Part shown: piece after piece, positions 1 to 62,769 of the stretch | How the letters are laid out: the number at the start of each line of letters is the position of its first letter | Numbering within the stretch: position 1 is the first letter of the stretch | Virus record (IMG/VR): IMGVR_UViG_3300050128_000007 | Direction: 5' to 3' (one strand) | Length of the DNA stretch: 62,769 nucleotides | Source of the DNA: a virus | Made by a program: the position numbers and the translations under genes | The notes under the pieces: generated by a model | Told to the model about the DNA's origin: nothing | Database searches by the model: none | Seen by the model: only the letters and a program-made list of their open reading frames with translations

Positions 1-127
1 GCCGAATACCGCGAGCGACGGAAGGCCGTCAATCACGACCCCTGCGCTTAGGGTAAGCAATGACGGCATGAAGAAAGCCGGAGCCGCAGTAGTGAGTACG
101 GTGATGCCAGCGCCCGTGGTGCTAACC
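1..127. repeat. Exact 127-bp terminal overlap with 62643..62769 (circular closure of the contig)
   Basis: Compared base by base. 1..127 equals 62643..62769, and the sequence diverges after position 127. Confidence 0.95.
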
Positions 128-420
128 AGCGTCATCGCGACACCGCTCGCCACATTCGCCAGCGCCGCAATGTTCGCCGTCGCAATCGCGCTCGGAACGT
201 AGCTAGCAGTTAGCGGATCAGCAGCCCCGTACCAACCGACAATTCCAGGCTGCTTGGCCGATGAACCACCAGAATTATAGGGAAAGCGATGGTCCTGAAT
301 ACCGGACGCCAAGAAGTCCATGCTCGGTGCCGCGTTGAGCGGGAAGCCGAGATCGTTGGGATTGCTGGACCGCTCAAGCGCGCGATTCGTCGGTGACCAG
401 AAAGTCGTAACGTCGCCCAT
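1..420 (-). CDS. Virion structural protein, N-terminal part of a junction-spanning gene (420->1, then 62642->62124; 312 aa in total)
   Basis: ATG at 420..418 with SD AAGGAGAG upstream. The frame reads through position 1 in phase with ORF 62124..62711. The protein is Gly/Thr/Ser-rich and sits next to the capsid gene. Confidence 0.7.
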   Translation of the reverse strand, partial: MGDVTTFWSPTNRALERSSNPNDLGFPLNAAPSMDFLASGIQDHRFPYNSGGSSAKQPGIVGWYGAADPLTASYVPSAIATANIAALANVASGVAMTLVSTTGAGITVLTTAAPAFFMPSLLTLSAGVVIDGLPSLAVFG

Positions 421-511
421 GATGGTCTCTCCTTCTCGCTACGCCAAAGCGCACGATGCGCAGGCGGTTTATACAGAGCGGAGGCTAGACCCCCGTGGCG
501 GCTGTAGCCAG

Positions 512-1432
512 TTACATTCCCGGTGTTGCGTAATACTGCCTAAAATCTGTGACTCCAGCAGAAAACCTCATGTACTGCGCAGCCTTAGCGTTCTTTGTAT
601 CAAATTCATTGTCAGTATCGAACATAGGTTTATCGCGCCACATAAACCGCGCACCGTACGGGCAGTTAGTTCGGATAAACCATGCGGTTGCCGAGAGGAG
701 ATAATGGTTGACCATGATTCCTTTCGGAAACATCCCGGTCGCCTTGATGACGTTGATGGCGTTGTTAGCGGTATCGTTTTGCAGCACCGAGTGGATGATG
801 CGATTCGCGTCGAACCAGTTCTGCGGCGCGATGCCGAGAGACTGAGGGATCAGCGCGATCTTGTTGCCACGGTAATCGACCGCCTGCATGACTTGAATCG
901 CCAAATCCTCGATGGCGGTTTCGGAAAGGTCCGCCGATGTGGTGAGCAGGTTCGACTGGTTGCCGACCAATGACGGATGGCTTGCCGAAATAAATGCCGC
1001 ATTGTCGCCGATTGGATAGGCAGTATTGAACGCCTGATTGAAGACGTTTGCTCCGATGATCTCTTCGGTCTGTCGGCCCGCGAAGGCGAGCATGGCCGCG
1101 CGGCGCTTCGATACCACCTCGTAGAGATCGTCGCGCAGCTCCTCGAAGGTGACGATGTAGCCGCCGGCATACGCGACGTGGGTGTATCGAGTGATCGAAC
1201 CCTGGACTTCGCTATCGTAGTTGAGAGACTGCCCTTGGTCCTTCTCCCTCAACACGCCGAAGCCGGAGATTTCCACGTCCTCTTCGTAAGCCTTATCCGA
1301 CGTCTCAATGTCGAACCATTCCGGATACTCCTGCGGGTGTTCGGCATATTGCCGGCCCCACCAAGTCTTGATTCCTGGCCAGAGTGCTTTCGGATGTGCG
1401 CCAGTTGTGATTACGCCGCCGACCGTTGCCAT
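512..1432 (-). CDS. Major capsid protein (HK97-fold type, 306 aa)
   Basis: Strong SD AGGAGAA. It lies downstream of the portal and scaffold genes. The size and sequence pattern are typical of podovirus HK97-like coat proteins. Confidence 0.65.
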   Translation of the reverse strand: MATVGGVITTGAHPKALWPGIKTWWGRQYAEHPQEYPEWFDIETSDKAYEEDVEISGFGVLREKDQGQSLNYDSEVQGSITRYTHVAYAGGYIVTFEELRDDLYEVVSKRRAAMLAFAGRQTEEIIGANVFNQAFNTAYPIGDNAAFISASHPSLVGNQSNLLTTSADLSETAIEDLAIQVMQAVDYRGNKIALIPQSLGIAPQNWFDANRIIHSVLQNDTANNAINVIKATGMFPKGIMVNHYLLSATAWFIRTNCPYGARFMWRDKPMFDTDNEFDTKNAKAAQYMRFSAGVTDFRQYYATPGM

Positions 1433-1465
1433 GTTCGTGTTCTCCTACGAGTTTTGTCAGTCGGC

Positions 1466-2065
1466 TTAGTAGCCGGTGATCGCCCAGAGGGCAGGGAGAT
1501 TGAGGCGGACGGTCCAGCGAGCGTAGTTGCCGATCGCGTTGTCAGGGCCGCGGGTGAGTTCGAGAATGCGAAGCTGGAAGGTATTGGTCGTGGCGACCGT
1601 CGAACTGACGAGTTGCCAGCTTGAGAAGCCTGTCGTCGTGCTCCCGCCGCTTCCGGCTTGGAGATTGCCGTTGATGAATCCGGCATTCGCCGCCGTGATG
1701 TAGTTGCCGACCGAATCTTCCTGAACCGTGAAAAGCTGATTCGGGTCGTCCGTGATGAAGCCGTAGTTAGCCAACGACGCCTGGCGGTAGATCGGGTTGC
1801 TTTGAAGAAGCGTGTAGCCCGAGCCGGCCGGACCGTTCTGTGGGGCGATAAATGCACCGAGGATGGTGTTGGTCGCGCCCGCCGTGGCAATGCCAACCGC
1901 AGGGACACCGAATGCGTCGGAACCGCCTAGCGGAACGACTGGGTCGCCTCGGAAGATATTGCCGGCTTGGCTAGTGGGGAAATATACCAGACGGCCTTGG
2001 CCGCTCCAGGCGGTGCCGTTGTCGTTAATGGGCGAAAGCCCAAAGGGCGCATTATTATTGGCCAA
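1466..2065 (-). CDS. Head-associated structural protein (possible decoration/cement protein, 199 aa)
   Basis: TTG start preceded by GGAGG. It lies between the scaffold-region genes and the capsid gene. The sequence is beta-rich. Confidence 0.55.
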   Translation of the reverse strand: MANNNAPFGLSPINDNGTAWSGQGRLVYFPTSQAGNIFRGDPVVPLGGSDAFGVPAVGIATAGATNTILGAFIAPQNGPAGSGYTLLQSNPIYRQASLANYGFITDDPNQLFTVQEDSVGNYITAANAGFINGNLQAGSGGSTTTGFSSWQLVSSTVATTNTFQLRILELTRGPDNAIGNYARWTVRLNLPALWAITGY

Positions 2066-2161
2066 GACAGCCTCCAGAGGGTTGCAACGAAAGCGCGGAG
2101 ACGCCCGTGCGCCTCACGCTTGCCTGTGCTGCCTGGAGTTACCTCGGCCGGAGTGCGGCCC

Positions 2162-2767
2162 TTAACCCTTCGTGACGCTTATCGGGCCTTTCCCCGAGCC
2201 TTCCGTGGGGTCGTAGAACTTGCCTTTATCGGAAGCTTGCGCTTGACCTGGCTTCGCCTGAAACGGCTTCGTCTTGATCGCGTCAATCTGCGCTGTTGCC
2301 TTCGCGTGTCTGGCGTCCATTTCCTCTTGCCAGAACACGTTCGGCAGTTCCATCGCGTAGGCGTAGAGGACTCCGTTATCTCGTCCACTACCTACTGCAC
2401 GCTTGAGCGTTTTACCGTCTCGCGGGTTCATGATGTGAGACCAACCAGACGCTGATGCCTCGTCGATTCGGCCAGCGACATCATTAAACCAGTGGCGATG
2501 ATAACCTTGTCGTTCAGGTAATGCAAGCTTCTGCTGCATTGCCCCGCCGAACGGTTTCCGAATTGCCCTAATTCTGGCGATGGCGTCTTCGAGTGATTCG
2601 CCTTCGTGCGGCGTGGAATCTGGAGCCAGCGAGTGATCGGCGGTCAAGTCCCTATCGATCTCAAGCGCAGGATGCGCGACGGCTTTCGGTGGCCGACCCG
2701 GCTTTCGCTTTTCGGGCTCGGCTTGCACCCCTTCCGGCGAGTAGAACGGCTCGGTCTTATCGACCAT
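2162..2767 (-). CDS. Head-assembly-associated protein, function unknown (201 aa)
   Basis: The ORF overlaps the scaffold stop by 11 nt. It has a conserved-looking GYHRHWFND...GW motif. Confidence 0.55.
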   Translation of the reverse strand: MVDKTEPFYSPEGVQAEPEKRKPGRPPKAVAHPALEIDRDLTADHSLAPDSTPHEGESLEDAIARIRAIRKPFGGAMQQKLALPERQGYHRHWFNDVAGRIDEASASGWSHIMNPRDGKTLKRAVGSGRDNGVLYAYAMELPNVFWQEEMDARHAKATAQIDAIKTKPFQAKPGQAQASDKGKFYDPTEGSGKGPISVTKG

Positions 2768-3815
2768 TTGGCTGGCTCCTAGGTTTCGGCAGCGATAGCA
2801 CGTCGCCGTGCGGATCGGTGTAAAGCGCCATGTATTCCGCCTCTGTGTAATCCGCCATATGCCGTTTAGCTCGGTTGAACGCCGCGCGGGCCTGGGCGCG
2901 TTCCGCAGGGTCTTGGATCGAATTGATTGTCGTCGCCACCGTACCGGGGCGCGGTGCCGGAGGATCAGCCGTGGGCTGCGCTACCGACGCTGCGCGGGCG
3001 CGGGCCGCAAGTCGCGGTGCTGGCTGTGCCGGTTCGCGCGGTGCTGCGGGGACACCGAATCGCTCCGGATACCGCTCTTCCACGCGGCTCTTGGCTTCCT
3101 CCAGGAGTTCACGGTCCAGTGCAGGGTCAGCGTTCAGCGTGGCTTGGCTGGCATTGCGCTCGTTGAGCACTTCATTATGAAAGGAAACCATCGTGTCCGA
3201 TAGAAGCTTGTCGGCGTTGAACCACGGATTCTCGGCGATAAAAGCTCGCGTGGTCGGTGTCATCGCCGGGGCCATTGGTGCCCGTGGTGCTGGGTTTGCT
3301 GTGCGCGCCGCAGGTTCGGCCGCAGCCGCCGGCCGGGATTCCTGCAACGCCTCCGCCTGCTCGACAAGCTGATCAAAAGCCTTGGTATCGCCCGCCTCTA
3401 CCGCCTGGCGCTGCTTGGCCTTAATCTCCGCCATTGCCCGGTCGTAACCGGCTTGGTTTGCACGCGCTCCCATGTCGCGTAAGTCCTTGATGATGTGTAG
3501 TTGTTCCTCGGAAGTTGACCGCAGGCCGGAAATTTCGCCTTCGAGTTTGCCGACACGCTCCGTTAGGCGGCGGTTCTGGTCGCGAACTATCGGGAGGATG
3601 TTCTCGCCGCGTGCGATGAAGTCGGCGGCTGGTTGCCATTTACCAGGAGGGCCACGGTATTCCACCAACGGCTTCCAACCCATCTCACGGGCTCGAACCT
3701 CGGTGGCGGCTTCGGCCGCATTCTCGGCATCGGCATCTGCCGGGAGTTCAACGTTGTCCGCAGGCAATTCGACATCCGCCGGAAAGCTGCTCTCGACCGT
3801 ACCGCCTTGCGCCAT
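2757..3815 (-). CDS. Scaffolding protein (putative)
   Basis: Internal ATG at 3815 checked. The protein has an acidic N-terminus, long coiled-coil Ala/Gln/Glu-rich segments and a Pro/Ala-rich linker. It lies between the portal and capsid genes. Confidence 0.55.
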   Translation of the reverse strand: MAQGGTVESSFPADVELPADNVELPADADAENAAEAATEVRAREMGWKPLVEYRGPPGKWQPAADFIARGENILPIVRDQNRRLTERVGKLEGEISGLRSTSEEQLHIIKDLRDMGARANQAGYDRAMAEIKAKQRQAVEAGDTKAFDQLVEQAEALQESRPAAAAEPAARTANPAPRAPMAPAMTPTTRAFIAENPWFNADKLLSDTMVSFHNEVLNERNASQATLNADPALDRELLEEAKSRVEERYPERFGVPAAPREPAQPAPRLAARARAASVAQPTADPPAPRPGTVATTINSIQDPAERAQARAAFNRAKRHMADYTEAEYMALYTDPHGDVLSLPKPRSQPNGR

Positions 3816-3943
3816 GATCAGCTTCCCTTTTTCAGCAACGGGATGGCGAGCAAAAATGCAATGCAACACAAAGCTGCCAGCACTGCTGCAAGCTCAATCT
3901 CCACGGCTATTAGATGTGGTATCATTAGTTATCCCCTGTTTTT

Positions 3944-4330
3944 TTATTCCGGCTCATACGTCGCGCCGATGCTGCCGTAATCCATGATTCGGTACATCTT
4001 GCCGTCGCGGCCCTTGACCTGCTTGCCAGCGTATTTCTCGACATAAACGCGATCTCCCGGCTTCGGTTTGTCACCGCTCCAAGGCGTCATGTCTTCGTTG
4101 AGGAGGAAAGCACCGGGCGCGCACGAAACGAGGACGCCACTTTCGGCCGCCATGCTCATGCGCTCGATGAGGTCTTCGGGAAGGTCTATGCCGCCGCTGG
4201 TCTTGGTTGAACACTCGTCCATGAGAACGAGAACAGTCTTGCCAACGACACGGACACCGCTTGAGTCCTGGCCCGACCATTTGGCCGGGACGTACTCAGC
4301 CTGGATTCCCTTGATCAGTCTCGGTTCCAT
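3944..4330 (-). CDS. GroES-like co-chaperonin (Cpn10 family)
   Basis: ATG 4330 with AAGGA SD. TSGGIDLPE, GVLVSCAPGA and KPGDRVYVEKYAG...YRIMDYGSI follow the GroES pattern (AGGIVL, GEVLAVG, KVGDIV). Confidence 0.6.
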   Translation of the reverse strand: MEPRLIKGIQAEYVPAKWSGQDSSGVRVVGKTVLVLMDECSTKTSGGIDLPEDLIERMSMAAESGVLVSCAPGAFLLNEDMTPWSGDKPKPGDRVYVEKYAGKQVKGRDGKMYRIMDYGSIGATYEPE

Positions 4331-4592
4331 CTGTTCCTTCTTGCCTATAGAAGTTCCGAATATCATCAAGCGCCAGGTTTTGCAATTCGCGCAGCGTCAA
4401 TAGGCGTCCGCGAATCACATCGGCCTGCCGGTCCAACTGCCCGGCCTCTAGCAAATCTCCAACCGCTGTCCGAAACGCATCTACTTGGTCGCCAAGGTAA
4501 AGCAGGTACGCCGCGGTGATCGGATTATGCCGAAATAGTTGAAATTCCTGCTCCGATAGCCCGAGCAGAAGCGTCTCGTGCGGCGGCTTCAT
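4296..4592 (-). CDS. Hypothetical protein (98 aa)
   Basis: The ORF starts 4 nt inside the portal stop, which suggests coupling. Confidence 0.6.
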   Translation of the reverse strand: MKPPHETLLLGLSEQEFQLFRHNPITAAYLLYLGDQVDAFRTAVGDLLEAGQLDRQADVIRGRLLTLRELQNLALDDIRNFYRQEGTDGTETDQGNPG

Positions 4593-7018
4593 TGCGGCAA
4601 TCCACTAGATGGTCCGGGAGGTAAGGCACCTGGAAGCCGCGCCAATCCATTACCCGGCAACGGCGGCAATCCAGGCCCTGCTGGTCCAGGCGCTGCAGGA
4701 GGGGCTGGCGCTGGCGGTGTAACAGGCCCCGGCGGCATCGGGGGGAACGGCGGTAGCGCACTCGGCGGCGGCATAGCTGAAATGTTGTCTCCGGTATCCG
4801 CCACATCTTTCCGCGTCTGGTCAGCGTTGATTTTTAGATGCGTGAGGCGGTGCTTGGCCTCAACGTCCGCCGCACGAACTTGCGTATTTGTCGCCTCGAT
4901 ATGCAGTTCCATAATGCGTAACTGCGCGTTAATCCAGTCCATTTGCGGCCCGTTCGCCTTGCCGGCCGCCATCGCCATGTTGAGATATGCCTGCGAATTA
5001 TCCTTGAGTTCGGCGGCGCGCAACCGGCCGAGCTCGGCCTGCTTCTCTTCCATCGCCATCGCCGCAAGCTGCTGCGCCATTTGCGGATCTGGCGGCGGCG
5101 TGAACATTTCCTCGATGCGGTCGAAGTTCGCCGCCTCGAATAGCCTGGTACGGATTTCCTTTTGGTTGATCAGCGGATCGTCTTTGAACTGCATCCCGAT
5201 TGCCGCCCGACCGAGTTTCTGCATGTCGGTGATCATCGTCGGGTCGGCGATCGGTTCCACGCCGCCGCCAAGCCGGTAATCCTCCGGCGTCACCTCCCGC
5301 CACTCGTCGCCGACGCGGTAACGCTCGTTCTCCTTTAGATATAAGCGGTTAAGCCGATAAATCTTGTCGAACTCGGATTTTAGCGCCCGATATACTCGCT
5401 TGTGAATCGCGGTGTAGACCTTCAATCCCTGTTCGATCAAAGCGAGGATCGTGGTCGGGGGCGCGTTCGCCATTTCGGCCCCGCCCGCGAGAATCTCTTG
5501 CGTGCCAGCCACCGATTCGCTGACCTTTACGAGCGCACCGAGCAATTGGAACAGCACGGAAGACGGGCCGGGAAAAGGAATCGGAAACACAGCGTCGCGA
5601 ATCGCTTGGCCCTTTGAACCCACACGGACGTACTTGCCGACCTGAAAGTTAACCGGTCCCGAATGGATTGACAGTTGGTCCGACACAAATCCGCCGCCAG
5701 CGTTCTGCAAATGGCCGGCGTCGAACATCTGGTTTAGCGTCGTATTAATCGCCTCGTTGAGCGGACGCAGCAAATGGCCAAAGCCTACCGGATATGAACC
5801 TCCATCCGGATTGGGCAGGAACGGGATGAGCGTGTAATGCTCAACCGGCGTGATCTTTAGGATTTCCTCGCGGTCGTCGCCTTCCTCGTCGGTCAGCGCA
5901 CCGGTCTCGCTATCTTCGTCGACATCTTCGCCCTTACCGGTCTGGATGCCGTCCTCGTCGTAACGGGCGACAATCCGGACTACCTTCGACGATCGCTTGT
6001 GGATGGTGACGACATAGGGTTCCGGATAACCATCCTCGTCTAAGTCATAGCGGCGATGCTGTTCGAGGAAGATATGCGGCGCGTCTTCGTCGCCGGATTG
6101 AGCCTGTTCGGAATTAGTTTCGTCATCCCCGCCACCAGGTCCGTAAATCTGCGGCAGAAAGACCTCGCCGCGCTCGTATTCCTCAATCTCGTGCGGGTAA
6201 AGCGTCAGGATCTCGGTGTGCCGCGGCGCATCCTCGAAGCTCGGTGCGTGGTAATTCCACACCAAGTTGTTGAGGGACACTAGCAGCGACCGGTTTCTCT
6301 CCTCCGTAGGATCACGATAGGTCTTGCGGCAGGCACCTCCGATGATGGGAAGCTGCATAAGCAGACTATCCGTCTGCATTTCCCATTCCTTCATTTCCTC
6401 AAGCAATTGCCAGCTCATGTGCTCGCCGACACGATCCGCGCGCTTGCGCTTCTCGCCAGGCGCACTCAGCCATACCGGTGTGCCGTCCGGATGCATCTTC
6501 GGCTTGCCCTCTGGCTTGCCGTCCTCGGTGGCTGGCGTGCCCTTATCGGTTCCCCACACCACACCTTTCACAACGTTACGGTTCTGAATAATCGCCGGAT
6601 AGGTGCGGGCGTTAAACTGGATAGACGCTTGAGTTATAAGGGGAAATATGATGTTGCTGGCGTGCGGCCACGGATATTGCTTCTCCTCCGCCTCCTGCGT
6701 CGCGAACTTCATCGCCTTCTCGGCTTTGTCCTTCCAATCGGAGCGGGAGTTCTCGTCGATGTTGAACTCGAAGAGGACGAGTTGCCCGAGCTTGTCGAGT
6801 ACATCCGGCGCGTAGTTCTCCGCTAGGTTGATCTGGTCGATCTGGCCGACAAGAAACTCCTTAACGGGAATGTCTGGGCCGCGACCGTAGCTGCCATCGT
6901 CGACCGGAGGCTTGTCCGGCTCGGGGGCGGCCGCGACATCGGGTGATTCTGGCGGTGGAACGGGTGTTGCCGTCGCGGGAGCGAGCGATGACGACCCGAG
7001 CGAAGATGTGACGGCCAA
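4589..7018 (-). CDS. Portal protein (809 aa) with a proline-rich C-terminal tail
   Basis: Called from its size and position after TerL. TTG start preceded by GGGGGAA. The last ~60 aa are PPPSALPPFPPMPPGPVTPPAPAPPAAPGPAGPGLPPLPGNG. Confidence 0.7.
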   Translation of the reverse strand: MAVTSSLGSSSLAPATATPVPPPESPDVAAAPEPDKPPVDDGSYGRGPDIPVKEFLVGQIDQINLAENYAPDVLDKLGQLVLFEFNIDENSRSDWKDKAEKAMKFATQEAEEKQYPWPHASNIIFPLITQASIQFNARTYPAIIQNRNVVKGVVWGTDKGTPATEDGKPEGKPKMHPDGTPVWLSAPGEKRKRADRVGEHMSWQLLEEMKEWEMQTDSLLMQLPIIGGACRKTYRDPTEERNRSLLVSLNNLVWNYHAPSFEDAPRHTEILTLYPHEIEEYERGEVFLPQIYGPGGGDDETNSEQAQSGDEDAPHIFLEQHRRYDLDEDGYPEPYVVTIHKRSSKVVRIVARYDEDGIQTGKGEDVDEDSETGALTDEEGDDREEILKITPVEHYTLIPFLPNPDGGSYPVGFGHLLRPLNEAINTTLNQMFDAGHLQNAGGGFVSDQLSIHSGPVNFQVGKYVRVGSKGQAIRDAVFPIPFPGPSSVLFQLLGALVKVSESVAGTQEILAGGAEMANAPPTTILALIEQGLKVYTAIHKRVYRALKSEFDKIYRLNRLYLKENERYRVGDEWREVTPEDYRLGGGVEPIADPTMITDMQKLGRAAIGMQFKDDPLINQKEIRTRLFEAANFDRIEEMFTPPPDPQMAQQLAAMAMEEKQAELGRLRAAELKDNSQAYLNMAMAAGKANGPQMDWINAQLRIMELHIEATNTQVRAADVEAKHRLTHLKINADQTRKDVADTGDNISAMPPPSALPPFPPMPPGPVTPPAPAPPAAPGPAGPGLPPLPGNGLARLPGALPPGPSSGLPQ

Positions 7019-7047
7019 GCGGGTTCCCCCGTTAGATCAGTCCGGGA

Positions 7048-7302
7048 CTATAATTCAATGCCTTGTAGCACGCAAAGGATGTGAAACTTCTCGCGTTCTA
7101 GCAAGGTAATAGCATCGCCGGCGGTCATCCCGTTGTCGAACGAAATCCACTTCGTGCCGCAATCAGCGATCAGGTAGAAGTTTTCTACGTTGAGATCCCC
7201 GCTTTCAACCCGCGCCACTAATTGCCTAAGCGTATTGAGCAGATTCGGCTTCTCGATAGCCTCGGTAATCGGCTCGCCAGTGGCGAAATCAACGACGGTC
7301 AT
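7048..7302 (-). CDS. Hypothetical protein (84 aa)
   Basis: The ORF is coupled to the upstream gene by a 4-nt overlap. Confidence 0.6.
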   Translation of the reverse strand: MTVVDFATGEPITEAIEKPNLLNTLRQLVARVESGDLNVENFYLIADCGTKWISFDNGMTAGDAITLLEREKFHILCVLQGIEL

Positions 7303-7526
7303 TCACTCACCTTCCGCCCGATGTGATTCGGCTTGATCCGAGAGTTGAAGTAACGACCGGGAGACGCATTGCCGACAAACGCCTCATGCTTCTCGATCGG
7401 CAGATCGTCGTATTCATGCACGGCACCATTCGTGAACTGGACTGTGAGCTTGCGTGTGTTCCCGTCGTAATGCTGGCCGGTAAACATGGAGGATTTGATG
7501 GGAGTGAGTTCGGGGGTTTTGGTCAT
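7299..7526 (-). CDS. KTSC domain protein
   Basis: IKSSMF..HYDGNTRKLTVQFTNGAVHEYDDLP...SPGRYFNSRI matches the KTSC pattern. ATG 7526 checked. Confidence 0.75.
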   Translation of the reverse strand: MTKTPELTPIKSSMFTGQHYDGNTRKLTVQFTNGAVHEYDDLPIEKHEAFVGNASPGRYFNSRIKPNHIGRKVSE

Positions 7527-7577
7527 GCGCGCGCCTCGACGATTCGAATTTCCATGGTTCATTCCTTTCCTGATTGC

Positions 7578-8998
7578 CTAATATCCGGTAATTTCGGAAC
7601 GTCCCTGATCGCTACCTTCACTATTGCTGATCGAAGGCCAATCATCCTGCACCGCAGATGATCCTTGCGTAAGCGCGGGCGCGAATAACGATGCGGCACC
7701 ATACTCTAACGCATTCATAATATGGGAAAAACCAAACTTATCAGGGCGTTGGGCATACCGTTCCGGTCCAGCAACCTGGATGCGCCGCAGATTATAGCCC
7801 CCCAAAAAGCCCTTGCGAATAGTCAGGCACCGAGGATGCAAAATAAATTGTGGTTCTCCACCAATGATCGTACGCAGTGGTTTGCGCACCGATTCCATGC
7901 GGAGCACAGGGTCTTGCTCACTTGGCTGAATGTCGATGCCTTTGGTAGCCGCCATCTCGAATATGGTTCGCTTGTCGATCTGCGCGCGCTGCTGGCCCGC
8001 TGGGTCACCCCAATCTTCAAATTGCGCGTCGCCGCGGAACGAGCGCCGACAATGCTCCAACACGTCGTCAAGAAATTGATCGACGCCCATATTCTTCGAC
8101 GTCATTTCATCGAACACCAACCAGCGGCCATCGGGTAGGAGTTGCGAGAAACAGCACGCTGGGGTGAGCCCCCAGTCGAACGAACGCATAATTGGCCGTC
8201 CCGGAACTGGATCAACCTCGCGGCGATGAAGCTGGTCACTGTATTCGTCATAGACCGGCTTGCCATCGACAACAAAGCCGTACTCGCCGTGGATGTAAAC
8301 CTTGACCCATTCTGGCTTTTTGCCCTCGGCTAATAGCTTGTAATAGTTCGGGTTTGTCAGGTTCGGGATGTTCTCCGCGTTCGGCCCGAGACCGGACGGC
8401 TGCTTGAATAGTTCGGCAAACCACTTCGGATGCTGCTTCTCCTCGAAAAAGCGATACCAATCCGAATCCTGGTCGGGTGGATTGGTGTCCATGAACAGCC
8501 CCGCCCATGTGCAGCCGCCCATTGCCTTCGTCGGATATTGCTCGATACGGCCTTGGATAGCGTCAACGATGGCCCACGGAATCTCTCGCGCCTCGTTGAT
8601 CCATGCGCCGGTGATTTCGAGAGACAGTAGGTTGGCAATGTCGTCTGGCTTATCGAGGGCGCGGAATAGAATCTCAAACTCGCACTTCTCAAAACCTTTA
8701 ACGACGTAGCGATTATCGGTCTGGTAGTAGCGGCCGAAGTGCTGCGGCGGCAGCCACATATGCACCGTGCGAATCGTCGTGTCGGAAAGCTCGCGATAGG
8801 TGCTGCGTACAACAAGCCAGCGCGTGCGGCGTATTCCGTCTATCCCCGGCTTCTGTGCGAGCGCGCGCCGGACTATTTCAACGACGCACCCCGATGACTT
8901 TCCCGAACGAAAGGGCCGGATAGCCCACGAACGCGGGCATTGCTGGCCGCGAACTCCCTGACTGTCGGAACGTGGGCGTAGCTGTAGCGAATGTCCAT
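7578..8998 (-). CDS. terL: Terminase large subunit, read in two frames (frame change at 8909..8915)
   Basis: ATG 8998 shares one base with the upstream stop (TGATG). It encodes MDIRYSYAHVPTVREFAASNARVRGLSGPF and that frame stops at 8873..8875. The -1 frame continues RSGKSSGCVVEIV, giving Walker A GPFRSGKS, then Walker B-like ITGAWINEA and a nuclease-type C-terminus. Confidence 0.8.
8909..8915 (-). other. C_CCU_UUC heptamer (X_XXY_YYZ) at the terL frame junction
   Basis: In the 0 frame the codons are GGC CCT TTC GTT. Slipping back one base gives CCC TTT CGT TCG GGA AAG. Confidence 0.6.
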
Positions 8999-9249
8999 CA
9001 CGACCTCCCGAGCGTCGCAAAATCAACCTTGGCCACATGACGCGAGCAGGCCGGACGGTCCCTATGGATGCGCGGGACGAAAGCCTCGATCGCGAATCCT
9101 GGACGCCCGAGCACGTCCTGTGTGGCCCCAAGATTCATCACGGTAGGCGGCTCGCCGTAGCAATCGGCTAAGTCCTTGGCGTCAAACTTCTGTGCGTATC
9201 GGCAGGAGCCGCACTTCGGAAACGTCACATTGACGATCTTGTCGTTCAT
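8998..9249 (-). CDS. Hypothetical Cys-containing protein (83 aa)
   Basis: The ORF lies directly upstream of terL. Confidence 0.6.
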   Translation of the reverse strand: MNDKIVNVTFPKCGSCRYAQKFDAKDLADCYGEPPTVMNLGATQDVLGRPGFAIEAFVPRIHRDRPACSRHVAKVDFATLGRS

Positions 9250-9252
9250 CGC

Positions 9253-9561
9253 TCATGCCTTTTTGCCTGCGCGTCCCTTGTGACGCGATACGAGACAATA
9301 GCCGAGCAAATCAACGCGGCCAAGTCTCGCTAGCTCCATCGTCTGCCAAACGCGGGCGCGTAGGTTGGCGGCTTCCTTGGACTCGTCGGCCTTCCCGCCG
9401 GCTTTGCTGTAGCCGAGTTCCACTTCGATCGGACCATGATCGGGGACCGTTAGCGTATCGGCCCAGCGCACAAACTTGCCGTGGTCAGTGAAGCTCGGGG
9501 CGAAGTCACCCGGCACCGGTTTGATCAGCGCGGCAATGATTGGCGGAAGCGGGCGCGTCAT
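9253..9561 (-). CDS. Hypothetical protein (102 aa)
   Basis: The ORF is packed tightly in an operon. Confidence 0.6.
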   Translation of the reverse strand: MTRPLPPIIAALIKPVPGDFAPSFTDHGKFVRWADTLTVPDHGPIEVELGYSKAGGKADESKEAANLRARVWQTMELARLGRVDLLGYCLVSRHKGRAGKKA

Positions 9562-9785
9562 CCGATACGAGGGCGACTGTGGGCAAATTGGTGGTCCTGT
9601 CCGATCCCTGGATACTTGGCGTGTACCTTGCGCCGGATGGTCGCTTGCTCGGCCGGGGAAGCGTTGTGCGCCATAGAGAGAGCCGCCCGTGCGTGGTTGG
9701 AATCCTGGATGGGGTATCGTCGCCCCGGCAGCGCAAACGAACCAGTGGCCAAGCTATTGCGTTTGGAGGCGGTCAATTTAGCCAT
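9558..9785 (-). CDS. Small conserved protein (FALPGRRYPI...HARAAL motif)
   Basis: The motif resembles a small family common in alphaproteobacteria and their phages. Confidence 0.55.
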   Translation of the reverse strand: MAKLTASKRNSLATGSFALPGRRYPIQDSNHARAALSMAHNASPAEQATIRRKVHAKYPGIGQDHQFAHSRPRIG

Positions 9786-10020
9786 TCGAGTTGGCCTTCC
9801 GTTGCTGCGCTTGCCGAAGCTGGGCTATCTGCGCGTTCTGGTTCCCTATCACCTTCGAGACGTTCTGCGATTGTGCCCTTTGAAACCGCTGTGCGTCAAA
9901 TGCCGATTGTATCTGTTGGTTCCGCTGCTGAGCGTCCGCAGCATCGTCTTGCTCGCCGGGTTGTGGCGGCGAGAAGGCATATGCCGATTGGGTGGGGAAA
10001 GCTGTGTCTATGTCAGACAT
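9778..10020 (-). CDS. Hypothetical Gln-rich protein (80 aa)
   Basis: The ORF overlaps the next gene by 8 nt. Confidence 0.55.
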   Translation of the reverse strand: MSDIDTAFPTQSAYAFSPPQPGEQDDAADAQQRNQQIQSAFDAQRFQRAQSQNVSKVIGNQNAQIAQLRQAQQRKANSNG

Positions 10021-10203
10021 CTAAGGCGCGTTGGTGCGTGGTGATCCAAACCCTAAGCCAGGCGCGGAGACGTGACCGCTCGTGAATGCCGCGGCAGCCC
10101 CAAGCGCCAGCACAATCAGGATGACAATGCCGACAGCGCGCGAGTTAACAGTCGCGGCAGATTGGCGCTGGCGCTTTGTCGAAGTCTTTTTGGGTGCCTT
10201 CAT
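10021..10203 (-). CDS. Small single-pass membrane protein (60 aa)
   Basis: Basic N-terminus followed by the hydrophobic stretch VGIVILIVLALGAAAAF. Confidence 0.5.
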   Translation of the reverse strand: MKAPKKTSTKRQRQSAATVNSRAVGIVILIVLALGAAAAFTSGHVSAPGLGFGSPRTNAP

Positions 10204-10226
10204 CGGGGACGCCCGATCCTCTCGCG

Positions 10227-10418
10227 TCAGTGAAAGGGTGTGCCGCCGCCCTGCAAGATAAATCCAAAATCATGCCAGCCGAGGAGGAACAGAAGCACGA
10301 ACAGCAAGAGCATGTTGCCGCCCCAGCCATAGGCCCAAGCCGCTCCGTTGCGCCACCAAATGCCGCCGAAAATCAACCACAATATCATCAACATCCAGAA
10401 CAGGAGACCAATCGGCAT
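10227..10418 (-). CDS. Small Trp-rich membrane protein (63 aa, 2 TM)
   Basis: MPIGLLFWMLMILWLIFGGIWW...LLLFVLLFLLGW. Confidence 0.55.
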   Translation of the reverse strand: MPIGLLFWMLMILWLIFGGIWWRNGAAWAYGWGGNMLLLFVLLFLLGWHDFGFILQGGGTPFH

Positions 10419-10434
10419 GGCTATTTCTCCGAGT

Positions 10435-10448
10435 GTTTCACGTGAAAC
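10435..10448. repeat. Perfect 14-bp palindrome GTTTCACGTGAAAC (intergenic)
   Basis: Read directly. Its half-site GTTTCA matches the GTTTCAG repeats at 11643..11669. Confidence 0.8.
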
Positions 10449-10451
10449 GAA

Positions 10452-10625
10452 TCACCGCTCCGTCATCGGCTTCTTGTGGGCAAACTCGGTCTGCGGATGG
10501 GCGTAGATGTTGTACTTCGCGCTGCCCTCGCCACCGCGCGGCTTGCTCTCGCCGCTTTTCATCTCATCGTTGACGCCGGAGGTTTGATACTCGCCGACCT
10601 CAATGCCGTCTTTAGTCTGAGCCAT
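10452..10625 (-). CDS. Small hydrophilic protein (57 aa)
   Basis: ATG 10625 preceded by AGGAGA. This replaces the longer 153-aa shadow ORF. Confidence 0.55.
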   Translation of the reverse strand: MAQTKDGIEVGEYQTSGVNDEMKSGESKPRGGEGSAKYNIYAHPQTEFAHKKPMTER

Positions 10626-10713
10626 CGCGCGTCTCCTGTGGAAAAGTCGGCCGAGCAAACCCGGGGTTGATAACCAGATAACGCACGGCCCCGATGATTC
10701 GTTCACGCGGCCG

Positions 10714-11160
10714 TTAAACCTTGCCGCCGCGAGGCCAATTGTCCATGTGCGGGCCGTGACGAGGCGCTGCTTGCGCGGGGAGATGCTGCTTCGTGTGATG
10801 AATGGCCGGCGGCGTAGCGCGCTCGCCTTCCTCCATCGCTCCGTCCATCCCGGTATGAGCGGTAGCGTCAGGGTGGGCCATCCCGCCGTGCGCCTCGCCG
10901 TATGGCTCGACACCGAAGTTGCCGCCGCCTTTGATCAAGCTAGAGGCCATCGCCTTGCGCGGGCTCATGCCCTTCTCGCCAGCCATGCCGTCTTCGTTCA
11001 TCTTGGATTTCATCGGAGGGTCCTTTCGTTTGCTGCTAAATGCGACGGCCTCGGCCTGCTTGTTGGCGCGCGCCGCCCCGAACTTCGCTGCCGTTCTAGC
11101 ATACGTCGGCCCGGAATGAAATTCCTTGATTCGGCTAGGAATAGATCCTTTGAGCGGCAT
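10714..11160 (-). CDS. Hypothetical protein with a KQAEAVAFSSKRK-type motif (148 aa)
   Basis: ATG 11160 lies 10 nt after the terS stop. The N-terminal motif resembles small stress-protein families. The C-terminus is His/Gly/Met-rich. Confidence 0.5.
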   Translation of the reverse strand: MPLKGSIPSRIKEFHSGPTYARTAAKFGAARANKQAEAVAFSSKRKDPPMKSKMNEDGMAGEKGMSPRKAMASSLIKGGGNFGVEPYGEAHGGMAHPDATAHTGMDGAMEEGERATPPAIHHTKQHLPAQAAPRHGPHMDNWPRGGKV

Positions 11161-11170
11161 AAGCAGAAAC

Positions 11171-11632
11171 TTACGCCACCTTGTCCGGTTCCGCAATCGC
11201 CTCGATGGTCTTCATCGGCTTTGGGCCTGGCGCAGCCTCAATCACAAACCGAACCGTAGAGTTGAGGTGGCCCGAGAGATTAACATCCGCCTGCTCGCGC
11301 CAGCCCATGCGGGCCTTTGTCCACCAGATCATCGCCGTCACGTTCTTGGATTCGGTCGCGAGTTTGTAGAGTGCGGAAACTATGGCCGTGTTCGCCTTGG
11401 CCACTCCCTTATCAAGCTCATCGCGGAAGCGTAGCCGTAGGGTTTTATCGTCGATCCGCTGCCCGGTAGCCTGATTGACGACGAGGCGCGCAATTTCCTC
11501 GTGCCGGATGCCGAAGCCCGCCATTGCCTCGACCTGATCGCGCTGTTCCTTCGTAGGGGCGAATGGCGCTGGTCCTCGACGCTTTTTAATTCGAGGTGGG
11601 GGAGAGTTTTGTACCTTCGTGCCTGTAGCCAT
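11171..11632 (-). CDS. terS: Terminase small subunit (putative)
   Basis: First gene of the late operon. It has an HTH-like MAGFGIRHEEIARLV and a C-terminal IWWTKARMGWRE motif typical of small terminases. Confidence 0.6.
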   Translation of the reverse strand: MATGTKVQNSPPPRIKKRRGPAPFAPTKEQRDQVEAMAGFGIRHEEIARLVVNQATGQRIDDKTLRLRFRDELDKGVAKANTAIVSALYKLATESKNVTAMIWWTKARMGWREQADVNLSGHLNSTVRFVIEAAPGPKPMKTIEAIAEPDKVA

Positions 11633-11642
11633 GTGGAAATTG

Positions 11643-11669
11643 GTTTCAGAAAGTTTCAGGAGGTTTCAG
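11643..11669. promoter_or_regulatory. Three GTTTCAG repeats at an exact 10-bp period, just upstream of the late operon start
   Basis: Copies at 11643, 11653 and 11663. The third extends to GGTTTCAGACT, which is also found at 15447..15457. Confidence 0.5.
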
Positions 11670-11717
11670 ACTCTACTGGCCATATTACACGGAATAGGCG
11701 GTCCACAAAGAGTAAAT

Positions 11718-11741
11718 CGGCGGAGCAATAAAGCTCCGCCG
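11718..11741. terminator. Perfect 9-bp stem hairpin CGGCGGAGC-AATAAA-GCTCCGCCG
   Basis: Read directly. A weak T-rich tail follows on the minus strand. It lies between the control region and terS. Confidence 0.4.
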
Positions 11742-11926
11742 ACTCAATGGGTTACGGGTGTAGCAAGGTGCTCGGGTCGGTAGTGTCTCAGTTTGAATTT
11801 AGAGGTCAATGACCCGGCTGATTAGTGGCGGTCGGCGCCGTCCCCGCCAAAGTTTGCAAGCGCGGGGCTATCGTAACTAGGGCGCCCATTATAGTCAGAG
11901 AAGCGATGACGACCGCCACAATGCGT

Positions 11927-12018
11927 GTGACGCATGTGACGGGTTCTTTCGGTATCCCCGTTAGGCGCGCACGCGCGCGCGTGGCGCCGATAACGAAAAC
12001 ATCCGTCACATGCGTCAC
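11927..12018. repeat. 92-bp imperfect palindrome with 16-bp perfect outer arms GTGACGCATGTGACGG / CCGTCACATGCGTCAC
   Basis: Paired position by position. The centre is CACGCGCGCGCGTG. The region holds only implausible ORFs. Confidence 0.85.
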
Positions 12019-12282
12019 GGCGTTGATTTCATTGGCATTCATTCAGGGGTCCATCGGCTACAGATCCATCTCGGTGCGGCCGCTACCGCCCTGCCGGAGC
12101 GCAAGGCCGCGAAAGCCGCGTCCGCCGTGGTCGCGATAATTGATGAAGCCGCGGCTCGCGAGAATCCCTTTGTCGGCAGATGGTCTACTCGGACTTCAAG
12201 GCGCGTCGCGCGGCGGCGGCAGGCTTTTGCGGTTGCTGGGCTTTTGCCGTCGGTTCGGCCACGGGTCATCCGCAGAATGCAT

Positions 12283-12343
12283 TATAGTTCATGCGCTATA
12301 ATCGGAATTATGCACTTGACAAACCGAAACCGCATGAACTATA
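12283..12343. promoter_or_regulatory. 13-bp perfect inverted repeat TATAGTTCATGCG / CGCATGAACTATA bracketing a promoter
   Basis: Arms at 12283..12295 and 12331..12343. The right arm overlaps the -10 element. Confidence 0.5.
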
Positions 12344-12345
12344 GT
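12316..12345 (+). promoter_or_regulatory. Sigma70-like promoter TTGACA-N18-TATAGT
   Basis: -35 at 12316..12321 and -10 at 12340..12345. The ATG at 12353 lies about 7 nt downstream, so the transcript may be leaderless. Confidence 0.45.
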
Positions 12346-12352
12346 TCCGGTC

Positions 12353-13300
12353 ATGGGAGCCGGTAACATGAACCTGTCAGAGATTTCAAGCCTCACCGAG
12401 GATCAAGCCCGCGAGTATTTCGAGAAAACCCGCTGGCCGAATGGTCGGGTTTGCCCCCATTGCGGATCGGTCGAAAGCACGAAGCTACGGGGCAAGGCTC
12501 ACCGCGTCGGGCTGTATAAGTGTTCGGGCTGCGATGGCCAGTTTACGGCGACCATCAACACGATTTTGGAGGATAGCCACCTCCCGATCCGAACGTGGCT
12601 GATGGCTTTCTCGATCCTGTGTTCGGCGAAAAAGGGCGTCAGTGCCCTCCAATTACAGCGCCAGCTTGGCCTAGGGAGCTACCGAAGCGCATGGCATTTG
12701 GCGCACCGGATTAGGCACGCGATGGCCCGCGAGCCATTGAAGGGCCTCTTAGGCGTCGGCGGCGGCACTGTCGAGGCGGACGAAACATGGGTCGGCGGCA
12801 AGCCCCGCAAGCGCGCTAGCAAGCGCGTTGCCGGTGCCAGCCGCGAACGTCCCGTTCCCACGAAAACCCGCGTGGTCGGGCTTGTGGAGCGCGGCGGTAG
12901 GGCGCGTGCGCACGTCATCCCCGATTTGACCGCGCCAACATTGAAGGCGGCGGTTCGGGCGCACGTCGATCCCAGCGCACGACTGATGACGGACGAAAAT
13001 CACGCCTATTTCGGGCTCGGCAGCGAGTTCGCCGGTGGGCATGAGGTCGTCAATCACAGCGCGTATGAGTACGCGCGCGGCGACGCGACGACCAACACGG
13101 TCGAAGGGTTTTTCGGTCTGTTCAAGCGCGGTGTGATGGGTAGTTTCCATCACATCAGCGAAAAGCACATGGACCGTTACTTGAACGAATTTTCGTTCCG
13201 ATGGGACTTGCGGAAAGTAACAGACGGTGAGCGCACCGTTGAAGCGATCAAAGCCGCAGAAGGCAAGCGGTTGATGTATCGCGTGCCAGTAGGGAACTAG
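12353..13300 (+). CDS. IS1595-family (ISXO2-like) DDE transposase homologue, copy 1
   Basis: N-terminal zinc ribbon CPHCG...CSGC. Catalytic-type motifs ADETWVGG, TDENHAY and NTVEGFFGLFKR. An alternative start is at 12368. Confidence 0.8.
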   Translation: MGAGNMNLSEISSLTEDQAREYFEKTRWPNGRVCPHCGSVESTKLRGKAHRVGLYKCSGCDGQFTATINTILEDSHLPIRTWLMAFSILCSAKKGVSALQLQRQLGLGSYRSAWHLAHRIRHAMAREPLKGLLGVGGGTVEADETWVGGKPRKRASKRVAGASRERPVPTKTRVVGLVERGGRARAHVIPDLTAPTLKAAVRAHVDPSARLMTDENHAYFGLGSEFAGGHEVVNHSAYEYARGDATTNTVEGFFGLFKRGVMGSFHHISEKHMDRYLNEFSFRWDLRKVTDGERTVEAIKAAEGKRLMYRVPVGN

Positions 13301-13344
13301 CGCCCGGATTCACAAGGCGTTTTCAATGTGATACGGGCGAGGGA

Positions 13345-13442
13345 TGCGGTAGACCGGATTCGAACCGATAAGGGGCTTGTCCGTTGAAGGGGCTCCCACC
13401 CGGTTCCAAACCGGGCGCGTCTGCCAATTTCGCCACTACCGC
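13345..13442 (-). tRNA. Class-II (long variable region) tRNA-like gene with anticodon loop UUUGGAA (UGG); isotype uncertain
   Basis: Perfect 7-bp acceptor stem GCGGUAG/CUACCGC. Leu-type D arm GCGAAAUUGGCAGACGC. Anticodon stem CCCGG/CCGGG. T arm AUCGG-UUCGAAU-CCGGU. Discriminator A. No encoded CCA. Confidence 0.7.
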
Positions 13443-13503
13443 GTGGTGACGCCGCTCGGTCGGTATTCGGTCCACAGCCGAACCCGTACCGAGCGGCGCC
13501 GGT

Positions 13504-13525
13504 TTTCCTAGGCGCGCCTAGGAAA
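13504..13525. repeat. Perfect 22-bp palindrome TTTCCTAGGCGCGCCTAGGAAA abutting the stop codon of gene 13526..13948
   Basis: Read directly. A second long hairpin (10-bp arms GCCGCTCGGT/ACCGAGCGGC) lies at 13451..13497. Confidence 0.8.
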
Positions 13526-13948
13526 TCATTCAGCGGCGCGCTGATGCTCTGCCGCTCTACTCTCGACCAGAAACCACTTTCCTTCCTTGTTTTTATACGC
13601 ACCGGCCTTACGGCCTCGGTCGAGCGCAAATCGAATACCGGAATAAGAAACCGACTTTTCCGCCGGCGTGACCGCCGATTCATGGATTTCAAGGGCACCA
13701 GCGCCTTTCATTCGACGCTCGGTAAGAACGCGCCTGATAAGACTATCAACGGCTCCATTCGGAGCTCGTCGAGCCGCCTGCGTCACCCGCACTCGCCGCA
13801 ACGGAGTTTTTTTGATAGTCTCTGCAACTGCATCGCCTTGGGCGGCTTGCATGATTCTAGTGATTGCGTCGCGGTCGCCGCGCGCGTATTCAGCAGCGAA
13901 AAGCCGCCTGATTTGTTGCAGAAGTTCCTCTAATTCGGTGTTGGCCAT
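13526..13948 (-). CDS. Putative DNA-binding regulator (140 aa, winged-helix-like C-terminus)
   Basis: The promoter region carries the palindrome at 13985..14003. The function is inferred only. Confidence 0.45.
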   Translation of the reverse strand: MANTELEELLQQIRRLFAAEYARGDRDAITRIMQAAQGDAVAETIKKTPLRRVRVTQAARRAPNGAVDSLIRRVLTERRMKGAGALEIHESAVTPAEKSVSYSGIRFALDRGRKAGAYKNKEGKWFLVESRAAEHQRAAE

Positions 13949-13984
13949 GGCACATTCTCAGAATCGATCTACCCGCAGTAGTAA

Positions 13985-14003
13985 TGCTAGTTCGAAACTA
14001 GCA
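13985..14003. promoter_or_regulatory. Operator-like palindrome TGCTAGTT-CGA-AACTAGCA
   Basis: 8-bp arms, 37 nt upstream of the ATG at 13948. Confidence 0.4.
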
Positions 14004-14251
14004 CAAGCCAAAAAAGGCAAACAACGACAGAGGCCTAACCAGCGCAAAACCGCCCTATCGTTGTACCCACTATCACTAGAAACCGCTCTAGGGGCGGCCC
14101 TCCAGACGGGTAAGCTACCCCCAAAGAGTTAATAAACTATTAAATCTGCGGCAGTCTTAATGAATTGGTATGCCATGCGCGCGACGTACTGCGGATGCTG
14201 GCGAAGCAAAAGCCGAAAGACAAACCAGAAAGTAACGACGATAGGGCAGCC

Positions 14252-14971
14252 TTATTCCGTTGATTTAAAATCGTTAGCTAGTCGCTCCAAAATAATCCAA
14301 TAGGTTGGACCACTGGCTTCGGCCCTTTCGTGTGTGACAAATTCCGCGCACGCCAGCCAATCCTTCAATACAGTTGTGCGATAGTAATTACGGTACATCT
14401 CCTTGTCGAGAATGCCGCTTTCTATGCCCAGCGCAATTAATTCATACTGGTTCAAGATTTTCCTAATTACCAAGGCCTCTTTTGTAGTTCCTCCGGCGTG
14501 CTTCTTTAAGCCATCCTTGGCCTCTCGCAATTCTATAAAGGCCTTGCGGCTGTCAACCCAATGCTCATTTGTTTGCATCGCAATAAGCATCTGTAGAGTT
14601 GCAGTGAGACGTTGAATTTCGCGATTAGAATCTATTTGTTTGTGAACGCCATCACGGGCGGTTTCAATTTGTTGCTGCACTCCACTACGTGCCGTCTCTA
14701 TTTGCTGCGTGAACCCATCCCTCGCATCAGTAATCTGTTTTTTCAGTGATCCAAGCTGCATCCATGCGAATACAGCGGTCACAATGATTGCGATGGAGGA
14801 AAGAATAATAAAGATCGCTTGAATAGTAGACAGCGCCGATGACTCGTCGCCGTAACAAACAGCGTCAAGCCCCAAAGTATGCACCGTATGGATGCATTCT
14901 GCCAAAGTCATGCCAACCTCACCCGGCCCCAAAAAGCTAATGGGCCGCTGCAAATTGTACAGACGGCCCAT
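14252..14971 (-). CDS. Membrane-anchored protein with QQIETAR(S/D)GV repeats and a helical C-terminal domain (239 aa), in an AT-rich island
   Basis: TM segment IFIILSSIAIIVTAVFAWM. The GC content is visibly lower than the genome. A 12-codon upstream ORF (15003..15041) has a perfect AAGGAGGT SD. Confidence 0.6.
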   Translation of the reverse strand: MGRLYNLQRPISFLGPGEVGMTLAECIHTVHTLGLDAVCYGDESSALSTIQAIFIILSSIAIIVTAVFAWMQLGSLKKQITDARDGFTQQIETARSGVQQQIETARDGVHKQIDSNREIQRLTATLQMLIAMQTNEHWVDSRKAFIELREAKDGLKKHAGGTTKEALVIRKILNQYELIALGIESGILDKEMYRNYYRTTVLKDWLACAEFVTHERAEASGPTYWIILERLANDFKSTE

Positions 14972-15180
14972 TACAACTTATTGGAAGGCGAATTGGAAGC
15001 TGTTAGCCGCCAACCCCTTCGAGGGTGAGAATCTGTGTCATCGCCTACCTCCTTTGTCTCTTGCCTGGACCGTTACATAGTCATGTTCATAGGTCTATGC
15101 GAGGGCGCACCAACCAAGCAAAAATCTAGCCAAAAATGGTTAATTTTCGGACAGATTGCCTGTGGGGACAACGCATATCC

Positions 15181-15426
15181 CTAAATATCGTTCGATGCCG
15201 ACGGAAACTCCCGTTTTGCCCCGTCGATGAGGATCGAATCACAAAACGAGGCGCGCCGCAAGGGCACCGCGTCGGCCGGAACCGGCATGAACTCCCAGCT
15301 GGCACGGTTTGTGAAGTGCATAATTCCGCCCTTGCTGTCAGCGACCAGCACGCCAGCCTTAATTAAATCGTATGCGCTCCAATTGCACATACGGTAGGCC
15401 ATCTCACGTAGGGCGGCTGGGCTCAT
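15181..15426 (-). CDS. Hypothetical protein (81 aa)
   Basis: The motif AGTCTGAAACC lies 30 nt upstream of the ORF. Confidence 0.55.
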   Translation of the reverse strand: MSPAALREMAYRMCNWSAYDLIKAGVLVADSKGGIMHFTNRASWEFMPVPADAVPLRRASFCDSILIDGAKREFPSASNDI

Positions 15427-15446
15427 TTATGGCCTCTTATCTAGTG

Positions 15447-15482
15447 GGTTTCAGACTTTGGGGGTATCAACCGGATAAGCAT
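15447..15482. promoter_or_regulatory. Intergenic copies of two recurring motifs: GGTTTCAGACT (15447..15457) and AACCGGATAAGCAT (15469..15482)
   Basis: The first motif is identical to 11662..11672. The second is identical to the core of the cassette inverted repeats at 21345..21358 (reverse) and 22009..22022. Confidence 0.5.
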
Positions 15483-15556
15483 TTCGAATCATGCGAGCGT
15501 AGGGGAAAATTTTACCACTCGCCAGTGGACGGCGCGGTATTGGCGAGGTAGGCTCT

Positions 15557-15937
15557 GTGGATAAGTCAGGAGTACGCACCATGATTTCGAGGAAGATGCG
15601 AGATGTTTTGATTGACCATCTGGACGGACGTGAGGTTCCTATAATTCATGCAACTGAGGCTTCCGGAATGGAAGCGCGCGACCTGGCATTGAAGCAGCAT
15701 ACCACGTCTGCACTCCTACACCGCAGATTGCTAAAGATCGACGGCAAGTTACCCCCACGCACAACGACAATCACTGAAAGCGGGCGCTCGGAACTCTGCC
15801 GCGCCCTCGCCGATTGGGCCGATGCGTTAGCCCGAGCCGATGATAGAGCGGATTGGTTCGTCACTGGAGCCACGGCAGCCCACAATCGCCCAGACGTGAC
15901 CGTGGATGCGTCTTTGGCTCCGAAGGTCCCGACATAG
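15557..15937 (+). CDS. Hypothetical protein (126 aa)
   Basis: An isolated plus-strand ORF with a GTG start. An alternative ATG lies a few codons downstream. Confidence 0.5.
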   Translation: MDKSGVRTMISRKMRDVLIDHLDGREVPIIHATEASGMEARDLALKQHTTSALLHRRLLKIDGKLPPRTTTITESGRSELCRALADWADALARADDRADWFVTGATAAHNRPDVTVDASLAPKVPT

Positions 15938-15951
15938 CAGCCAAGGCTGAT

Positions 15952-16116
15952 TTATCGCCCACGGCGCATCTCCTCCTCGGTAAGCGGCATACCAACTAGC
16001 CCATAGATGCCAGCCTTAAAGGCTTCGTATTGCGCTACCAGCATGAAGCCGGCGCGCACCGCCGCATCACGTCTGGGGACGCCCAAGTTCCCGCGCACGA
16101 GCTGTTCAGTGGTCAT
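15952..16116 (-). CDS. Small hypothetical protein (54 aa; below the ORF-track cutoff)
   Basis: ATGA overlap with the stop of the upstream gene (16113..16116). Translated by hand. Confidence 0.45.
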   Translation of the reverse strand: MTTEQLVRGNLGVPRRDAAVRAGFMLVAQYEAFKAGIYGLVGMPLTEEEMRRGR

Positions 16117-16616
16117 ATCTCACGCTCCGTCCGGAAAGACTCCCTCGGCCGGCTTGCGTCTGCGTTCGGCGACTTCCAGGTCTTCGGCAGCCGCGTGACG
16201 CATTGCTGAAAGGCGGAAAGTGCGACGTGGATGCCGGCGCGGCCTTCGAGCCAATCGCGTGGATCCGCCTCGCCGCTTTCCTTCCACGCCAGGACCGCTT
16301 GATATTGCGGCGCGTCGATGGGGACAAACACATTCGCCCGACAGCCGGGGAAGTTCTCTGGCGGCACATAGTCGCGGTTAAGATTCGGCTTCGGGCTGGC
16401 ATGCGCCGCGCGCCACTGTCTCGCTCCTTCAGCTTCGCACGCGTCTCGCACTTCCTTGACGCTCGGCAAAAATCCAATCTTGCTCGGGATACCGGTGCGC
16501 GGGTCGGTGACGACATCGACAACGGTCTGGACATATTCGCCGAGCACGCTCGCGATCGCAGCGCAGTAGATTTCAGGATTTGCCGCCTCGTCCCTCCGGT
16601 AGCAGGCGAACATCAT
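16113..16616 (-). CDS. Hypothetical protein (167 aa from ATG 16616; the ORF is open from 16751)
   Basis: The long version would overlap the upstream gene by 178 nt, so the internal MMFACYRRDE start is preferred. Confidence 0.5.
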   Translation of the reverse strand: MMFACYRRDEAANPEIYCAAIASVLGEYVQTVVDVVTDPRTGIPSKIGFLPSVKEVRDACEAEGARQWRAAHASPKPNLNRDYVPPENFPGCRANVFVPIDAPQYQAVLAWKESGEADPRDWLEGRAGIHVALSAFQQCVTRLPKTWKSPNADASRPRESFRTEREI

Positions 16617-16983
16617 CTCCGCCCGCCGCAGGCAATACGCTACCGGGGCGCGGGCCGAAGCTGAACTCGCCTCGCTCCGCGAGCTCGGCAAGTCGCCCCG
16701 CCGTGGCGCTTGCGCTGCCGCCGTTACGTCCTCGTCCGTGAAGTCCGCCATTTGATGTTTCCTGTTGCTTCGCCACGCGGCGCATCCAGCCTTTGAAGGC
16801 CATAGACCAGCCTTTCATTCCAGCTTTGCGAGCGATGGCGCGATTTTCATTTGCTCCAGCCCATAAGCGCATGTCCTCAGCCATATCGTCTATTTGCGAA
16901 TCAGATAGGTGCAATTTCCTATGGCCGTATTCTCGGTCGTCGTTCGTTGGAGCCCAATTTTCCGGTAGTGATGCGCCGTTCAT
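16573..16983 (-). CDS. Hypothetical protein with an N-terminal LPENW...GWSMAFKGWMRR motif, as seen in phage replication-associated (DnaT-type) domains
   Basis: ATG 16983 preceded by GAGG. An alternative ATG is at 17001. Confidence 0.45.
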   Translation of the reverse strand: MNGASLPENWAPTNDDREYGHRKLHLSDSQIDDMAEDMRLWAGANENRAIARKAGMKGWSMAFKGWMRRVAKQQETSNGGLHGRGRNGGSASATAGRLAELAERGEFSFGPRPGSVLPAAGGDDVRLLPEGRGGKS

Positions 16984-17533
16984 CCGGACCTCACTTTTCA
17001 TTTTTCCACGCTTTAACCCTTTCCGCCCTCAGGTCTAAGCCCAAGGCCGCTGGCTAGGCAGAGGCTAGACCATCTAGCCCGCGTACTCGATTCCCTCGCC
17101 CTTTCGGGCCACCCCGTTGTCCCCGGAATGTCGCCTGCGAGCTTTTTTCGGCGCTCGCTCGGGGGTGTCTGGGCCGGGAAGCCATCCCCGGTGACAGAAC
17201 ATCGCCGTTCATACCGTCCCCGGTATTGCCGGGTCTGAGGGCCGCGGGTCCTATGGGTCACGGGAGCCCGCTATTTTTCTGGAAAGCACACGAGTCCAGC
17301 ACGTCGTCACGCTGCTTCGGAGGGCGGAGCTGGCTCGATCGGCACGAAAGCCGGGCTGAGGAACATTGACGGGAACTCGCAGAATTACTAAGTCTTTTCC
17401 CGTTACAGTCCGCAATTCCTCGGAGCTCTTGCGGATCAGCCCGGCGGATGGGAAAGCCACCATCGCGCCGGGCATCTTTTTGTAAGCCCGATTCGGCTGA
17501 TTCTGGAAGCCACTACAGATAGCGGGGATAACC

Positions 17534-18130
17534 TCAAGACCCGCTATTAGTAGATTTCTTCCATGAAATCCGATGCAACTCGGCCGGTTTGTTCCAGCCC
17601 AACTCCAAAACCATCCAGCAAAACGCGATCGAGGAAGAGCTTTTCTTCCCAGTCCAGCCGTCCCGATGCATCCTAGGGAGGCGGTTTTTGAAGACGTAGA
17701 CCCGCGCCAGCAGGCCAGTATCGAGGATTGAGGACCGACCGGAACCCTCAAGAAACGCTAGCCGTAGTAGCATCGCAACCTTTGGAACTCCCAGCAGTAT
17801 GGCGTGAGCCACGAAAGGCTCGGCGAGCGCATAAGGCGGGTTGGTCACGATCGCCCCGATATGGATGCCTGGCGGCTGCTCGAACAGGAAATCGACGCGG
17901 CTTTCCGAGTCCGGGCATCCGCGCTCGACCAGATCCGTCGCATAGACCCGATGGCCAGCATCGCGCAGCACTTTGACGATGGCACCGTCTCCGCATGCTG
18001 GCTCCCAAATCGTACCGGAGAACTTTTCCACTTCTAGTAATGCGCGCATGGCTTCGGGCGGCGTGGCGTAGAAATCGTCCCGATGTTCGGCGAGAGGCGC
18101 GCGGCCAGATTGTGCGGATTTATCGAGCAA
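17534..18130 (-). CDS. DNA N6-adenine methyltransferase (motif I EPACGDG, motif IV TNPPY)
   Basis: Motifs read in the translation. TTG 18130 is preceded by GGGAGGAG. The ORF is open from 18169. Confidence 0.75.
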   Translation of the reverse strand: MLDKSAQSGRAPLAEHRDDFYATPPEAMRALLEVEKFSGTIWEPACGDGAIVKVLRDAGHRVYATDLVERGCPDSESRVDFLFEQPPGIHIGAIVTNPPYALAEPFVAHAILLGVPKVAMLLRLAFLEGSGRSSILDTGLLARVYVFKNRLPRMHRDGWTGKKSSSSIAFCWMVLELGWNKPAELHRISWKKSTNSGS

Positions 18131-18551
18131 TCTCAGTCTCCTCCCAACCGCCCTTTTTGGCTCGAACAAGGATGAAGCGGAATGGATAGATCGAAGCGGC
18201 TACCTTGAGCTTCACCGCGGCGTCGTCACGCATGAAGCCCTTGACCTCCCGCATCTCAAGAATCCAGTTGGCGGAGAGGACAGCAAAATCAACCGTCAGA
18301 AACGTGGCGGGTGCCAGCCGAAGCTTAATCCCCTCGAACTTGTGCCACAGAATGTCCCCGGAATGGCGTAGGAGCCATAGGTGGGCGTCGTAAGCCGCCT
18401 CGGTCTTATTCATGCCCCCTACCGGCAAACGGCCATGGGCGAAGCTTTGTGGCTGAATGGGAGGGGCGGGGATTAGGTCAGCCTTATTGACCAATCCGGT
18501 ATTACCGGAACGGGCCATAAACTCCCGATATTCCTCATAGGTCCAGCGCAT
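18120..18551 (-). CDS. DUF1064-type PD-(D/E)xK nuclease (putative)
   Basis: MNKTEAAYDAHL...TVDFAVL...EMREVKG matches the pattern. Confidence 0.55.
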   Translation of the reverse strand: MRWTYEEYREFMARSGNTGLVNKADLIPAPPIQPQSFAHGRLPVGGMNKTEAAYDAHLWLLRHSGDILWHKFEGIKLRLAPATFLTVDFAVLSANWILEMREVKGFMRDDAAVKLKVAASIYPFRFILVRAKKGGWEETEIAR

Positions 18552-18883
18552 TACCCTGCCGCCAATGCGCCGGTAGCTCGCTCAATGGCGGCTTGGCCCA
18601 AGGGAAGGTCGGCCAGCATGCCCAAACACTGCATGTAAACCTCAATTATGGCCTCCTGCTCGTGCCGCGCCGTAGTATCCTGCTTGCGCATACGGATGAT
18701 GGCGCGGATAGCTTTTACGTCGAAACCGTCGCTTTTGGCTTCTTTGTAGACCTCGCTAATATCGACCGCGACGGTTTTCTTATCCTCCTCCAATCGCTCT
18801 ATGCGCTCCACAAAAGCCTTCAGAGGTGCCTTTGCGGAATCGCCGTTTGGCTCGAATTTACGCTTTGGCTTTGCCATCATCAT
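18551..18883 (-). CDS. gapR: GapR-like (DUF2312) nucleoid-associated DNA-binding protein
   Basis: LKAFVERIERLEEDKK...VYKEAKSDGFDVKAIRAIIRMRKQD...EQEAIIEVYMQCLGM closely matches the GapR pattern. Confidence 0.85.
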   Translation of the reverse strand: MMMAKPKRKFEPNGDSAKAPLKAFVERIERLEEDKKTVAVDISEVYKEAKSDGFDVKAIRAIIRMRKQDTTARHEQEAIIEVYMQCLGMLADLPLGQAAIERATGALAAG

Positions 18884-18895
18884 CTCCTTTGGAGT

Positions 18896-19084
18896 TTAGT
18901 GCGGTCGCCGGTGCGCGGCCTCGTCATCGATACGGATGTCATGCAGCATCGACGCGACAATCCGGCGCGGGTGGTCGCCCGTCACGCGGGATAGACGCGC
19001 GAGCCAATGAACAGTCTCGCGGTCCAGCGGAAGATCCAGCGGAACCACTTCAACGTTCTCGTCGATGTCATCAAGCGCGTCCAT
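18896..19084 (-). CDS. Small ribbon-helix-helix-like protein (62 aa)
   Basis: ATG 19084 checked. The ORF is open from 19120. Confidence 0.45.
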   Translation of the reverse strand: MDALDDIDENVEVVPLDLPLDRETVHWLARLSRVTGDHPRRIVASMLHDIRIDDEAAHRRPH

Positions 19085-19141
19085 AATGGAGGCGATACAC
19101 GATTCGCCGCGTCTGCCCAAGAGGGTTGGGGACTTTTATCC

Positions 19142-19399
19142 CTACTTTTGATCTTTACGGCCCATGAAAATTGGCCGCAGTGGTGGCCACGCCGTATCTT
19201 CGGGCCAGTTCTTGCGGAACCAATTCAAAATCTCCTCGGCCCTTTTTACCGAAATTGAGTGCTTACCGGTGGCGAGTTGGTGGAAAAAGCTGGCGTTGCC
19301 ATAAGCCTTGCGGCTTACGCTGCCGAGCTTAACCCCATTGGCCTCCGCATAAGCCTTGGCGATGGCGAGAAGGTTGTCTCTGAAAATAGACGCAAACAT
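19142..19399 (-). CDS. Hypothetical protein (85 aa), first leftward gene at the divergent early switch
   Basis: ATG 19399 checked. The longer 240-aa ORF is a shadow of the plus-strand exonuclease gene. Confidence 0.55.
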   Translation of the reverse strand: MFASIFRDNLLAIAKAYAEANGVKLGSVSRKAYGNASFFHQLATGKHSISVKRAEEILNWFRKNWPEDTAWPPLRPIFMGRKDQK

Positions 19400-19499
19400 A
19401 GGCGGATTTATAGCGCGAGTGAAGATTATATCGCAAGCCCCCTTTACAGCGGGACGATTTTCACATACAACCAAATTGCTTCGGAACCGAAGAGGACCG

Positions 19500-20297
19500 A
19501 TGGACATGGCATTAACTCCAGAACAGCACCGATTGCGAGAAGGCAAGCTCACTGCTAGCCGCGTGTCGGCTTTAATGGGCGGCGACGCGGCCAAAATATT
19601 AAACCTGTGGCGAGAAATGATCGGCGACCCAGCGTTCGTAGCCGAGGATTTGTCCGGCGTATGGCCAGTTAGGCTAGGCGAAGCCACTGAGGCGCTTAAT
19701 CTCGAATGGTACTCTCGGAAGCACGGCAAGATTTCCCGCATGGGCGAGGTCGTTACGGGCAATCCGTCGTGGATGGCAGCCACGCTCGACGCTTGGGACA
19801 TTGAGCACGCTTGCCCGGTCGAGGCGAAGAATGTCGGTGGCCGCGAACCGCTCGAAACGATCATCGCCCGCTACGCGCCACAAACGACCTGGCAGATGAT
19901 GATCACCGAATCAAAGCAATGCGCCCTGTCGGTCATCATGGGGGCGAACGAGCCTATAGTTGAATTTTTGCCATTCGACGCTGAGTACGCCGCCGAACTC
20001 ATGAAGCGCGCCAAGCAGTTTATGGCGTGCGTCGAATCACTTACTCCGCCGGTCGCACTTCCCGCCATTACCGCGCCAGTCATCGCCGCTAAAATCTATC
20101 CGATGGACGGCAACGCGGAATGGAAAGCACAAGCGGAACGATGGGTGCAATCCTATGGAGCGGCGCAGATAGCCAAAGAGGCGGAAACCAAATTGAAGGC
20201 GCTCGTTCCTGCGGACGCCGCCAAGGCTATCGGCCACGGAATCACAATCACACGCAACCGCGCCGGCAGTTTGGCGCTTCGAGAGGACAAGAAATGA
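19500..20297 (+). CDS. YqaJ-like (lambda Exo-type) recombination exonuclease
   Basis: [12 protein letters not shown] and VEAKNV motifs. ATG 19500 follows GAAGAGGA. It is paired with recT. Confidence 0.8.
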
Positions 20298-21343
20298 AAG
20301 CCCTAACCACGACCACGCAGCATGCCGTCTCGCGGTTCTCTCCAGATCAAGTCGACCTGATAAAACGGACGATTGCAAAAGGCGCTTCCGACGACGAGTT
20401 GCGCTTGTTCATGTACCAATGCGAGCGCACCGGCCTCGATCCACTTGCCCGGCAGATCTATGCCGTGAAGCGATGGGACGCGCAATCGTCGCGCGAGGTC
20501 ATGTCGATTCAGACATCGATCGACGGCTTTCGTTTAATTGCGGAGCGCAGCGGGAAATATGCGGGCCAAGTAGGTCCGTTCTGGTGCGGCCCTGATGGCG
20601 AATGGGTCGACGTATGGGTTAAGCCCGAGCCGCCCACGGCGGCGCGCGTTGGCATCCTTCGATCGGATTTCAAAGAGCCGGTATGGGGTGTCGCGCGGTT
20701 TGCGTCCTATGCGCAGAAAAAAAAGGACGGGTCGTTCACGCGCATGTGGCAGGCGATGGGCGACGTCATGATTTCTAAATGCAGCGAAGCCCTCGGGCTG
20801 CGCAAGGCATTCCCGCAAGAGCTATCAGGGCTGTACACAAACGACGAAATGGAGCAGGCGACGCAAGAGCCGCCACCAAAAGTCGCCGCAAACATTATCG
20901 AACAACAGAAAGAGCCGCTGCACAATCCCGAGACTGGCGAAATTGTACCATCAGCGCCGGATGCCATCGCGGTTCAAGACGACGATTGGATCAAGTTTGG
21001 CCAGTCACTCATTGCCGCGATCATAGCAGTGCCAGAGCGAGCGGACGAGTGGCTAACGACCAATGCAAATTCATGCGCGGCAATGGCCAAGGCTGCGCCG
21101 AAAGTCCACAAACGCATGATGGACGCGATCGACAAGCTGAGGCCCCCCACTCAGCCCATGCCGGCCGACAATCCGGAGGCATATCTAAAGTGGCTCAAGG
21201 CCAAATGCGCTGAGATTGCTTTGCCGTCAGAATTACACTCTTTCGCCAAAAGCCAAGCGGAGATTCTGAAATCTGCATTTCCACCCGATGCTGATCACGC
21301 GCGTCATTTCATCGAAATGCGGGCAAAAGAACTAGAAAAATGA
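20294..21343 (+). CDS. recT: RecT-family single-strand annealing protein
   Basis: [19 protein letters not shown] and [16 protein letters not shown] motifs. ATGA overlap with the exonuclease stop. Confidence 0.9.
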
Positions 21344-21386
21344 CATGCTTATCCGGTTGCCACACACAAACGCTGAGAGGCACTAA

Positions 21387-21995
21387 ATGTTGATCGCATT
21401 CAAAAATACTATCTGCACCAAGCCTTTCATTCTCAAACAGCTTCGCGCTCATGCCGCAGCGGATGAGATTGTTAAAGGTCGATATTGGGAAGGTGGAAAG
21501 GGATGCGCTGTCGGCTGCACCCTCCATTCTGGCTACCACGACAAATACGAGAGCCGCTTCGGTATTCCGCAAATGTTGGCGTGGCTCGAAGATTGTATTT
21601 TTGAAGGTTTGCCAAACGGTAAGGCTAAAGCGTGGCCGGTGAGATTTATGGATGCTGTGCAGCCCGGCGCCGATCTATCCCGCGTTGGTTGGAAATTTTT
21701 GCATTGGCTTCTGACGGACGAAGAAGTCAATCCCGGTATTACTGATCCTTTGTTTAAGGATGCAATCAGTCAATGCGCTGATGTTCTTGCACCACTTACG
21801 AAAGGTGAGGCGGTAGATAAGGGCGCGGCGAGGAGCGCGGAGAGCGCGGCGTGGAGCGCGGCGAGCGCGGCGTGGAGCGCGGCGAGGAGCGCGGCGATGA
21901 GCGCGGAGAGCGCGGCGTATGTCAAGATGTCCGACAAGCTGATCGCGCTTATCAAAGCCGCGCCGAAATCAAGACCGACAAAACACAACATCTAG
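21387..21995 (+). CDS. Cassette-borne protein with a CAVGC motif and Ala/Ser/Trp heptad-like repeats (202 aa)
   Basis: It has its own SD GAGAGG. It contains AARSAESAAWSAASAAWSAARSAAMSAESAAY. It is AT-richer than the flanks. Confidence 0.7.
   Translation: MLIAFKNTICTKPFILKQLRAHAAADEIVKGRYWEGGKGCAVGCTLHSGYHDKYESRFGIPQMLAWLEDCIFEGLPNGKAKAWPVRFMDAVQPGADLSRVGWKFLHWLLTDEEVNPGITDPLFKDAISQCADVLAPLTKGEAVDKGAARSAESAAWSAASAAWSAARSAAMSAESAAYVKMSDKLIALIKAAPKSRPTKHNI
21823..21917 (+). repeat. Tandem 9/12-nt coding repeat GCGCGG(CG)NGGA (nine units)
   Basis: Read directly. It is in frame inside gene 21387..21995. Confidence 0.85.
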
Positions 21996-22034
21996 AGCTG
22001 TGTGTCTAAACCGGATAAGCATAGAACTAGAAAA

Positions 22035-22463
22035 ATGATTGCCGTCGCTGCCATCAAGCGCAAGGCCAAGTTTGCGGGCGAAGTGGGCCTATACGGTGCC
22101 GATCAAGTAGCAGACGAGGAACTGAAGCGCCTAACAAACGATGAAATGGTATGGGCCGAGATAACCACGCCTAAAAACATTGATCTGCTTCGATACCTTT
22201 GGGCTATCGCTCAGAAGCTTGCGGACGGCGGTCTCTACCAAGACAAGGACGATGCGATGGAGGATCTGAAAATCCGCGCACGTTTCGCGCGCTTCGCTCA
22301 AGAGCGCGGGCGCATAGTCATTGTGCCAAGGTCATTAAGCAAGCAGCGTAAAGATGTTCTTAGCCGTCTTGCTGATCGGTTTGTATACATTATTTGCGCC
22401 GACCTCTTGCCGCAGATGAAACCGAGCGAGTTTCGCAAGGAAATTGAGGACATGGTTTCATGA
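22035..22463 (+). CDS. Hypothetical protein (142 aa from ATG 22035; the ORF is open from GTG 22002)
   Basis: ATG 22035 lies inside the right direct repeat. The left copy of that repeat holds the recT stop. Confidence 0.6.
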   Translation: MIAVAAIKRKAKFAGEVGLYGADQVADEELKRLTNDEMVWAEITTPKNIDLLRYLWAIAQKLADGGLYQDKDDAMEDLKIRARFARFAQERGRIVIVPRSLSKQRKDVLSRLADRFVYIICADLLPQMKPSEFRKEIEDMVS

Positions 22464-22783
22464 GCCGAATCTCGGAAGTTCTACACGCTGCCCCGTATGG
22501 TGTTTTACCGGGACATAAAGAGCCGACAACATCGCGGGATGCCGCGCGCACAATGGGAGGAACCGCCGCGTTACTCCGCGAGCGCGTCTTGGTCGCCGTC
22601 ATCGCTGCGGGCGAGCGAGGATTGACTCCCGACGAGACGGCCACGATCCTCGGAGAGAGCGTCCTTGCAATTCGTCCAAGATTTTCGGAATTAGGCCCAA
22701 AGCACTACGGCTTAATAACGCCGACTGGCGAACGCCGAAGAAATGAAAGCGGACTTCTCGCAAAAGCTTGGCGCGCGACATGA
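22460..22783 (+). CDS. Winged-helix DNA-binding protein (MarR-like, 107 aa)
   Basis: RERVLVAVIAAGERGLTPDETATILG...IRPRFSELG pattern. Confidence 0.55.
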   Translation: MSRISEVLHAAPYGVLPGHKEPTTSRDAARTMGGTAALLRERVLVAVIAAGERGLTPDETATILGESVLAIRPRFSELGPKHYGLITPTGERRRNESGLLAKAWRAT

Positions 22784-23103
22784 CCGACCGCATCTACACC
22801 CGCGCCGAGAAACTAGAAGTGGTTGAGCATCTGATTGAATCTCACCGCTGGGCGCGTTACGATGACGGTGTTCCCGAGCATGGAACGTGGCTTATCCTAA
22901 AGTCGATCGCATCCGACATCCGCGCCAATATGAGTGGGGCACCGAACCGCACGCTTCAGGCACTCGCGTTCCAAGTCAACGTCGCGCTCAAAGCAAAGTC
23001 GCGGATCGGATACCTTGAACTCGGCCATATGCAAGCGGTAACGGAATGCGTCATTGCTCACTGGGCAATTTTGCAGAGATCACTAGAGAAGTTCGGCCGA
23101 TGA
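22780..23103 (+). CDS. Hypothetical protein (107 aa)
   Basis: ATGA overlap at 22780..22783. Confidence 0.6.
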   Translation: MTDRIYTRAEKLEVVEHLIESHRWARYDDGVPEHGTWLILKSIASDIRANMSGAPNRTLQALAFQVNVALKAKSRIGYLELGHMQAVTECVIAHWAILQRSLEKFGR

Positions 23104-23525
23104 AGTTACGGAGACCTCATATTCCTCTGGCTATTCGCGTCGAAGTCGCTGAGCGGCAACTGCGCGAAGCTGGCCAAGAGATACCGCGATACTCAAAATA
23201 TGTTGGCTCTTATGCCGCGCGCCTTAAATGGCTTCTCGAGGACTTGTTCGCTGGCGAGCACGTTGAACTTCACCATCGTCCAGCGCTCGTCAACCGTACT
23301 CGCAAACGCTATGGCAAGTATGAGCCCGAAGCGAATGATCCGGCCTATCTCGTCTATTTGCCGAAGGATGCCCACGACATCGAGACGCGCATTCGTGGCC
23401 AGCATGGGCAACATTCCGATCTAGCTCTTGCGCGGAAGCGAAAGCGCAAGGACAAGAAGGCATCGCGTCACCAGACTAAATGGCCAAAGCGCGCTTGGCC
23501 GAAAAATAGAAAACTACGGGGATAG
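23100..23525 (+). CDS. Hypothetical basic protein, possible HNH-like nuclease
   Basis: ATGA overlap at 23100. ELHHRPAL...PKDAHDIET and a Lys/Arg-rich tail. The functional call is weak. Confidence 0.35.
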   Translation: MKLRRPHIPLAIRVEVAERQLREAGQEIPRYSKYVGSYAARLKWLLEDLFAGEHVELHHRPALVNRTRKRYGKYEPEANDPAYLVYLPKDAHDIETRIRGQHGQHSDLALARKRKRKDKKASRHQTKWPKRAWPKNRKLRG

Positions 23526-23587
23526 TCTATGCTGTACTGGATCATGATATTCGACATGGCGTGTGTCAAATTTAGGGAATTATATAC

Positions 23588-23616
23588 TTGACTCCATCGT
23601 GATTTTTGACTAGATT
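23588..23616 (+). promoter_or_regulatory. Sigma70-like promoter TTGACT-N17-TAGATT
   Basis: Read directly. It has the same -10 hexamer as the promoter at 31810..31838. Confidence 0.45.
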
Positions 23617-23641
23617 TCCGACAGAAATTGAGGGATTGGTC

Positions 23642-24568
23642 ATGTCGAAAAGCACTATTTCCACCTTTGAGTTGTTCAAGATGTTCCCAGACCAGGAAGC
23701 GGCGCGCAAGTATCTCGAAGCCCGGCTTTGGCCGGAAGGCCCGAAGTGCCCGTGCTGTGGCCTGGGTGAGCGCGTGACGGCCAGGAAGGGCAAGGAGGGC
23801 TTCTACCTATGCAACCAGTGCAAGGAAGACTTCACGGTTCGCACGGCCACGATTTTTGAGCGTTCGCACGTTCCGCTGCATAAATGGGTTTACGCGATGT
23901 ATTTGTTGGTCACGGCCCGCAAGGGCATTTCCAGCCTGCAACTCGCGAAGGAAATCGGTATCACCCAAAAGTCGGCTTGGTTTGTCCTGCATCGCCTGCG
24001 CGAGGCGTGTGGCGATGATCTGGCAACGCTCCAAGGCGTCATCGAAATTGACGAAACCTACGTGGGCGGAATCGAGAAGAACAAGCACGAAGGCAAAAAG
24101 CTCAAGGCTGGGCGTGGTTCGGTCGGCAAGAGCGCGGTTCTTGGAATGCGGGAACGCGCGACCGGTAAGACGCTGGCAATGCCGATTGAGAACGCGGACA
24201 TGGCGACAATCCACACGGCCATTCATCGCCGCGTGGTTGCGGGCTCTACGCTCCATACTGACGAAGCGTCCGCCTACAAGGGCTTGAACGGCTTGTTCTT
24301 CAAGCACGAGGCGATTAATCACGGCGCTGGCGAATATGTCCGCGATGGTGTCACGACAAACGGCATCGAAAGCGTGTTCGCCGTTCTGAAACGCGGCCTG
24401 ATCGGCGTCTACCACCACGCTAGCAAGAAGCACATTGGCCGTTACGTCGATGAGTTTGCCTTCCGTCTTAACGATGGGAACGTGAACCGCCACACGATGC
24501 AGCGCCTGGACAGCTTCGTCTCTGGTGTTGCTGGAAAACGGATCACTTACAAGGAGTTGACGCAATGA
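23642..24568 (+). CDS. IS1595-family (ISXO2-like) DDE transposase homologue, copy 2
   Basis: Zinc ribbon CPCCG...CNQC. Motifs IDETYVGG, TDEASAY and NGIESVFAVLKR. ATG 23642 follows GAGGGA. The stop overlaps the next gene (ATGA). Confidence 0.8.
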   Translation: MSKSTISTFELFKMFPDQEAARKYLEARLWPEGPKCPCCGLGERVTARKGKEGFYLCNQCKEDFTVRTATIFERSHVPLHKWVYAMYLLVTARKGISSLQLAKEIGITQKSAWFVLHRLREACGDDLATLQGVIEIDETYVGGIEKNKHEGKKLKAGRGSVGKSAVLGMRERATGKTLAMPIENADMATIHTAIHRRVVAGSTLHTDEASAYKGLNGLFFKHEAINHGAGEYVRDGVTTNGIESVFAVLKRGLIGVYHHASKKHIGRYVDEFAFRLNDGNVNRHTMQRLDSFVSGVAGKRITYKELTQ

Positions 24569-24831
24569 CGCGCCCGATGGAGCCTTGGCAGATGAAAATA
24601 CTTGAAGAAGCGCGCGGCGAATTGGGTGCGGCAATACGTCAATCAATCCCGAGCGACGACCAGATCATCATGGGTCGCGTGAAAGCGGCTTACGAGAAGG
24701 TTGGGCTGGTTTTGTCCGCCGGGCACACGCACGTCGCTGGGACAACGGTAGGGCTGAAAAGCGGGTGCTGCGCTGTATGTGGCGAGGACTTTCGCCACGA
24801 AAATCACCAGCACCGTACTTTTACGGGCTAG
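24565..24831 (+). CDS. Hypothetical protein (88 aa)
   Basis: Translationally coupled to transposase copy 2. Confidence 0.6.
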   Translation: MTRPMEPWQMKILEEARGELGAAIRQSIPSDDQIIMGRVKAAYEKVGLVLSAGHTHVAGTTVGLKSGCCAVCGEDFRHENHQHRTFTG

Positions 24832-24840
24832 GGCGGCACC

Positions 24841-25023
24841 ATGAGCAGGCGCGATAGAACGCTAGGACGGTCAACTCGCTGCATTGATGGGCGCCTTATG
24901 CGCCACGATCCGCAGCCGGATGACCCATCGCTTGAGACTGATATCGGGGAATGTCCGGAGTGTGATGGTCACGGCTGCGAGGCTGTGGCGCGCGATAACG
25001 GCCAATTCGGAGTAGGCGCGTGA
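24841..25023 (+). CDS. Hypothetical protein (60 aa)
   Basis: ORF with an ATG start. Confidence 0.5.
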   Translation: MSRRDRTLGRSTRCIDGRLMRHDPQPDDPSLETDIGECPECDGHGCEAVARDNGQFGVGA

Positions 25024-25241
25024 AGTATGCAGACATGCAGGATCAATGCGAGGGTGCCATGATGGATGTTCTTGACGCCGTATGGGCGGAAATTAGCGAA
25101 TTGAAGTGCAAGGCTGGCGATGAAAAGGCGCTGGTCGGGGACGAATTCGACGAAGATATTTATGACATGGCGATCATCGATGCGCTGGGCGTTATCGAGC
25201 GCCTGGGTGGTATGGACCCTAGCGCGCGGAAAAAATCATGA
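25020..25241 (+). CDS. Hypothetical acidic protein (73 aa)
   Basis: 4-nt overlap with the upstream gene. Confidence 0.55.
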   Translation: MKYADMQDQCEGAMMDVLDAVWAEISELKCKAGDEKALVGDEFDEDIYDMAIIDALGVIERLGGMDPSARKKS

Positions 25242-25462
25242 TCACGCAATGCGAAAATACGGTTAGCGACCTTGGTGCCTATTTTCTTCAAGGCCGCCGC
25301 GTTCCTGTCAGATGCGCTCGTGATGCTGCATGGGTGGTTTCGGTTAATCCGCCCACCAAAGACAGCGACGGCAATGTTCGCCTCTGTGATTCATGCAATG
25401 CGCTCGACTACAGAACTTTTCCGCGTGAGAAAATTGCCTCCAAAGCGGGATGCGTTCCATGA
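25238..25462 (+). CDS. Hypothetical protein (74 aa)
   Basis: 4-nt overlap with the upstream gene. Confidence 0.55.
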   Translation: MITQCENTVSDLGAYFLQGRRVPVRCARDAAWVVSVNPPTKDSDGNVRLCDSCNALDYRTFPREKIASKAGCVP

Positions 25463-25662
25463 ATACCCCAGAGCGGTCTGGTACGGCTCGCGAGGCCCCC
25501 AGCACCAGTAGGGACGGTTCGACCGTAGGGGCTCAGCCCGCCGCTCGCTTATCTCACCTGGACGCTATCGCGGACGTGGTGCTCGCCTACCGCCCCAAGG
25601 CGAAGACGAAGCCCGCGCGAAAACGTCAGAGGGCGAGGCGGAAACGCGAAAAGGCGCTATGA
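25450..25662 (+). CDS. Hypothetical basic protein (70 aa)
   Basis: ORF in the operon with a Lys/Arg-rich tail. Confidence 0.5.
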   Translation: MRSMNTPERSGTAREAPSTSRDGSTVGAQPAARLSHLDAIADVVLAYRPKAKTKPARKRQRARRKREKAL

Positions 25663-25808
25663 AGCGGAAATGGACTCATGTATATAATTCCCCAAATTTA
25701 TCGCGCTTTGGGTTATTGGCGCGGCAATCGGTTTTTGGGGTATCGTTCATTGTTTTTCTGCCCCCTCAAACAAGTATTTTAAACATTTTGCAGTTGGGTT
25801 GGGATTAA
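25659..25808 (+). CDS. Small hydrophobic protein (49 aa; below the ORF-track cutoff)
   Basis: ATGA overlap with the upstream stop. The segment is AT-rich. Confidence 0.35.
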   Translation: MKRKWTHVYNSPNLSRFGLLARQSVFGVSFIVFLPPQTSILNILQLGWD

Positions 25809-25984
25809 TTGCAACCGGATTCTGGCTATGCGTGATTGGCCTAATTGGTTTTTTGATTTCACTGGATTCAGCATCCGCTTATAGTTTCTCCGAAAATATC
25901 GGCGTTCATACGGTTGTTGTAGCGGAACTGAAACTCCGCGACGTACAGCGGATGGCATTCTCGATGACAACATGGCTAAATTGA
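25799..25984 (+). CDS. Small membrane protein (61 aa, TTG start)
   Basis: GFWLCVIGLIGFLISL. It has no SD and might be joined to the preceding small ORF. Confidence 0.35.
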   Translation: MGLIATGFWLCVIGLIGFLISLDSASAYSFSENIGVHTVVVAELKLRDVQRMAFSMTTWLN

Positions 25985-25987
25985 ACC

Positions 25988-26233
25988 GTGAGGCAGTGGC
26001 CAAATGAACAAACTATCTCCCACTCAACGCGAGAAAAAGTCGTGATAACACCCGAACAACTTGTCCAAGAATCAGAGGCGCTAATAAAACTTCTGAACGA
26101 TCCGCGATTCGCTGCTCCGAAAGTTCAACGACTAATCGAGCGCGTCATCAACGAGCTTGCTTACGTGAACGGCGGCGATGCACCACCGGTTAGCCAGGTA
26201 CTGCTTAACGACCTGGCGCAAGGCTTACTCTAA
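25988..26233 (+). CDS. Hypothetical protein (81 aa; alternative GTG start at 26042)
   Basis: ORF with an uncertain start. Confidence 0.5.
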   Translation: MRQWPNEQTISHSTREKVVITPEQLVQESEALIKLLNDPRFAAPKVQRLIERVINELAYVNGGDAPPVSQVLLNDLAQGLL

Positions 26234-26404
26234 AGGCACACACCACGAGGAAAAGCAGTGAAGTATATAACCTTAGTCGTCCTTCTATTATATTGAAAGG
26301 GGAGACAGGACATGAGCGCGATTCATATACCAAACGGTACGGAGCCTTGTGAGCACAAACAACAGTTTATCCGAAACGGAGAGAGTTCGAAGTACGGAGC
26401 TTAA

Positions 26405-26983
26405 ATGTTGGAACGGTTGAACAATCGCGCGCGCGGTGCGGAGCTTTCGGAAATGAGCAACTTATTGCCGAATAGATTCCGCGCCGTTATTTCGCCATGT
26501 GGACTGTATCGTTATCGCCTTGACCGGCCGATACATCCATTCGCGCGCGTGATCGCGTTCATGCTCCACAACCCAAGCACCGCCGACGCTGAGCAGGATG
26601 ACCCTACATCGAGGCGCGGCATCGGATACGCGAGGTCCTGGGGCGCCGGCAAACTCGTCTATGTCAATCCGTGGGCTGGTAGAGCTACAAATCCGGATGA
26701 CTTATGGAAGATGGCCGATCCGGTTGGCCCGTCGAATGACTTTCATATTGCGGCAGTCGCACGCGAGGTAGCGGCGAGCGGCGGCTTTTTTGTATTTGCT
26801 TGGGGAGCGGTATCCCCGCCTAAGCGGCTCAAGTATGCCGTCACTTCGCGACTTCATGCCGTCGATAAATTGGTGCGCAGCTATGGCTGCGACGTGAAGG
26901 CGCTCGGCATTACGAAAAATGGACAGCCGCGCCATCCACTCTACATGAAGGCTGATCTGTACCCACAACCGTGGCCGCATTAA
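26405..26983 (+). CDS. DUF1643 family protein
   Basis: YRYRLDR..., FMLHNPSTADAEQDDPT, VNPWAGRAT and GQPRHPLY match the DUF1643 pattern. Confidence 0.8.
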   Translation: MLERLNNRARGAELSEMSNLLPNRFRAVISPCGLYRYRLDRPIHPFARVIAFMLHNPSTADAEQDDPTSRRGIGYARSWGAGKLVYVNPWAGRATNPDDLWKMADPVGPSNDFHIAAVAREVAASGGFFVFAWGAVSPPKRLKYAVTSRLHAVDKLVRSYGCDVKALGITKNGQPRHPLYMKADLYPQPWPH

Positions 26984-27255
26984 CGCGGCACAAGAGCAAT
27001 GAGGACGTGATCGCAATGCTTCGGATTATTTTCACTCGGCGCTGGCGTACAGAGCACCACAATGGCGCTGATGGCTGCGCACGGCGAGATCGCGCCGAAC
27101 CGCCGCCTTGCGAGCGTCCTTTCCAAAGGGGCGAGATTCATAAGCATCCACGCTATCCGAGCGGAGATTGTGTGAACTGCGGCGCGCTCTGCACGGAAGG
27201 CTGCAAACATGAATTATTTGAATCATGCTTTCCGGTTGACGCATACAGGTACTAG
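26971..27255 (+). CDS. Hypothetical Cys-rich protein (94 aa)
   Basis: ORF overlapping the upstream gene by 13 nt. The coding call is weak. Confidence 0.35.
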   Translation: MAALTRHKSNEDVIAMLRIIFTRRWRTEHHNGADGCARRDRAEPPPCERPFQRGEIHKHPRYPSGDCVNCGALCTEGCKHELFESCFPVDAYRY

Positions 27256-27957
27256 ATGTTGACGACGCGCACTGAAATCTTGGCGGAAGGCGTGATACTC
27301 CATATGGGGGATGCGCGCGTTATTCTGCCGACGCTCGCGCGCGCCGACGCGGTTGTGACCGACCCGCCCTATGGCGTGAACAAGGCCGCTTGGGACGAAA
27401 AATACCCGGATTGGCTTGAAGATTTGGCGTTCGCCGCCGCGCGCACCGTCGTCATTATGCCGGGCATGTGGGCGATGCCGCTTTGCCTCAAGGGCATGGG
27501 CGACCGCTACAAGGCCGTCATAGCGGGCCACAACACGAACGGGATGACGTTTGGGCCGATTGGCTTCAATAACTGGATTCCCGCCGTTGTCGGCGGCGAC
27601 GTGCCCCACAGAGGGCAGGACGCTTTCGAGTTTGCGGTCGGCGCAGAGGCGAAGCCCGATCATCCGAGCCCCAAGCCGCTTGCCTACATGCTCAAGCTGA
27701 TTGACCGCACCACGGAGCCCGGCTGGACGATTGTGGACCCTTTCATGGGGTCTGGGACCACGGGCGTCGCGTGCGTGAACATGGGGCGCAAGTTCATCGG
27801 GATTGAGCGCGTCGAAACGTACTTTGACATTGCCTGCAGGCGTATCCACGAGGCGACGCTGCAGCCCGATATGTTCACCGAACCTAAGCAGCCAAGCGAA
27901 CAAATCGAATGGGCGGAAATGTGGAGCAAGCCATTTCCGTACCCGGAACGCATTTAA
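27256..27957 (+). CDS. Beta-class DNA methyltransferase (N6-adenine or N4-cytosine; DPPY before FMGSGTTG)
   Basis: VVTDPPYGV, HPSPKPL and DPFMGSGTTGVAC motifs in beta-class order. Confidence 0.85.
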   Translation: MLTTRTEILAEGVILHMGDARVILPTLARADAVVTDPPYGVNKAAWDEKYPDWLEDLAFAAARTVVIMPGMWAMPLCLKGMGDRYKAVIAGHNTNGMTFGPIGFNNWIPAVVGGDVPHRGQDAFEFAVGAEAKPDHPSPKPLAYMLKLIDRTTEPGWTIVDPFMGSGTTGVACVNMGRKFIGIERVETYFDIACRRIHEATLQPDMFTEPKQPSEQIEWAEMWSKPFPYPERI

Positions 27958-27986
27958 TAGTCGTCACCAGATAACGGAGAACGGAA

Positions 27987-28196
27987 ATGGACTGGATTCT
28001 GATTGGGATTGTTAGCGGGACGCTGATCGCTCAGGGCTTCGGTACGAAAGAAGCCTGCTTAGGTCGGGGGGCGACGCTTAAGGAAGCGAAGATCGAAAGC
28101 AAGTGTGTCGAAGCTCCGCGTACTGGATACACACTTAGCAGCGGTACCGTTCTGACGTGCTGTATCAACGGCGTGTGTGGCACTCCCTGTAATTAA
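27987..28196 (+). CDS. Small Cys-containing protein with a hydrophobic N-terminus (69 aa)
   Basis: ORF with an ATG start. Confidence 0.5.
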   Translation: MDWILIGIVSGTLIAQGFGTKEACLGRGATLKEAKIESKCVEAPRTGYTLSSGTVLTCCINGVCGTPCN

Positions 28197-28230
28197 ATCC
28201 GCTAATGCGCCGCCACGAGACGAGGAAACA

Positions 28231-28407
28231 ATGACTGACGATGATATGGCGACAAAGCTTCTGGCACTTAAGGTGCGCTTGGCTTTTGCGCGCGAGGATT
28301 ATGGGGCGCGTGAGCTGCTTAACGAGGCTGCGATCAGATTAGGCGAGCCGCCTTGTCTTATTAATCTTAGACGCGCCCCAATCCTTCAAAAACTTCTTAC
28401 GCAGTAA
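28231..28407 (+). CDS. Hypothetical protein (58 aa)
   Basis: ATG 28231 follows GAGGAAACA. The ORF-track version starts earlier at a GTG inside the previous gene. Confidence 0.5.
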   Translation: MTDDDMATKLLALKVRLAFAREDYGARELLNEAAIRLGEPPCLINLRRAPILQKLLTQ

Positions 28408-28427
28408 CGCGGCGAGAGGGGACGACG

Positions 28428-28802
28428 ATGCCGGGACGAATCCAACGTAAGCGGACCAAAGGTTGGAAGATGCCACCCAATACTATCGTGGTCGATCGGT
28501 CCAGCGGCTTCGGAAATCCGTTCCCAATCTCAAAGGGGAAATCGACATATATGGGTAAGACCTCCGACGTGTGGGTCGTCGGTACATGGGAGGGTCCGGC
28601 CATGTGGTTCAGAGATACGAAGGCCGAAGCCACCAAGCTTGCCATTGATGCATACCGCGCGTGGATCAAAGCACCACGGCAGCAAGACCTGTTGACGTCC
28701 GTGAAAAGGAAATTGCGCGGTAAAAATCTCGCCTGTTGGTGCACGCAAGGCCAACCATGTCACGCGGACGTACTGCTGGAAATCGCGAACGAACCGCACT
28801 GA
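28428..28802 (+). CDS. DUF4326 family protein
   Basis: GFGNPF and GKNLACWC...PCHADVLLEIAN match the pattern. Confidence 0.8.
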   Translation: MPGRIQRKRTKGWKMPPNTIVVDRSSGFGNPFPISKGKSTYMGKTSDVWVVGTWEGPAMWFRDTKAEATKLAIDAYRAWIKAPRQQDLLTSVKRKLRGKNLACWCTQGQPCHADVLLEIANEPH

Positions 28803-28808
28803 TGGGGA

Positions 28809-29018
28809 GTGACCGACGTGAATGATCTTTGCCAGTGCTCTCGCTGCGGCAGGATGCACAAGCCGCTAGGAAAACCGCCGACGGTCATCACTGGCGCGCT
28901 GTCGCGCGATGATCTTTGCCGCCTCAGTCGGGGGTTCAATATGACCGCGAGTTTAGGTCTGTCGCAAGACGCCAGAATTAATGATTGGCTGAAAGCACAG
29001 ATAGAAGCTGCGCACTAA
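28809..29018 (+). CDS. Hypothetical protein (69 aa, GTG start)
   Basis: ORF preceded by a GGGGA SD. Confidence 0.5.
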   Translation: MTDVNDLCQCSRCGRMHKPLGKPPTVITGALSRDDLCRLSRGFNMTASLGLSQDARINDWLKAQIEAAH

Positions 29019-29034
29019 AACAGGAGAGACGAGA

Positions 29035-29274
29035 ATGGGTACCAAAAACAACCCCGGAAAATTCGATTGCTACGCAAAAGCGGAGCCGGATGAGCCGATG
29101 TTCATTCTACTCGCGCGAGATATTTCAGCGCCTGCCACCGTCGAGAAATGGGCCGAGTATCGACGCGGCCTAGTTCTGATCGACGAGAGGCCGGAAAGTG
29201 ACCTAGTGATGGTCGCCGAGGCGCTTGACTGTGCCGAAAGGATGCGCGCGTGGCGCGATAAAAATAGACCATAA
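29035..29274 (+). CDS. Conserved phage hypothetical protein (79 aa)
   Basis: The DEPMFILLARDISAP..VEKWA motif is common in small phage proteins. Confidence 0.6.
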   Translation: MGTKNNPGKFDCYAKAEPDEPMFILLARDISAPATVEKWAEYRRGLVLIDERPESDLVMVAEALDCAERMRAWRDKNRP

Positions 29275-29307
29275 TCCACTCTGCATCCGTCACGACACGA
29301 GGAAAAC

Positions 29308-29577
29308 ATGAGCAACTTAGTGGACCTAGAACGCAAGGTGCTTGACGCCGCACGGGAATGGCTGATCGAACGCAACCCGCTCGATCCATCATCCAAGGCG
29401 TTGTTCGTGGCTCTATGCCGAGCCTACCCAGGTGACCTAGCCGCGAAAGAAGATTGCAACTGCGGTGAGCAAGATGATTGCGACGAGTGTATGTCGCGGG
29501 TGCAGATCGAGGCGCTAGTCCGACAGTTAGAAAGAGAGTTAATGCCCGCCGCAGAAGATTGCGCGGTCACGCGCTAA
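29308..29577 (+). CDS. Hypothetical protein (89 aa)
   Basis: ORF preceded by the conserved intergenic box. Confidence 0.6.
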   Translation: MSNLVDLERKVLDAAREWLIERNPLDPSSKALFVALCRAYPGDLAAKEDCNCGEQDDCDECMSRVQIEALVRQLERELMPAAEDCAVTR

Positions 29578-29614
29578 TTCACTCTGCGTCAGTCACCGCA
29601 GACAGGAGAACAAC

Positions 29615-29710
29615 ATGACGGAAGTTGAATTGCGGAACCTTAAGGTGGCACTGAGTGACCGCCTCAATAATCACTTGGTGGAGATGAAGGGAAAGACGCA
29701 TTGTCGATGA
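29615..29710 (+). CDS. Small ORF (31 aa; below the ORF-track cutoff)
   Basis: SD AGGAGA. ATGA overlap with the next gene at 29707..29710. Confidence 0.4.
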   Translation: MTEVELRNLKVALSDRLNNHLVEMKGKTHCR

Positions 29711-29910
29711 CAAAACGCACTCACCTCCCGCCGACGCCGTGGAGCTATTCAACCAATGCTCCCATTGGCCAGCACGAAGGCAAAGGTTTTGTCTATCTGC
29801 TTGATGCGAACGGCCGCAAGATTGGGACGGTGTGGGGCAACCCCGATGAGAAACTAGCGCTCGCCGAGGTGATCTGCGACGCGAGCGACCGAATACACGC
29901 TGATACCTGA
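29707..29910 (+). CDS. Hypothetical protein (67 aa)
   Basis: ATG 29707 is coupled to the upstream small ORF. Confidence 0.55.
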   Translation: MTKRTHLPPTPWSYSTNAPIGQHEGKGFVYLLDANGRKIGTVWGNPDEKLALAEVICDASDRIHADT

Positions 29911-29934
29911 GAAACAAAAACCAATGACGGTTCG

Positions 29935-30351
29935 ATGCCGCCTCCATTGGGGATCATTCTCCCAATGACCATTTTCTTTGGATCGGTTGGCCCCGACGAT
30001 TTTGCCAAAAACTATGCGGCGTGGGCTCGAAAATGGGGCCTTACCGACTGGGCAGATTGGCTTAGTTTATACGCCACGGGACCGCACGTTTTCTGGGGCG
30101 TCATTCTTGTTTCTTTTATCTATTTGGTCCTTGCGTTTGGGCTTCCTTTTCTTATTGAAAATACGAAAAGAACGACTGCCGCCGTCGTGGTTCCTATAAC
30201 TGTTGCCATTATCATTGCCATCGCAGTCTATGGACAGCATGAAATAAGCTTGATTATTTCCAGCCGTGCTCATTGGCGAGTGCTGCCGTTCTCGACAAAT
30301 CATTTTCCGTCAGAGGGTCCTGTGAAAGGAACGCCGCTTCATACGGAATAA
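29935..30351 (+). CDS. Membrane protein (138 aa, 2-3 TM)
   Basis: VFWGVILVSFIYLVLAFGLPFLI and AAVVVPITVAIIIAIAVYG. Its 3' end overlaps the convergent gene by 98 nt. Confidence 0.5.
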   Translation: MPPPLGIILPMTIFFGSVGPDDFAKNYAAWARKWGLTDWADWLSLYATGPHVFWGVILVSFIYLVLAFGLPFLIENTKRTTAAVVVPITVAIIIAIAVYGQHEISLIISSRAHWRVLPFSTNHFPSEGPVKGTPLHTE

Positions 30352-30865
30352 GGTCTTTGAGTTTTACCGTCCGCCATCGAACATCGTGGGAAGCGTTGCT
30401 AACATCGTCAGCACTTTGGTCCCACAGTTCTTTGATAACTTCGTCTACGAGTGCAAGCTCATCGCCCGTGAATAACTCTAGAAACGCCTTGCGCCGAGGA
30501 ACTACTCTTTTTTGTTCCCGATTACCTACTTGTCGTTTCTCAATTTTAATCGCCCCTTCTTCAAGGAGGCTATTTAGGATGGGGACCATCGCCTTGGGAG
30601 CTGGCCCTTGTCTTAGCGCAAAGTAGGGCGTCCCCGTTAAAGGAATGCCAAATCGCTCATACGCTCGAAAATCAGAATGATAGAGTGTCTTGTTCAGTTT
30701 GATCGCTCCAAACAAAGGAGCATCTTTGTAGCGTTCTGCAATGTAGATAATAAGCTCCCGTAACCGCTGCCGACCTTTGGGCACCGGATATGCAAACGTC
30801 AGTTTGCGAAAGTCTTTCTTGATCCGCCTTCGCGCCATGACACCGAAATCCTTGGCACGAATCAT
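30254..30865 (-). CDS. Panacea/SocA-type (DUF4065) antitoxin-domain protein
   Basis: AIKLNKTLYHSDFRAYERFGIPLTGTPYFALRQGPAP follows the DUF4065 core pattern (KL.KLLY...G.P.TG..Y.A...GP). Confidence 0.6.
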   Translation of the reverse strand: MIRAKDFGVMARRRIKKDFRKLTFAYPVPKGRQRLRELIIYIAERYKDAPLFGAIKLNKTLYHSDFRAYERFGIPLTGTPYFALRQGPAPKAMVPILNSLLEEGAIKIEKRQVGNREQKRVVPRRKAFLELFTGDELALVDEVIKELWDQSADDVSNASHDVRWRTVKLKDLIPYEAAFLSQDPLTENDLSRTAALANEHGWK

Positions 30866-31025
30866 AGCAGGTCGAGGACTCGCCGTGAATCCCCTGTCAA
30901 GCCCTCCGGCGGATTTTTTTGTACTTATCAGATCACCGATATGTCAGCCGCTTGCCGCTGATAACCCTTGACCGCGCCGGCCTACGGTACACAACTGACC
31001 AAGGCGGGCCGGGATCGTTGTTGCT

Positions 31026-31670
31026 TTGGTTTCAGCGGCGGCGCAGGGCACAGATTTTACGGAAAGAGTGTTGACCTTGGGGTTTTTAGGTTCGGTGTTG
31101 AATACTATTGGCTACGCACTCGTGCCCCTAATATTGGGTGCGGTGGGCGGCTGGATTTCAGATGAAACAAGAATACACAAGATTTTTTGGGTAGCGATCA
31201 GCGGGCCTGTAATTGTTTTTGGTGCGGCTTCTGGGTGGTCAGCCCATAAGATTCCCGAAGCCCTCCCGACAGGAAAGGCCGGTTGGAATTTTGAGCAGCT
31301 TTTACCAATAACGCCAGCCTATGCGGATGAGGCACCGACAAAAGACACGGCGGTTGCGCAAGCGGAAAACCCATTTATCAGCGGACTAAAGGAATTTCTG
31401 GGCGGTGGTTCCGGTGGCCTACGCTATCGGGTTGTTATCGCTTCAATCACAGACTATCAGGAAGCAGTGAAGACGGCGGCGAAACTAAATTCGATGAAAG
31501 TTCTTCCTGCGCCAGCTTCCGTCGGACAACCAAAGTTTGGCAATCCATATTTCCCGGTCATCGTCGATGGGTGGTTGACGTTGCCAGATGCAAAGTCGCT
31601 TAGAGATAAGGTATCGGGACTTGATTTGGAATTGCCCGATTCTCCTTATATTTCGATACGGGATTATTAA
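31026..31670 (+). CDS. Membrane protein with a C-terminal SPOR-like peptidoglycan-binding domain (start uncertain)
   Basis: Three hydrophobic segments, then YRVVIASITDYQEAVKTAAKLNS...YFPVIVDGWLTLPDAKSLRDKV. Confidence 0.5.
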   Translation: MVSAAAQGTDFTERVLTLGFLGSVLNTIGYALVPLILGAVGGWISDETRIHKIFWVAISGPVIVFGAASGWSAHKIPEALPTGKAGWNFEQLLPITPAYADEAPTKDTAVAQAENPFISGLKEFLGGGSGGLRYRVVIASITDYQEAVKTAAKLNSMKVLPAPASVGQPKFGNPYFPVIVDGWLTLPDAKSLRDKVSGLDLELPDSPYISIRDY

Positions 31671-31809
31671 ATCTCATCCAACGCCACGCCGTCCAATTCG
31701 AGCGCCGCAGTTGATTTTAGCGGATACTGGCAACGTCATATTCAGCAATAGGACAGAAATATCGAAGAAATAGGGGTTTTTGACCGTTCATCGTGACTGT
31801 ATTTACCAG

Positions 31810-31838
31810 TTGTCAACCAAGCCAGGGGCCTGTAGATT
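31810..31838 (+). promoter_or_regulatory. Sigma70-like promoter TTGTCA-N17-TAGATT
   Basis: Read directly, upstream of gene 31876. Confidence 0.4.
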
Positions 31839-31875
31839 AGCACAATCCCACGCACGCCATCACAGGGGATGAGCC

Positions 31876-32181
31876 ATGAACTACAGGCAATCACCTCCTC
31901 CAGCACACGAGAATCTATTTTGTCTCGGCTTTAAGGAACAGGAAGAGAGCACGCCGTTGTTGTCGAGCTTTCATGGAGGCCCTACACCTGTGCCCAGCGC
32001 GCTCGACGACGCTTACAAGGACTGGTCTGTGGACAAGCTCAAGAAGCGGTGTCGTGAACTTTGCCGCGTCTCGATGCACAAGGATGTTCTCATAGCCGTG
32101 CTGGCGAAGTACGGCATTGACGAACTAAGCCCGGCAGATCGCATGGAAGTAGATCGCATATGCTCACAGTGGGAAGATTAG
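31876..32181 (+). CDS. Hypothetical protein with a SAP/HeH-like motif (101 aa)
   Basis: WSVDKLKKRCRELCRVSMHKDVLIAVLAKYG. Confidence 0.5.
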   Translation: MNYRQSPPPAHENLFCLGFKEQEESTPLLSSFHGGPTPVPSALDDAYKDWSVDKLKKRCRELCRVSMHKDVLIAVLAKYGIDELSPADRMEVDRICSQWED

Positions 32182-32252
32182 GCAGTCACGATGACAAAAC
32201 GGCCGGCGCTCGAAATGCTCGAAGCACATCGCAGTAACAAGAGATCAACGCC

Positions 32253-32453
32253 ATGACTGCACCATACGAATATGACTTCCGCATCTTTCAAGACGGTGTG
32301 ATGGTGGCCAGAGTGATTGGGAGGAACATCGAACAAGTCCGATCCGAAGTCCGGCATTACATTAGACAATACATTCAGGATCGCGTTGATGTGTGGGGTG
32401 ATCGAATTGATGATTTGGACTTCACGTTCGCTGATGGCGATTGCGTGCGGTGA
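32253..32453 (+). CDS. Hypothetical protein (66 aa), last rightward gene
   Basis: ORF with an ATG start. Confidence 0.5.
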   Translation: MTAPYEYDFRIFQDGVMVARVIGRNIEQVRSEVRHYIRQYIQDRVDVWGDRIDDLDFTFADGDCVR

Positions 32454-32469
32454 TGCCCACGAATGAGTG

Positions 32470-32577
32470 CTAATCGCCTTCCCGATCCGCCACCATCATC
32501 CACCACGCGAAAAGTAGGGCAGCGAGCCCAGAGCACGCCGCCCCGATGATGAGTAGATGCCAGACAGCGGGTGTCAT
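32470..32577 (-). CDS. Small membrane peptide (35 aa; below the ORF-track cutoff), last gene of the late operon
   Basis: ATGA overlap with the upstream stop. MTPAVWHLLIIGAACSGLAALLFAWWMMV. Confidence 0.4.
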   Translation of the reverse strand: MTPAVWHLLIIGAACSGLAALLFAWWMMVADREGD

Positions 32578-33125
32578 GCGCCTGCGTAGTGTCGATGCCG
32601 GTAACGATGGCGGTAGGACACGGCGGCGTAGCGGGTGCGCGCTGCGCCGTGCGGATCGACGAACACGACGCTACCGATCCTGACGCGCCGAGTGCCATAG
32701 GGGCCGTCCGTGGACACTGTGCCGTCGCCGTTGACGGCCACAACCGCCTCAACGTGGCGACCGGGCCAGACTGCTGCCGTACCAGGTGCAGGGGATGTCC
32801 GGGGGAAGGCGAGCCAGCCGTTCGCCAACCACACGTTCACCCCGTTGACGACATGGGCGCTGGTGCCGAGTAGCTTTTCAGCCGCTATACAGCCGCAAGG
32901 GCCGCCCATCGAGGCCGCTTGGCGGCAGGCTTGGGATAGGCCGTTGCCATAGCCCGCATATCGCATCCTGTGCGTTCTAGCGTAATGGGCCGTATGGGTG
33001 CCCCAATGCTGTTTAGACGCATGGGCGGCTTGCCCTATGGCAAGATCGGAAGTCCAATAGGCTTGAGCCGGTAGCGTGAAGGCTGTCAGTCCGAGGATCG
33101 CGAGGATTGCTGCGAGCTTTGTCAT
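32574..33125 (-). CDS. Secreted CHAP/NlpC-P60-like peptidase (putative)
   Basis: ATG 33125 follows AGGAGA. Signal peptide MTKLAAILAILGLTAFTLPAQA. GGPCGCIAAE and WPGRHVEAVVAV are candidate Cys/His motifs. Confidence 0.45.
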   Translation of the reverse strand: MTKLAAILAILGLTAFTLPAQAYWTSDLAIGQAAHASKQHWGTHTAHYARTHRMRYAGYGNGLSQACRQAASMGGPCGCIAAEKLLGTSAHVVNGVNVWLANGWLAFPRTSPAPGTAAVWPGRHVEAVVAVNGDGTVSTDGPYGTRRVRIGSVVFVDPHGAARTRYAAVSYRHRYRHRHYAGA

Positions 33126-33222
33126 GTTGGGATTTCTCCTTTTGTGGCAAGGTTGCATTGATGCGCGCGGTCACGGTTCTCCAAAGCCGGGGTTATGGTG
33201 GGGAAGGCGGCAAACTAGCGCG

Positions 33223-33387
33223 TCAGATGCGGCCGATCAAGACCAAAATTAGGACGATAACGAGGATCAGGCCGATCCCGCTGCCGCCGTAATATCCGGT
33301 TCCATAAAACCGGCCGCCGCCGATTCCGCTGAAACCGCCGAGCAGAACTATGACCAAAATGATTACGAGTATTAGACCGAGACTCAT
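33223..33387 (-). CDS. DUF3309-like small membrane protein (54 aa; below the ORF-track cutoff)
   Basis: SD GGAGAAAC. MSLGLILVIILVIVLLGGFSGIGGGRFYGTGYYGGSGIGLILVIVLILVLIGRI. Confidence 0.65.
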   Translation of the reverse strand: MSLGLILVIILVIVLLGGFSGIGGGRFYGTGYYGGSGIGLILVIVLILVLIGRI

Positions 33388-33399
33388 GGTGTTTCTCCG

Positions 33400-34194
33400 T
33401 TAGTGAAGGTGGACAACAATCTCGCCGAGGCCAACCGCCGCCGCGACAACGATTGCGATTATGCTCCACATGCGAGCGGTGCCATCGGCGACCTGTTTCT
33501 CGCTGCCAGCGTGCGTATCGCGCGACGCGCTCAACGACGCCATCTGCGCCGTGAGTATTTGGAGCTGCGCCGATATTGCTGGGTCGGCAATGCTAGTCTT
33601 GCCTTCGCCGCGATCCATCCGCGATTTGAGGTCAGCGATTTTGTCGTCAAGGTTTTTGCTGACCGACGCAACCAAGGCGCTCCCTTGCTCGATCAGCTTG
33701 GCAAAGTTGGCTTCCATCTTGGCCAAGGCCGCGCCGTTAGCTTCGTTGGTGGCGCCGGCGGCTTCCTTCTGCGCTTGCAACGCGGCGGCGATGGCGGTTT
33801 TGTCGGCTAGGCTCAATTGTTCGGTTCGTTTGTCTCTTTCGGCAAACTGAGTATCGATGCTGGTGAACCGCTGTTCGAGGCGCTTATCGATTTCTGTTGA
33901 GATCGTTTGGAGGCTGGTAAACTTCTCGTCGTGCAGCGCACGTAACTGTGCCACGCTGGAATCAATATTGCTTTGGCGCTCGCCCTGCTGAGTAGCCAGC
34001 AACTCCAAAGCCCTATCCGTTCCGGTGAGGCGCGTGTCGATGACTTTGAAATTACCCTCGACAACACTGAGGACTAATTCCTTTAGTCCGGCCTGCTCGC
34101 GGATTAACTGTTGCGTTGTCAGGTACGTCGGATCAGGGATAGGTCGAGAATTATGATTCTCGTCATTGTTCATCTTTGTTGGCCCCTTCCCCAT
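33400..34194 (-). CDS. Coiled-coil protein with a C-terminal membrane anchor (264 aa)
   Basis: Long heptad-rich sequence ending MWSIIAIVVAAAVGLGEIVVHLH. Confidence 0.6.
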   Translation of the reverse strand: MGKGPTKMNNDENHNSRPIPDPTYLTTQQLIREQAGLKELVLSVVEGNFKVIDTRLTGTDRALELLATQQGERQSNIDSSVAQLRALHDEKFTSLQTISTEIDKRLEQRFTSIDTQFAERDKRTEQLSLADKTAIAAALQAQKEAAGATNEANGAALAKMEANFAKLIEQGSALVASVSKNLDDKIADLKSRMDRGEGKTSIADPAISAQLQILTAQMASLSASRDTHAGSEKQVADGTARMWSIIAIVVAAAVGLGEIVVHLH

Positions 34195-34219
34195 CAATCT
34201 ACTATCAAGATTATCAGGC

Positions 34220-34474
34220 TCATCGCTCTCGATCCAATTTGAGGATCACCGCGTACTCGCCATTGAAGTGATCCTCGGTTCTCAGGTAACGCGGATGAAA
34301 TACTTTGCCATCCACGACGATGAGTTGCGGAACTTGCGTATTCGGCTCCATGTGAAGCGCGACCTGTAACTGATGCACGGAGGGGTAGATCGCGCCGGCA
34401 CCAGCCGAAAGGGCCGCCAGCCCGATGAGGCACGAAAGAGCGAGGACGGTGAAGGCGTGACGGAGCGCGCTCAT
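34220..34474 (-). CDS. Small secreted protein (84 aa)
   Basis: N-terminal signal-like FTVLALSCLIGLAALSAGAGA. Confidence 0.55.
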   Translation of the reverse strand: MSALRHAFTVLALSCLIGLAALSAGAGAIYPSVHQLQVALHMEPNTQVPQLIVVDGKVFHPRYLRTEDHFNGEYAVILKLDRER

Positions 34475-35274
34475 GATGTGGCACCTTGCTCTTGGAAGCT
34501 CGCCATGTCCTCGTCCAACTGAGCGAAGTTGATCGCCTCTGGTGAATTTCCAGAGGCGATCAAATACTCACGGCTGAGATAGGCCAGCCCTCGCATCTGC
34601 GGATATTGGTATTTGGCGAGATAGGCGTCATTCGTGGCCTGTAAAGCGCCCCATGTGACGACTTGCCGATTCCCAGCGCTGTTGCGTCCGACATACGCCG
34701 TGTAGTGGCCTCCGGTCCCGACGGCGCTAGTATCGTCCCATACTTCACCCTGGCTAAATTGACCCTCGGCACTGTCCGGCAAAACCCAACAGATAGCGGC
34801 GGCACCAAATAGAACAACCGCCAAGTCCAATTCGTCAGGATCGTTGATAGACGCAAACGGCCCAATCTTGTGGACGACGCCGACCGCATCCGTAATGCCG
34901 ACCGTCTGCCGCCATGACGCCAGCACAACAGGATCGAGTCCCGTATCGGTAGCTGGATTGTTCGGGTCATAGGGTAAGCCGCCGGCAGCGACTAGCGCGC
35001 GGGAATAGTCGGCGAGACCCGAGGCGTCGGTGAAAGGAGGGATCGGGCGCCCCGTGGCCCAGAACCACGTTTGCGTCTCGTGGCTTGCGCCGGCGATAGG
35101 GCAGTCTCCAGCCGTGCGGTTTCCGACGTTTCCCCATCCACCATCTACCGGCGGCTGCGCTCTGCCGACGTGGCCAAACACCTTGGGCACGACCGGCAGA
35201 TTGGCGCGAATCAAATAGTCGCCCAAGCGAATCCTGACGGCTCCTGGCTGCGGCAATAGCATTCCTCGCTTCAT
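34471..35274 (-). CDS. Putative papain-like cysteine peptidase (267 aa)
   Basis: NRTAGDCPIAGASHE and a later TGGHYTAYVG are Cys/His candidates. ATGA coupling to the upstream ORF. Confidence 0.4.
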   Translation of the reverse strand: MKRGMLLPQPGAVRIRLGDYLIRANLPVVPKVFGHVGRAQPPVDGGWGNVGNRTAGDCPIAGASHETQTWFWATGRPIPPFTDASGLADYSRALVAAGGLPYDPNNPATDTGLDPVVLASWRQTVGITDAVGVVHKIGPFASINDPDELDLAVVLFGAAAICWVLPDSAEGQFSQGEVWDDTSAVGTGGHYTAYVGRNSAGNRQVVTWGALQATNDAYLAKYQYPQMRGLAYLSREYLIASGNSPEAINFAQLDEDMASFQEQGATS

Positions 35275-35516
35275 GATTTTTTTATCTCATGCATGATGCG
35301 GATGAGTCTGCTTATGCTCTGGTGCCGCCATATCGTCGCGCGCCATAGCCAGGTGTGGGCGATCAACCAAACCGTTGCCGCGCCCATGATGGCCCATTTC
35401 CCGCTTCCCCGAATGATCCAAAAGATCGCCGCCTCCCCCATGACCAGCGTCAATTGGCCTATGAGGATCGGTCTTGCTTCCGACCAGATCGGCAGCGCGG
35501 CGGCGATTTTCTTCAT
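35271..35516 (-). CDS. Two-TM membrane protein (81 aa), possibly the C-terminal part of the upstream wHTH protein
   Basis: No SD. Its ATG is embedded in ...TTCGATGAAGAAAATC... of the wHTH frame. Its stop overlaps the next ATG (ATGA). Confidence 0.5.
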   Translation of the reverse strand: MKKIAAALPIWSEARPILIGQLTLVMGEAAIFWIIRGSGKWAIMGAATVWLIAHTWLWRATIWRHQSISRLIRIMHEIKKS

Positions 35517-35820
35517 CGAAGTAGTATCCGGTATGTTTTTCCGTTTCGATCACGATGTTACGGGGTTTAAGCAAAACTCTCAGCCGATGAATAATCGTGT
35601 CGATGATGCGGAGGCCCGCCGGCTGCTCGTCCTCATGGAGTTCGCCGTAAATCGCTGGAAACGCAAACTCGCGTGTCACCAACCGATGCCGCACCAAAAG
35701 CCCAAGGAGGCTCCATTCTCTGACGCCGAAACCAGTGATCCTCGGTAACACCGCGCGCATACCGAGCAGTTCTTCCAATTCTTCGATGCGCGATTCAAGT
35801 CTGCTTATTCGTGAGATCAT
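35287..35820 (-). CDS. OmpR/PhoB-type winged-helix DNA-binding domain protein (the domain ends near 35490; the rest overlaps the 81-aa ORF)
   Basis: ATG 35820 checked. REWSLLGLLVRHRLVTREFAF...RIIDTIIHRLRVLLKPRNIVIETEKHTGYYF. Confidence 0.6.
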   Translation of the reverse strand: MISRISRLESRIEELEELLGMRAVLPRITGFGVREWSLLGLLVRHRLVTREFAFPAIYGELHEDEQPAGLRIIDTIIHRLRVLLKPRNIVIETEKHTGYYFDEENRRRAADLVGSKTDPHRPIDAGHGGGGDLLDHSGKREMGHHGRGNGLVDRPHLAMARDDMAAPEHKQTHPHHA

Positions 35821-35911
35821 CCGCGCACCAACAGCCAAACGATGACGACGGCGGCCGATAGGAGAAAGGCCACTATGGCCCTCTCCCATCGCTCTTTGGT
35901 CGATAGACCCA

Positions 35912-36328
35912 TTACGCAGAAAATACCGCGATGCCGTTCTTCGTGTAGCCGACGACGCCGCTAGACGGCAACGGCAGTCCGAAACGGGCATATACCGACT
36001 TTGACTTTCCCGATGCGCCCAGCGTCGGCGGGTTCGCCACGAGGTTCTGGAGATACGAGATCACCGTGTTGATCGCGGTGCTCCCGATGCTTACGATGGT
36101 CGCGTATGCTGGGCCGAACAGGCTGGCGGCCGTGGCTGCGATGCTTTCAGCGGCGGGAATGTAACTGGCTACAGCCGCCACCGCGTTGGAGATAAAGGTA
36201 AGAACCGCCGCGCTCAGTCCATAAGAGCCGTTGGCGTTCTGCTGAAAGAGGGCGCAGCCGGAAACGGCGATGGCCGGGATGGCTACCGCCGCGCTGCTCA
36301 AGAGCGATCTACGTGATAGGTTCTGCAT
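35912..36328 (-). CDS. Tat-signal lipoprotein (138 aa)
   Basis: SRRSLLSSAAVAIPAIAVSGC combines a twin-arginine motif with a lipobox. Confidence 0.6.
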   Translation of the reverse strand: MQNLSRRSLLSSAAVAIPAIAVSGCALFQQNANGSYGLSAAVLTFISNAVAAVASYIPAAESIAATAASLFGPAYATIVSIGSTAINTVISYLQNLVANPPTLGASGKSKSVYARFGLPLPSSGVVGYTKNGIAVFSA

Positions 36329-36359
36329 GGTAAGGTTCCTTTGGTTCGAGGTTGGACGT

Positions 36360-36686
36360 TCACTTTTCGCCGGTCGCTTTAGGCGGCCCTACAACCTTGT
36401 CAAGTGCCGGCGTCGCATCGGCCATCGCCTGTGAGGTCACAATAGACTTAACCTCTGGAATAGCCGAGGCGCTGGCAAGACGGCTACCCGTAGTAGTAGC
36501 GCCTCCATTGAGGATAGTCGTTATTGTTGACCCGACGAAAGCGATGATACCGCACCATGCGGTCAACGGTTGGATGAGATTAGCCGGAACGGCATTGGTC
36601 AAAACCAATGTCCCGCTCGAAATTCCGATTGCTACGGTAATGACAATGCTGATCCAGAAACGGATTGTCGGATCGACGGTCGGCAT
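36360..36686 (-). CDS. Holin candidate (108 aa, 2 TM)
   Basis: FWISIVITVAIGISSGTLVL and AWCGIIAFVGSTITTIL, with a hydrophilic tail. It lies close to the endolysin gene. Confidence 0.45.
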   Translation of the reverse strand: MPTVDPTIRFWISIVITVAIGISSGTLVLTNAVPANLIQPLTAWCGIIAFVGSTITTILNGGATTTGSRLASASAIPEVKSIVTSQAMADATPALDKVVGPPKATGEK

Positions 36687-36689
36687 GGG

Positions 36690-36950
36690 TTAACTCTCCG
36701 TTGTTGCGGCCTGCCATTGCAGACCAAGTTTTTCGGCGATAAACGCCCACACCGGATCGGGCAACTCATCGAGGTCGGCCTGCGTACATAGCACGCCGCT
36801 GGAGAAAATACCAGCGCCGGATTGCAATTTTGCCTGCAAATCGGCCGGTATCTGGTTCCATAGCCCAGCACTCTGCAAATCCGAAATGCCTATCGAATCC
36901 TGTAGGCCAGATATTTGGTATGGCAGAGGGAAGCCGTATTTCCTAGCCAC
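36690..36950 (-). CDS. Hypothetical protein (86 aa)
   Basis: ORF overlapping the upstream gene by 8 nt. Confidence 0.55.
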   Translation of the reverse strand: MARKYGFPLPYQISGLQDSIGISDLQSAGLWNQIPADLQAKLQSGAGIFSSGVLCTQADLDELPDPVWAFIAEKLGLQWQAATTES

Positions 36951-37674
36951 CTGAATCCTCCAATGCGCGCGCTGCGCTCTGCAACGTGTCTAGCGACGCA
37001 TAGTAATCCGCCGCTATCTTAGGCAGATCAAGAGTTTGCAGCCATGGTTCCGTTTCGAGTTGCTGGATCAGATAGGCCATATCCACAGAACCATCGGCGG
37101 ACATGATCGCGCCACGAGCTGCGAGCGGGAGCGTTTCGCTGGCGTCATCGCTACACGACCGAAACACGTTGAACGGCAGACCTTTGGCTTTGGCGAACAC
37201 GGCGACGGAATAGGTCTCGTCGTCCATTGCCCACGCGCCAGTAGCGGCGTGAATCGCAGCGCGTTGCAATTGGGTATCCGATTGGTCCATGATGCCCGTC
37301 GAACACCACGGCACGACGCCGAGATTCTTGTTCCACATAACCGGCACCGGATCAGCCGGCCCCGGCGAGTTCGGCACCACGCTACGGCCCAACTGTAAAA
37401 CCGCGTTGTTCCATTTCGGATCGCAAGTGAAGGTGTTGCCTTTTCCGTCCGCAACGGTAGATGCCAGCACCACATCGGCGATAGCCATCGGGTAGAATAG
37501 GCCTCCGAAAAGCCCCATCGATACGATCCGCGTACAATTTTCCGGTACGAGCGTCGCCAGATTATTCTTTGCAGTTCCGGTCAGCACGAGATTGTCTGGA
37601 AACGCCACGTTGAGCCGCGAGAACTCGGAAGGCATACCGCACAAAATAACATCGGAAGGTCGGATGAGGCTCAT
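36943..37674 (-). CDS. HpnG-like nucleoside phosphorylase family protein (PNP_UDP_1 superfamily)
   Basis: VILCGMPSEF, IVSMGLFGGL and ATGAWAMDDETYSVAVFAKAKGLPFNVFRSCSDDASETLP follow the MTAN/HpnG pattern. ATGA overlap with the endolysin stop. Confidence 0.55.
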   Translation of the reverse strand: MSLIRPSDVILCGMPSEFSRLNVAFPDNLVLTGTAKNNLATLVPENCTRIVSMGLFGGLFYPMAIADVVLASTVADGKGNTFTCDPKWNNAVLQLGRSVVPNSPGPADPVPVMWNKNLGVVPWCSTGIMDQSDTQLQRAAIHAATGAWAMDDETYSVAVFAKAKGLPFNVFRSCSDDASETLPLAARGAIMSADGSVDMAYLIQQLETEPWLQTLDLPKIAADYYASLDTLQSAARALEDSGG

Positions 37675-38360
37675 GCTGATACGCCGAGAGCTTGTTTCCA
37701 AGAGGCGGTCCATGTTTGGCGCTGCGCCAATCCGATAGTTCCGCCGTTAAGTTTTTTGGTCACGCTGAGAATATCGCCTTGCTCGGCGAATGGCAGGCAA
37801 CCGCAGAGGATGAAGTCTGCAACCCCGCACTCTAGCGTCGTCGCTGGTGCCGTCAGAATTTCAGGATGGTCGAGAACGTCGAGACCGGTCAGTTGTGCAA
37901 CGCCGATGTAGCCGCTCGGGGGAGATGCTACCCCTCGGCCCGTGCATTGAGAAAGCCCGCGACCGATATACGTCGAACCATCGTTCGTCCCCGGTCGATT
38001 GCCCAACTCTGACCCCAGAACGGTCCCGTAGATGTAATTTATCAGCTTAACGTCAAACGCAGGATCACCCGCAAATGATCTGGTGACCTGATAGACTTGT
38101 GCTACGCTGCTGAAATTAGAAGGCCATACTTGGCAAGCACGAACCGGCGTGTAATTTATGTTCTCGACCAGCTCAATACCGCCCCCCGTCTCAGCCGAAA
38201 ACTGGCCAAACATCATTGCCACAACAAGCTCGGTCGCGATCCCGTACTTCGCAAACACAGTCGGCGCGCTAGCCGCAATGCCCTCAAGCAAGCCGGGGAC
38301 CGTGCTGTCGCCTAGCGGCCAAAGTTTTTGAAGTGTTGCCAGCGTGAGAATAGCGGTCAT
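37671..38360 (-). CDS. Glycoside hydrolase family 19 endolysin
   Basis: FGQFSAETGGGIELVEN, YIGRGLSQCTGRG and KKLNGGTIGLAQRQ motifs. ATG 38360. Confidence 0.8.
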   Translation of the reverse strand: MTAILTLATLQKLWPLGDSTVPGLLEGIAASAPTVFAKYGIATELVVAMMFGQFSAETGGGIELVENINYTPVRACQVWPSNFSSVAQVYQVTRSFAGDPAFDVKLINYIYGTVLGSELGNRPGTNDGSTYIGRGLSQCTGRGVASPPSGYIGVAQLTGLDVLDHPEILTAPATTLECGVADFILCGCLPFAEQGDILSVTKKLNGGTIGLAQRQTWTASWKQALGVSA

Positions 38361-38427
38361 AACCGACACAACTCCCGCACCGCCCAGCAAAGCATGTAAA
38401 CCGTAATCGCGAGCAGGACTGGGTCCC

Positions 38428-38889
38428 TCATGATTCGGTGCCTTTCAAAAAGCATCGAATCAGTGTCTCGCCGGCATCGCCTTTGTAGGGCCAGACATAC
38501 GCCAGGCCAGCCCGGTTCGGCTCATGCACAATGGCTTCGTCGGGGACGGTGATTTTTTGGCCGTCAACAACTACCCAATAATGGCCGTCCTCGGTCCCCC
38601 ATTCGGCGTTCTCAATCTTACGGCCATCGGTAAATGAGCAGCATAAGCCTTTTCCACTTGCGAGACTGTCAAACCACGGCTTCAAAACGTCATTGGCGTA
38701 GCGGCCGTTATCATGCGGCCACGCGATCGTCATGCTGGCAATCCACGTCGTAAACGCCACCGCGCCGACAATCAGCAACGAACCAACAATTCCGATCACG
38801 GCTACAACAAAGCGCCTGAAAGCGCGATTGGCGTCGTGGTCCTCATCTTTGGACCAGTCGCGTTGCGGGAGGCCAAAGTTGCGTGGCAT
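38428..38889 (-). CDS. N-terminally anchored periplasmic protein (153 aa)
   Basis: ATG 38889 follows GAGGAA. TM segment FVVAVIGIVGSLLIVGAVAFTTWI. The periplasmic part contains Cys. Confidence 0.55.
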   Translation of the reverse strand: MPRNFGLPQRDWSKDEDHDANRAFRRFVVAVIGIVGSLLIVGAVAFTTWIASMTIAWPHDNGRYANDVLKPWFDSLASGKGLCCSFTDGRKIENAEWGTEDGHYWVVVDGQKITVPDEAIVHEPNRAGLAYVWPYKGDAGETLIRCFLKGTES

Positions 38890-39070
38890 CTCTGTTCCTC
38901 GATTTTCTGACGCCGACGCAACCCGCGCTGCCAAACCAAGATGATCGAAGCCATCCATTTTTTATTCTCGCACACTGGACAAAAGATTTTCCGCGTCGCT
39001 CTATTTCGGTCGCTATAAACGCGAATCAACATTGTCTGCGGATGGTATTTACAAAACCAGCCCGCGATAC

Positions 39071-39307
39071 TCACGGGGTTTTCTTCGGCTCCGCTTCCTT
39101 GGCTTTCTTCTCTTCCTCAAGTTGTTTGATCTTGGCTTGGGCCTGAGCTAGCTGTCCTTGCAAGACAATGGATTGCTCCGCACCCTGAGCTAATTGACTA
39201 ACGATATTACCGACCTGCAATGCTGCCTGACTCGGCGAGATTTGCTGCTGCTGCGCAAACGCCGCCGAAGGCAACGCAAGCATAAATGCGACTAAAGCAA
39301 ACTTCAT
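39071..39307 (-). CDS. Secreted coiled-coil protein (78 aa), paralogue of 39432..39743
   Basis: Signal peptide MKFALVAFMLALPSAAFA, then QQQQISPSQAAL and a heptad-rich Lys/Glu tail. Confidence 0.6.
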   Translation of the reverse strand: MKFALVAFMLALPSAAFAQQQQISPSQAALQVGNIVSQLAQGAEQSIVLQGQLAQAQAKIKQLEEEKKAKEAEPKKTP

Positions 39308-39321
39308 ATGATGTTCCTCTG

Positions 39322-39411
39322 TTAAGCGCCCAAGATCGAGGCGGTTACGAAAAGAGCTAAAAGACTACCGTAGATCATAGCGACGAGCAACCAAGAGCGC
39401 CAATCTTTCAT
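39322..39411 (-). CDS. Possible 29-aa membrane peptide
   Basis: MKDWRSWLLVAMIYGSLLALFVTASILGA. It has no clear SD. Confidence 0.25.
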   Translation of the reverse strand: MKDWRSWLLVAMIYGSLLALFVTASILGA

Positions 39412-39431
39412 TCGGGAGATAGGCAGAACTG

Positions 39432-39743
39432 CTATTTGGCGGATTTTGCTGCGCCGAGCGCGTCGTCTCGCTCTTTCGTGAGGCGCGCGACTTGGCTATT
39501 CAGATCTTCAATATTCTTCTTTAATTCAGTGGCCTGCTTGTCGAGGTCTTCAAGCTGCTTATTTTTGGCGGCAACATCGCCGCGCATAGAAATCAGCGAT
39601 GTATTGCACATCAGGCCAGTGTTGATTTCGTTAAGCAGCTTGTCGCCAAGCGCCTGTTCGTGCGGCGATGCCTGTTGCTGTGCCAACGCTGGAGCAGCCG
39701 CAAGAACCGCGACCAAGACAGCAAACAAAAGTGGCAACCTCAT
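39432..39743 (-). CDS. Secreted coiled-coil protein (103 aa)
   Basis: Signal peptide MRLPLLFAVLVAVLAAAPALA, then QQQASPHEQAL and a coiled coil. Confidence 0.6.
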   Translation of the reverse strand: MRLPLLFAVLVAVLAAAPALAQQQASPHEQALGDKLLNEINTGLMCNTSLISMRGDVAAKNKQLEDLDKQATELKKNIEDLNSQVARLTKERDDALGAAKSAK

Positions 39744-39754
39744 TGCTAAGTCTC

Positions 39755-40993
39755 CTAAAATTCGAAAGCTGTGCAGTTCAGATTGAGTGCGGTTGCAGTG
39801 CCGCCGCCATTGGCCGCGAGATAGAGATCAAACCAGTATGCAGTGCCAGGGGTCAGTCCGGTGATGATGCCGCCTGATGTAAAAGGAATGCGCGGATTGG
39901 CATTGGCCGATTGGGCAATGGACGAAATCGGGCCGTTCACCGCAGTGCCAGTTACCGATACGCCGTTGCCCGGTGCCGTGCTGGTCCCGTAATAGGCCGT
40001 GAAAACGCCGCCATCGGCGGCCGCGCTGCTTCCAATGTCGCCGATGAACCAAATCTGGACGCGAGTGCTGTAGGTCGGCGTAAGCTTGCAAGTGCCGCCG
40101 AGACCCATCATCACGCCGGTTGTATTCGTGGTGCCGGTCGGATTGCTCGGCGAAGCCTGCAGCGTCGCGCTGTTATAGAGATTAAGCGTTCCGGAAGCTG
40201 CTGGGAGCGTGATCGTATAGGCCGTCGCGCTGGCGTTTGCGCTGGTGAACGTCGTGCAGCCGGTCGAGGAGCCGAGGATGCACAGATCACTATTGTTGAA
40301 GGTCTTGAGCGCCGTAAAGGTTTCCGCCAGTCCCAAGAGGCTGAGCGTGCCGCTCGCAGCTGGGGCGGTAAGCGTGTAGTTGGTTGCGCTTGCATTCGCG
40401 CTTGCAAACGTCGTTATGCCGGATGAGCTGCCTGGGATGGCGAAGTTGACCGTGACGCCGAAACCGGCCGCGCTGACCGCAATGTCGGTCCCGGCGATGA
40501 TCGAGAGTGAACCTGTCAGACCGTTCAAGGAGGAGACGCCGGCCACGCCCGATGACACCACGGAGGAAATGGTCGCCTTCTGGATCGCTCCGGCCGCAGC
40601 CGAGTAAACGATCAGGTAGTCGTTATTGCCGACAATGCTGCTGTCGTTGGTCAGTCCGGTAATCGTGGTCGGGCTGGCACCGAGGCTCGTCGGCGACAGG
40701 ACGCCGAAGCTGAGCGTGCCCGATAAATTGATAGCCCCGGCGATGGTGCCGTAGGTCGATCCCAACGTCATCGTGGTGGAGCCGAGCGTCACCGTCGCCA
40801 CGGAATAAGCCGCAGCGCCGAGCGCGCCGGAGCCGCAGATTGGCGTATTGCCGGAACCGTTGCCAAGGATTGGATAGTTCGCGCCGCAAGTAGAGAGCGT
40901 CAGCCCTTGCAAATAAGGTGTCGTGGTCAGCGGCGAAGCACTCGCCGAAATCAGCAATGCAAATAGTGCGATAATTGAAAGGAGATAGCGCAT
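39755..40993 (-). CDS. Tail fibre-like protein with an N-terminal Sec signal peptide (412 aa)
   Basis: ATG 40993 checked. MRYLLSIIALFALLISASA|SP. Internal repeat (F/T)SANASAT.YT.T.PAASGTL. Beta-rich C-terminal domain. Cys residues occur in pairs. Confidence 0.65.
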   Translation of the reverse strand: MRYLLSIIALFALLISASASPLTTTPYLQGLTLSTCGANYPILGNGSGNTPICGSGALGAAAYSVATVTLGSTTMTLGSTYGTIAGAINLSGTLSFGVLSPTSLGASPTTITGLTNDSSIVGNNDYLIVYSAAAGAIQKATISSVVSSGVAGVSSLNGLTGSLSIIAGTDIAVSAAGFGVTVNFAIPGSSSGITTFASANASATNYTLTAPAASGTLSLLGLAETFTALKTFNNSDLCILGSSTGCTTFTSANASATAYTITLPAASGTLNLYNSATLQASPSNPTGTTNTTGVMMGLGGTCKLTPTYSTRVQIWFIGDIGSSAAADGGVFTAYYGTSTAPGNGVSVTGTAVNGPISSIAQSANANPRIPFTSGGIITGLTPGTAYWFDLYLAANGGGTATALNLNCTAFEF

Positions 40994-41006
40994 TATGCTC
41001 TGTCTT

Positions 41007-42830
41007 TCAGTTCGAGATTTCGAGTGTGAGTTCACTGTCATAATTCCCGTACCAGTCCGGTCCATCGAAAGTTGATGGTGCGGTACCGGCCTCAACGGCT
41101 TGATAGAATGTGAAACCGAGGCCGGTGTAGTTGAGGGCGACAACGCACATCGAGCCTTGGTCTGCCGCCGTATATGACCCCTGACAGAGATTGCCGTTGG
41201 TGACTGCGGGCGTGCTGATGCAGTTGACACAGATGCCCGGTGAACCAGCCTGAGGCCCAGTGCTCGTGCCGTAGCTCATAGTCATGTATTCGACTAGGCG
41301 CACTTGAGAAAGGCCGAGCCCGTCGACCACGGATATGCGGTTGCCGGTGGAATTGTTCTCCGGCCGCCATGTGGGGCTGCCGTAAGGCCACTGCGAAGCA
41401 CCTTCGCGCTCGATCGCCTGCACGTTGACGCGGTTGTAAGCGTTGTAGAGACAGACGCAGTTGTTAGTGCCTCCGCTGGCCGGCGCGGGGTTTAGATTCC
41501 ATGATGTCGTGCTAGTCGCGGACGCATAGAACGTGCCGAGATAGGTTGCATTCCCGGCCGTGATTGAACTGGCGATCGTGCTACCGTTATTCGCGCAGGT
41601 CGCGATCGTGCTTGCGTTGGTAAAGTAACCATTCGCTCCTTGCGCGATGCCGTCCGCCCGCGTCGAAGCATTCGTCCATGGGTTGACGTCGTAGCAGAGC
41701 GCAGCGCTGCCTGAGCTTACGACCGCAAAGATGTCGTACAGGTTGGTCGCCACCGCATTCGTCGGCGTCAACGTCAGCGTCGCGAACGAATACCCGGTGC
41801 CGCTAATCGGGATGGATGCGGTTGCATAGGGGACGTAGCAAATCACCGCTGCGGAAACGACCGAGTTATTCTGAACTGGCGATGCACCGGAGCAACTACT
41901 CGCCTGCGCTACGAGCCGCCCACCTGGCTGGCCAATGACAGGCGGCGTTGCTGAAATCGTCTGTCCCACAATCGAAAGGCCGGTACCGAGCAGTACCGTA
42001 CCAGTAGCCCCACCAATCGACGATACACCGGTGAATACCGATGGCGCGGCCCATTTCATTTCGACTTGCTGGACATTGGCCGGGATGTTGGCGTCGAACG
42101 TGACGACGCCAGCGGCGAGGCTCCATGTATTCTGCGCTTGCGCGATGCCGTCGAAATAGATCGTGAGCTGGACTGCCGCTGTCGGCAGCGGTGTGTTGGT
42201 GATGGTCAGCGTGTCGACGGCGCCCGGAGAGGCAAAAATCTGGTCGCCGAGGCTAGCGCCACCACCGCCGCAAACGACGCCAGTGCCGCTAACTACGCCC
42301 GAGGTATTTGCCTGCAGGCATTGCGTCGAGCCAATGACACCGGAGAGCGTAAGATCATTAGCCGCGATGGTCAGACCGGCACCATTCGTAGTGACGCCGG
42401 AAATGCCACCGAAAAGGCCGTTAGTATTGTACTGGACTTGGGTGTTGATGCCGCCGGGCGTCCCGCCTCCGCTCCCGGATAGCCCGCTATAGACCGGATC
42501 AGCCGTCCAGATTTGATTGAATAAGGAATCCGTCAGGACGACCTTGTAATTGCCGTTAAGGAAAATGTTGGGGAAAACGCCGGCGGCGCTTGCGACCACA
42601 GGATTCGTATTCGGCACTGACAACAACGCATCAGAATAGGTCGTTAGCGGCGTATTGGTGCCAGAGGAATAGAAATACAAGAGCGCGCCGGGAATCGGGA
42701 CGCCGTTGCTGTCAACTACCGTCTGATATGGCAGCACGAACCGCGGCCCGAGCGGTACGGTTTGCGCCAACGCCGGCAGCGACGCAGCGAGCAAAAGGAT
42801 GAGGGCGACTAAAGACTTTTTGAAGTTCAT
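41007..42830 (-). CDS. Tail fibre protein with an N-terminal Sec signal peptide (607 aa)
   Basis: MNFKKSLVALILLLAASLPALA|Q, then a typical fibre N-domain (GVPIPGALLYFYSSGTNTPLTTYSD...NPVVASAAGVFPNIFL..YKVVLTD). There are many Cys pairs. Confidence 0.7.
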   Translation of the reverse strand: MNFKKSLVALILLLAASLPALAQTVPLGPRFVLPYQTVVDSNGVPIPGALLYFYSSGTNTPLTTYSDALLSVPNTNPVVASAAGVFPNIFLNGNYKVVLTDSLFNQIWTADPVYSGLSGSGGGTPGGINTQVQYNTNGLFGGISGVTTNGAGLTIAANDLTLSGVIGSTQCLQANTSGVVSGTGVVCGGGGASLGDQIFASPGAVDTLTITNTPLPTAAVQLTIYFDGIAQAQNTWSLAAGVVTFDANIPANVQQVEMKWAAPSVFTGVSSIGGATGTVLLGTGLSIVGQTISATPPVIGQPGGRLVAQASSCSGASPVQNNSVVSAAVICYVPYATASIPISGTGYSFATLTLTPTNAVATNLYDIFAVVSSGSAALCYDVNPWTNASTRADGIAQGANGYFTNASTIATCANNGSTIASSITAGNATYLGTFYASATSTTSWNLNPAPASGGTNNCVCLYNAYNRVNVQAIEREGASQWPYGSPTWRPENNSTGNRISVVDGLGLSQVRLVEYMTMSYGTSTGPQAGSPGICVNCISTPAVTNGNLCQGSYTAADQGSMCVVALNYTGLGFTFYQAVEAGTAPSTFDGPDWYGNYDSELTLEISN

Positions 42831-45655
42831 CGCGTCGCTCCATTTCCGGTTCGCGCATTGGCCGAGACCGCGAAGGATGGCGCAATCGACCGTCGGATCG
42901 CCCTGGCCAGCATTGCGTCCTGAGCCGGCGTCGCCGCGGCGGCACCGACCGGAACCTTTTCGAGAAGTCGTCGCGCCAGCACCGGATCGAGCATGGCTTT
43001 GGTGACAAGCTGATCGACGTTCGCTATGCCTGCTTCTCGAAGTGCCTGCAAGCTACGGGCACCTATCACGCCAACTATGGCACCAAGCGGACCGTGAAAG
43101 AGAAAACCTGCGCCAGCAGCCCCAGCGTCCTTTACCAACTTTCCGAGCAGAGATGATTGTTTACCGACGGCCGCGATGTCCTGCGCCGTGTTGCTCTGGC
43201 CGACAAGACGAACAGCCGTCTGTGACCGCTTTGCCTGCCGAATATCATCGGCAATGGCCTTTATCGTGTCCATTTCCGGCGGCGTGAACACCTGACGTAG
43301 CGCAGGTTCGTTTTGCTTAACGAAACTCTGAAAAGCGTCAGCCTTGATGCCGCTGATGCCGGACGTTCCGACCTCGGTATTTGAAATGAACCGCTTGGCG
43401 ATATGGTCAGCAATGGCTTGGCGAAGTCCGGCCGCAGCATCGGGATCGCTACGCACCGCATCGGCCAATCCTTTCATCAACGTGGTGCTCTGAGGCGAGG
43501 AGAACGTCTGTCCGACAATGTTGGTCACCTCTTCCGGTGTCGTCACGCCGAGGAGTTGGCCGACCTTGCCGGATTGGAGCGACTTCATTGCATCGGCGCG
43601 AGCAAGCGTCGCTTCGGCGACTGCCTGCCCAGCGTTCCGCGCGCTCGTAAACTGCTCGCGCACATTGTCCGGTAGTGCCCTCAAGGCGTCGGCGTATTTG
43701 TTCTGCCACAGCATGAGACGCTTCGGATCGAGGTAGCCGTCTTCGTTCATCGCGGCCCGGCGCAGGGAAGCGGCCGCAGCATCAGTCAAGAGCGCGGCGG
43801 CGCGATCTGGCCCTACCGCATTGGCAAGTCCTTGGGCATCTTGGAACGCGGTGGGGCCGGAATGAAACAGTTTGCCGGGAACACCAGCATCGGCGACGCG
43901 GTAGAGGTTAGCGCCACCAGCCTGCCGCAGGATCTGTCCGACCGGCCCATTGCCGAACGTCGCGGCGCGTTCCTTCGTGGCGGCGGTGGCGGCAGCTAGG
44001 CGACCGCCGGCGGCAGCATCGAAGGTCGGAGCATTTCCCGGTAATCCCGTATCGCCCGCAGGGCCGACAGATCCCCCGCCCGGCGGAAGTGTTGCTCCGC
44101 CAGTGCCAGGAGGGTTAGCTGCTCCGTCGTTGGCAGGCCCTCGAACACCGGTTTCGCTGCCAATCCCGGCCGCTTGTCGTTGGGCACGTTCAGCCTCCCA
44201 ATTCTGCCGCCATTGAGCGATGCGCGCGGTAATCGTTGCATCGGGCGAGATTGCGCCTGACGCCACCTTCGGCGCTTCTGCAACAGCCTGATCGGAGATC
44301 GTCTTCGCCAAATTGTCTTGGATGGCACCCCGGAGTTGCACCAAGCGCGCGTAACTCGGCGTGCGCCCGTTCGTCATGAGTTCGTCGCGCATTGCCGTCG
44401 AGACGCGGCTGCGCAGTGCGATCAAGTCGGCCACCGGTTCTACATCGGACATGGCACTCGCCTGCTTGAAGACGGCGGCTTCCTCCCCCTCCATCGGCTT
44501 TTCGGTCTTACGCATTGCGTCGACGAGTTCGTCGGCCTTGCTCGATGTCATTTTGACGTTGCCGGTGAGATTTCCTTCTGGATCGACGGCGTTCCACAAT
44601 CCACGTTCCGTTTGCCGCACACCAGCCTCGGCGCTCGCCACCGCATCGCGCATGGTCTGGCCTAGCGCCTCCGGCGGTATGTCACCACCAATCGCCGCCG
44701 CGGTCTGCCGCGCCGTGTTAATTCGGTTCTCAATGCCAGCCGCCGTACCGGCATCAAGGTCACGGAGTTGACCGCGAAAATAATCGGCGACCGCAATCGG
44801 GTTCGCTCCGGTCTGAACACCCTGCAGTGCCATGATTCGCGCCGCGTTCTGCTCGGCCTCTCTGGCCTTAAACAATTCCGGGTTTTTCGTCGCGGTCGCG
44901 CGTTCCAACGCCCCGAGGCCCATGTCGCCTGTGGCCTGGAACGTCGTCGGCTCAGAATCGGGAACTTTTGGCTGGACGCCCTGCGCCAACATGTCCTTGA
45001 CGCTGGGAACGTCCGTCGCGTTTTTCGCCAGCACCGTGCCCGCAGCCTGTTCAGCGACATCGGTCGAAGTACCGGCACGAGCCAAAGTTGTCGCCGTCTT
45101 GATCTGTCCCGGCAACCGCGCCGCTGCGGACATTCCAGCCGAAAACGGGATTCCAGCCGCCAAGGAAGCGACAATGCCGACTAGCGGCTTAATGGGGTCT
45201 GGGGCGGCTTCCGCAGCCTCTCCGCCGGCCATTCCGGCAACAGCCCCTGTGAGCGCCCTAGCCCCGGTAGCCGCAAGGCCGAGTTCCCCAGGCCCGGGGG
45301 TAAGCACTGCGGTCGCCCCTTGACCAGCGTAGCGGGCAAGCCGCTCCGGCAGCGTCCGAGCCGCCACGTCGTCTGGGTTCATGCCAATTTGGCCCAATAA
45401 CCGATTATAGAAAGCCTGGTCGGCAACAGGTGCCGTGATTGAGGTCTGTCGACCCCCGTTTATAAGGCTCGCCACGGTCCGATAGGGATTGATCGCCCGA
45501 TCAAGCATATCGAGGCCGCCCGTCACGCCTTCGCCAAACCCAGCCGCAAAGTTTGGCAGGATGCCGCCGGTCTTTTCGGCGACGGGCTGAGCGGTCGTCG
45601 GGTCAAATGACGGGGCAGCGGACGGCTGCGCGGTGGTCGGATCGAAGTCGGTCAT
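42827..45655 (-). CDS. Large internal virion / ejection protein (942 aa, Ala-rich)
   Basis: Called from size, composition and position next to the SLT-domain protein. Confidence 0.6.
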   Translation of the reverse strand: MTDFDPTTAQPSAAPSFDPTTAQPVAEKTGGILPNFAAGFGEGVTGGLDMLDRAINPYRTVASLINGGRQTSITAPVADQAFYNRLLGQIGMNPDDVAARTLPERLARYAGQGATAVLTPGPGELGLAATGARALTGAVAGMAGGEAAEAAPDPIKPLVGIVASLAAGIPFSAGMSAAARLPGQIKTATTLARAGTSTDVAEQAAGTVLAKNATDVPSVKDMLAQGVQPKVPDSEPTTFQATGDMGLGALERATATKNPELFKAREAEQNAARIMALQGVQTGANPIAVADYFRGQLRDLDAGTAAGIENRINTARQTAAAIGGDIPPEALGQTMRDAVASAEAGVRQTERGLWNAVDPEGNLTGNVKMTSSKADELVDAMRKTEKPMEGEEAAVFKQASAMSDVEPVADLIALRSRVSTAMRDELMTNGRTPSYARLVQLRGAIQDNLAKTISDQAVAEAPKVASGAISPDATITARIAQWRQNWEAERAQRQAAGIGSETGVRGPANDGAANPPGTGGATLPPGGGSVGPAGDTGLPGNAPTFDAAAGGRLAAATAATKERAATFGNGPVGQILRQAGGANLYRVADAGVPGKLFHSGPTAFQDAQGLANAVGPDRAAALLTDAAAASLRRAAMNEDGYLDPKRLMLWQNKYADALRALPDNVREQFTSARNAGQAVAEATLARADAMKSLQSGKVGQLLGVTTPEEVTNIVGQTFSSPQSTTLMKGLADAVRSDPDAAAGLRQAIADHIAKRFISNTEVGTSGISGIKADAFQSFVKQNEPALRQVFTPPEMDTIKAIADDIRQAKRSQTAVRLVGQSNTAQDIAAVGKQSSLLGKLVKDAGAAGAGFLFHGPLGAIVGVIGARSLQALREAGIANVDQLVTKAMLDPVLARRLLEKVPVGAAAATPAQDAMLARAIRRSIAPSFAVSANARTGNGATR

Positions 45656-45658
45656 CGG

Positions 45659-47812
45659 TTACTTCCAAACGTCCTTTCCGGAGCTGTCCTTGCCGCCGTA
45701 AGTAGCGGTGTTTCCCTTCGCGTCCGTATAGGTTTGTCCAGCGACGAACTGCGGCGCTAGACCTTGGCTCTTAGCAAAGTCGCCCATCGTAGCGCCGGGC
45801 TTTTTGCTCCGTTCCAACATAGTCACGTCGTTTGGGGAGAACGGGACGGCGTTGCGAAGATCAGCAATTAGCCCCTGCGCGAACTCTTTTTGTTGTTTGC
45901 CTAGCAGCGGACTCGTCAGAACTGATTCGATAGCGTTCTCGGCATCCTGCCGCATGGTCGCAAGCTTGCGCATCTTGGTGAAATTTGTATCACCCGTTTG
46001 GAGAGCAAGTCTGTCGAACTGACCGATCAAAGCTTGGTTGGTTTGCATACCGCCGCTTTCCAAGCTTGCGAGCGCCTTGCCCATGCCAACGATGGACGTA
46101 TTGAAATCCTGGACTTCTTGATCAGTCACTTTCTGGGCGAGAACTTGCTTAGTCGCGCCGATGATCGATGTAGGAGTCCGATTCTGAGCGCCCATGAACC
46201 AGCCGCTCGATGAATCGAGAGGCAGTTGCACAAGATTGCCGAGTTCGGCTGTCGCTTGCTTGGCACTGGTCATGATGCGGATCACCTGACCAGCGAAGCG
46301 GCCGCCACCGCCGGCACCCATTGATTCTGGAATGATAACCATGTTGGTGGAGTCGATCGGCGTTCTCTTATCGTCCGCAGTTACCCATTGACCGGTGCGG
46401 TTGTTCTGCTGCGCTAGGACGCGGTTCGTACCGCCTTTCCCATCATCGGTTTCGACCAACTGCGGTTTATCGAACTGGCCCTTGTGGAAAATCTGCTGTT
46501 GGTCGGTCGTCACCGGATCATTGCCGACCTGGCGCATCAATCCCTGCGCTACGCCACCCGCGGTCTGCCCTTTGAGTTCAGGGTTTGCCTTCAATACGTC
46601 CGGAGAAACAAGTTGCTCCATCGGCGTGTTCGGTGCCGCGTTCAATATTTTGGTCGCGCCATCCATTCCGAATCTATGGGCAAGCGCGAGCGAAGCTGTC
46701 GTTACCGGAAGTTTGGCGTCTGATAGCGCCCCCGCGTTCTTTGTCGCAAGTGCCGCAGTCATATCGGCTGAGAATTGCGGGTCGGAACGCAGCGCAAGCA
46801 ATTGCTTATCGTTGAGAGATTTTGCAAGCTCCGGGCGTGCTTCCTTGACCGTATCGAGCCATGTCGAATCAATGAACTGGCCGTTTCCCGTGGCCGTTGA
46901 TCGTGGGTTCTTCGCGTTTGGATCGCCAGTAGCGTTCTCCGTCCGGTCGATACGCGCGGCGGCGACGTCTGGACCAACCGTGCCAGAACCGGGACGAACA
47001 AGACCGCCCTGCTCAGTGTAGAAGATAGGCTCTCCGTTCGGTCCAAACGCATCTGGAACCGGCTTCTGAACCGGAGGCGTCAGCGGTTTTCCAGCATTGT
47101 AAGGATCATAACCGACACCGCCGACGACTTGCATGTCGGTTTTGACTTGCGGATTGGGAGCGCCAGTAGAGGCTCCGGCGACGCGGTTCTGAAGATACGC
47201 CATCCTCTGCTGCGTCTGGTTATACAGATTGACGATATTCAAAGGGTTGTAATTTTGGCCTAAGAACTGCGCCGCTGGAATCCCCATAGCGGTCAGCCTC
47301 TGGACTGCCGCATCTTGGCTCTGCTGATCCTTCACCGTAGCCAGCACACCAAGGATCATGTTGTTCTTTTGCAGGCTTTGAGCGATCTGCGCCGGAGGAA
47401 CGTTCTGATACATGCGGTCGAGTGCTTCGGTGGGCGTTGCCGCTGCATTAGAAGGTGCAGCACCAACACCCCCTGGTGTGCCCTGCGGCGCTCCCCCATA
47501 GGCGTCGAATAACCGTTGCTGAAGGAGCGGCGTGTAGCGGCCGACGTACTGGGAAGCCTCTGGTGCCCCTTTCTGGGCTGCCGCATTCATCGCCGAATCC
47601 CAGCTATCGGCGTCGAGAGCATGTGCAGCCGCGTCGCGGATGAGCTGGCTGCGATACTGAATGTCTTGTCCGGAGTTCTCCCGGTTGAGCATTTGCAATT
47701 TGGTCTGACCGGCCGCCAAATTGGTCTGCCCAACCTCGTAATCCTGGGCCTCACGCAACGGCGTCGCCATATCTGGCGTTTTTATTTGAAGCGCAACTGA
47801 TTGATCGGCCAT
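45659..47812 (-). CDS. Internal virion protein with a lytic transglycosylase (SLT) domain (717 aa)
   Basis: RTENATGDPNAKNPRSTATGNGQFIDSTW is an SLT catalytic-type motif. Confidence 0.7.
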   Translation of the reverse strand: MADQSVALQIKTPDMATPLREAQDYEVGQTNLAAGQTKLQMLNRENSGQDIQYRSQLIRDAAAHALDADSWDSAMNAAAQKGAPEASQYVGRYTPLLQQRLFDAYGGAPQGTPGGVGAAPSNAAATPTEALDRMYQNVPPAQIAQSLQKNNMILGVLATVKDQQSQDAAVQRLTAMGIPAAQFLGQNYNPLNIVNLYNQTQQRMAYLQNRVAGASTGAPNPQVKTDMQVVGGVGYDPYNAGKPLTPPVQKPVPDAFGPNGEPIFYTEQGGLVRPGSGTVGPDVAAARIDRTENATGDPNAKNPRSTATGNGQFIDSTWLDTVKEARPELAKSLNDKQLLALRSDPQFSADMTAALATKNAGALSDAKLPVTTASLALAHRFGMDGATKILNAAPNTPMEQLVSPDVLKANPELKGQTAGGVAQGLMRQVGNDPVTTDQQQIFHKGQFDKPQLVETDDGKGGTNRVLAQQNNRTGQWVTADDKRTPIDSTNMVIIPESMGAGGGGRFAGQVIRIMTSAKQATAELGNLVQLPLDSSSGWFMGAQNRTPTSIIGATKQVLAQKVTDQEVQDFNTSIVGMGKALASLESGGMQTNQALIGQFDRLALQTGDTNFTKMRKLATMRQDAENAIESVLTSPLLGKQQKEFAQGLIADLRNAVPFSPNDVTMLERSKKPGATMGDFAKSQGLAPQFVAGQTYTDAKGNTATYGGKDSSGKDVWK

Positions 47813-47826
47813 GACAGATTATCCGG

Positions 47827-48042
47827 TCAGCCCTGCGGCATCGGTACTGGCGGCGTCATTGGCGCGGTGGACGATTCGCCTTGAGGCATCGCCATAGCGC
47901 CACTGAATGCTTGGTCCGGAGCCACCATCGATTTCGGATCGTTGAATGCTTGCTTGCCGCTGCCAAACGCCGCGCGCAAACCAAATGGACGACGAGGCTT
48001 TACGCTCATCGCCTTTTTGACCTTCGGCATTGCTGGTTTCAC
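47827..48042 (-). CDS. Hypothetical small virion-module protein (71 aa)
   Basis: ORF with a 4-nt overlap with the upstream gene. Confidence 0.55.
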   Translation of the reverse strand: MKPAMPKVKKAMSVKPRRPFGLRAAFGSGKQAFNDPKSMVAPDQAFSGAMAMPQGESSTAPMTPPVPMPQG

Positions 48043-48743
48043 GACAACCCTCCAGTGATGGATCCGGGTATTATTCCCGTGTTATTTTGATTTTGCTGAC
48101 TGTTAGCAAGCAGAGAAGCCAGCAATCCGCTCTGGATTCCTCCGGTGACCTGATTAGTAGCTCCGGCGATTCCGCTGGCCGTCGCCTGCCCGGAAGCGAG
48201 CTGGCTATTTGCTACGCTCGTACCAGTGGTGGCACCAACTTGACCGGTGGTAGCCGCCGCGTTCTCACCCTGATTGGCAAGCGTATCGAGTTGCGAGACA
48301 TACGGACTCCACGCATTCTGCATGGCGTAGTTCTGGCCGTACTGCTGCGCCGCCTGAAGTTGAGCGCCGGAAAGCAAAGTGCCTTGCGACGCTGCACTTT
48401 GCTGTTGGGCTAAGTTGCCCTGTTGCAAGCCGAACTTGTAGCCGGGATAATTCGTAAGCGCCGACGTAGCGTTAGCAGCGGTGGCTGCTGTCGGCCCAGT
48501 TCCTGCGGCACCCCCGGTCCCAAGACCGAACAGAGAGGCCAATTGAGATACCGCGCTTTGGCCGACTTGATTGTAAGGAGCAAGATTAGCCTGCGTCTGA
48601 CCGAAGATGCTGAGTTGGGTGTTTGCTGCGGTCTGCGCTGCCGACTTCTGCGCGTCAGCGGATAGCACAGAGCCCGTTACGCCAGCCCCTGCGGTTAACG
48701 CACCAGCACCGAGAATCGCTGCGCTAATTGTAAGACTAGGCAT
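48039..48743 (-). CDS. Gln/Ala/Gly-rich internal (ejection-type) protein (234 aa)
   Basis: Called from composition and position. Confidence 0.55.
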   Translation of the reverse strand: MPSLTISAAILGAGALTAGAGVTGSVLSADAQKSAAQTAANTQLSIFGQTQANLAPYNQVGQSAVSQLASLFGLGTGGAAGTGPTAATAANATSALTNYPGYKFGLQQGNLAQQQSAASQGTLLSGAQLQAAQQYGQNYAMQNAWSPYVSQLDTLANQGENAAATTGQVGATTGTSVANSQLASGQATASGIAGATNQVTGGIQSGLLASLLANSQQNQNNTGIIPGSITGGLS

Positions 48744-49791
48744 GCTGCGTCTCTCCTAGCCATAACGAATATGTTCGCTGAGTTTCGACAGCACCGAGAC
48801 GCCGGAAAAACGCACCGAGTTTCGCCCCGCGCCCCTGCAAGCGATGATGCGGGAAGGCGTTCTTGACACCGAGCGCGCGCAAATCTACGAGCGAAGCGTT
48901 AAACAGCTTCGGACCGAGCATCAGGTGCGCGTGGACTTTTCGGACGAACCACGGCCCATGCTGCGCGATGAGCATCCCGGCACTTTCGACATCCGGCGTC
49001 ACCTGCCACATGCAATAGCCGGCCAAAATGCCGTCGACGCGGGCCGTAATAATGCGGAGCATCCCAGCCGTATTCATCGCTCGCATTGCCGGTTCGTCGA
49101 GTTTGTAGGGGCGATTCACCGCTAAGTCGCCCTCAACCTCGTTGAAGTGTTCGGCGAACAGCGCATCGATCTCTGGCCACAACGAATCCCACGGTTCCGA
49201 TCCAATGACGATATGGGAGATGTGATTGTTTTCTTCAAAAGCCGCCTCCCGCTTTAAGGCTTCGATGCGTTTTCGGTTTGCCGCGAGGAAGTGCAACCGC
49301 TCATGAACATTGACCTGTACGTTCACGTCGGCGAGTCCCTGCCACCATTTCCAATCGAACGGCACGCCAAGGCAATGCTCGAACAGCGCGCGGCACGCTT
49401 CAATGCCGTTGAGTTGAGCGAACGTGAACGACTTGACCCCAGGCACGCGAGCTAACTCATCAAGCATCGCATCGCGCTTTATCAATTCGTCCATGAGCGC
49501 CTGAGAGCCCAGACCAAAGCGCGATAGGCTAGCGTGAATATAGCCGACAGGGCGTCGAACGACGGCAATTCTAGCGTCGGGCAACCGCCGACGTAGCGCG
49601 CGCCATCCGATTACCGCCCCCGTTTCCGCCGTCCCAGCATATTCGCCGTGGAAGTGCCCAGTGAGTTCGTCGAGCGACGCGCATTCAGTCGCAAGATCAT
49701 GACCGCATCGCCTTCCGCCGTAGGATAGAAACCGCGCGATCCAAGCGGACCGCGACCTCGGCAGCGAAAAGACGATGAACGGCGCGGCCAC
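48736..49791 (-). CDS. Sulfotransferase-like P-loop domain fused to a GNAT acetyltransferase domain (351 aa from GTG 49791; the ORF is open from TTG 49935)
   Basis: FSLPRSRSAW (5'-PSB-like) and IAVVRRPVGYIHASLS (3'-PB-like). The C-terminal HHRLQGRGAKLGAFF is GNAT motif A-like. Confidence 0.55.
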   Translation of the reverse strand: MAAPFIVFSLPRSRSAWIARFLSYGGRRCGHDLATECASLDELTGHFHGEYAGTAETGAVIGWRALRRRLPDARIAVVRRPVGYIHASLSRFGLGSQALMDELIKRDAMLDELARVPGVKSFTFAQLNGIEACRALFEHCLGVPFDWKWWQGLADVNVQVNVHERLHFLAANRKRIEALKREAAFEENNHISHIVIGSEPWDSLWPEIDALFAEHFNEVEGDLAVNRPYKLDEPAMRAMNTAGMLRIITARVDGILAGYCMWQVTPDVESAGMLIAQHGPWFVRKVHAHLMLGPKLFNASLVDLRALGVKNAFPHHRLQGRGAKLGAFFRRLGAVETQRTYSLWLGETQHA

Positions 49792-49870
49792 AGCGTTCCT
49801 AACTTCCTGTTCGGAGGGGACGCCGTGCCTTCGTCCGTGTCGTCTTTTACCACGCGGTAGAGGCCATTGG

Positions 49871-50383
49871 CTAGTAGGCTGGATAGCCGAAGAGGTAGAA
49901 ATTTCCTTGAGACGTGGCCCCTTGGGCAGTTCCAACGTTGAGATAGAGCGTCGAATAGTTCCATATGGCTGTTGTGCCGGGGGTTAAGTTCGTTGTGGCT
50001 CCGGGCGTGTTGATTCCTGTCGCGGTAATGCCCGAAAGTGCCGTCTGGCCCAGAAGCACGGTTCCTTGCGTAAACGCGAGCGAATAAAGCCCAGCCTTCG
50101 CCGTTGAGAAGCTGCCGCTCGTTCCATAGACCAGGCCGAGCGCAGCGTGCCAGCCGATCGCGCCAGCCGGAATCGACAGGGTAATTGGTTTGTCCCCAGC
50201 AACGTTGAAATTGATCGCATCCGAATAGCCAAGTAGAAATATGCCAGGCGTGATGCCACCACCAGCAAAAGCCGCTGCCCATAATTGTTGAAGGAAGTTT
50301 AGGGCCGCTGCGGTTAATACACCGCTTGGGCTAACGAATGGCCCGAAGGAAAACGGAGGCAGAGTCGGAGGAGTCCCGGCCAT
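49871..50383 (-). CDS. Tail-associated structural protein (170 aa)
   Basis: It lies immediately after the hub gene and is beta-rich. Confidence 0.55.
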   Translation of the reverse strand: MAGTPPTLPPFSFGPFVSPSGVLTAAALNFLQQLWAAAFAGGGITPGIFLLGYSDAINFNVAGDKPITLSIPAGAIGWHAALGLVYGTSGSFSTAKAGLYSLAFTQGTVLLGQTALSGITATGINTPGATTNLTPGTTAIWNYSTLYLNVGTAQGATSQGNFYLFGYPAY

Positions 50384-50384
50384 C

Positions 50385-53339
50385 TTACATCCCGATGCTG
50401 ATGTCGGCGTGTGCGCTTATGATAACGCGTGGCACCGGATCGGTCACCGTCAGACAAAAAACGAATTGCCTCCCGTTCCCCATGCGCAGCCATCGTAGCC
50501 GCGTCAGGTATTGCCCTATCTTGCCCATTGATCGCCAGAATTGAAGCGGCTCGAACGTCTGAGCACCGTCAACAGACCAACTGAGCATGATCTGCGGATT
50601 AGAACCCGCACCACTCGCCGTTCCGACACCGGCCTGAATATCAAGTTCAAAGCGCGAAACGAACAGCCGCTTTCGATCTTGATGGTATGGGATAGAATAG
50701 GCTAACCCCCTGATTGTATTGCCCAATTCGGTATATACCGTCCAGTCAAGCAGATTGACTTTCTCGTTAAAACCATCACCGAGATAGGTGTTGTTGAACG
50801 CTACAAACGCCGTGCTAGGACGCCATAGCCCGAGCGATGTATTGGTCGATGTCCACGATTCTCGCTCGTGCCAACGGTTAGTCGAGATGTCGAATATGAG
50901 CGTGCGCTGTGAGGCTGGCAATTGGAGAACCACCATCTTGTGACCCTCCAGCGTAAAAGTGAAGCAATGCGCCTCCGCAACGTTGCGGTCCTGCGCGATG
51001 ATGTGCTCCATCGCGTGCGTGCTGACCCTGATCGGCACCGTCGATTGCAAACGGTAGAAAATCTTGTCCGCACCGAGAAAGAAGATAGCACCGTCCTGCT
51101 TGATGATGGTCTGCGGCGAGACGCATCCATAGCTGATGCCGGCGCCGGTATAGCGTGCGAACGGAAAAGGGAAAGCACCGGCGTCGTACCAGAGTTCAAG
51201 GTGCGCTTGGCAAATGACAAATAGCAGTTGCAGATTTTGTATGGTCCCGGTGACGAAATCCGGCTGCGACTCGGCGGACGCAAAATCGAGCGCGTTGTAA
51301 GTCGTCCCGTCGTACAGATTCGATAGGAAAAACTCATTCGTCCCCATGCGATCAAACACGAAATAGCCGTCAAAGAACGACACCGTAGCGGCTGGGTAGA
51401 ACGCAGGATCGGTTATCTGCTGAAATCCATAAGTCGCAGATTGCGGATTGGTGTCGAGTATCCATCCAGCCTGTGCCTGCGCGCTGACGATGCAAAGCTG
51501 GAAGCCGTTGTCCGACATGCTGACGATGTCGGTGTCTCCGATATTGCTTCCTACAAGTGCAACGGTGCCAACCTGATAGTTTAATCCTCCGGCGATTGCG
51601 CCGAGCGTTGCAATCCCGGTCCCAGTGAGCGTGACGACGGAAACCGAGAATCCCGTACCTCCGCCAAGTGGCGCGGACAGCACATCGCCAACTTCATAAT
51701 TGACGCCCGCCGCCGTGACGGCAACAGCGGTTACCACGCCTGCGATGATAGTAATATTGGCTGCCGCTCCGCTCCCTATCCCTCCCGTCAGCGGAACATT
51801 GTTATAAATCCCGGTCGTCGTTTGACCGAGTTGATAAAGCGAATTGCCGGCGACGACGTAGGGAACGTCCTGCCGCACCCACGAGCCGCGGATTGGCCCG
51901 ACGGTGTTGATTGCAACGACGGGAACGGCGAAACCCGAGCCGCCACCAATGGTCGCGACGACAGCGGAGAACCCCGAACCGGTGCCGCCGAGATTGGCAT
52001 TGGAAGCCGACAGAACGTCATTAACCGCATAGCCAAAGCCGGTTGCCGTGATAGTGACGGTGGTGACGCCGGGTGTGACGGTCGCGACTGGAACCGCGAA
52101 TCCAGAACCGGCACCGCCGAGATGTGAATTTGAAGCAGAGAGTGAATCGGAGGCGGCATAGCCGGATCCGCGATTGACGATTGTTACGACAGTGACCGCG
52201 TTACCGGCGACGGTGATATTCGCCGTTGCTCCCGTTCCCGTTCCGCCGGTAAGCGGCACGTTGGTGTAGGAACCGTTGACGTAGCTCGACCCTCCGGTGA
52301 TGCTACCGAGCGTCGCAATCACGTTGGTCACGGTAATGGAGGCCGCTGCACCAGTTCCCGTTCCGCTCGTCAACGGGACGTTGGTGTAGGAACCGACCAC
52401 GTAACCGGTGCCGGGCGCGATCGTGCCGAGTGTCGCGACAGTGCCGAGTGCGGCCGACAGCGTGTCGTAGACCAGATAATTGATGCCGGGATTATTGACC
52501 GCGACAGTGCTGACCGAGCCGTTGCTGAGCGTGATGTTACCGGTCGCCCCGGAACCAGTTCCGCCGGTCAGCGGCACATTGGCAAAATAGCTTGTCGTAT
52601 CAACGTAGTCGGAACCGCCGGTGATGGCCCCGAGCGTGACTATGTTGCCGCCGCCGAGCGTGCTCACCCGTGCCGTGAAATTTACTACCGGACTGTAAGC
52701 CCCAAGGTCTGCCGATACAATATCGCCGACCTTATAGTTGACGCCTGGATTAACAATCGTGATTGAAAGTACAGAGTAGTAGAAACCGACGGGTGTACTA
52801 GCAATATTCGCCGTGGCCCCAGTCCCAGAGCCGCTCGTCAGCGGGATATTCGAAACATTGAATTGATCTCTATATGCCCCTTCGTCCGTAATCGATGCGT
52901 TGTCTATTCCCTGATTACCGATCGTCGCCACTGGAACAGAAAATCCCGATCCAGTTCCGCCGATATTCGCGCTTGACGCCGAGAGCACGTCGTAGACCAG
53001 ATAATTGATGCCGGCCGTGGTGATGACAACCGCGGTAACCGCACCGCCGCCAATCGTGATAGTCGCGATAGCGCCGCTGCCAGAGCCGCCCGTCAAGGGA
53101 ACACTACTGTACGTTCCAGAACCATAACCAGAACCAGGCGTGATCGTGCCGAGTGCAGCGATTGCACCGACGATGGTCGAAGTGTCAGCAAACGCCGACT
53201 GACCAGGAGCGCCAAATAGCGGCGTCTGCGATTTCGCGCCCTGTGGTTCTTTCTCAGAGAAGAAGTTGACGAGCCGCTGCGCGTTTAGGGGAAGGCTTCG
53301 ACTTTCAGCCGACTCCACGGCAAACAGGATGTCCGGCAT
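50385..53339 (-). CDS. P22 gp10-like tail hub ('packaged DNA stabilisation') protein expanded by repeat-domain insertions (984 aa)
   Basis: The N-terminal LVNFFSEKEP...LFGAPG, ASAESQPDF and the C-terminal SWSVDGAQTFEP...WLRMGNGRQFVF parallel my recollection of P22 gp10 (about 470 aa). Confidence 0.55.
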   Translation of the reverse strand: MPDILFAVESAESRSLPLNAQRLVNFFSEKEPQGAKSQTPLFGAPGQSAFADTSTIVGAIAALGTITPGSGYGSGTYSSVPLTGGSGSGAIATITIGGGAVTAVVITTAGINYLVYDVLSASSANIGGTGSGFSVPVATIGNQGIDNASITDEGAYRDQFNVSNIPLTSGSGTGATANIASTPVGFYYSVLSITIVNPGVNYKVGDIVSADLGAYSPVVNFTARVSTLGGGNIVTLGAITGGSDYVDTTSYFANVPLTGGTGSGATGNITLSNGSVSTVAVNNPGINYLVYDTLSAALGTVATLGTIAPGTGYVVGSYTNVPLTSGTGTGAAASITVTNVIATLGSITGGSSYVNGSYTNVPLTGGTGTGATANITVAGNAVTVVTIVNRGSGYAASDSLSASNSHLGGAGSGFAVPVATVTPGVTTVTITATGFGYAVNDVLSASNANLGGTGSGFSAVVATIGGGSGFAVPVVAINTVGPIRGSWVRQDVPYVVAGNSLYQLGQTTTGIYNNVPLTGGIGSGAAANITIIAGVVTAVAVTAAGVNYEVGDVLSAPLGGGTGFSVSVVTLTGTGIATLGAIAGGLNYQVGTVALVGSNIGDTDIVSMSDNGFQLCIVSAQAQAGWILDTNPQSATYGFQQITDPAFYPAATVSFFDGYFVFDRMGTNEFFLSNLYDGTTYNALDFASAESQPDFVTGTIQNLQLLFVICQAHLELWYDAGAFPFPFARYTGAGISYGCVSPQTIIKQDGAIFFLGADKIFYRLQSTVPIRVSTHAMEHIIAQDRNVAEAHCFTFTLEGHKMVVLQLPASQRTLIFDISTNRWHERESWTSTNTSLGLWRPSTAFVAFNNTYLGDGFNEKVNLLDWTVYTELGNTIRGLAYSIPYHQDRKRLFVSRFELDIQAGVGTASGAGSNPQIMLSWSVDGAQTFEPLQFWRSMGKIGQYLTRLRWLRMGNGRQFVFCLTVTDPVPRVIISAHADISIGM
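51540..53175 (-). repeat. About eight degenerate ~70-75-aa coding repeats inside the hub gene (approximate bounds)
   Basis: Recurrent VPLTGG(T/S)G(S/T)GA.A.IT...G.V..V.I...G.(N/G)Y...D.LSA...(L)GG(T/A)GSGF.V.VAT. Confidence 0.7.
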
Positions 53340-53342
53340 GGA

Positions 53343-54353
53343 TCACCTGTGCGCCTGGTCGAAGTCCATACCGAATAAAATAGGCTCTGGCTCGCGGTCA
53401 TAGCTCTGGATCAGGTCCAACTTCATCGTCGCCATTTGTTGAATCATTTGCCAACGCTGCGGCGGAACGTCAAACTCCGGAGCCATCTCTTGGGCAAGGT
53501 TCCACATCAAACCGTTTAGCCATTCCTGCGGGAGATCGGCGGTGTTGGCTGGCGTGGTGAGGTCCATCAGAGGCCGATACCAAGTGAAACGCGCGCCGAA
53601 GTTTGCGTTCTGCGGACTTGGCCAAGGGTAGAACACGCCGGAGACCAACTGCGGCGAATAGAAGAATTGCGTCGAGATGCCGGGGTCAAGTGGGTTCGGC
53701 AAATCCATGTATTCCTTCCGCGAAAGGACGGTCATCGGCGTCAAGTGTGGACCCATGCTTTGGCCACCTTGGTAGTAAATCTGCCGCGCCATCGGGATCT
53801 TCAACGGGCGCACGATCTTCGTCGTGTAGTCGAAAGCGTTGTTCTGAGCAGATGCGGTCTGCCCCGCCGGGATGGCTGTGGCGAGCGTAACGACGTTCCC
53901 GACTGGAACACCGCTAACGGTAGTCCAGAACGCCACGCCGCTATCGAGAACGATGCCGAAGTTGTCTCCGTTAGTAACAGCCAATCCGTTTGGCGCGACC
54001 GTGTTGGTGACCGTGACGGTGGTATCGCCCCCACTAACCGGCAACGCGACCTGCATCGGCACCCACGAATAGGCGTCGCAGCAATTGTCCGGCCCCGTGC
54101 CGCCAGTGCCCGCGCCACCTAGCAGATAGCGGTTCTGGCCGGCCTGAAAGAATAGAATCGCCTCTTCCTCGGTCCAAACGTGGATTCCGAGCGCCATCCA
54201 TTCCTTAATCATCGCGTTCCCCGCGAACAGCGCGTCATTGTACATGCCAGCTGTCGGCGTTTCATCCTCCGCTATAGCGCCGAGTTTTCGGTACATCGCA
54301 GTCAACATCGACGTTATCGAGGCATTCCATGCTGACGTTCCGGAGGTTGTCAT
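53343..54353 (-). CDS. Virion structural protein (adaptor/tail-proximal, 336 aa)
   Basis: It lies directly upstream of the hub gene. Confidence 0.5.
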   Translation of the reverse strand: MTTSGTSAWNASITSMLTAMYRKLGAIAEDETPTAGMYNDALFAGNAMIKEWMALGIHVWTEEEAILFFQAGQNRYLLGGAGTGGTGPDNCCDAYSWVPMQVALPVSGGDTTVTVTNTVAPNGLAVTNGDNFGIVLDSGVAFWTTVSGVPVGNVVTLATAIPAGQTASAQNNAFDYTTKIVRPLKIPMARQIYYQGGQSMGPHLTPMTVLSRKEYMDLPNPLDPGISTQFFYSPQLVSGVFYPWPSPQNANFGARFTWYRPLMDLTTPANTADLPQEWLNGLMWNLAQEMAPEFDVPPQRWQMIQQMATMKLDLIQSYDREPEPILFGMDFDQAHR

Positions 54354-54829
54354 GGCAATCCAGGCTCCGGAGGCGGGCTCGGCTTGTACAGAGTGATCAA
54401 ATTCCCTGACGCCATTGTGTAAGGCAGACCCGTAGCTAGCACAAGATTGAAGCCCACAGGGGCTAACACAATCGTCGTGAAGAATACCGCTCCGCCATCT
54501 TGGTCGGTCATGCAGCCTACTTTCGCGCCGTTATAAAAGCCGAAGATGGTCTGCACCGGGATCACGGTCTGTCCGATCACGGCATTCGCCGTGGTCGCCA
54601 CGCTTATCGGACCGACATAGATGTTCTGGCCGAGGGGGCGCGCGTCAGGAACCGACTGAATATCGGGAACGCCTTTAACGAGATCCTGCGGCTGGCGAGG
54701 CTCCCAGACCTTCTCGTCGACGATTAAATTATTCCACTCTTTCCGCGTGCGCTCCGCGCGCTGTGGGAATCCGGTCCGATCATCTGTCCGGTAGAACGAC
54801 CCCATTTTGAAGTGAAGTTTACGGCCCAT
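54350..54829 (-). CDS. Virion structural protein (159 aa)
   Basis: Conserved-looking FYRTDDRTGF...WEPRQPQD motif. 4-nt overlap with the next gene. Confidence 0.5.
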   Translation of the reverse strand: MGRKLHFKMGSFYRTDDRTGFPQRAERTRKEWNNLIVDEKVWEPRQPQDLVKGVPDIQSVPDARPLGQNIYVGPISVATTANAVIGQTVIPVQTIFGFYNGAKVGCMTDQDGGAVFFTTIVLAPVGFNLVLATGLPYTMASGNLITLYKPSPPPEPGLP

Positions 54830-54897
54830 TTCATTCTCAATCTTCGGATTCGTTGCCTATACCATATCGCCGCGCAACTCGCACTCATGACAGATCA

Positions 54898-57800
54898 CTA
54901 TGCCGCTACCGCCAAGCCTACTGGCGTGTTGTCGTTGCTGCCGGGATCGAGGTCGCGGTTGAGAAGATAACCACCGCAGTTCGCCCCGACGCCGTTCCAG
55001 TCGCAGATGGCGGACCATTGAGTGACTGGGCTGTTGGTGTAGAGCGTATTCGGGCTAGTGGCGGGCGTCACGTTGCTGCTCATCGGCACGCCGCTCGCAA
55101 CTGTCGAGTTTTGCGATAACTCCAGAGTGTCGCCCGGTTGCGTCCCAGTGCCGCTGGCTATGAGCGTGATGGTGGTCTGCGATCCCGCTCCGGTGCCGGG
55201 ACCAGTAACGCCTTTGCCGAATATCGTGTCGCCTACCTTGAAGACGCCTGTCACCGTTCCGCCAAGCGTCATCGTGTTTGTCGAAATCGTGCATGAACTG
55301 CAATTCCCCTCGGTAAAGTAGCCGTAGATGTCCGGGAACCAGCCGAACCAAGGAAAGTAGCTGGCGGCCAGTGTGAACAGCGCGGGATACTGACCCCCGT
55401 TGGCGGCGAACTGCCCGTAGAAGTATGTCGTCAGTGTCTTGAGCGACGGAGCCAGGTAAGCCTGCGTGCGCAGGAAGTTAGTGTAGCCCGCAACATAGCA
55501 CGTCGTGGAGGCGGTACAGCCGCTCGCACCGCCGGAGCCGGTAAAGGTCAGCGTGGCACTCGTGAGCGTTCCGAGACCCGTGCTGTTGATGTTGACCGTG
55601 CATGTACTGTTCGTGGTCGCCGTGACAGTGAGGTTAGAGTAAGACGAGGCCCAAGTACCACTACTGACAACGCTTGTTAGTCCAACCGTCTGCCCACCGA
55701 CACAACCATTCTCGGATTGGGTGCCACCGGAATTGACCCCAGCCACGGAGAGAACGGCCGAACTCGCATTCGTCGCTGCGGTGACAGGTGCGGTCTTGTC
55801 AGTCGCCTGCGCATTAAACGAATAAGTTCCCTCATACCCAAACAGCGGCGAAGCGTTCATCGGGCAGCCACCAGGGCGCGATGCCTGGCCGCATGTAGCA
55901 CCAAAACCACTCCAGCCAATGTAGGTCTGGATTCGCTCGTATATGGTGACCTGGCTGGATGTGCTGCTCAGCGCCGTAGCCGTGTACGCGGACATGAGCG
56001 TCGATTGGCTGGCGCAACCAGCCGTGCTCGCGAGCGACGGATTTGCCACGTCATAGTAGAAGCACCAAGCGTCGGCGGTCTCCTGTAGGCTGTAAGCCTC
56101 GCCCGCAACCCAATAATTATCGACGGCGAGTCGCGTCACGTAGTTGTAGGCCGGCGCCTGCGTATAGCCGGACTGTGTTGGAATGTTCGATGGGTTCTGA
56201 TTGACGTAGGCATACGAACTCATCATGAGATTGTAGTAATTTGCGAGGTCGTAAGAACTCGTGCCAGCCGAGGTCTGTACGCCAGCAACGAGTTCGTATT
56301 TGCTCAAGCCGCTGGCGACGAGTGCCTGACCTAACGTGGAAGCTACCTTGCCTTCCTCCGCCAAGTTGTTTCCACCGGGACCGCAGTAAAAAAGACCATT
56401 GGTCCAGTGCGAGTCCAGCGCCTTGTAGGCATTCGACTTGGAGGACATGTAGCAAGACGACTGCGTGAGCGTGAAGTCCATCTCGTCAGGAGTTTCCTGA
56501 ATGAACGTCATGCTCGGAAAGGTACTCTTGGCGAGACTGTAGAAGCTCGGGTAATAATCCGTCATCGGATCGACGGCGAGAGATAACGCGACGACCCACA
56601 AATTCGTGTCAGTCTCGTAGGCGAGTTGAAGTTCTGCTTCCGGTGGGACCGCGCATGACAGCCCCTTGTCACTTCCGCCGCTAAAGTGCATCGCGCTGCC
56701 GAGAATGGCGTCGTAGACGATGATGTCGTTTATGTTCCCTGCTGGCTGGCCGCCGTTAGTTATTGCTTGACCAAAACTATTGGAAATAGGTACGGAGGCA
56801 TTACTGTTGAGGCTTATCTTGCTGGTCAACGTGCCACCCACAACGGTCACTGTACCGCTGACCGTTGTGGCATTGTTCGTGACCCACGACGACCCGCTGC
56901 CGCTGATAATGTACGTGCTTGCAGGAATCCCGGTGCCAGTTATTTGCGCGCCGACATTGATCGTGCCCGTAACGCCAGACGATGTTAGGGCTGTGCTGCC
57001 GCTGCTCGCACCTGTAAAGCTCACCCCGCTTACGGGCCAGACAAAAACTATTGTTTCTTTGTCTGCAAAATTTCCCGAGCCGAATGTCACCGAATAGGTA
57101 TCGGTGCTACTGGCGTAGGTGATGGCGCTCGCTGTCAGACCTGACGGCTCTTGTTCTGCGGACCAAGAATAGAATGCGCTCGGTGTCCTGTTCGCCCATA
57201 TAGTACAGTTCGAGTTGTTCGCGTTCCCCCAGTTAAGATCGCGGATTATCTTGAAGTTCGCCTGCGCTATTCTCTGCTTCCACAGCACGCCGCCGAGCCC
57301 AGTGCTCGAACCCAGTGCAAGCGGGGCCGTCCACGATATCTCCTCGTCGTTGACGTGGACTATCTCAACGTCTTTGATCGTGTTGCCACTGGTCGTAGCG
57401 ATGATGGAAAATGCCCACGCCCCCCCCGTTGTACTTCCTTCGCCGGTAACACTCATCTCGAAGCGCCAGCCTGGATTGATGCTGCCGCTACCGACGCTCT
57501 GCGAATAGTTGAGCAGATAAGTCCCGACCCCACCTGTCCCGGTGCAGGATGGGCAGTTGGACGACCCAGACTCCCCGGTGATGATGGTTGGCGTACCAAA
57601 CAAGCCGACCAGGATCGACCCACCCGAGATAGGTTGACCGACAACCAAGCCACAGCCGGTTCCTGTTGGAGCTATGGTGACGGTGAGATAATATCCGGTA
57701 ATCGAACCTGTGAATGAAGAACACCCAGACGTAGTGCACTGAGCATTTCCGAACCCGCCCATTGATCCGGTGCAAAGCACTCCCGCATTTGTACCGCTAG

Positions 57801-58194
57801 TGTCGTAAAGAGAAACTTCACCGCTGCCGATACCGCGCGCAACGTAGTGGCCCGGCCTCTCGGCCTGCAATGGAACTGGAATGGTCGGTGAATAATCGCC
57901 GCCGTGACTGACCATCCCGGTCGAGCCGTAGAGCGGGTAACCGTTGTTATCCAGTTCTCCGACAGCGGGATGACCACTACCGTCAACATAGGTCCAGCCC
58001 GCCGCTCCCTTGAAAACGTTCACGGTCGGATTTTCGCCGCCTGCACCAATGAATTGCGGAGTGACCAGCGAGTTGGCGACGGGTGTGCTGCTTCCGCTAC
58101 CGCCGTTGCAACAAAACGCTCCAAACGTCCCGGCGGCATCAGATTTGAGCGCCCCCGCGACCAACAATAGAATTACGAAAATAGAGCGGCGCAT
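54898..58194 (-). CDS. Large exported Cys-rich protein (1098 aa), possible glycan-binding or depolymerase-like
   Basis: Signal peptide MRRSIFVILLLVAGALKSDA|A. About 24 Cys, many in close pairs (FCCNGG, AQCTTSGCSS, NCPSCTG, GNCSSCT). Confidence 0.6.
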   Translation of the reverse strand: MRRSIFVILLLVAGALKSDAAGTFGAFCCNGGSGSSTPVANSLVTPQFIGAGGENPTVNVFKGAAGWTYVDGSGHPAVGELDNNGYPLYGSTGMVSHGGDYSPTIPVPLQAERPGHYVARGIGSGEVSLYDTSGTNAGVLCTGSMGGFGNAQCTTSGCSSFTGSITGYYLTVTIAPTGTGCGLVVGQPISGGSILVGLFGTPTIITGESGSSNCPSCTGTGGVGTYLLNYSQSVGSGSINPGWRFEMSVTGEGSTTGGAWAFSIIATTSGNTIKDVEIVHVNDEEISWTAPLALGSSTGLGGVLWKQRIAQANFKIIRDLNWGNANNSNCTIWANRTPSAFYSWSAEQEPSGLTASAITYASSTDTYSVTFGSGNFADKETIVFVWPVSGVSFTGASSGSTALTSSGVTGTINVGAQITGTGIPASTYIISGSGSSWVTNNATTVSGTVTVVGGTLTSKISLNSNASVPISNSFGQAITNGGQPAGNINDIIVYDAILGSAMHFSGGSDKGLSCAVPPEAELQLAYETDTNLWVVALSLAVDPMTDYYPSFYSLAKSTFPSMTFIQETPDEMDFTLTQSSCYMSSKSNAYKALDSHWTNGLFYCGPGGNNLAEEGKVASTLGQALVASGLSKYELVAGVQTSAGTSSYDLANYYNLMMSSYAYVNQNPSNIPTQSGYTQAPAYNYVTRLAVDNYWVAGEAYSLQETADAWCFYYDVANPSLASTAGCASQSTLMSAYTATALSSTSSQVTIYERIQTYIGWSGFGATCGQASRPGGCPMNASPLFGYEGTYSFNAQATDKTAPVTAATNASSAVLSVAGVNSGGTQSENGCVGGQTVGLTSVVSSGTWASSYSNLTVTATTNSTCTVNINSTGLGTLTSATLTFTGSGGASGCTASTTCYVAGYTNFLRTQAYLAPSLKTLTTYFYGQFAANGGQYPALFTLAASYFPWFGWFPDIYGYFTEGNCSSCTISTNTMTLGGTVTGVFKVGDTIFGKGVTGPGTGAGSQTTITLIASGTGTQPGDTLELSQNSTVASGVPMSSNVTPATSPNTLYTNSPVTQWSAICDWNGVGANCGGYLLNRDLDPGSNDNTPVGLAVAA

Positions 58195-59126
58195 CAGAAA
58201 TTGTATCCGTAAGTGGCGCTCCGCTGGTTGGTGTTCAGCGCCGACTGATCGCCGGTCGAGAGCGCGCTGCCATAGTAGCCATCCTCGCAGACGTACATGG
58301 CGGTGGCGGTTGGCGCGCCAGTTGAAATCGGGGCAGTCCCCGTCGAACCGCTTCCTGGATTGACGGTTGTGGGGGCCGCACCATCAACGCTATAGGATGA
58401 CGATGCCCCGTTGAATACTAGCTCGACTGTGTTCAGTTGGTTATCTGTGACCGGAACAGTAACGTAGGTGGAGCCAGCATACATTTGCGCGCTGTTGGCT
58501 GTATTGTTGTACGTTTGGAACAATGGCCCGCTGCCGGAATAAAAGTTTTCTATATCAGCGAAAGAAACTGTACTCGTGCGATCCATAACAACGGAAATTG
58601 AGAATGTGCTGAAATTAGTACCGTTACCCGATGAATCACTAAGGCCGCTAGCATATTTTGAGCATGGCAATCCGTTGAAGTATGACAGCGCCAGCAGTGG
58701 CATATTTGCCAATGTAGCCTGCACCTTCGGATTGCTACCTACTTGGTCGTATCTTTTCGTAATACTACACCCAGGGGCACAATAAGATGCAGCACTCGAA
58801 ACCGGGGCGCTATTCGGACAGACGATTGCCGACATATTCGCAGCACCGTTTGTCCCCGCATTGATCGTGCAGGTTCCTGTGCCTGTCGAGGTTAGGACAA
58901 CATCGCAGAGCGGGTTCTGTGCTGCGGCATAAGACGAGCTGACGGCGCGCGAGCAACTCCACCAACTGACAGGCTGGGCCGTGGTGACGTTATTGGGGCC
59001 GGTGTAGCCGCCTCTACCAGACGCAACGAGCGGCAACCATCCCGCCGCACGCGTCGGCGCTTGCGCTAGGCAGAACAGCCCGGCGCAGAATATGACGACA
59101 GAGAGGAACGGGGCTAGGCGTCTCAT
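58194..59126 (-). CDS. Exported Cys-rich protein with a jelly-roll (LamG/ConA-like) C-terminal half (310 aa)
   Basis: Signal peptide MRRLAPFLSVVIFCAGLFCLAQA|P. Eight Cys in the mature part. Confidence 0.55.
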   Translation of the reverse strand: MRRLAPFLSVVIFCAGLFCLAQAPTRAAGWLPLVASGRGGYTGPNNVTTAQPVSWWSCSRAVSSSYAAAQNPLCDVVLTSTGTGTCTINAGTNGAANMSAIVCPNSAPVSSAASYCAPGCSITKRYDQVGSNPKVQATLANMPLLALSYFNGLPCSKYASGLSDSSGNGTNFSTFSISVVMDRTSTVSFADIENFYSGSGPLFQTYNNTANSAQMYAGSTYVTVPVTDNQLNTVELVFNGASSSYSVDGAAPTTVNPGSGSTGTAPISTGAPTATAMYVCEDGYYGSALSTGDQSALNTNQRSATYGYNF

Positions 59127-59136
59127 GGGAGGACCG

Positions 59137-61659
59137 CTACTGCTGTACGTAAGTTAAGACACCCTCAAAGGCCGCAGTAGCGCCAATCGTGGTCACCGCA
59201 CACAACCCCTGACTTGCTGTCGTCTTGAAAACCGTGCCTAGCCCATTGCCCATCGAATAGAACGATGGGGCCGCTGCAACCACGCTGCCTGTGCCATAGG
59301 TTCCCGTTAACGCGGTTGTACCAGTGCAATTCGTGCTGGTCCCATATTCAAAATACAGAGTGTTGGCGGTTGTAACGACATTGCTTGCCGAGAAGCTAAA
59401 GCCGCAAACATAAATTGATGTTGAACCGGAAACCGCGACGAGCTGTGTCGTTGTTGCTGTCGTGATTGTGATAGGCGCACTGGACTTTTGCGCGTAGCTG
59501 CATGGGTCTTGATCGGAAGCGAAAGTAACTGGAACCGAATTGGCTTTAGTCGCCTGCCCGAGTGCGACAATGCCGTTGCTCCCAGCGTTGATCGTGACCG
59601 AGAGCGATTTATCCGTAGCTGGCGATGGAGTGCTCGCAGGCTTGACCGCAGCCGCGCCATTCGTTCCGTCCGTTATCTCGGTAAATCCGGGGTTGGTAAC
59701 GGAATAGGTAGAGCCGTTGACCTGCGTCTGGTTCACCGCAGCCGTACCTGCAGCGACGTTGACTTTGAGAAACCCGTTGGGGTCGGACTGCAGCGCCGCC
59801 GATTGCGTGTTGCCGACCGTGAGCGGGGTGGAGTTGTAGACCGCCCCGCCGATCAGCGCGTCGGCTGGTGCCGTACCCGCACCGACAGCTCCGCGCATGG
59901 TCAGGAGATCGACCATCGAGCCAGCCGCGAGAGAGCCTGACGCGAAGGCACCGGATGCTACAGCGCCAGATGGGACGGTATAGACGCCGACCTTGAGATT
60001 TTTGCTCGCATCATCCTGCGCCTGATCCCATGTCGTCCCGTTGTAGAAATAGTTGTGGTTGACGACAGGAGAACCGAACGTTGTTGAAGTTGCGATGCCA
60101 CTAGTCGCATCTGTAACGTTGTTGTTCGTATTGTCCACGGTCGTATGAAGCGAACCAGCCGATGTGACTTGGAGCGCCACCATCTGCCCAGTCGTAAGCG
60201 ACGGTGCCGAGGATAGATATTCCGCACCGGCTGCGGTGCCGGTAGCTGGGAAGGTGGCCGAGAACGAGGACGACGTGCCCCCTGCACCACCACCGACCTT
60301 CACGTTGACGAGCAGATTGCCGGCGTTGTCGAGCTGGAACGGCGAGACGTTTCCGGTCGTGATCGTCGTCGGCGTGGTGTTGAACTGGCCCAGAGCCAGT
60401 ATGCCATTCGTGGGCGAGGCTACGTTCTGCGTACTCGCAGCGAGACCCCACGTCGCGATCGTCGTGGGATTGACCGTGCCGATGGCCGTGGCGGAACTCG
60501 CCTGCAGAGTAGCCTGAACGGCAAACGTGCCGGTGCCGACCACGGTGGCGTTGAGGTTCGCGGGGGTCGCCTGAGTGACCGTGTTGGTCCACGTCCCACT
60601 CTGCGTGACCGCCGGGATATTAGTGACGTAGGCATTGACCCCGAGAACCTCGACGGCGCCGGGACTGGTGCCGTAGTTCGACGGCGCTCCGAGCGCCGTT
60701 CCGTCGACCTGCGTGAGATTGATGGTCCACGGCCCGGAGGCCTGCGTGACCGCGCCGATGGTGGCCGCGCCCGCGCTGAGCCCGACGGTCCACGTCCCGC
60801 TCTCGGCAGCCTGAACGGCAAAGGTTCCAGCATTGGATACGGGCTGCGTCGCTTGCCAAAATGTTCCGGTTACGGGGAACGTGCCACCCGTTCCCGTCAC
60901 CAACCACGCTACCGTATTCGCGGTGTTGCCGGGTTGCACGGTCCAAACACCGCTTTCCGTCGCGGCTACCGTTCCAGTAATTGTCGTCGAGGTTAGCGAA
61001 ACAGGTTGCGTAGTTTGCCAGAACGTCCCGCTGACGGGCTGTGTGGCCTGCCAAAACGTACCCGAAACAGGAAACGTCGCGCCCGTGGCAGGCGATACCC
61101 ACAGCGGATTGGTCGCGCTTGGCGCGGCACTAAGTATCTGCGTAAGGTTGACGTTACCGCCGCTGCCACTACCGGAACCGCCGCCAGTGCCAGTCGGCAA
61201 ACCAGTACCGCCTAGCATGTTTGCGGTCGTTGACCCGCCCGTCGCTATACAATGAAGCGCCGTGCTTCCACTCGGTATCGTAAAGGCAAACCATCCTCCA
61301 CCAGACGTAACCGGCTGATCGGCCGTGGTTGCTGCAACGTCAAGGACGTTGCAGTACATCGGATTAGTTCCGACGTTGCTAACGACTACTACCGCGCCTA
61401 CTGGCAACGTGCCGCTGGAATCCGAGGTCGTGACGGTAAGAGGAGTGCCGCGGGCACCAGGCGTGAAACCGCCTAATGTAGAGGAGAACGTACCGTCAAC
61501 ATTGATCGAGCCGTCCGAATTGACCTTGAGCTGGTGCGTCAGCGTCGTCGGGTCGGCGATGAATACCGTGCCGAGATAGTTGGTCTGCTGGGCATGCGCG
61601 GCAGATGCGATGACGGCAGCGAACGCGACGACGATGAGGGCTTTGAGGTATTGCCTCAT
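59137..61659 (-). CDS. Large exported fibre-like protein (840 aa)
   Basis: Signal peptide MRQYLKALIVVAFAAVIASAAHA|QQ. Gly/Thr/Ser/Ala-rich. GTFWQ(A/T)TQPVS repeats lie at about 60997..61074 and 60835..60879. Confidence 0.6.
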   Translation of the reverse strand: MRQYLKALIVVAFAAVIASAAHAQQTNYLGTVFIADPTTLTHQLKVNSDGSINVDGTFSSTLGGFTPGARGTPLTVTTSDSSGTLPVGAVVVVSNVGTNPMYCNVLDVAATTADQPVTSGGGWFAFTIPSGSTALHCIATGGSTTANMLGGTGLPTGTGGGSGSGSGGNVNLTQILSAAPSATNPLWVSPATGATFPVSGTFWQATQPVSGTFWQTTQPVSLTSTTITGTVAATESGVWTVQPGNTANTVAWLVTGTGGTFPVTGTFWQATQPVSNAGTFAVQAAESGTWTVGLSAGAATIGAVTQASGPWTINLTQVDGTALGAPSNYGTSPGAVEVLGVNAYVTNIPAVTQSGTWTNTVTQATPANLNATVVGTGTFAVQATLQASSATAIGTVNPTTIATWGLAASTQNVASPTNGILALGQFNTTPTTITTGNVSPFQLDNAGNLLVNVKVGGGAGGTSSSFSATFPATGTAAGAEYLSSAPSLTTGQMVALQVTSAGSLHTTVDNTNNNVTDATSGIATSTTFGSPVVNHNYFYNGTTWDQAQDDASKNLKVGVYTVPSGAVASGAFASGSLAAGSMVDLLTMRGAVGAGTAPADALIGGAVYNSTPLTVGNTQSAALQSDPNGFLKVNVAAGTAAVNQTQVNGSTYSVTNPGFTEITDGTNGAAAVKPASTPSPATDKSLSVTINAGSNGIVALGQATKANSVPVTFASDQDPCSYAQKSSAPITITTATTTQLVAVSGSTSIYVCGFSFSASNVVTTANTLYFEYGTSTNCTGTTALTGTYGTGSVVAAAPSFYSMGNGLGTVFKTTASQGLCAVTTIGATAAFEGVLTYVQQ

Positions 61660-62096
61660 GATTGTGGAATCCCTTTCGTCCCCCGCATGTAGACCGTATA
61701 GCCGCCGTTCGGCAGCGCGCTGACCGTGGTGAATTTTATTTTGCCAGTAGCGCCGGTAATGATGGTTCCCGCTGACGCCGCCGCGAGACCGCCTATCTTG
61801 TGATAGTTCTGGCGGCCAGCGGTATCGCTACCGATATAAAGCGCGTTCTGCGGCGTCGTCGCGTCCCAGATTATCTCAAGCCCCATGCCTTTGACGTTGA
61901 ACTCAACCTCGACGATCTTGATGTGCGAGAGCGGATAGAAATTCTGCCCGTACAAGAAAATGCCGAGCGGCCCCGCCGCCGAGCCGTCCACCTTCACGAC
62001 GCCAGTTTCGCCGGTTCCATCAGAGATCGAGGTGAAGACGTAGGCCCAATTCCTTCGGCCATTTTCTATAAGCTGAGACGTGACCGCATCAACCAT
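61656..62096 (-). CDS. Head-module structural protein (146 aa, beta-sandwich-like)
   Basis: ORF coupled by a 4-nt overlap, between the junction-spanning gene and the exported proteins. Confidence 0.55.
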   Translation of the reverse strand: MVDAVTSQLIENGRRNWAYVFTSISDGTGETGVVKVDGSAAGPLGIFLYGQNFYPLSHIKIVEVEFNVKGMGLEIIWDATTPQNALYIGSDTAGRQNYHKIGGLAAASAGTIITGATGKIKFTTVSALPNGGYTVYMRGTKGIPQS

Positions 62097-62123
62097 CGGT
62101 TTCTCCTAACCTCCCGACGGTGA

Positions 62124-62769
62124 TTAGACCTGCGGCTGACCGAACAGCCCCGTCGTCGGGTTTGTGACGAGCGCTCCCATCGCCGGCGTCGTTCCCATAA
62201 CCAAGCGTTTGGTGCCGTCTGACGCCGACTGCGTGGCATAGGTTCCGCGCACATCGCCGAGCAAATTAGTGGATGGGACGGTCGTTACCGCTGCCGTGTA
62301 TCCGGTATTAGCCGTGATGGCCGTGCTATTCCAATTAATCCAAGTCTCACCGAAATAGCTGGAAACAATCCCGAAACCGTAGAGGTCGGCGGTCCCCACC
62401 GAATAGTTGTGTGTATCGGTGAATTGCGGCGTCACGGATGCGATAGCCTTGAAGGTCTTCAAGGTATTCACCGTATTTGCCCCGGCCGCCACCGTGACGC
62501 TCTGCGTCATCGGATAGCCGTAGATGTCATAGCCAGAGACGATGAATATGCCGCCAGCGCCTCCGCTCACCCCAGAGATCGAGACACCGCGCCCGACATA
62601 AGTCGAGCGGCTGTAAAAGCCGGTCTGGAAATTGCCGCCAGAGCCGAATACCGCGAGCGACGGAAGGCCGTCAATCACGACCCCTGCGCTTAGGGTAAGC
62701 AATGACGGCATGAAGAAAGCCGGAGCCGCAGTAGTGAGTACGGTGATGCCAGCGCCCGTGGTGCTAACC
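62124..62769 (-). CDS. C-terminal part of the junction-spanning structural gene (see 1..420)
   Basis: The frame is open to the window end and continuous with 420..1 once the 127-bp overlap is removed. Confidence 0.7.
   Translation of the reverse strand, partial: VSTTGAGITVLTTAAPAFFMPSLLTLSAGVVIDGLPSLAVFGSGGNFQTGFYSRSTYVGRGVSISGVSGGAGGIFIVSGYDIYGYPMTQSVTVAAGANTVNTLKTFKAIASVTPQFTDTHNYSVGTADLYGFGIVSSYFGETWINWNSTAITANTGYTAAVTTVPSTNLLGDVRGTYATQSASDGTKRLVMGTTPAMGALVTNPTTGLFGQPQV
62643..62769. repeat. Second copy of the 127-bp terminal overlap
   Basis: Identical to 1..127. Confidence 0.95.

Follow-up and report, generated by a model that had tools for sequence, protein, structure and literature searches.

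How can a phage make its terminase large subunit (TerL) when the gene is divided between two reading frames in the middle of the ATP-binding loop? The question is raised by the virus record IMGVR_UViG_3300050128_000007, whose whole stretch of 62,769 nt is called the window here and supplies all coordinates; terL lies on its minus strand. A first-pass annotation of this DNA had proposed that terL is split at a slippery heptamer inside the Walker A motif and had left two options, namely a programmed −1 frameshift or a single base missing from the assembly or the genome. Its statements on the sequence itself, including the split, the TGATG overlap of the terL start codon with the preceding stop codon and the phasing of the heptamer, all hold. 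Textbook examples of frameshifting in tailed phages are the tail chaperones and a small number of capsid genes, each of which yields two useful proteins. In the case described here, frameshifting would be the only source of an essential motor enzyme with a single gene copy, and the shift would fall within its ATP-binding loop. Comparison with related genomes makes it likely that this terL is decoded by an obligatory, evolutionarily maintained −1 ribosomal frameshift, the slippage itself being inferred.

Organization of the terL locus

The gene begins with an ATG (8998..8996) and is read in frame 0 for 30 codons up to the heptamer C_CCT_TTC (Table 1). Its other 443 codons lie in the −1 frame, and the −1 fusion of both parts is 473 aa long. 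Frame 0 reads MDIRYSYAHVPTVREFAASNARVRGLSGPF, then VRESHRGASLK, and ends at a TAG codon (8875..8873); the −1 frame reads RSGKSSGCVVEIV and continues to the end of the gene. When base 8909 is read twice, the product carries GPFRSGKS, which fits the Walker A consensus GxxxxGK[ST] and is present in the fused product only. Within the sequence GTGATGG, the TGA of the upstream gene (9000..8998) and the terL ATG have base 8998 in common, an arrangement that suggests translational coupling of terL to this gene. Identical copies of the upstream protein occur on 20 public contigs.

Table 1. Features of the terL locus in the window.
Feature	Coordinates	Strand	Remarks
83-aa upstream gene, function unknown	8998..9249	−	TGA overlaps terL ATG by 1 base (TGATG)
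Shine-Dalgarno-like GGGAGG	9004..9009	−	5 nt 5′ of terL ATG
terL codons 1-30, frame 0 (MDIRYSYAHVPTVREFAASNARVRGLSGPF)	8909..8998	−	Conserved TerL N-terminus through first three Walker A residues
Slippery heptamer C_CCT_TTC	8909..8915	−	X_XXY_YYZ phase; CCT and TTC are 0-frame codons
Walker A / P-loop GPFRSGKS	8895..8917	−	G28, P29, F30 in frame 0; R31 to S35 in frame −1
Frame-0 read-through tail VRESHRGASLK + TAG	8873..8908	−	Non-shifted product would be a 41-aa peptide
terL codons 31-473, −1 frame	7578..8909	−	Rest of ATPase domain and C-terminal domain; stop 7578-7580

Searches against PHROG profiles matched the fused protein to phrog_2 (1.6e-22) and phrog_3717 (5.6e-10); these terminase alignments begin at residue 10-18, and both span the junction. 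The match to Pfam Terminase_3 was weak (19.5 bits, under the cut-off of 23.2). The portal gene lies downstream of terL, and the fused product is assigned as a phage terminase large subunit. On the 5′ side of the junction, frame 0 matches homologues, whereas the −1 frame does not. Examination of 20 window ORFs of 239-1,098 aa, including all 16 phage ORFs of at least 300 aa, did not reveal a second terminase. A nucleotide search of GenBank phages gave no match.

A protein search returned 5,356 homologues of TerL. More than 100 of them are encoded by a single ORF of about 472-478 aa with the terL N-terminus, and among the best 120 of the 5,356 most are single ORFs of about 470-480 aa with the N-terminus in frame with the P-loop, which reads GPFRSGKS in one frame in 49 and GPFGSGKS in 33. 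As the homologues are mostly single-frame, the window terL is therefore one base short relative to its family.

The missing base is a property of the genome

A deficit of one base at such a site could in principle be a sequencing or assembly artefact in which one base was dropped from a short C/T run, and the site, CCC TTT, does consist of two short homopolymers. Against this, the sequence is identical in at least six assemblies of this phage and in at least six of two other shifted lineages, produced by the JGI, ENA and Logan pipelines. Three contigs, taken from JGI samples 3300050136 and 3300037168 and from Logan run SRR35930654, yielded five loci (L163/L166, L164/L167 and L168) with 100% identity to the window over 2,301 nt; identity is 99.8% for L165 and about 98% for L008 and L171. 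The shift is present in all copies of this phage that were compared (six contigs; JGI, Logan and ENA pipelines), and the exact 41-aa frame-0 stub is called on eight public contigs. Pairwise comparisons over kilobases revealed no other 1-nt indels, and none occurs in the alignment of about 6.4 kb between the window and L008.

The first and last 127 bases of the window are identical; the genome is therefore circular, with a length of 62,642 bp. An overlap of 127 bp also suggests a short-read (de Bruijn) assembly with k=127, the assembler being inferred, and runs of three bases would not be error-prone in such data. Because independent JGI, ENA and Logan assemblies are identical and other 1-nt indels are lacking, assembly error is effectively refuted, and we give practically no credence to an artefact. 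By comparison with its relatives, the base is genuinely missing from the genome. Thus, of the two places in which the first-pass annotation had considered a base to be missing, the genome stands and the assembly does not.

Comparison with unshifted relatives

Among unshifted relatives, the closest is the ENA scaffold L170; its terL shares 95.6% nucleotide identity with that of the window. L170 reads GGA CCG TTT CGT TCG GGA AAG where the window reads GG- CCC TTT CGT TCG GGA AAG, which places the missing base in the Gly28/Pro29 codons. The earlier suggestion that one extra G would give GPFGSGKS does not fit these data, as the gap lies in the Gly28/Pro29 codons and the nearest relatives have GPFRSGKS. 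Over residues 2-456, the −1 fusion is 100% identical to the TerL of L170, with 44 synonymous and no non-synonymous codon differences; the C-terminal tail alone differs. Codons 1-30 specify the same residues as in L170 except for the initiator, with 14 nucleotide differences in the first 86 nt. In L170, the GGGAGG site and the ATG serve an extra 107-aa gene, and terL has a GTG start and a weaker site. It can be inferred, from what remains an anecdotal comparison, that the window terL took over the ATG and GGGAGG, and stronger initiation could offset a low slip rate.

In one scan of IMG/VR, terL was in frame at 115 of 117 loci with a recognisable N-terminus. The shifted state is a rare, minority derived allele, probably of single origin. 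Among 109 distinct unshifted relatives, the Gly codon is GGC in 14% and the Pro codon is CCT in 9%, and none of the 109 carries a sequence that is one deletion away from the heptamer. Related genomes with an extra base that restores a single frame had been named beforehand as an outcome that would refute frameshifting. Most relatives do have a single frame, but this does not refute the frameshift because the shifted state is itself conserved. One contig with a seemingly truncated TerL (P0037/L175) was rejected as a further shifted case; its terL is actually in frame, with a GTG start missed by the gene caller.

Conservation of the slippery site in three lineages

Three diverged lineages, with TerL proteins about 80-88% identical, are shifted and carry GGC CCT TTC GT at equivalent codons. 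None of the three deviates from the 11-mer GGCCCTTTCGT, and neighbouring synonymous sites vary. The two positions that are free of coding constraint, the wobble positions of Gly28 and Pro29, both hold the sole bases that give a perfect heptamer. In the long ORFs of this genome, in-phase X_XXY_YYZ heptamers occupy 0.27% of codon positions.

The second lineage, represented by L002 in IMG/VR, has a terL with about 75% nucleotide identity to that of the window and a TerL with about 80% identity. Its junction reads GGC CCT TTC GTA GTG GGA AAA, its 62-aa stub recurs in an independent ENA contig, and fusion gives an intact TerL of 471 aa. The third lineage (P0122; L176-L179) was recovered by a search with the 41-aa stub. 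It has a 46-aa stub on five contigs (Logan and ENA), an intact fused TerL of 474 aa and, in L176, the junction GGC CCT TTC GTA GCG GAA AGT. The contig P0039, in which a 38-aa stub precedes a truncated TerL, may represent a fourth. Degenerate scans for the NARxRG...GKSSG context in IMG/VR, JGI metagenomes and GTDB genomes gave L002 as the sole shifted match, along with many in-frame relatives; other matches with a 20-nt spacer were chance matches outside terL and were discarded. A heptamer-specific scan of IMG/VR found L002 again and no further shifted locus.

Stub length (41, 46 and 62 aa) and tail sequence both differ across the three lineages. Because they vary in this way, the frame-0 read-through tail is probably a by-product. 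A collision of ribosomes at the 0-frame stop codon was also considered and dropped, as the position of this stop (41, 46 or 62 codons) varies between lineages.

These lineages also bear on whether TerL could be made without any frameshifting, either truncated at its N-terminus or from a −1-frame start at ATG 9038 or TTG 9131. The first-pass annotation had listed functional TerL from one of the two upstream starts as an outcome that would refute frameshifting, and the −1 frame of the window is indeed open up to 9131. Such a start would, however, swap the 27-residue N-terminus that is conserved family-wide for overlap-frame sequence and would turn the first Gly of Walker A into Arg, and starts farther downstream lose the P-loop lysine. 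In L002, a −1-frame TAG lies two codons before the Pro codon, and in L176 a −1-frame stop lies 11 codons before it, with no ATG, GTG or TTG in between in either case. The −1 frame is thus closed just 5′ of the site in both, and therefore no alternative start there can include Walker A. Synthesis without frameshifting is accordingly regarded as very improbable, and the upstream starts are ruled out as a viable route to TerL.

Selection on the shifted gene and its history

All 30 terL differences between the window and L008 are synonymous in the −1 frame, including CGC/AGG and TCC/AGT swaps; the same holds for 4 of 4 differences from L165 and 25 of 25 from L171. Twenty of the L008 differences cluster at 8826-8763, where L008 matches L170, and the window and L165 share a divergent version. 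This pattern therefore marks a recombination tract. The remaining 10 are scattered and are likewise all synonymous. Values of dN/dS are 0.05-0.09 among shifted lineages versus 0.05-0.07 among unshifted pairs, and both frame segments of the shifted gene are under purifying selection. The invariant heptamer in three lineages, the synonymous-only change and the identity of the fusion to the L170 TerL over residues 2-456 support the programmed −1 frameshift that had been one of the two original options. The site is, from comparative genomics alone, a conserved and probably functional −1 frameshift site.

The main competing explanation for a split gene is inactivation. Under this reading, terL was recently broken in defective or plasmid-like prophage lineages that have no packaging of their own or use a helper terminase, and the apparent constraint was inherited from functional ancestors or recombined in. 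L008 has a second terL lesion, a 35-nt deletion (window 8416-8450) that resembles decay in at least one genome. The window also encodes an IS1595-type transposase, which counts in favor of inactivation and fits long host residence better than a purely lytic life; the absence of a detectable frameshift stimulator points the same way. Furthermore, the mosaic tracts imply frequent recombination with functional alleles, so synonymous-only differences could have been imported. The genome encodes RecE- and RecT-like recombinases, which fit the mosaic pattern of terL.

Several observations argue against inactivation. The same lesion is found at the same nucleotide in three lineages at 80-88% TerL identity, with no other frame-breaking lesion seen except in L008, and synonymous changes also account for all 10 scattered differences that lie beyond the recombination tract. 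A test for a pseudogene is not met, with no non-synonymous changes and ORFs intact in three lineages, the L008 deletion being the exception. A random lesion would land on a perfect in-phase heptamer only about 0.3% of the time. Frequent recombination should also purge a dead allele fast, yet the shifted cassette is found on three backbones. Elsewhere in the 62.6-kb genome, large genes such as those for the portal and capsid are undamaged, and coding is dense, with intact ORFs that reach 1,098 aa. We regard inactivation as unlikely, without being able to dismiss it.

The three lineages appear to share the 5′ part of the gene rather than the remainder. In neighbour-joining analysis of the first 90 nt, the three shifted alleles form a clade with 82% bootstrap support (56% without the Gly-Pro-Phe codons), and the closest 5′ neighbour of each shifted allele is another shifted allele. 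In the rest of the gene, the shifted alleles never group (0%, neighbour-joining); the window is placed with the unshifted L170, L176 near L010 and L002 with L152. On the simplest reading of these trees, the shifted 5′ cassette probably arose once and later recombined onto different terL backbones. Support for this single origin is moderate and based on only 90 nt, and the alternative is repeated origin at the same nucleotide. A single or a recurrent origin would each argue that the shifted allele is viable.

A proposed frameshift without a detectable stimulator

In the proposed frameshift mechanism, ribosomes would initiate at ATG 8998, aided by a strong ribosome-binding site and by coupling to the upstream gene, and would translate 30 codons in frame 0. 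At C_CCU_UUC, a fraction would slip back by one base, with the P-site tRNA-Pro re-pairing from CCU to CCC and the A-site tRNA-Phe from UUC to UUU; the product would be unchanged if only the P-site tRNA-Pro slipped. The slipped ribosomes would take CGU as their next codon, now in the −1 frame, and complete a normal TerL of 473 aa whose P-loop GPFRSGKS is intact, and those that do not slip would terminate after 41 residues and release a useless peptide. To obtain the residues G-P-F-R, ribosomes must leave frame 0 after the Gly codon and be in the −1 frame by the Arg codon. As far as the reading frames allow, there is no other route to a TerL with a P-loop.

The heptamer does not seem to be assisted. 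A stimulatory RNA structure 5-9 nt downstream of the site had been put forward for a search, and folding did not find one: the predicted folding of the 50-80 nt downstream was no better than that of shuffled sequence (z −1.0 to +1.7), with pseudoknots outside the search. RNAalifold analysis of four shifted sequences gave a sole shared hairpin, which begins 15 nt past the heptamer rather than 5-9 nt. Downstream folding energies were the same for shifted and unshifted alleles. Upstream, where the sequence varies between lineages, no Shine-Dalgarno-like element that could act as a stimulator, as expected about 10 nt before the site, is conserved.

Because no stimulator was found, the efficiency of the frameshift is inferred to be low, probably. 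In Escherichia coli, U_UU.C ranks second among A-site slip motifs, and heptamers composed of pyrimidines alone are prone to frameshifting (PMC4066793). In E. coli reporters, stimulator-free heptamers frameshift at 2-10 times a background of about 0.05% (PMC4066793); therefore, the yield of TerL could be well below 1% of initiations. By inference, such a low efficiency may be acceptable if TerL is needed in small amounts. The shift may limit the dose of TerL, may be merely tolerated or may persist because the indel itself is useful.

Recoding by another route was also considered, either slippage of RNA polymerase or decoding by a special tRNA. Transcriptional slippage typically needs homopolymer runs of about 7 or more, and the runs at this site are only C3 and T3; the criterion of a long homopolymer is thus not met. 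A candidate for the second route is a phage tRNA-like gene at 13345-13442 (98 nt; Rfam score 52.7 bits); its anticodon UGG decodes the Pro codon in the heptamer, and position 37 is A instead of G. It is absent from both unshifted relatives examined, L173 and L174. On the other hand, it lies next to an IS element, as whose passenger it may be present. A search of IMG/VR for exact copies of its anticodon arm gave none, and we know of no precedent that ties a tRNA of the UGG/A37 type to −1 shifts. The special-tRNA route is therefore not excluded but has no positive support, and these other routes are judged improbable as a whole. Translational bypassing of the T4 gene 60 or Hau3 type was rejected, as one base is missing relative to the unshifted relatives and there is no inserted block.

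Relation to known recoding systems

The proposed −1 slip has the same core as that of the phage tail chaperone (lambda G/GT) and of E. coli dnaX, i.e., an in-phase X_XXY_YYZ motif with tandem re-pairing in the P and A sites. In these systems, however, two useful products are made in a fixed ratio and the shift is near the end of the short ORF, whereas for terL the shifted product alone would be useful. In addition, dnaX has a Shine-Dalgarno-like element and a hairpin, whereas the terL site is at codon 30, inside a catalytic motif, with no stimulator found. Closer in logic are the +1 frameshift of prfB (RF2) and the −1 frameshift of IS3/IS911 transposases, in which the functional protein is trans-frame only and efficiency sets its amount. 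These differ in that prfB is shifted in the opposite direction (+1) and autoregulated at a stop codon and that the IS elements rely on strongly stimulated motifs of the A_AAA_AAG type.

Compensatory frameshifting on 'savior' indels has been described for G-run mutants of herpes simplex thymidine kinase (Atkins et al., 2016; PMC5009743). As proposed for terL, an indel breaks an important gene, low-level slippage suffices, the non-shifted product is useless and the indel may be beneficial. The herpes simplex cases are drug-selected clinical mutants with a homopolymer run, whereas terL involves diverged natural phage lineages with a canonical heptamer. By analogy, the terL case resembles corrective or compensatory frameshifting in the terms of Atkins et al.

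Recoding of terL has been suggested before. For the terL of Streptomyces phage Hau3, bypassing has been proposed (PMC10732093). There too, full-length TerL needs recoding, only a small minority of related terL genes show it (3 of 100 there) and control of the terminase supply was proposed; in the Hau3 gene, ribosomes hop over non-coding inserts of 7-10 nt that follow rare UUA codons, whereas the terL described here lacks one base and would use a −1 slip. In the Microbacterium prophage vB_MoxS-R1 and the Gordonia phage Nyceirae, terL is annotated as two ORFs, as it would be here, and a −1 frameshift was speculated (PMC9030533); these are single genomes without a canonical heptamer and without comparative or selection evidence. 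The literature yielded no documented −1 frameshift and no conserved canonical heptamer in the Walker A motif or P-loop of terL. The present evidence, with three lineages, many independent assemblies and synonymous-only change, is stronger than that for the earlier, anecdotal split terL genes. If confirmed, obligatory frameshifting of terL would extend bacterial and phage recoding to a new gene class and to a new logic, that of an obligatory, stimulator-free shift, and would show how little TerL a phage needs.

An intein-like insert and a possible benefit of the deletion

In four homologues (P0014, P0019, P0077 and L001), an insert of about 307 aa lies between R31 and S32. The insert has Cys as its first and Asn as its last residue, the next residue being Ser, and includes a LAGLIDADG-like motif; it was not recognised as an intein by sequence searches of Pfam, NCBIfam and PDB. 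The insertion point is one codon 3′ of the heptamer, and the missing base is 7-9 nt from it. Imprecise intein loss was rejected as the origin of the deletion because of this distance. The presumed homing endonuclease target in the unshifted allele is GGACCGTTTCGTTCGGGAAAG.

The proximity of the two sites invites a tentative reading, which we hold to be possible and rather doubtful, in which the one-base deletion is an adaptive 'savior' indel that gives immunity to homing endonuclease cleavage and intein invasion during co-infection; the endonuclease activity is inferred. Speculatively, the deletion would put the two halves of the target out of register, and the slippery heptamer would allow enough TerL to be made for recombination to carry the immune 5′ cassette onto different backbones. 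Equal immunity could, in principle, also come from synonymous changes. A parallel would be the bypass in T4 gene 60, for which an origin as protection against a homing endonuclease has been proposed (PMC5009743). If confirmed, the terL site would offer a simple test system for an indel combined with slippage as a defence against homing endonucleases.

Gene callers report the shifted TerL proteins as products of 393-412 aa in which the P-loop is missing, and such shortened gene calls affect terL-based phage classification.

Variation of terL among close relatives

In closely related genomes whose terL is unshifted, i.e., retained in a single frame, an additional 107-aa gene without a family match (positions 709-1032 of L170, the closest of these relatives) sits between the 83-aa gene and terL. 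At the corresponding junction of the window (8998), this gene is precisely missing, and its ATG and ribosome-binding site now serve terL.

Further variation was found in the near-identical contig L008 (JGI 3300037096), a shifted variant of the window phage. On top of the shared -1 site, its terL carries a 35-nt deletion (window 8416-8450, missing at L008:4116/4117) and is therefore broken twice. The two lesions sum to 36 nt lost, yet frame-0 stops fall between them; L008 may be a defective variant. In another part of the gene, a 64-nt tract (window 8763-8826) shows 20 differences from both L008 and L170, all 20 of which are synonymous and include the whole-codon swaps CGC/AGG and TCC/AGT. This tract is a recombination patch derived from a diverged terL. 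RecE- and RecT-like genes are also present in the window.

Coordinates of features in the window and in its unshifted relative L173
Feature	Location	Strand	Support
ORF, 607 aa	window 41007-42830	minus	
ORF, 491 aa	window 39755-41230	minus	
RecE- and RecT-like genes	window 19356-21343		
tRNA, 98 nt	window 13345-13442	minus	Rfam, 52.7 bits
IS1595/ISXO2-type DDE transposase	window 12353-13300	plus	Pfam, 9.5e-41
Group I intron	L173:15928-16200		Rfam, 67 bits

Mobile elements and an unusual tRNA

In the TerL relatives P0014, P0019, P0077, and L001 (620-800), Walker A is split between residues R31 and S32 by an intein-like insert of ~307 aa, which runs from CLSGDTEF to FVTGN, directly before the S, and contains the LAGLIDADG-like motif FAVMMHADG. 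This insert was not recognized by Pfam, NCBIfam, or PDB sequence searches. Further family members carry inserts at other TerL positions, with Pfam matches to LAGLIDADG_3 or Hint_2. The group I intron of L173, adjoining a GIY-YIG endonuclease gene immediately upstream of the major capsid gene, adds to the evidence for a phage group rich in homing elements.

In the window itself, 45 nt separate the transposase from the tRNA. The unshifted L173 and L174 lack the whole block containing both (~11260-13800) from their syntenic region; the block is therefore an insertion in the window's lineage. Due to its anticodon loop, UUUGGAA, the tRNA was assigned the anticodon UGG (Pro codons CCN); position 37 is A rather than G, and a 27-nt insertion in the variable region resembles that of class II tRNAs. 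ARAGORN did not detect this tRNA without the intron option; with that option, it called tRNA-Ser(GGA), as opposed to the UGG (Pro) read from the loop. The P-site codon of the slippery terL heptamer is a Pro codon.

Genome ends and overlapping ORFs

At the two ends of the window, bases 1-127 recur without a mismatch as bases 62643-62769, an overlap of exactly 127 bp; the genome is therefore complete and circular (or circularly permuted), with a length of 62,642 bp. The assembly was probably of the k=127 de Bruijn type. Elsewhere, the 491-aa and 607-aa ORFs share 223 nt, an overlap that may be a mere effect of mechanical start-codon choice or may mark another frame junction.

Follow-up and report, generated by a model that had tools for sequence, protein, structure and literature searches.

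Mobile insertion cassettes (MICs) are a concept of ISfinder and are exemplified by MIC231, which derives from IS231 of Bacillus cereus. The parental transposase is presumed to mobilise MICs in trans. In phages, the exchange of single accessory genes ('morons') is usually ascribed to illegitimate or homologous recombination. Mycobacteriophage mobile elements, MPME1 and MPME2, were reportedly described by Sampson and co-workers in 2009, and Arbiol and co-workers are said to have found PeSL-flanked cassettes in T4-type phages in 2010. Insertion sequences (IS) have been reported to be poorly tolerated by phages (Leclercq et al. 2012, PMC3429520). The IS1595 family of insertion sequences is defined by target duplications of 8 bp, a zinc ribbon and a DDE domain (PMC8101967).

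Here we analysed a viral sequence of 62,769 nucleotides (IMG/VR record IMGVR_UViG_3300050128_000007; the whole stretch is called the window). An earlier note had proposed that a mobile single-gene cassette sits in the junction between recT and the next gene. We concluded, with a probability of roughly 0.87, that positions 21344-22022 are a transposase-less single-gene derivative of an ISAcr1-like IS1595 element, inserted at the overlap of recT and a NinB-like gene. This reading rests on the anatomy of the insert, the existence of a cassette family, its target duplications, orthologous empty sites and a link to a transposase. From these we infer how the unit may be mobilised in trans and expressed, and that its cargo may be of benefit. 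The host of this roughly 63-kb phage probably belongs to the Hyphomicrobiales.

Table 1. Features of the recT junction and of related elements in the window (IR, inverted repeat).
Feature	Position	Strand	Evidence or details
Candidate IS1595-family element 2	12304..15327	+	315-aa transposase 12353-13300
Second cassette, truncated: left IR, conserved leader, ORF start (ATG 15426)	15328..15482	-	
recT, 349 aa, upstream gene	20294..21343	+	Pfam RecT 3e-31; gene call in identical contigs
Left direct-repeat copy AGAACTAGAAAAATGA (duplicated target)	21328..21343	+	single homologous copy at L143/L144 empty sites
Left terminal IR (C + ATGCTTATCCGGTTGCCACACACA) and conserved leader	21344..21386	+	IR pairing; ISAcr1 left IR homology
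Cargo ORF, 202 aa, predicted all-alpha	21387..21995	+	2536 homologues; alignment; AF2
Tandem repeat within cargo gene, periods 12/21/33 nt	21823..21918	+	
Right terminal IR region (..AGCTGTGTGTCTAAACCGGATAAGCAT)	21996..22022	+	
Right direct-repeat copy	22023..22038	+	contains ATG (22035) of downstream gene
Downstream gene, 142 aa, NinB/Orf-like (weak)	22035..22463	+	phrog_319 E=1e-3
Complete IS1595-family element 1	23575..25692	+	transposase 23606-24568; five small passenger ORFs

The direct repeat reported in the earlier note was recovered as two exact copies of the 16-mer AGAACTAGAAAAATGA at 21328-21343 and 22023-22038, with no others in the window, and the recT stop TGA (21341-21343) lies inside the left copy. 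Inverted repeats bounding the insert were likewise present; their match, previously counted as 20 of 23 positions, came to 21 of 24 over the arms 21345-21368 and 21999-22022. Comparison with the family extended the cassette IR by one terminal base, C on the left and G on the right. The window cassette has kept the terminal C (21344), and its right terminal G is replaced by A. As had been claimed, the insert holds one ORF (21387-21995) and no recombinase; this ORF fills 90% of the 678-bp element. The SD-like sequence GAGAGG at 21375-21380 forms the end of the left leader, 6 nt before the cargo ATG, and the cargo stop TAG (21993-21995) stands at a TAG position conserved across the cassette family. 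The described AT-richness applied to 21300-21800 (GC 0.45-0.53, against 0.53-0.60 in the flanks) but not to the repeat-rich 3' part, where GC was 0.60-0.65. No promoter-like or terminator-like sites were found on the coding strand within the window cassette, which makes translation of the cargo from a read-through transcript of the surrounding operon probable.

In an alignment of homologues, the cargo protein showed a conserved N-terminal domain rich in Cys and His together with a variable SAAxSAA repeat, and its AF2 model had a mean pLDDT of 84. The Ala/Ser/Trp repeats noticed earlier reflect a real tandem array in the gene, whose copy number differs in a relative with 98.6% identity (L148). 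Searches against Pfam, NCBIfam, PHROGs, PDB sequence profiles and, with Foldseek, the PDB returned nothing informative, and the sole structural match was an uncharacterised phage protein. The homologues are ordinary genes of phage early regions and lie mostly outside cassettes: the cassette IRs were found around none of 80 loci (the best 80 IMG/VR homologues) and in none of three genome or metagenome contexts.

Orthologous empty sites, as predicted from the window, were found in two relatives, L143 and L144. Both contain the orthologous recT/next-gene pair with one homologue of the 16-mer and an ATGA stop/start overlap; the downstream-gene orthologues are 63-64% identical, and a full-length comparison of RecT with its L143 counterpart gave 45% identity. 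The cassette occupies the same position in every close relative whose DNA was available, so there is no evidence for recent movement of the window copy. Where RecT or NinB is identical, the contig either has the cassette or ends within the left IR. In the ENA contigs ERZ1426849 and ERZ1426850, the ORF in front of the identical NinB gene is a DUF7666 ORF in one and a 184-aa variant of the cargo in the other. The phage is also present in the samples SRR35930681, SRR35930654 and SRR35931008 and in JGI 3300050136 and 3300050129. For the lineage of the window, we predicted the empty junction as …GCGGGCAAAAGAACTAGAAAAATGATTGCCGTC… and a junction with an 8-bp duplication as …GGATAAGCATGAAAAATGATTGCC…; an exact search of JGI metagenome contigs with the junction 25-mer gave no match to the unoccupied or the 8-bp-duplication form. 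In the GenBank phage collection a DNA search with the cassette gave no match, and the region as a whole gave one weak recT match only. The IMG/VR RecT relatives L120-L142 were uninformative for the junction because conservation is confined to the N-terminal domain of RecT.

The suggested search for the inverted repeats around other genes was productive. The pattern ATGCTTATCCGGTTNNNACACAC, with 20 specified bases, was found in at least 119 IMG/VR stretches and in 27 genome or MAG stretches, the latter mostly from Hyphomicrobiales. Among the matches listed, the cores almost always formed convergent pairs 0.2-0.9 kb apart with one ORF enclosed; each cassette contains one complete ORF of 60-290 aa. 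A 42-nt 5' end was conserved across 101 cassettes among the matches listed, 64 of which have an ATG at position 43. An exact 8-bp target duplication flanked 76 of 104 unique elements (matches listed), and all of these sequences were different. The duplications were 70% AT compared to a background of 41%, and a shifted control gave repeats of at least 7 bp in 0 of 81 cases. Two cassettes, L003 and L021, were 98% identical over 362 nt and had different duplications and flanks without similarity. The cargo was highly diverse, with 82 elements of the matches listed falling into 65 BLAST clusters, and included Mom, Dam, C5 and MT-A70 methyltransferases, NADAR, RlaP and TnpB; elsewhere about 100 different cargo genes are enclosed by the same termini with target duplications. 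With crude ORF calls, the cassettes tended only weakly and noisily to share the orientation of neighbouring genes. Our literature searches retrieved no report of phages carrying such cassettes.

The inverted repeats and the 16-mer might instead be regulatory or translation signals, such as operators, RNase III stems or terminators. The ends do contain start and stop codons together with an SD-like sequence, pairing of the two arms in the mRNA is conceivable, and the solitary core copy is located between divergently oriented genes. We consider this explanation very improbable, as the flanking 8-bp duplications differ at 76 sites (matches listed), near-identical cassettes stand in unrelated flanks, and the orthologous sites of L143 and L144 are empty. 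The same termini also bound transposase-encoding elements and resemble the IRs of ISAcr1. A terminator-like site is absent, and the 16-mer, which the earlier note allowed might be common at many gene junctions, occurs just twice in the window.

The preferred reading, a transposase-less IS1595 derivative, is linked to its family by longer elements. Elements of 1.9-2.25 kb with the 14-nt termini of the cassette encode an IS1595 transposase (L010, L023, L027 and L036), and the same viral contigs hold cassettes as well. This transposase contains PF12762 and PF12760, matches NF033547 at 182 bits (cut-off 75) and is 63% identical to that of ISAcr1. In the full-length elements the transposase is preceded by 2-3 passenger ORFs, and an 8-bp duplication was also found at L023, L027 and L036. 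The ISAcr1 IR (CTTGCCTATCCGGTTGAC...CCTACTAGAT) aligns with the left end of the cassette, and ISAcr1 makes an 8-bp duplication. We take ISAcr1-like ends to be the ISSod11-type end group 'nnnGcnTATC'; the assignments to ISSod11- and ISNwi1-type subgroups are presumed. The window copy itself has IRs of the family type (24 nt, 21/24, with ISAcr1 homology). No transposase is encoded within 21344-22022, and the window copy is hence non-autonomous. Termini shared by many cargos, target duplications and transposase-encoding relatives thus support the mobile cassette that was originally proposed.

Movement through site-specific recombination at the repeats, catalysed by a tyrosine or serine recombinase as in an integron-like or other cassette of this kind, would account for one promoterless ORF between conserved imperfect repeats and for a cargo as diverse as that of integron cassettes. 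We regard such movement as scarcely credible: the repeat is inverted at both ends instead of forming one attC, and the enzyme found in the full-length elements is an IS1595 DDE transposase. Many unrelated AT-rich sites with 8-bp duplications are, moreover, a hallmark of DDE transposition, and no integrase adjoined the cassettes examined.

The earlier note also described the insert as carrying a 16-bp duplication. The repeat is real, but it is not a signature of the family, in which the normal duplication is 8 bp, as for IS1595; the window copy is an outlier and the sole such case among 82 elements of the matches listed. It could have arisen by a single aberrant integration with a 16-nt stagger, or by intra-cassette recombination of two insertions offset by 8 bp. 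An account built on the latter accepts a cassette of the family and ascribes its junctions to homologous recombination between two independent insertions in related phages. The targets would have been AGAACTAG and AAAAATGA, offset by 8 bp, and in the recombinant the recT stop would remain intact on the left, while on the right the downstream gene would keep its native preceding 16 nt. In its favour, 16 bp is exactly twice the family norm of 8 bp, the cassette ends are conserved enough for recombination, and the phages encode RecT and a YqaJ-type exonuclease. The 18 of 82 cassettes without any duplication (matches listed) and the inverted flanks of L114 also suggest recombination between copies. 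This account is nonetheless unlikely in our judgement, as it needs two independent hits at adjacent positions and leaves the absent terminal G unexplained; relatives with either single 8-bp insertion at the junction were not found.

Other IS1595-derived sequences are present in the window. A third copy of the IR core, noted earlier as solitary, was confirmed at 15469-15482 (3 matches against 0.32 expected by chance) and was identified as belonging to the left end of a further cassette, which is truncated. The first 44-61 nt of this cassette are 80-88% identical to the left IR and leader of many cassettes, and no recognisable right end turned up. It is abutted and interrupted by the right end of element 2, which has IRs GGAATTATGCACTT[G/C]AC at both ends (16/17) and no target duplication. 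Element 1 has IRs GGGAATTATATAC[T/A]TGA[C/G]TCCAT and an 8-bp duplication CAAATTTA at 23567-23574 and 25693-25700. A transposase of the type matching the cassette was absent from the window: the IS1595 transposases of elements 1 and 2 share 26-31% identity with it (26% for element 1), and the IRs of these elements differ from those of the cassette. Since the IRs of element 1 are unrelated to those of the cassette, its transposase is probably not the cognate one. We considered this transposase (23606-24568, 1.6 kb downstream) as a cognate or domesticated helper and rejected it, as it belongs to a complete IS of its own with unrelated IRs and its own 8-bp duplication. IS1595-derived DNA, in the form of two cassettes and two full elements, makes up about 10% of the 62.8-kb genome. 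Some phage lineages hence carry a heavy IS load, in contrast to the reported low tolerance (PMC3429520).

For the IS1595 derivative at the recT junction we propose the following mechanism. A transposase of the IS1595 type, with zinc ribbon and DDE domain, would bind the CATGCTTATCCGGTT... termini in trans and move the unit to AT-rich, often intergenic sites by staggered cuts of 8 bp. This transposase may come from a full-length sister element, carried either by the host or by a co-infecting phage. In the window, the target would have been the AT-rich ATGA stop/start overlap of recT and the NinB-like gene, the target DNA being duplicated. The 42-nt left end would then supply an SD-like sequence and usually the ATG, and the right end the stop codon.

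Tentatively, and at somewhat less than even odds, we suggest that phages whose hosts are Hyphomicrobiales and related bacteria of soil and freshwater contain a specialised, active IS1595-derived gene-cassette shuttle, with hundreds of transposase-less units moved between phage genomes in trans by a few full-length sister elements. Each unit of such a shuttle would carry one accessory gene between ends that supply ribosome binding site, start and stop, and many cargos would be DNA-modification or other candidate counter-defence genes. The ends would then flag accessory and anti-defence genes of phages as attC flags the cargo of integrons. With such a shuttle, the poor tolerance of phages for IS (PMC3429520) would have a clear exception. 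A defined transposon vehicle for single phage genes is indicated by recognisable ends, by target duplications and empty sites, and by a small sample in which the cargo fell into about 65 unrelated families. With roughly 42 nt on the left and roughly 30 nt on the right, the ends provide a sequence handle for mining metagenomes for phage accessory genes. The cargo within reach includes methyltransferases, Mom, NADAR and many uncharacterised proteins, which are counter-defence candidates.

Compared with known systems, the window element resembles ISAcr1 in its terminus xxTGCyTATCCGGTTG, the subterminal CCTACTAGAT and, as the family norm, the 8-bp duplication. ISAcr1 is about 1.07 kb long and contains a transposase gene only, whereas the window element lacks a transposase and carries an unrelated 202-aa gene, and the phage-borne full-length relatives add 2-3 passenger ORFs. 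With MICs it shares IS-type IRs around a passenger gene, the lack of a transposase and a flanking target duplication. It differs from MIC231 in that the parent of its family is IS1595 and not IS4/IS231 and that the setting is phage genomes, and from MICs in the very large radiation of single-gene cargos and the translation signals conserved in the ends. Like MITEs, the phage elements are non-autonomous, IR-bounded, target-duplicating and IS-derived. MITEs are, however, typically non-coding and smaller than about 300-500 bp, whereas each phage element has a complete ORF and the window element, at 678 bp, is for the most part one ORF. Nor does it correspond to an integron cassette, which has one 3' attC, a system of attI and IntI and no target duplication. 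MPME1/2 and PeSL-flanked cassettes are similar in that small mobile units add or shuffle single phage genes and were found by comparing syntenic phages. The MPMEs contain one conserved ORF, the cargo not being variable, and short IRs of another type. For PeSL cassettes the proposed route is recombination at promoter stem-loops, and they have neither transposon ends nor target duplications.

The window is a phage genome, with genes for a portal protein, the large terminase subunit and structural proteins, and an identical region was also present in a 62,603-bp contig. An earlier note had proposed a mobile single-gene cassette between recT and the gene that follows it. The 16-mer described there, AGAACTAGAAAAATGA, was found in exactly two copies in the 62.8-kb window. 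As claimed, the left copy contained the recT stop codon and the right copy the start of the next gene, whose product gave a weak NinB/Orf-like match. The inverted repeats were verified as 24-nt arms and indeed enclosed a single gene. The 14-nt core of the repeats also occurred at the solitary third position that had been noticed (15469-15482), giving 3 matches in the window vs 0.32 expected. The cassette had furthermore been described as AT-rich; this was correct for its 5' two-thirds, but not for the 3' part, which is a GC-rich tandem repeat. Neither a sigma-70-like promoter on the coding strand nor an intrinsic terminator was found within the cassette. In the simplest reading, transcripts running through from the operon would express the cargo, with the SD for its translation provided by the cassette itself.

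Positions of the cassette parts and of the two IS1595-type elements in the window
Feature	Position	Remark
Left 16-mer copy	21328-21343	holds recT stop
Left inverted repeat	21345-21368	21/24 complementary to right arm
Cargo ORF, 202 aa	21387-21995	preceded by GAGAGG
Right inverted repeat	21999-22022	21/24 complementary to left arm
Right 16-mer copy	22023-22038	holds ATG (22035) of 142-aa gene
Complete IS1595-family element, 2118 bp	23575-25692 (23567-25700 with duplications)	transposase 23606-24568
Second candidate IS1595-type element	12304-15327	315-aa transposase 12353-13300

The repeats form the termini of a widespread element. A search pattern of 20 bases spanning the repeat, ATGCTTATCCGGTTNNNACACAC, matched at least 119 IMG/VR stretches and, in bacterial genomes or MAGs, a further 27, the latter mostly from Hyphomicrobiales, Xanthobacteraceae, Rhodoplanes and Bradyrhizobium. 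Among the matches listed, the core almost always occurred in convergent pairs with a spacing of 0.2-0.9 kb; removal of duplicates left 82 elements with usable flanks, or 104 including genome loci. The two ends were distinguishable, and the single ORF of each cassette was always oriented the same way between them. The consensus ends (101 cassettes) were ATGCTTATCCGGTTGcCACACACAAACGCTGAGacCTACTAG directly followed by ATG on the 5' side and …TAGGGCTGTGTGTCTAAACCGGATAAGCAT on the 3' side. The cargo ATG was at position 43 in 64 of these 101 cassettes, and a right-end TAG was at a fixed place in 64/101. The window copy had precisely this layout: its leader is 42 nt long, and the cargo stop coincides with the conserved TAG. 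Two assemblies with identical recT (L264 and L265) broke off inside the left inverted repeat (…ccacacacaaacg), as expected if the repeat was multi-copy in those samples and thereby broke the assembly.

Elements of this family carry signs of transposition. With boundaries set at C-ATGC…GCAT-G, an exact 8-bp direct repeat flanked 76 of the 104 unique elements among the matches listed. All 76 repeats differed in sequence, and they were 70% AT vs 41% for the loci overall. When the right flank was shifted by 50 nt as a control, repeats of at least 7 bp were found in 0/81 cases. Cassettes with homologous cargo were found in unrelated flanks: those of loci L003 and L021 were 98.3% identical over 362 nt, with different duplications and flanks without similarity, and further such pairs shared 80-88% identity along their full length. 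Four or five longer elements of 1.9-2.25 kb (L010/L050, L023, L027, L036) had the same 14-nt termini as the cassette, three of them with clean 8-bp duplications. Every one encoded a 349-357-aa protein with IS1595 zinc ribbon and DDE domains (PF12760, PF12762, NF033547); its gene adjoined the right end, with 2-3 small passenger ORFs upstream. ISAcr1, an IS1595-like element already named from Acidiphilium plasmids, has a transposase with 63% identity to this one. The IS1595 family is defined by target duplications of 8 bp together with a transposase that has zinc-ribbon and DDE domains (PMC8101967); we therefore concluded that the cassettes are transposase-less, cargo-carrying derivatives of an ISAcr1-like lineage.

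The empty site predicted by the earlier note, with recT and the next gene overlapping by ATGA, was found in two viral contigs, L143 and L144. Both encoded a NinB-like protein 63-64% identical to that of the window and, directly upstream, a RecT that aligned over the full length of the window RecT, including the C-terminal …RAxELxK, at 45% identity. Both had the ATGA overlap and a single homologue of the 16-mer (AGAGCTAGGGAAATGA in L143). Within the same lineage, neither an unoccupied site nor an intermediate with an 8-bp duplication was found at this junction. The 16-bp duplication of the window copy was the sole such case among 82 elements, and the right terminal base was A, not G; in a 98.6%-identical relative (L148) the right terminus was GCAA. 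The duplication may result from one integration with an abnormal 16-nt stagger. A hypothetical alternative is that two separate insertions, at the adjacent 8-bp targets AGAACTAG and AAAAATGA, recombined within conserved cassette sequence, which would reproduce the observed junctions exactly. An ENA contig (ERZ1426849) encoded an identical 142-aa NinB-like protein after the same 39-nt gap, with a 182-aa DUF7666 ORF replacing the 202-aa cargo and different genes farther upstream; this ORF may belong to another cassette inserted at that position.

The 82 cargo proteins among the matches listed formed 65 BLAST clusters. Most of the 77 proteins scanned were without annotation; the recognisable ones included DNA methyltransferases of the Dam, C5 and MT-A70 types, Mom, three NADAR proteins, PAPS-reductase-like proteins, an RlaP nucleotidyltransferase, a DHH phosphoesterase and a TnpB. 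Because the cargo is biased towards DNA modification, counter-defence functions are suggested. The TnpB (OrfB_IS605 / Cas12f-like TNB) was the cargo of a family member 1146 bp long (L057, 3704-4849), in which an RNA-guided nuclease gene is carried inside IS1595-type ends.

The window cargo had 2536 homologues. About 145 aa at the N-terminus form a highly conserved domain in which Cys, His and Trp residues are invariant (GKGCAVGC…); it was followed by a variable number of SAAxSAA repeats and a C-terminal helix. The AlphaFold2 model was all-alpha with a mean pLDDT of 84; it had no significant structural neighbour in the PDB, and one elsewhere, an uncharacterised phage protein. No cassette repeats flanked the homologues in an Aestuariivirga prophage, a Methylomonas prophage and 80 IMG/VR contigs, and non-cassette homologues were often near recombination genes; in this lineage the cassette has thus taken up what is otherwise an ordinary gene of the phage early region. 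The SAAxSAA tandem repeat (21823-21918; L148 240-450) is a rapidly evolving region, differing in copy number between phages otherwise 98.6% identical and varying widely across homologues, with resulting proteins of 170-325 aa.

Both IS1595-family transposase genes in the window belong to elements other than the cassette and encode proteins 26-31% identical to the type sharing the cassette's ends; the transposase on which the cassette relies is therefore probably supplied by a co-infecting phage or the host. The complete element had inverted repeats GGGAATTATATAC[T/A]TGA[C/G]TCCAT, an 8-bp duplication CAAATTTA and five small passenger ORFs, the transposase stop overlapping the next ORF by ATGA. 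Homology to L148 ended exactly at its left edge (23566), and transposases 72-80% identical to its own were encoded in L005, L011, L080 and L085. Two of its passenger ORFs, the small Cys-rich orf88 (24565-24831) and orf60 (24841-25023), were homologous to passenger ORFs in full-length ATGCTTATC-type elements (L010 4414-6535; L050 262-2383). This homology holds even though the inverted repeats of the two element types are unrelated and their transposases share only 26% identity; instead of being cargo, the two ORFs may encode accessory proteins of transposition. Cassettes were also seen within abutted or inverted copies of the GGGAATTATATAC repeat type (L079 8500-9490, L114 2070-2550, L005 11700-12230). 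Without its cassette L079 would read …GTATATAATTCCCC-TT-GGGAATTATATAC…, so that a right end meets a left end as in the junction of an IS circle or tandem dimer.

The second candidate element had inverted repeats GGAATTATGCACTT[G/C]AC (16/17 matching), and no target duplication was found at its ends. Its left boundary is uncertain, because homology to L168 began about 94 nt to the left of the left inverted repeat. A 44-nt near-palindrome (11927-12018; 80% complementary, 4-nt spacer) lies just upstream of this transposase region. Read on the minus strand, the stretch with the solitary core (15482→15328) shows, in order, a typical left end, the conserved leader (…AAAGTCTGAAACCCACTAGATAAGAGGCCATAAATG) and an ORF start; over its first 44-61 nt, identity to the left ends of numerous cassettes was 80-88%, and no right end was recognisable. 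The right inverted repeat of the candidate element falls 100 nt into this ORF. This second cassette thus seems to have been truncated by the element, and the interruption may indicate an adjacent deletion. The divergent intergenic region beside the solitary cassette end contains an exact DnaA-box-like TGTGGATAA (about 15553-15563).

Poor tolerance of IS elements has been reported for phages (PMC3429520). In the window genome, IS1595-derived elements numbered four and made up about 10% of the sequence. In the literature searched, cassettes derived from IS1595 were nowhere described in phages, and ISAcr1 was not mentioned in any paper. The cassette ends offer a practical sequence handle for finding phage accessory genes. 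The components are already known, as IS1595-family elements and as non-autonomous IS derivatives with passenger genes. The one ISAcr1 copy compared had the inverted repeat CTTGCCTATCCGGTTGAC…CCTACTAGAT… and an 8-bp target duplication, GAATCAGC; both its terminal TGCyTATCCGGTTG and its subterminal CCTACTAGAT match the cassette left end. The architecture of the cassettes is what ISfinder calls a mobile insertion cassette.

Follow-up and report, generated by a model that had tools for sequence, protein, structure and literature searches.

Signal peptides on the tailspike and other late proteins of a short-tailed phage suggest particle completion outside the cytoplasm

Results

The genome described here suggests that a tailed phage may complete its particles outside the cytoplasm. 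Five large late proteins of 840, 310, 1098, 607 and 412 aa begin with Sec-type signal peptides, and one of them, the 607-aa protein, is by its predicted domains the virion tailspike, with a head-binding domain and a variable receptor-binding part behind a cleavable signal peptide.

Genome and gene starts

The window, as we call the whole 62,769-nucleotide stretch, is the complete circular genome (62.6 kb) of a short-tailed phage, and its gene content is that of a tailed, terminase-packaged, lysis-dependent podovirus. All five open reading frames are present on the minus strand where the original prediction had placed them. Their start codons are supported by the tight packing of the genes: ATGA overlaps join a 146-aa gene to the 840-aa gene (61656-61659) and a 942-aa gene to the 607-aa gene (42827-42830), the 310-aa and 1098-aa genes overlap by 1 nt at 58194, and the 412-aa gene starts with the ATG at 40993, 13 nt past the 607-aa stop. 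A GGAG Shine-Dalgarno sequence is found 5' of the 607-aa gene. A longer GTG reading frame for the 412-aa protein is disfavoured, as it would run into the 607-aa gene. Within the late operon the translation of the signal-bearing genes is coupled and none has its own promoter, and no conserved internal start giving a cytoplasmic isoform was found. In relatives, up to seven signal-bearing late genes are found in a row.

Two further late proteins of the same strand have no signal peptide. These are the adaptor (53343..54353, 336 aa; PHROG 12985, annotated SU10_adaptor in relatives), which is predicted to be part of the docking platform of the tailspike, and the nozzle or tail hub (50385..53339, 984 aa; PHROG 578, E=3e-89, annotated Phage_stabilise in relatives). 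The lysis cassette, with a family-19-type endolysin (37671..38390, minus strand; PDB endolysin matches, E=3e-15), lies downstream of the fibre genes.

Signal peptides

A basic n-region, a hydrophobic core of 13-18 residues and an AxA-type site are observed in each of the five proteins, as had been proposed. The N-termini are MRQYLKALIVVAFAAVIASAAHA for the 840-aa protein (cut before QQ), MRRLAPFLSVVIFCAGLFCLAQA for the 310-aa protein (before P), MRRSIFVILLLVAGALKSDA for the 1098-aa protein (before A), MNFKKSLVALILLLAASLPALA for the 607-aa protein (before Q) and MRYLLSIIALFALLISASA for the 412-aa protein (before S). With a net n-region charge of +1 to +2 each, the N-termini reach Kyte-Doolittle means of 2.9-3.4 in their best 10-residue stretch. 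Signal peptides were called by a rule-based heuristic score together with conservation across homologues. The heuristic has a false-positive rate of 1.9% on shuffled sequences; it flags 10 of the 71 window genes, one of which, encoding a 195-aa protein, is probably false, and none of the 62 CDS in the closest cultured relative.

The signals are retained in 12 of 13 homologues of the 1098-aa protein, at least 114 of the best 150 of the 310-aa protein and 28 of 44 of the 607-aa protein. In these homologues the sequence of the hydrophobic segment diverges freely while the n-h-c pattern stays. Among the 28 signal-bearing tailspike relatives, position -3 is Ala or Val in 25, position -1 is Ala, Ser or Gly in 27, and the residue after the cleavage site is Gln in all 28. 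Twin arginines are not conserved among homologues of the window proteins. From these features we regard all five as probable substrates of host Sec. A cultured phage or an identified host with signal-bearing outer late proteins was searched for and none was found.

The tailspike

The 607-aa protein (41007..42830, minus strand) is formed by a signal peptide of residues 1-22 (ALA, then Q), a QTVPLGP linker, a head-binding, or tail-docking, domain of residues 28-118 (42477..42749) and a receptor-binding part that is variable and holds 12 Cys. The 22 signal codons (42765..42830) are missing from the solved structures and from signal-less relatives. The head-binding profile matches the "Tail spike protein" of PDB entries 9vyg/9vyh (E=9e-21) and the "Tailspike head-binding domain" of 7eeq (E=4e-18). 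The domain begins at residue 4-6 of those chains, and at residue 4-10 when the homologues of cultured phages are included. Scanned in six frames with an HMM, the window shows a single copy of the domain, whose gene occupies the canonical tailspike slot, past the ejection proteins and ahead of lysis, as in the relatives. Among signal-bearing relatives the domain is on average ~74% identical, yet 55 of 60 pairs have unrelated C-terminal parts; some relatives have pectate-lyase-type domains. In the 36-kb relative L117, full-length identity to the window is 64% for the adaptor, and the nozzle is 73% identical over 400 aa. Its head-binding domain is 73% identical as well, and its spike begins MSGGS-RFVLPYQ, without a signal.

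The other fibre proteins

The 840-aa protein (59137..61659, minus strand) has its signal at residues 1-23 (AHA, then QQ), directly followed by an N-terminal module of ~30 aa (QTNYLGTVFIADPTT...NVDG). The module is 58-90% identical in seven relatives (L092-L097 and L101) and the remainder varies, from 161 to 840 aa. Three GTFWQ(A/T)TQPVS fibre repeats are found at residues 200-280, a repeat common to 355 stretches in viral contigs, and the C-terminal region holds four of the six Cys. The protein has no match in Pfam, PHROG, NCBIfam or PDB. The second fibre, of 412 aa (39755..40993, minus strand; signal residues 1-19, ASA, then S), contains the fibre-type repeats attributed to it, as two copies of ...SANASAT.YT.T.PAASGTL.L. 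Its C-terminal knob, residues 274-412, includes a Cys302/Cys407 pair and is common to more than 120 proteins, at least 53 of them with signal peptides; where the window has the 412-aa gene, the relative L089 has a 469-aa gene with a signal. By their architecture both proteins appear to follow the modular fibre logic of the 607-aa protein.

The 310-aa and 1098-aa proteins

The label "fibre-like" does not suit the 310-aa protein (58194..59126, minus strand; signal residues 1-23, AQA, then P; eight mature Cys). Its AF2 model (pLDDT 86.5) is globular, a GH54-like or ConA-like beta-sandwich; Foldseek matches it to the catalytic domain of GH54 arabinofuranosidase (E=2e-9, TM 0.66), and the family profile matches 1wd3 (E=2.3e-4). 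There are 693 clusters of relatives. The slot-2 proteins of two genomes (L095 and L096) have nothing but the signal peptide in common with the 310-aa protein of the window, and the mature domain is swapped.

The 1098-aa protein (54898..58194, minus strand) has a signal at residues 1-20 (SDA, then A), 24 Cys and a conserved C-terminal tail (...LLNRDLDPGSNDNTPVGLAVAA). It is not an obvious fibre either: it is multidomain, its AF2 model is poor (pLDDT 57.9) with no significant fold match, and none of 14 family members has a Pfam match. We regard it as a predicted new, undescribed multidomain family. Its homologues sit in podovirus-like contigs, in one case (L086) immediately 5' of an SU10-type adaptor gene; one homologue lies within a bacterial polysaccharide-synthesis cluster. 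The 310-aa and 1098-aa proteins are predicted to be exported accessory proteins with carbohydrate-enzyme-like folds, particle-bound or not.

Cysteines

Even numbers of cysteines in the mature parts had been reported, and the counts are indeed 6, 8, 24, 12 and 6 for the 840-, 310-, 1098-, 607- and 412-aa proteins; every quoted motif (NCPSCTG, AQCTTSGCSS, SYCAPGCS, NNCVCLYN and GICVNCIS) is present. Cysteine makes up 0.7-3.2% of the five proteins versus 0-0.6% of the capsid, portal, ejection, adaptor and nozzle proteins. Mature counts are even in 25 of 28 signal-bearing spikes (p=2.7e-5) and in 21 of 25 fibre-repeat proteins with a signal (p=9e-4), p-values that are optimistic because the homologue sets are not phylogenetically independent, compared with 9 of 16 signal-less spikes. 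Spikes with a signal have 1.59 Cys per 100 aa and those without 1.03 (Mann-Whitney p=0.009). None of the signal-bearing fibre-repeat proteins is Cys-free, whereas those without a signal have 0.25 Cys per 100 aa, random parity and 13 Cys-free members out of 33. We infer that the even-Cys bias of the signal-bearing forms is the signature of an oxidising compartment.

Small coiled-coil proteins

Two small genes of the minus strand follow the fibre genes. A 103-aa protein (39432..39743) has a signal peptide (ALA, then QQQ) and a coiled coil, and a 78-aa protein (39071..39307) has a signal peptide (AFA, then QQQ) and a helical region; a terminator-like hairpin at 39077-39061 comes after the 78-aa gene. 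The two had been called paralogous, a label that is unsupported since no similarity between them is detectable. Fibre genes of relatives are likewise trailed by small signal-bearing helical proteins, and L089 encodes a comparable 85-aa protein. The pair could possibly act as periplasmic fibre chaperones. A spanin role is a possible alternative for the 103-aa protein, which has a weak Rz-like spanin match (E=2e-4).

Discussion

A route of Sec export, oxidative folding in the periplasm and docking on spike-less particles at lysis seems to us an evenly balanced proposition. The late capsid, portal, adaptor, nozzle and ejection proteins would form DNA-filled, spike-less particles in the cytoplasm. 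The receptor-binding proteins would cross SecYEG unfolded, and the cut by signal peptidase I would leave an N-terminal Gln. The periplasm is where they would then fold into disulfide-bonded trimers. With the holin breach of the inner membrane and the destruction of the envelope, particles would meet spikes, and the head-binding domains would dock at the adaptor-nozzle junction. In P22, in vitro complementation has established that spike addition is a spontaneous last step. Periplasmic maturation of fibres was among the options of the original prediction; among those options it would account best for the 607-aa protein, and probably also for the proteins of 840 and 412 aa. A likely side benefit would be that exported depolymerase-like proteins attack the surface polysaccharide of the infected cell itself before release, which would curb superinfection and the loss of progeny on debris. 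Against such a route, docking after lysis would have dilution to contend with, and proteins of 600-1100 residues at virion quantities would be a demanding load for Sec. Our literature search found no report of Sec-exported spikes docking at lysis.

Dual localisation would reconcile the conserved head-binding domain with the conserved signals. It is unlikely, in our estimate, that export is partial, with the exported pool serving in the envelope as free enzymes or receptor blockers and a cytoplasmic pool entering particles, and it would be similarly unlikely that the latter pool arises by late saturation of Sec and keeps an uncleaved signal or is trimmed otherwise. Heavy late expression may plausibly outrun Sec capacity, and depolymerase-like folds, such as the GH54-like fold of the 310-aa protein and the pectate-lyase-type domains of relatives, would be useful in the envelope. 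However, a conserved internal start for a signal-less isoform is absent, and a 22-residue hydrophobic extension ahead of the docking domain would likely aggregate or interfere. The strict -3/-1 positions and the invariant +1 Gln speak for selection of the cleaved form, and the even-Cys bias suggests that the protein is fully oxidised when functional. Rather improbable is that all five are exported non-virion factors, that is, secreted glycanases, lectins or decoy spikes; that they would strip or mask receptors, loosen extracellular polysaccharide for release or exclude superinfecting phages, in the manner of lambda Lom and Bor or T5 Llp, is rather improbable too. This option of the original prediction fails for the 607-aa protein but may hold for the 310-aa and 1098-aa proteins, which resemble enzymes or lectins more than fibres. 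The head-to-adaptor gene slot is a cassette of variable content that retains the signal peptide alone, a 1098-aa homologue occurs in the bacterial polysaccharide-synthesis cluster, and Lom offers a precedent as a signal-bearing non-virion protein beside fibre genes (PMC12309495). For the 607-aa protein, the docking domain is strongly conserved and the rest swapped; it is the sole docking-domain protein of a complete genome and sits in the tailspike slot. With it off the particle the phage would be left without a recognisable receptor-binding protein. Moreover, L117, with matching adaptor and nozzle, uses the same type of docking domain without a signal, and the window genes are translationally coupled in the late operon rather than independent moron units.

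It is very unlikely that the N-termini are not export signals in vivo and are uncleaved tethers or assembly helices, mis-called starts or the mark of an unusual host envelope. The closest genome matches are signal-less forms in Alphaproteobacteria MAGs, which would suit this reading. Yet the starts are fixed by the ATGA overlaps and the Shine-Dalgarno site, the signal architecture and cleavage-site rules persist across hundreds of sequence-variable proteins, and Cys parity differs between segment-bearing and segment-less forms. Uncleaved helices, which had also been suggested, are disfavoured by the -3/-1 rules, the invariant Gln and the diverging cores with a constant n-h-c pattern; even without cleavage, the positive n-region would leave most of the protein on the periplasmic side.

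Comparison with known systems

The tailspike of P22, gp9, has an equivalent logic with its N-terminal head-binding domain. The 607-aa protein is similar to podovirus tailspikes (7eeq, 9vyg/9vyh) in head-binding domain, gene position, modular build and adaptor and nozzle partners, and differs by the extra 22-residue signal, the QTVPLGP linker and the Cys-rich mature part. To our knowledge, no receptor-binding protein of a tailed phage uses the host Sec route. Sec-exported late proteins are known among endolysins, namely the SAR endolysins (P1 Lyz) and the signal-peptide endolysin of Oenococcus phage fOg44, which stay periplasmic until the membrane is de-energised. They share with the window proteins late expression and host Sec but are lysis enzymes, not virion parts. 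Lambda Lom and Bor and T5 Llp are signal-bearing non-virion proteins encoded among tail genes. They resemble the window proteins in the signal peptide, fibre-gene neighbours and action at the cell surface. However, these are small proteins of the outer membrane or lipoproteins that are typically expressed on their own and lack fibre or docking modules, whereas the window encodes large proteins of modular build whose genes are translationally coupled.

The fibres of a cyanopodophage attach by their head-binding domains where adaptor and nozzle meet (PMC12002296). A tailspike-type protein exported via an N-terminal signal peptide, as predicted for the window proteins, is WceF of Pantoea stewartii, a bacterial tailspike-like trimeric beta-helix glycanase thought to work on exopolysaccharide in the periplasm or biofilm (PMC7949094). 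WceF belongs to a chromosomal exopolysaccharide cluster, while the window proteins are encoded by phage late genes with Sec-type signals and one of them, the 607-aa protein, retains a docking domain. The coat proteins g3p and g8p of filamentous phage M13 reportedly have signal sequences, are inserted by Sec/YidC and assemble outside the cytoplasm (PMC8310372). M13 belongs to a different virus realm and is extruded through the envelope without lysis, in contrast to the lysis-dependent podovirus of the window. Cys-rich, disulfide-linked virion proteins are also possible without export: in Agrobacterium phage Milano, a phage of an alphaproteobacterium, Cys makes up 2.1% of the structural proteins, and disulfides are numerous (PMC10811340). 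The Milano disulfides link core tail parts (sheath, tube and baseplate), whereas in the window Cys is a feature of the signal-bearing outer proteins alone, and the core virion proteins, unlike those of Milano, are nearly Cys-free.

The late operon of a complete podovirus genome

An exact 127-bp identity was found between the two ends of the window (1-127 and 62643-62769), so that the window represents a complete circular genome of about 62.6 kb, with the late operon crossing the junction. The virus is a short-tailed phage (podovirus). Its genes include those for an SU10-type portal, an HK97-like capsid protein, an adaptor, a nozzle or tail hub (PHROG 578, E=3e-89), a protein for DNA ejection and an internal protein that bears a transglycosylase; the endolysin is of the family-19 type. 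Neither a tRNA nor an integrase is found in the window. The late operon lies on the minus strand and runs from the terminase through portal, scaffold, capsid and proteins of 195 and 146 aa to the 840-, 310- and 1098-aa proteins (54898..61659). It continues with a 159-aa protein, the 336-aa adaptor (53343..54353), the 984-aa nozzle (50385..53339), proteins of 170, 399, 234, 717 and 942 aa, the 607- and 412-aa proteins (39755..42830), two small proteins of 103 and 78 aa, and the lysis genes. No close cultured phage was identified, the best portal match being 38% identical (Alcaligenes phage), and the cultured phages searched gave no DNA or protein match to the 840-, 1098- and 412-aa proteins.

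The five open reading frames singled out by the original prediction are all present. Shine-Dalgarno sites fix their starts, together with ATGA overlaps at 146/840 and 942/607 and an overlap of 1 nt at 310/1098. No promoter-like site separating the five genes from the rest of the late operon was found; on the minus strand none occurs in 54300-62769, the counts being at or below shuffle expectation. A Moron-type (Lom/Bor/Llp-like) independent transcription unit was considered and rejected, because the genes have no promoter of their own and neighbouring genes overlap. Pattern matching returned a terminator-like hairpin at 39061-39077 (minus strand) immediately 3' of the 78-aa gene, and a promoter-like site at 39374-39403 (minus strand) between the 103-aa and 78-aa genes. 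The end of the late fibre operon may lie here, ahead of the lysis genes.

Signal peptides of the five late proteins

As predicted, each of the five proteins begins with a basic n-region, a hydrophobic core and an AxA-type site. Ahead of the core, one or two basic residues give a net charge of +1 to +2, the h-region spans 13-18 residues, and the best 10-residue Kyte-Doolittle mean is 2.9-3.4. The cleavage sites are AHA↓Q (840 aa), AQA↓P (310 aa), SDA↓A (1098 aa), ALA↓Q (607 aa) and ASA↓S (412 aa), and a lipobox cysteine is absent from all of them. Signals were called with a simple rule-based score, which has a false-positive rate of 1.9% on shuffled sequences. It flags 10 of the 71 window genes, namely the five, the 103-aa and 78-aa proteins, a 194-aa protein, a 138-aa protein with Tat- and lipobox-like features, and one probable false positive; in the closest cultured relative, none of 62 CDS is flagged by the same score. 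The 310- and 1098-aa proteins start with MRR. Their homologues have KK, RK, KR or single basic residues and strongly hydrophobic cores, and K/R-rich n-regions recur among homologues. The Tat pathway was dropped, since the twin arginines vary. Comparison with relatives shows the predicted signal peptides of the five proteins to be canonical, conserved and of the Sec type. The 194-aa protein (32574-33158, minus strand) has a PAQA↓YW site, 4 cysteines and a His/Arg-rich tail (YRHRYRHRHY), and gave no family match.

Retention of the signals in homologues had been named as a check on the prediction, and the n-h-c pattern is indeed kept while the sequence drifts. Homologues of the 1098-aa protein are 30-45% identical to it, and 12 of the 13 begin with an n-h-c N-terminus of their own. 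The 310-aa protein has 693 relative clusters among 1.84 billion representatives, with a signal in at least 114 of the best 150. The C-terminal knob of the 412-aa protein is common to more than 120 proteins, at least 53 of them signal-bearing. GTFWQATQPVS repeats of the 840-aa protein occur in 355 viral-contig stretches, where about 30 of 66 distinct ORFs have a signal start. Overall, signals are found on about half of the retrieved fibre-repeat, knob-domain and head-binding-domain relatives. Signal-bearing late genes also occur in runs on related contigs: L087 has seven consecutive genes of this kind and L088 six to seven, and in L089 five follow the ejection genes.

The slot between the 146-aa and 159-aa homologues is informative in relatives with an adaptor 72-84% identical to that of the window. 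Its first gene keeps the signal and the mature N-terminus AQTNYLGTVFIAD...NVD; beyond this module it differs, with a total size from 161 to 840 aa among close relatives. The second gene shares with the window 310-aa protein the signal alone (61% over residues 1-23; window 59058-59126, minus strand, against 8389-8457 in contig L095 and 8807-8875 in contig L096), the mature parts being unrelated. This suggests a cassette exchange immediately downstream of a retained export signal.

The original observation is thus confirmed and reaches further than could be known from the window: matched pairs with and without the signal exist, and the predicted signal trait is clade-wide and common among environmental phages. 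It is absent from the cultured phages searched and is therefore easily missed. Host scans of genomes did not return the signal-bearing form; all they returned was signal-less relatives, located in MAGs of Alphaproteobacteria, Caulobacteraceae and Gammaproteobacteria as well as in Cupriavidus, together with a single knob-domain relative from Bradyrhizobium.

A tailspike with a signal ahead of its docking domain

The 607-aa protein (41007..42830, minus strand) contains a head-binding domain at residues 28-118, the sole copy in the complete genome. A profile search matched it to 'Tail spike protein' 9vyg/9vyh (E=9e-21) and 'Tailspike head-binding domain' 7eeq (E=4e-18), and a single-sequence search gave E=2e-15. 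In the solved chains the domain starts at residue 4-6, and in Shewanella phage X14, Rhodoferax phage P26218 and Vibrio phages it starts at residue 6-10 of the annotated tailspike. The window tailspike departs from this arrangement, as a 22-residue signal and a linker of 5-7 residues come first. The gene lies 3' of the ejection-protein genes and 5' of the lysis cassette, adaptor and nozzle are encoded in the same genome, and relatives have the same order. On the contig of P0027 and on L118, both from signal-bearing relatives, the signal-bearing spike is the only large gene between ejection proteins and lysis genes. By these comparisons the predicted 607-aa protein is shown to be a bona fide tailspike, its docking domain and docking platform evidently intact.

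The domain recurs in 44 database relatives. In 28 of them a signal precedes an invariant Gln and, in most cases, TVPLGP; the remaining 16 have no signal and begin straight away, as in MSGGS-RFVLPYQ, with up to 77-79% identity to the window domain. Of the 28 signal-bearing tailspikes, 25 have A or V at position -3 and 27 have A, S or G at position -1. Signal-bearing forms on long contigs come from contigs of 56-64 kb, and the signal-less forms from contigs of 31-43 kb. The docking domain of the signal-bearing forms averages 74% identity, and 55 of 60 random pairs have unrelated C-terminal parts; pectate-lyase-type domains are present in some tailspike relatives. This arrangement is the usual one, in which a selected docking module is joined to exchangeable receptor-binding modules.

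The most informative comparison is provided by L117, a related 36-kb contig with the same gene order (region 260-11536), in which the adaptor is 64%, the nozzle 73% and the head-binding domain 73% identical to those of the window. Its tailspike starts MSGGSRFVLPYQ, has no signal and contains only 3 cysteines. L117 can be considered a natural matched control, with the predicted signal absent there and present in the window phage. As the two share adaptor, nozzle and docking domain, the role of the signal is directly testable with natural matched pairs.

Cysteines as a probable signature of compartment

The even cysteine counts noted in the original prediction hold for all mature parts, with 6 (840 aa), 8 (310 aa), 24 (1098 aa), 12 (607 aa) and 6 (412 aa), mostly in neighbouring pairs, and every quoted cysteine motif is found in the proteins. 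The core virion proteins are nearly cysteine-free: no cysteine occurs in the 942-, 717-, 234-, 170- and 146-aa proteins, and only a single one in each of capsid and portal. Even counts are expected of fully disulfide-paired exported proteins. For the spikes, the count began at the RFVLPYQ motif. Among signal-bearing spikes, 25 of 28 have an even number (binomial p=2.7e-5, in a set that is not phylogenetically independent), none lacks cysteine, and the density is 1.59 per 100 aa. Among signal-less spikes the number is even for 9 of 16, and the density is 1.03 per 100 aa. The difference in density gives a Mann-Whitney p=0.009, again for sets that are not phylogenetically independent. Fibre-repeat proteins of viral contigs behave likewise: even in 21 of 25 signal-bearing proteins (p=9e-4, not phylogenetically independent) at 1.04 per 100 aa, against 0.25 per 100 aa, random parity and 13 of 33 without cysteine in the signal-less ones. 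Cysteine parity and density would be an independent signature of compartment. It is tempered by phage Milano, in which a disulfide-rich virion arises without export (PMC10811340).

The other signal-bearing proteins

No match was obtained in Pfam, PHROGs or NCBIfam to any of the 840-, 310-, 1098- and 412-aa proteins. The 310-aa protein had been called fibre-like; its signal is upheld, and its AlphaFold2 model is instead a beta-sandwich (pLDDT 86.5) of the GH54/ConA-like type. Foldseek matched the model to the catalytic domain of GH54 arabinofuranosidase (6sxt, 1wd3; E=2e-9, TM 0.65-0.66) and also to ConA/LamG-like phage proteins. The family profile matches 1wd3 only over a C..C..YDQ.GNGNH motif (E=2.3e-4). 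The window protein has no match to PF09206, the GH54 family, and distant multi-copy relatives do. With a single domain it lacks the arabinose-binding C-terminal domain of the 482-aa GH54 chains. We name it GH54-like and not a GH54 member, because the catalytic residues are not mappable.

The 1098-aa protein belongs to an undescribed family, in which the cysteines and the C-terminal tail are conserved. Its AlphaFold2 model is poor (pLDDT 57.9), all fold matches are non-significant, and its profile finds no match in the PDB. A clan GH-A TIM-barrel glycanase had been suspected from FE..NE.WN and YEGG motifs; given these results, with only non-significant TIM-barrel matches in Foldseek, it is not claimed. 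The last ~22 residues (54898-54966, minus strand) read LL(K/N)RDLDPxxNDNxPxxLxxAA and recur in homologues P0004, P0005 and P0009-P0011. This tail is strongly conserved even at 30% overall identity, is missing from P0008, and could serve in docking or sorting, or form a calcium-binding loop. In the related contig L086 the adaptor gene is directly 3' of the 1098 homologue, a placement comparable to that in the window. P0008 (10001-13207 of L006, a 108-kb bacterial contig) lies in a chromosomal O-antigen/exopolysaccharide cluster beside a Mutator-type transposase. A bacterial origin or role of the family was rejected, because this is the sole non-phage context and the other homologues are on phage contigs. 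In the 840- and 412-aa proteins, fibre-type repeats are combined with C-terminal knobs; neither has a solved relative.

Two small proteins of 103 aa (39432..39743) and 78 aa (39071..39307) follow the fibre genes, and so do their counterparts in relatives. They had been described as paralogues, which was not supported: BLASTP gave no alignment, and each consists of a signal and a helix. The 103-aa protein has a weak match to Rz spanins (PHROG 89, E=2e-4) amid many unspecific coiled-coil matches, and its N-terminus looks cleavable (ALA↓QQQ) instead of anchor-like. A 138-aa protein (35912-36328, minus strand), 3 kb from the 103-aa gene, starts MQNLSRRSLLSSAAVAIPAIAVSGC, in which a lipobox cysteine comes after a twin-arginine-like motif; it gave no family match and is the only lipobox protein seen among the genes scored. 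It could be a lipoprotein, perhaps a candidate outer-membrane spanin.

Proposed periplasmic maturation and late docking

In the textbook view, the virions of tailed phages assemble wholly in the cytoplasm. Of the possible explanations for a signal-bearing tailspike, periplasmic maturation followed by late docking is the best supported, though unproven. The outer proteins would be exported unfolded, cleaved before Gln, and folded and oxidized in the periplasm. They would then dock on spike-less particles after holin and endolysin remove the barrier. In P22, spike addition is reportedly spontaneous and the last step of assembly, as known from in vitro complementation. Exported depolymerase-like proteins could also strip the surface polysaccharide of the infected cell from within.

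Partial export, with a cytoplasmic pool supplying the particles, would also reconcile the signal with the docking domain. Against it, a signal-less isoform would need an internal start, and neither the window nor L089 has a conserved in-frame start or Shine-Dalgarno site for one. Purely non-virion roles are plausible for the 310- and 1098-aa proteins; the 607-aa protein retains its docking domain. The signals might also be non-functional; the n-h-c pattern kept in drifting homologues and the cysteine signature, tempered as it is, count against this. Maturation in the periplasm with docking at lysis can be extended to a general proposal, which we put forward tentatively, with doubt slightly outweighing belief. 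An uncultured and widespread clade of soil and groundwater podoviruses would have its spikes and fibres exported by Sec, cleaved and disulfide-bonded in the periplasm, docking on spike-less particles only at the holin breach, and the joining of a signal to ordinary fibre modules would recur in thousands of environmental phage proteins.

Among the nearest known systems, phage endolysins are exported via Sec, and both these and the coat proteins of filamentous phages are without a tailed-phage docking domain. Ordinary tailspikes with the head-binding domain have no signals, unlike the window 607-aa protein. Lom/Llp-type surface proteins are encoded among fibre genes, like the window set, and do not combine docking domain and Sec signal. 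WceF, a bacterial tailspike-like enzyme, is exported by Tat, in contrast to the Sec-type signals here (PMC7949094). The combination of a tailed-phage docking domain and a Sec signal is in none of the systems compared. We found no report of signal peptides on tailed-phage tailspikes or fibres in a literature search that many subscription papers lay beyond.

If true, a conserved cleavable export signal on a tailspike would add an extracytoplasmic step to tailed-phage assembly, with docking domain and platform standard in other respects, and link the timing of infectivity to lysis. It would provide disulfide-stabilized receptor-binding proteins suited to harsh environments and build a receptor-destroying activity into the infected envelope. 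Caution would also be due in metagenome annotation, since viral proteins that bear a signal and look 'secreted' may belong to the virion, and the 'secreted glycoside hydrolases' of viruses may be spikes.

Additional features of the genome and its relatives

The nozzle (50385-53339, minus strand) has an insertion of ~500 residues at ~70-580, with repeats like GSGY..Y.NVPLTGGTGSGA.ANITV and matches to PHROG 6005/5342; the 474-aa nozzle of L117 is without it. The insertion may give the tail hub an additional array for surface binding. The 399-aa protein among the ejection genes (48736-49935, minus strand) has weak PHROG 'hydrolase' matches and nothing stronger. It is 68% identical to a protein of L118, and its conserved N-terminal motif FIVFSLPRSRSAW..RFLSYGG..CGHDLA is also present in related contigs L089, L092, L096 and L100. 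L118 (63.6 kb), a relative with a signal-bearing spike, encodes at 1314-2531, within its structural region, a Wzy_C-like polytopic membrane protein of the O-antigen polymerase/ligase type (weak match). Two IS1595-family transposase genes are located at 12353-13300 and 23606-24568 on the plus strand of the window, each with a Zn-ribbon and a DDE domain.
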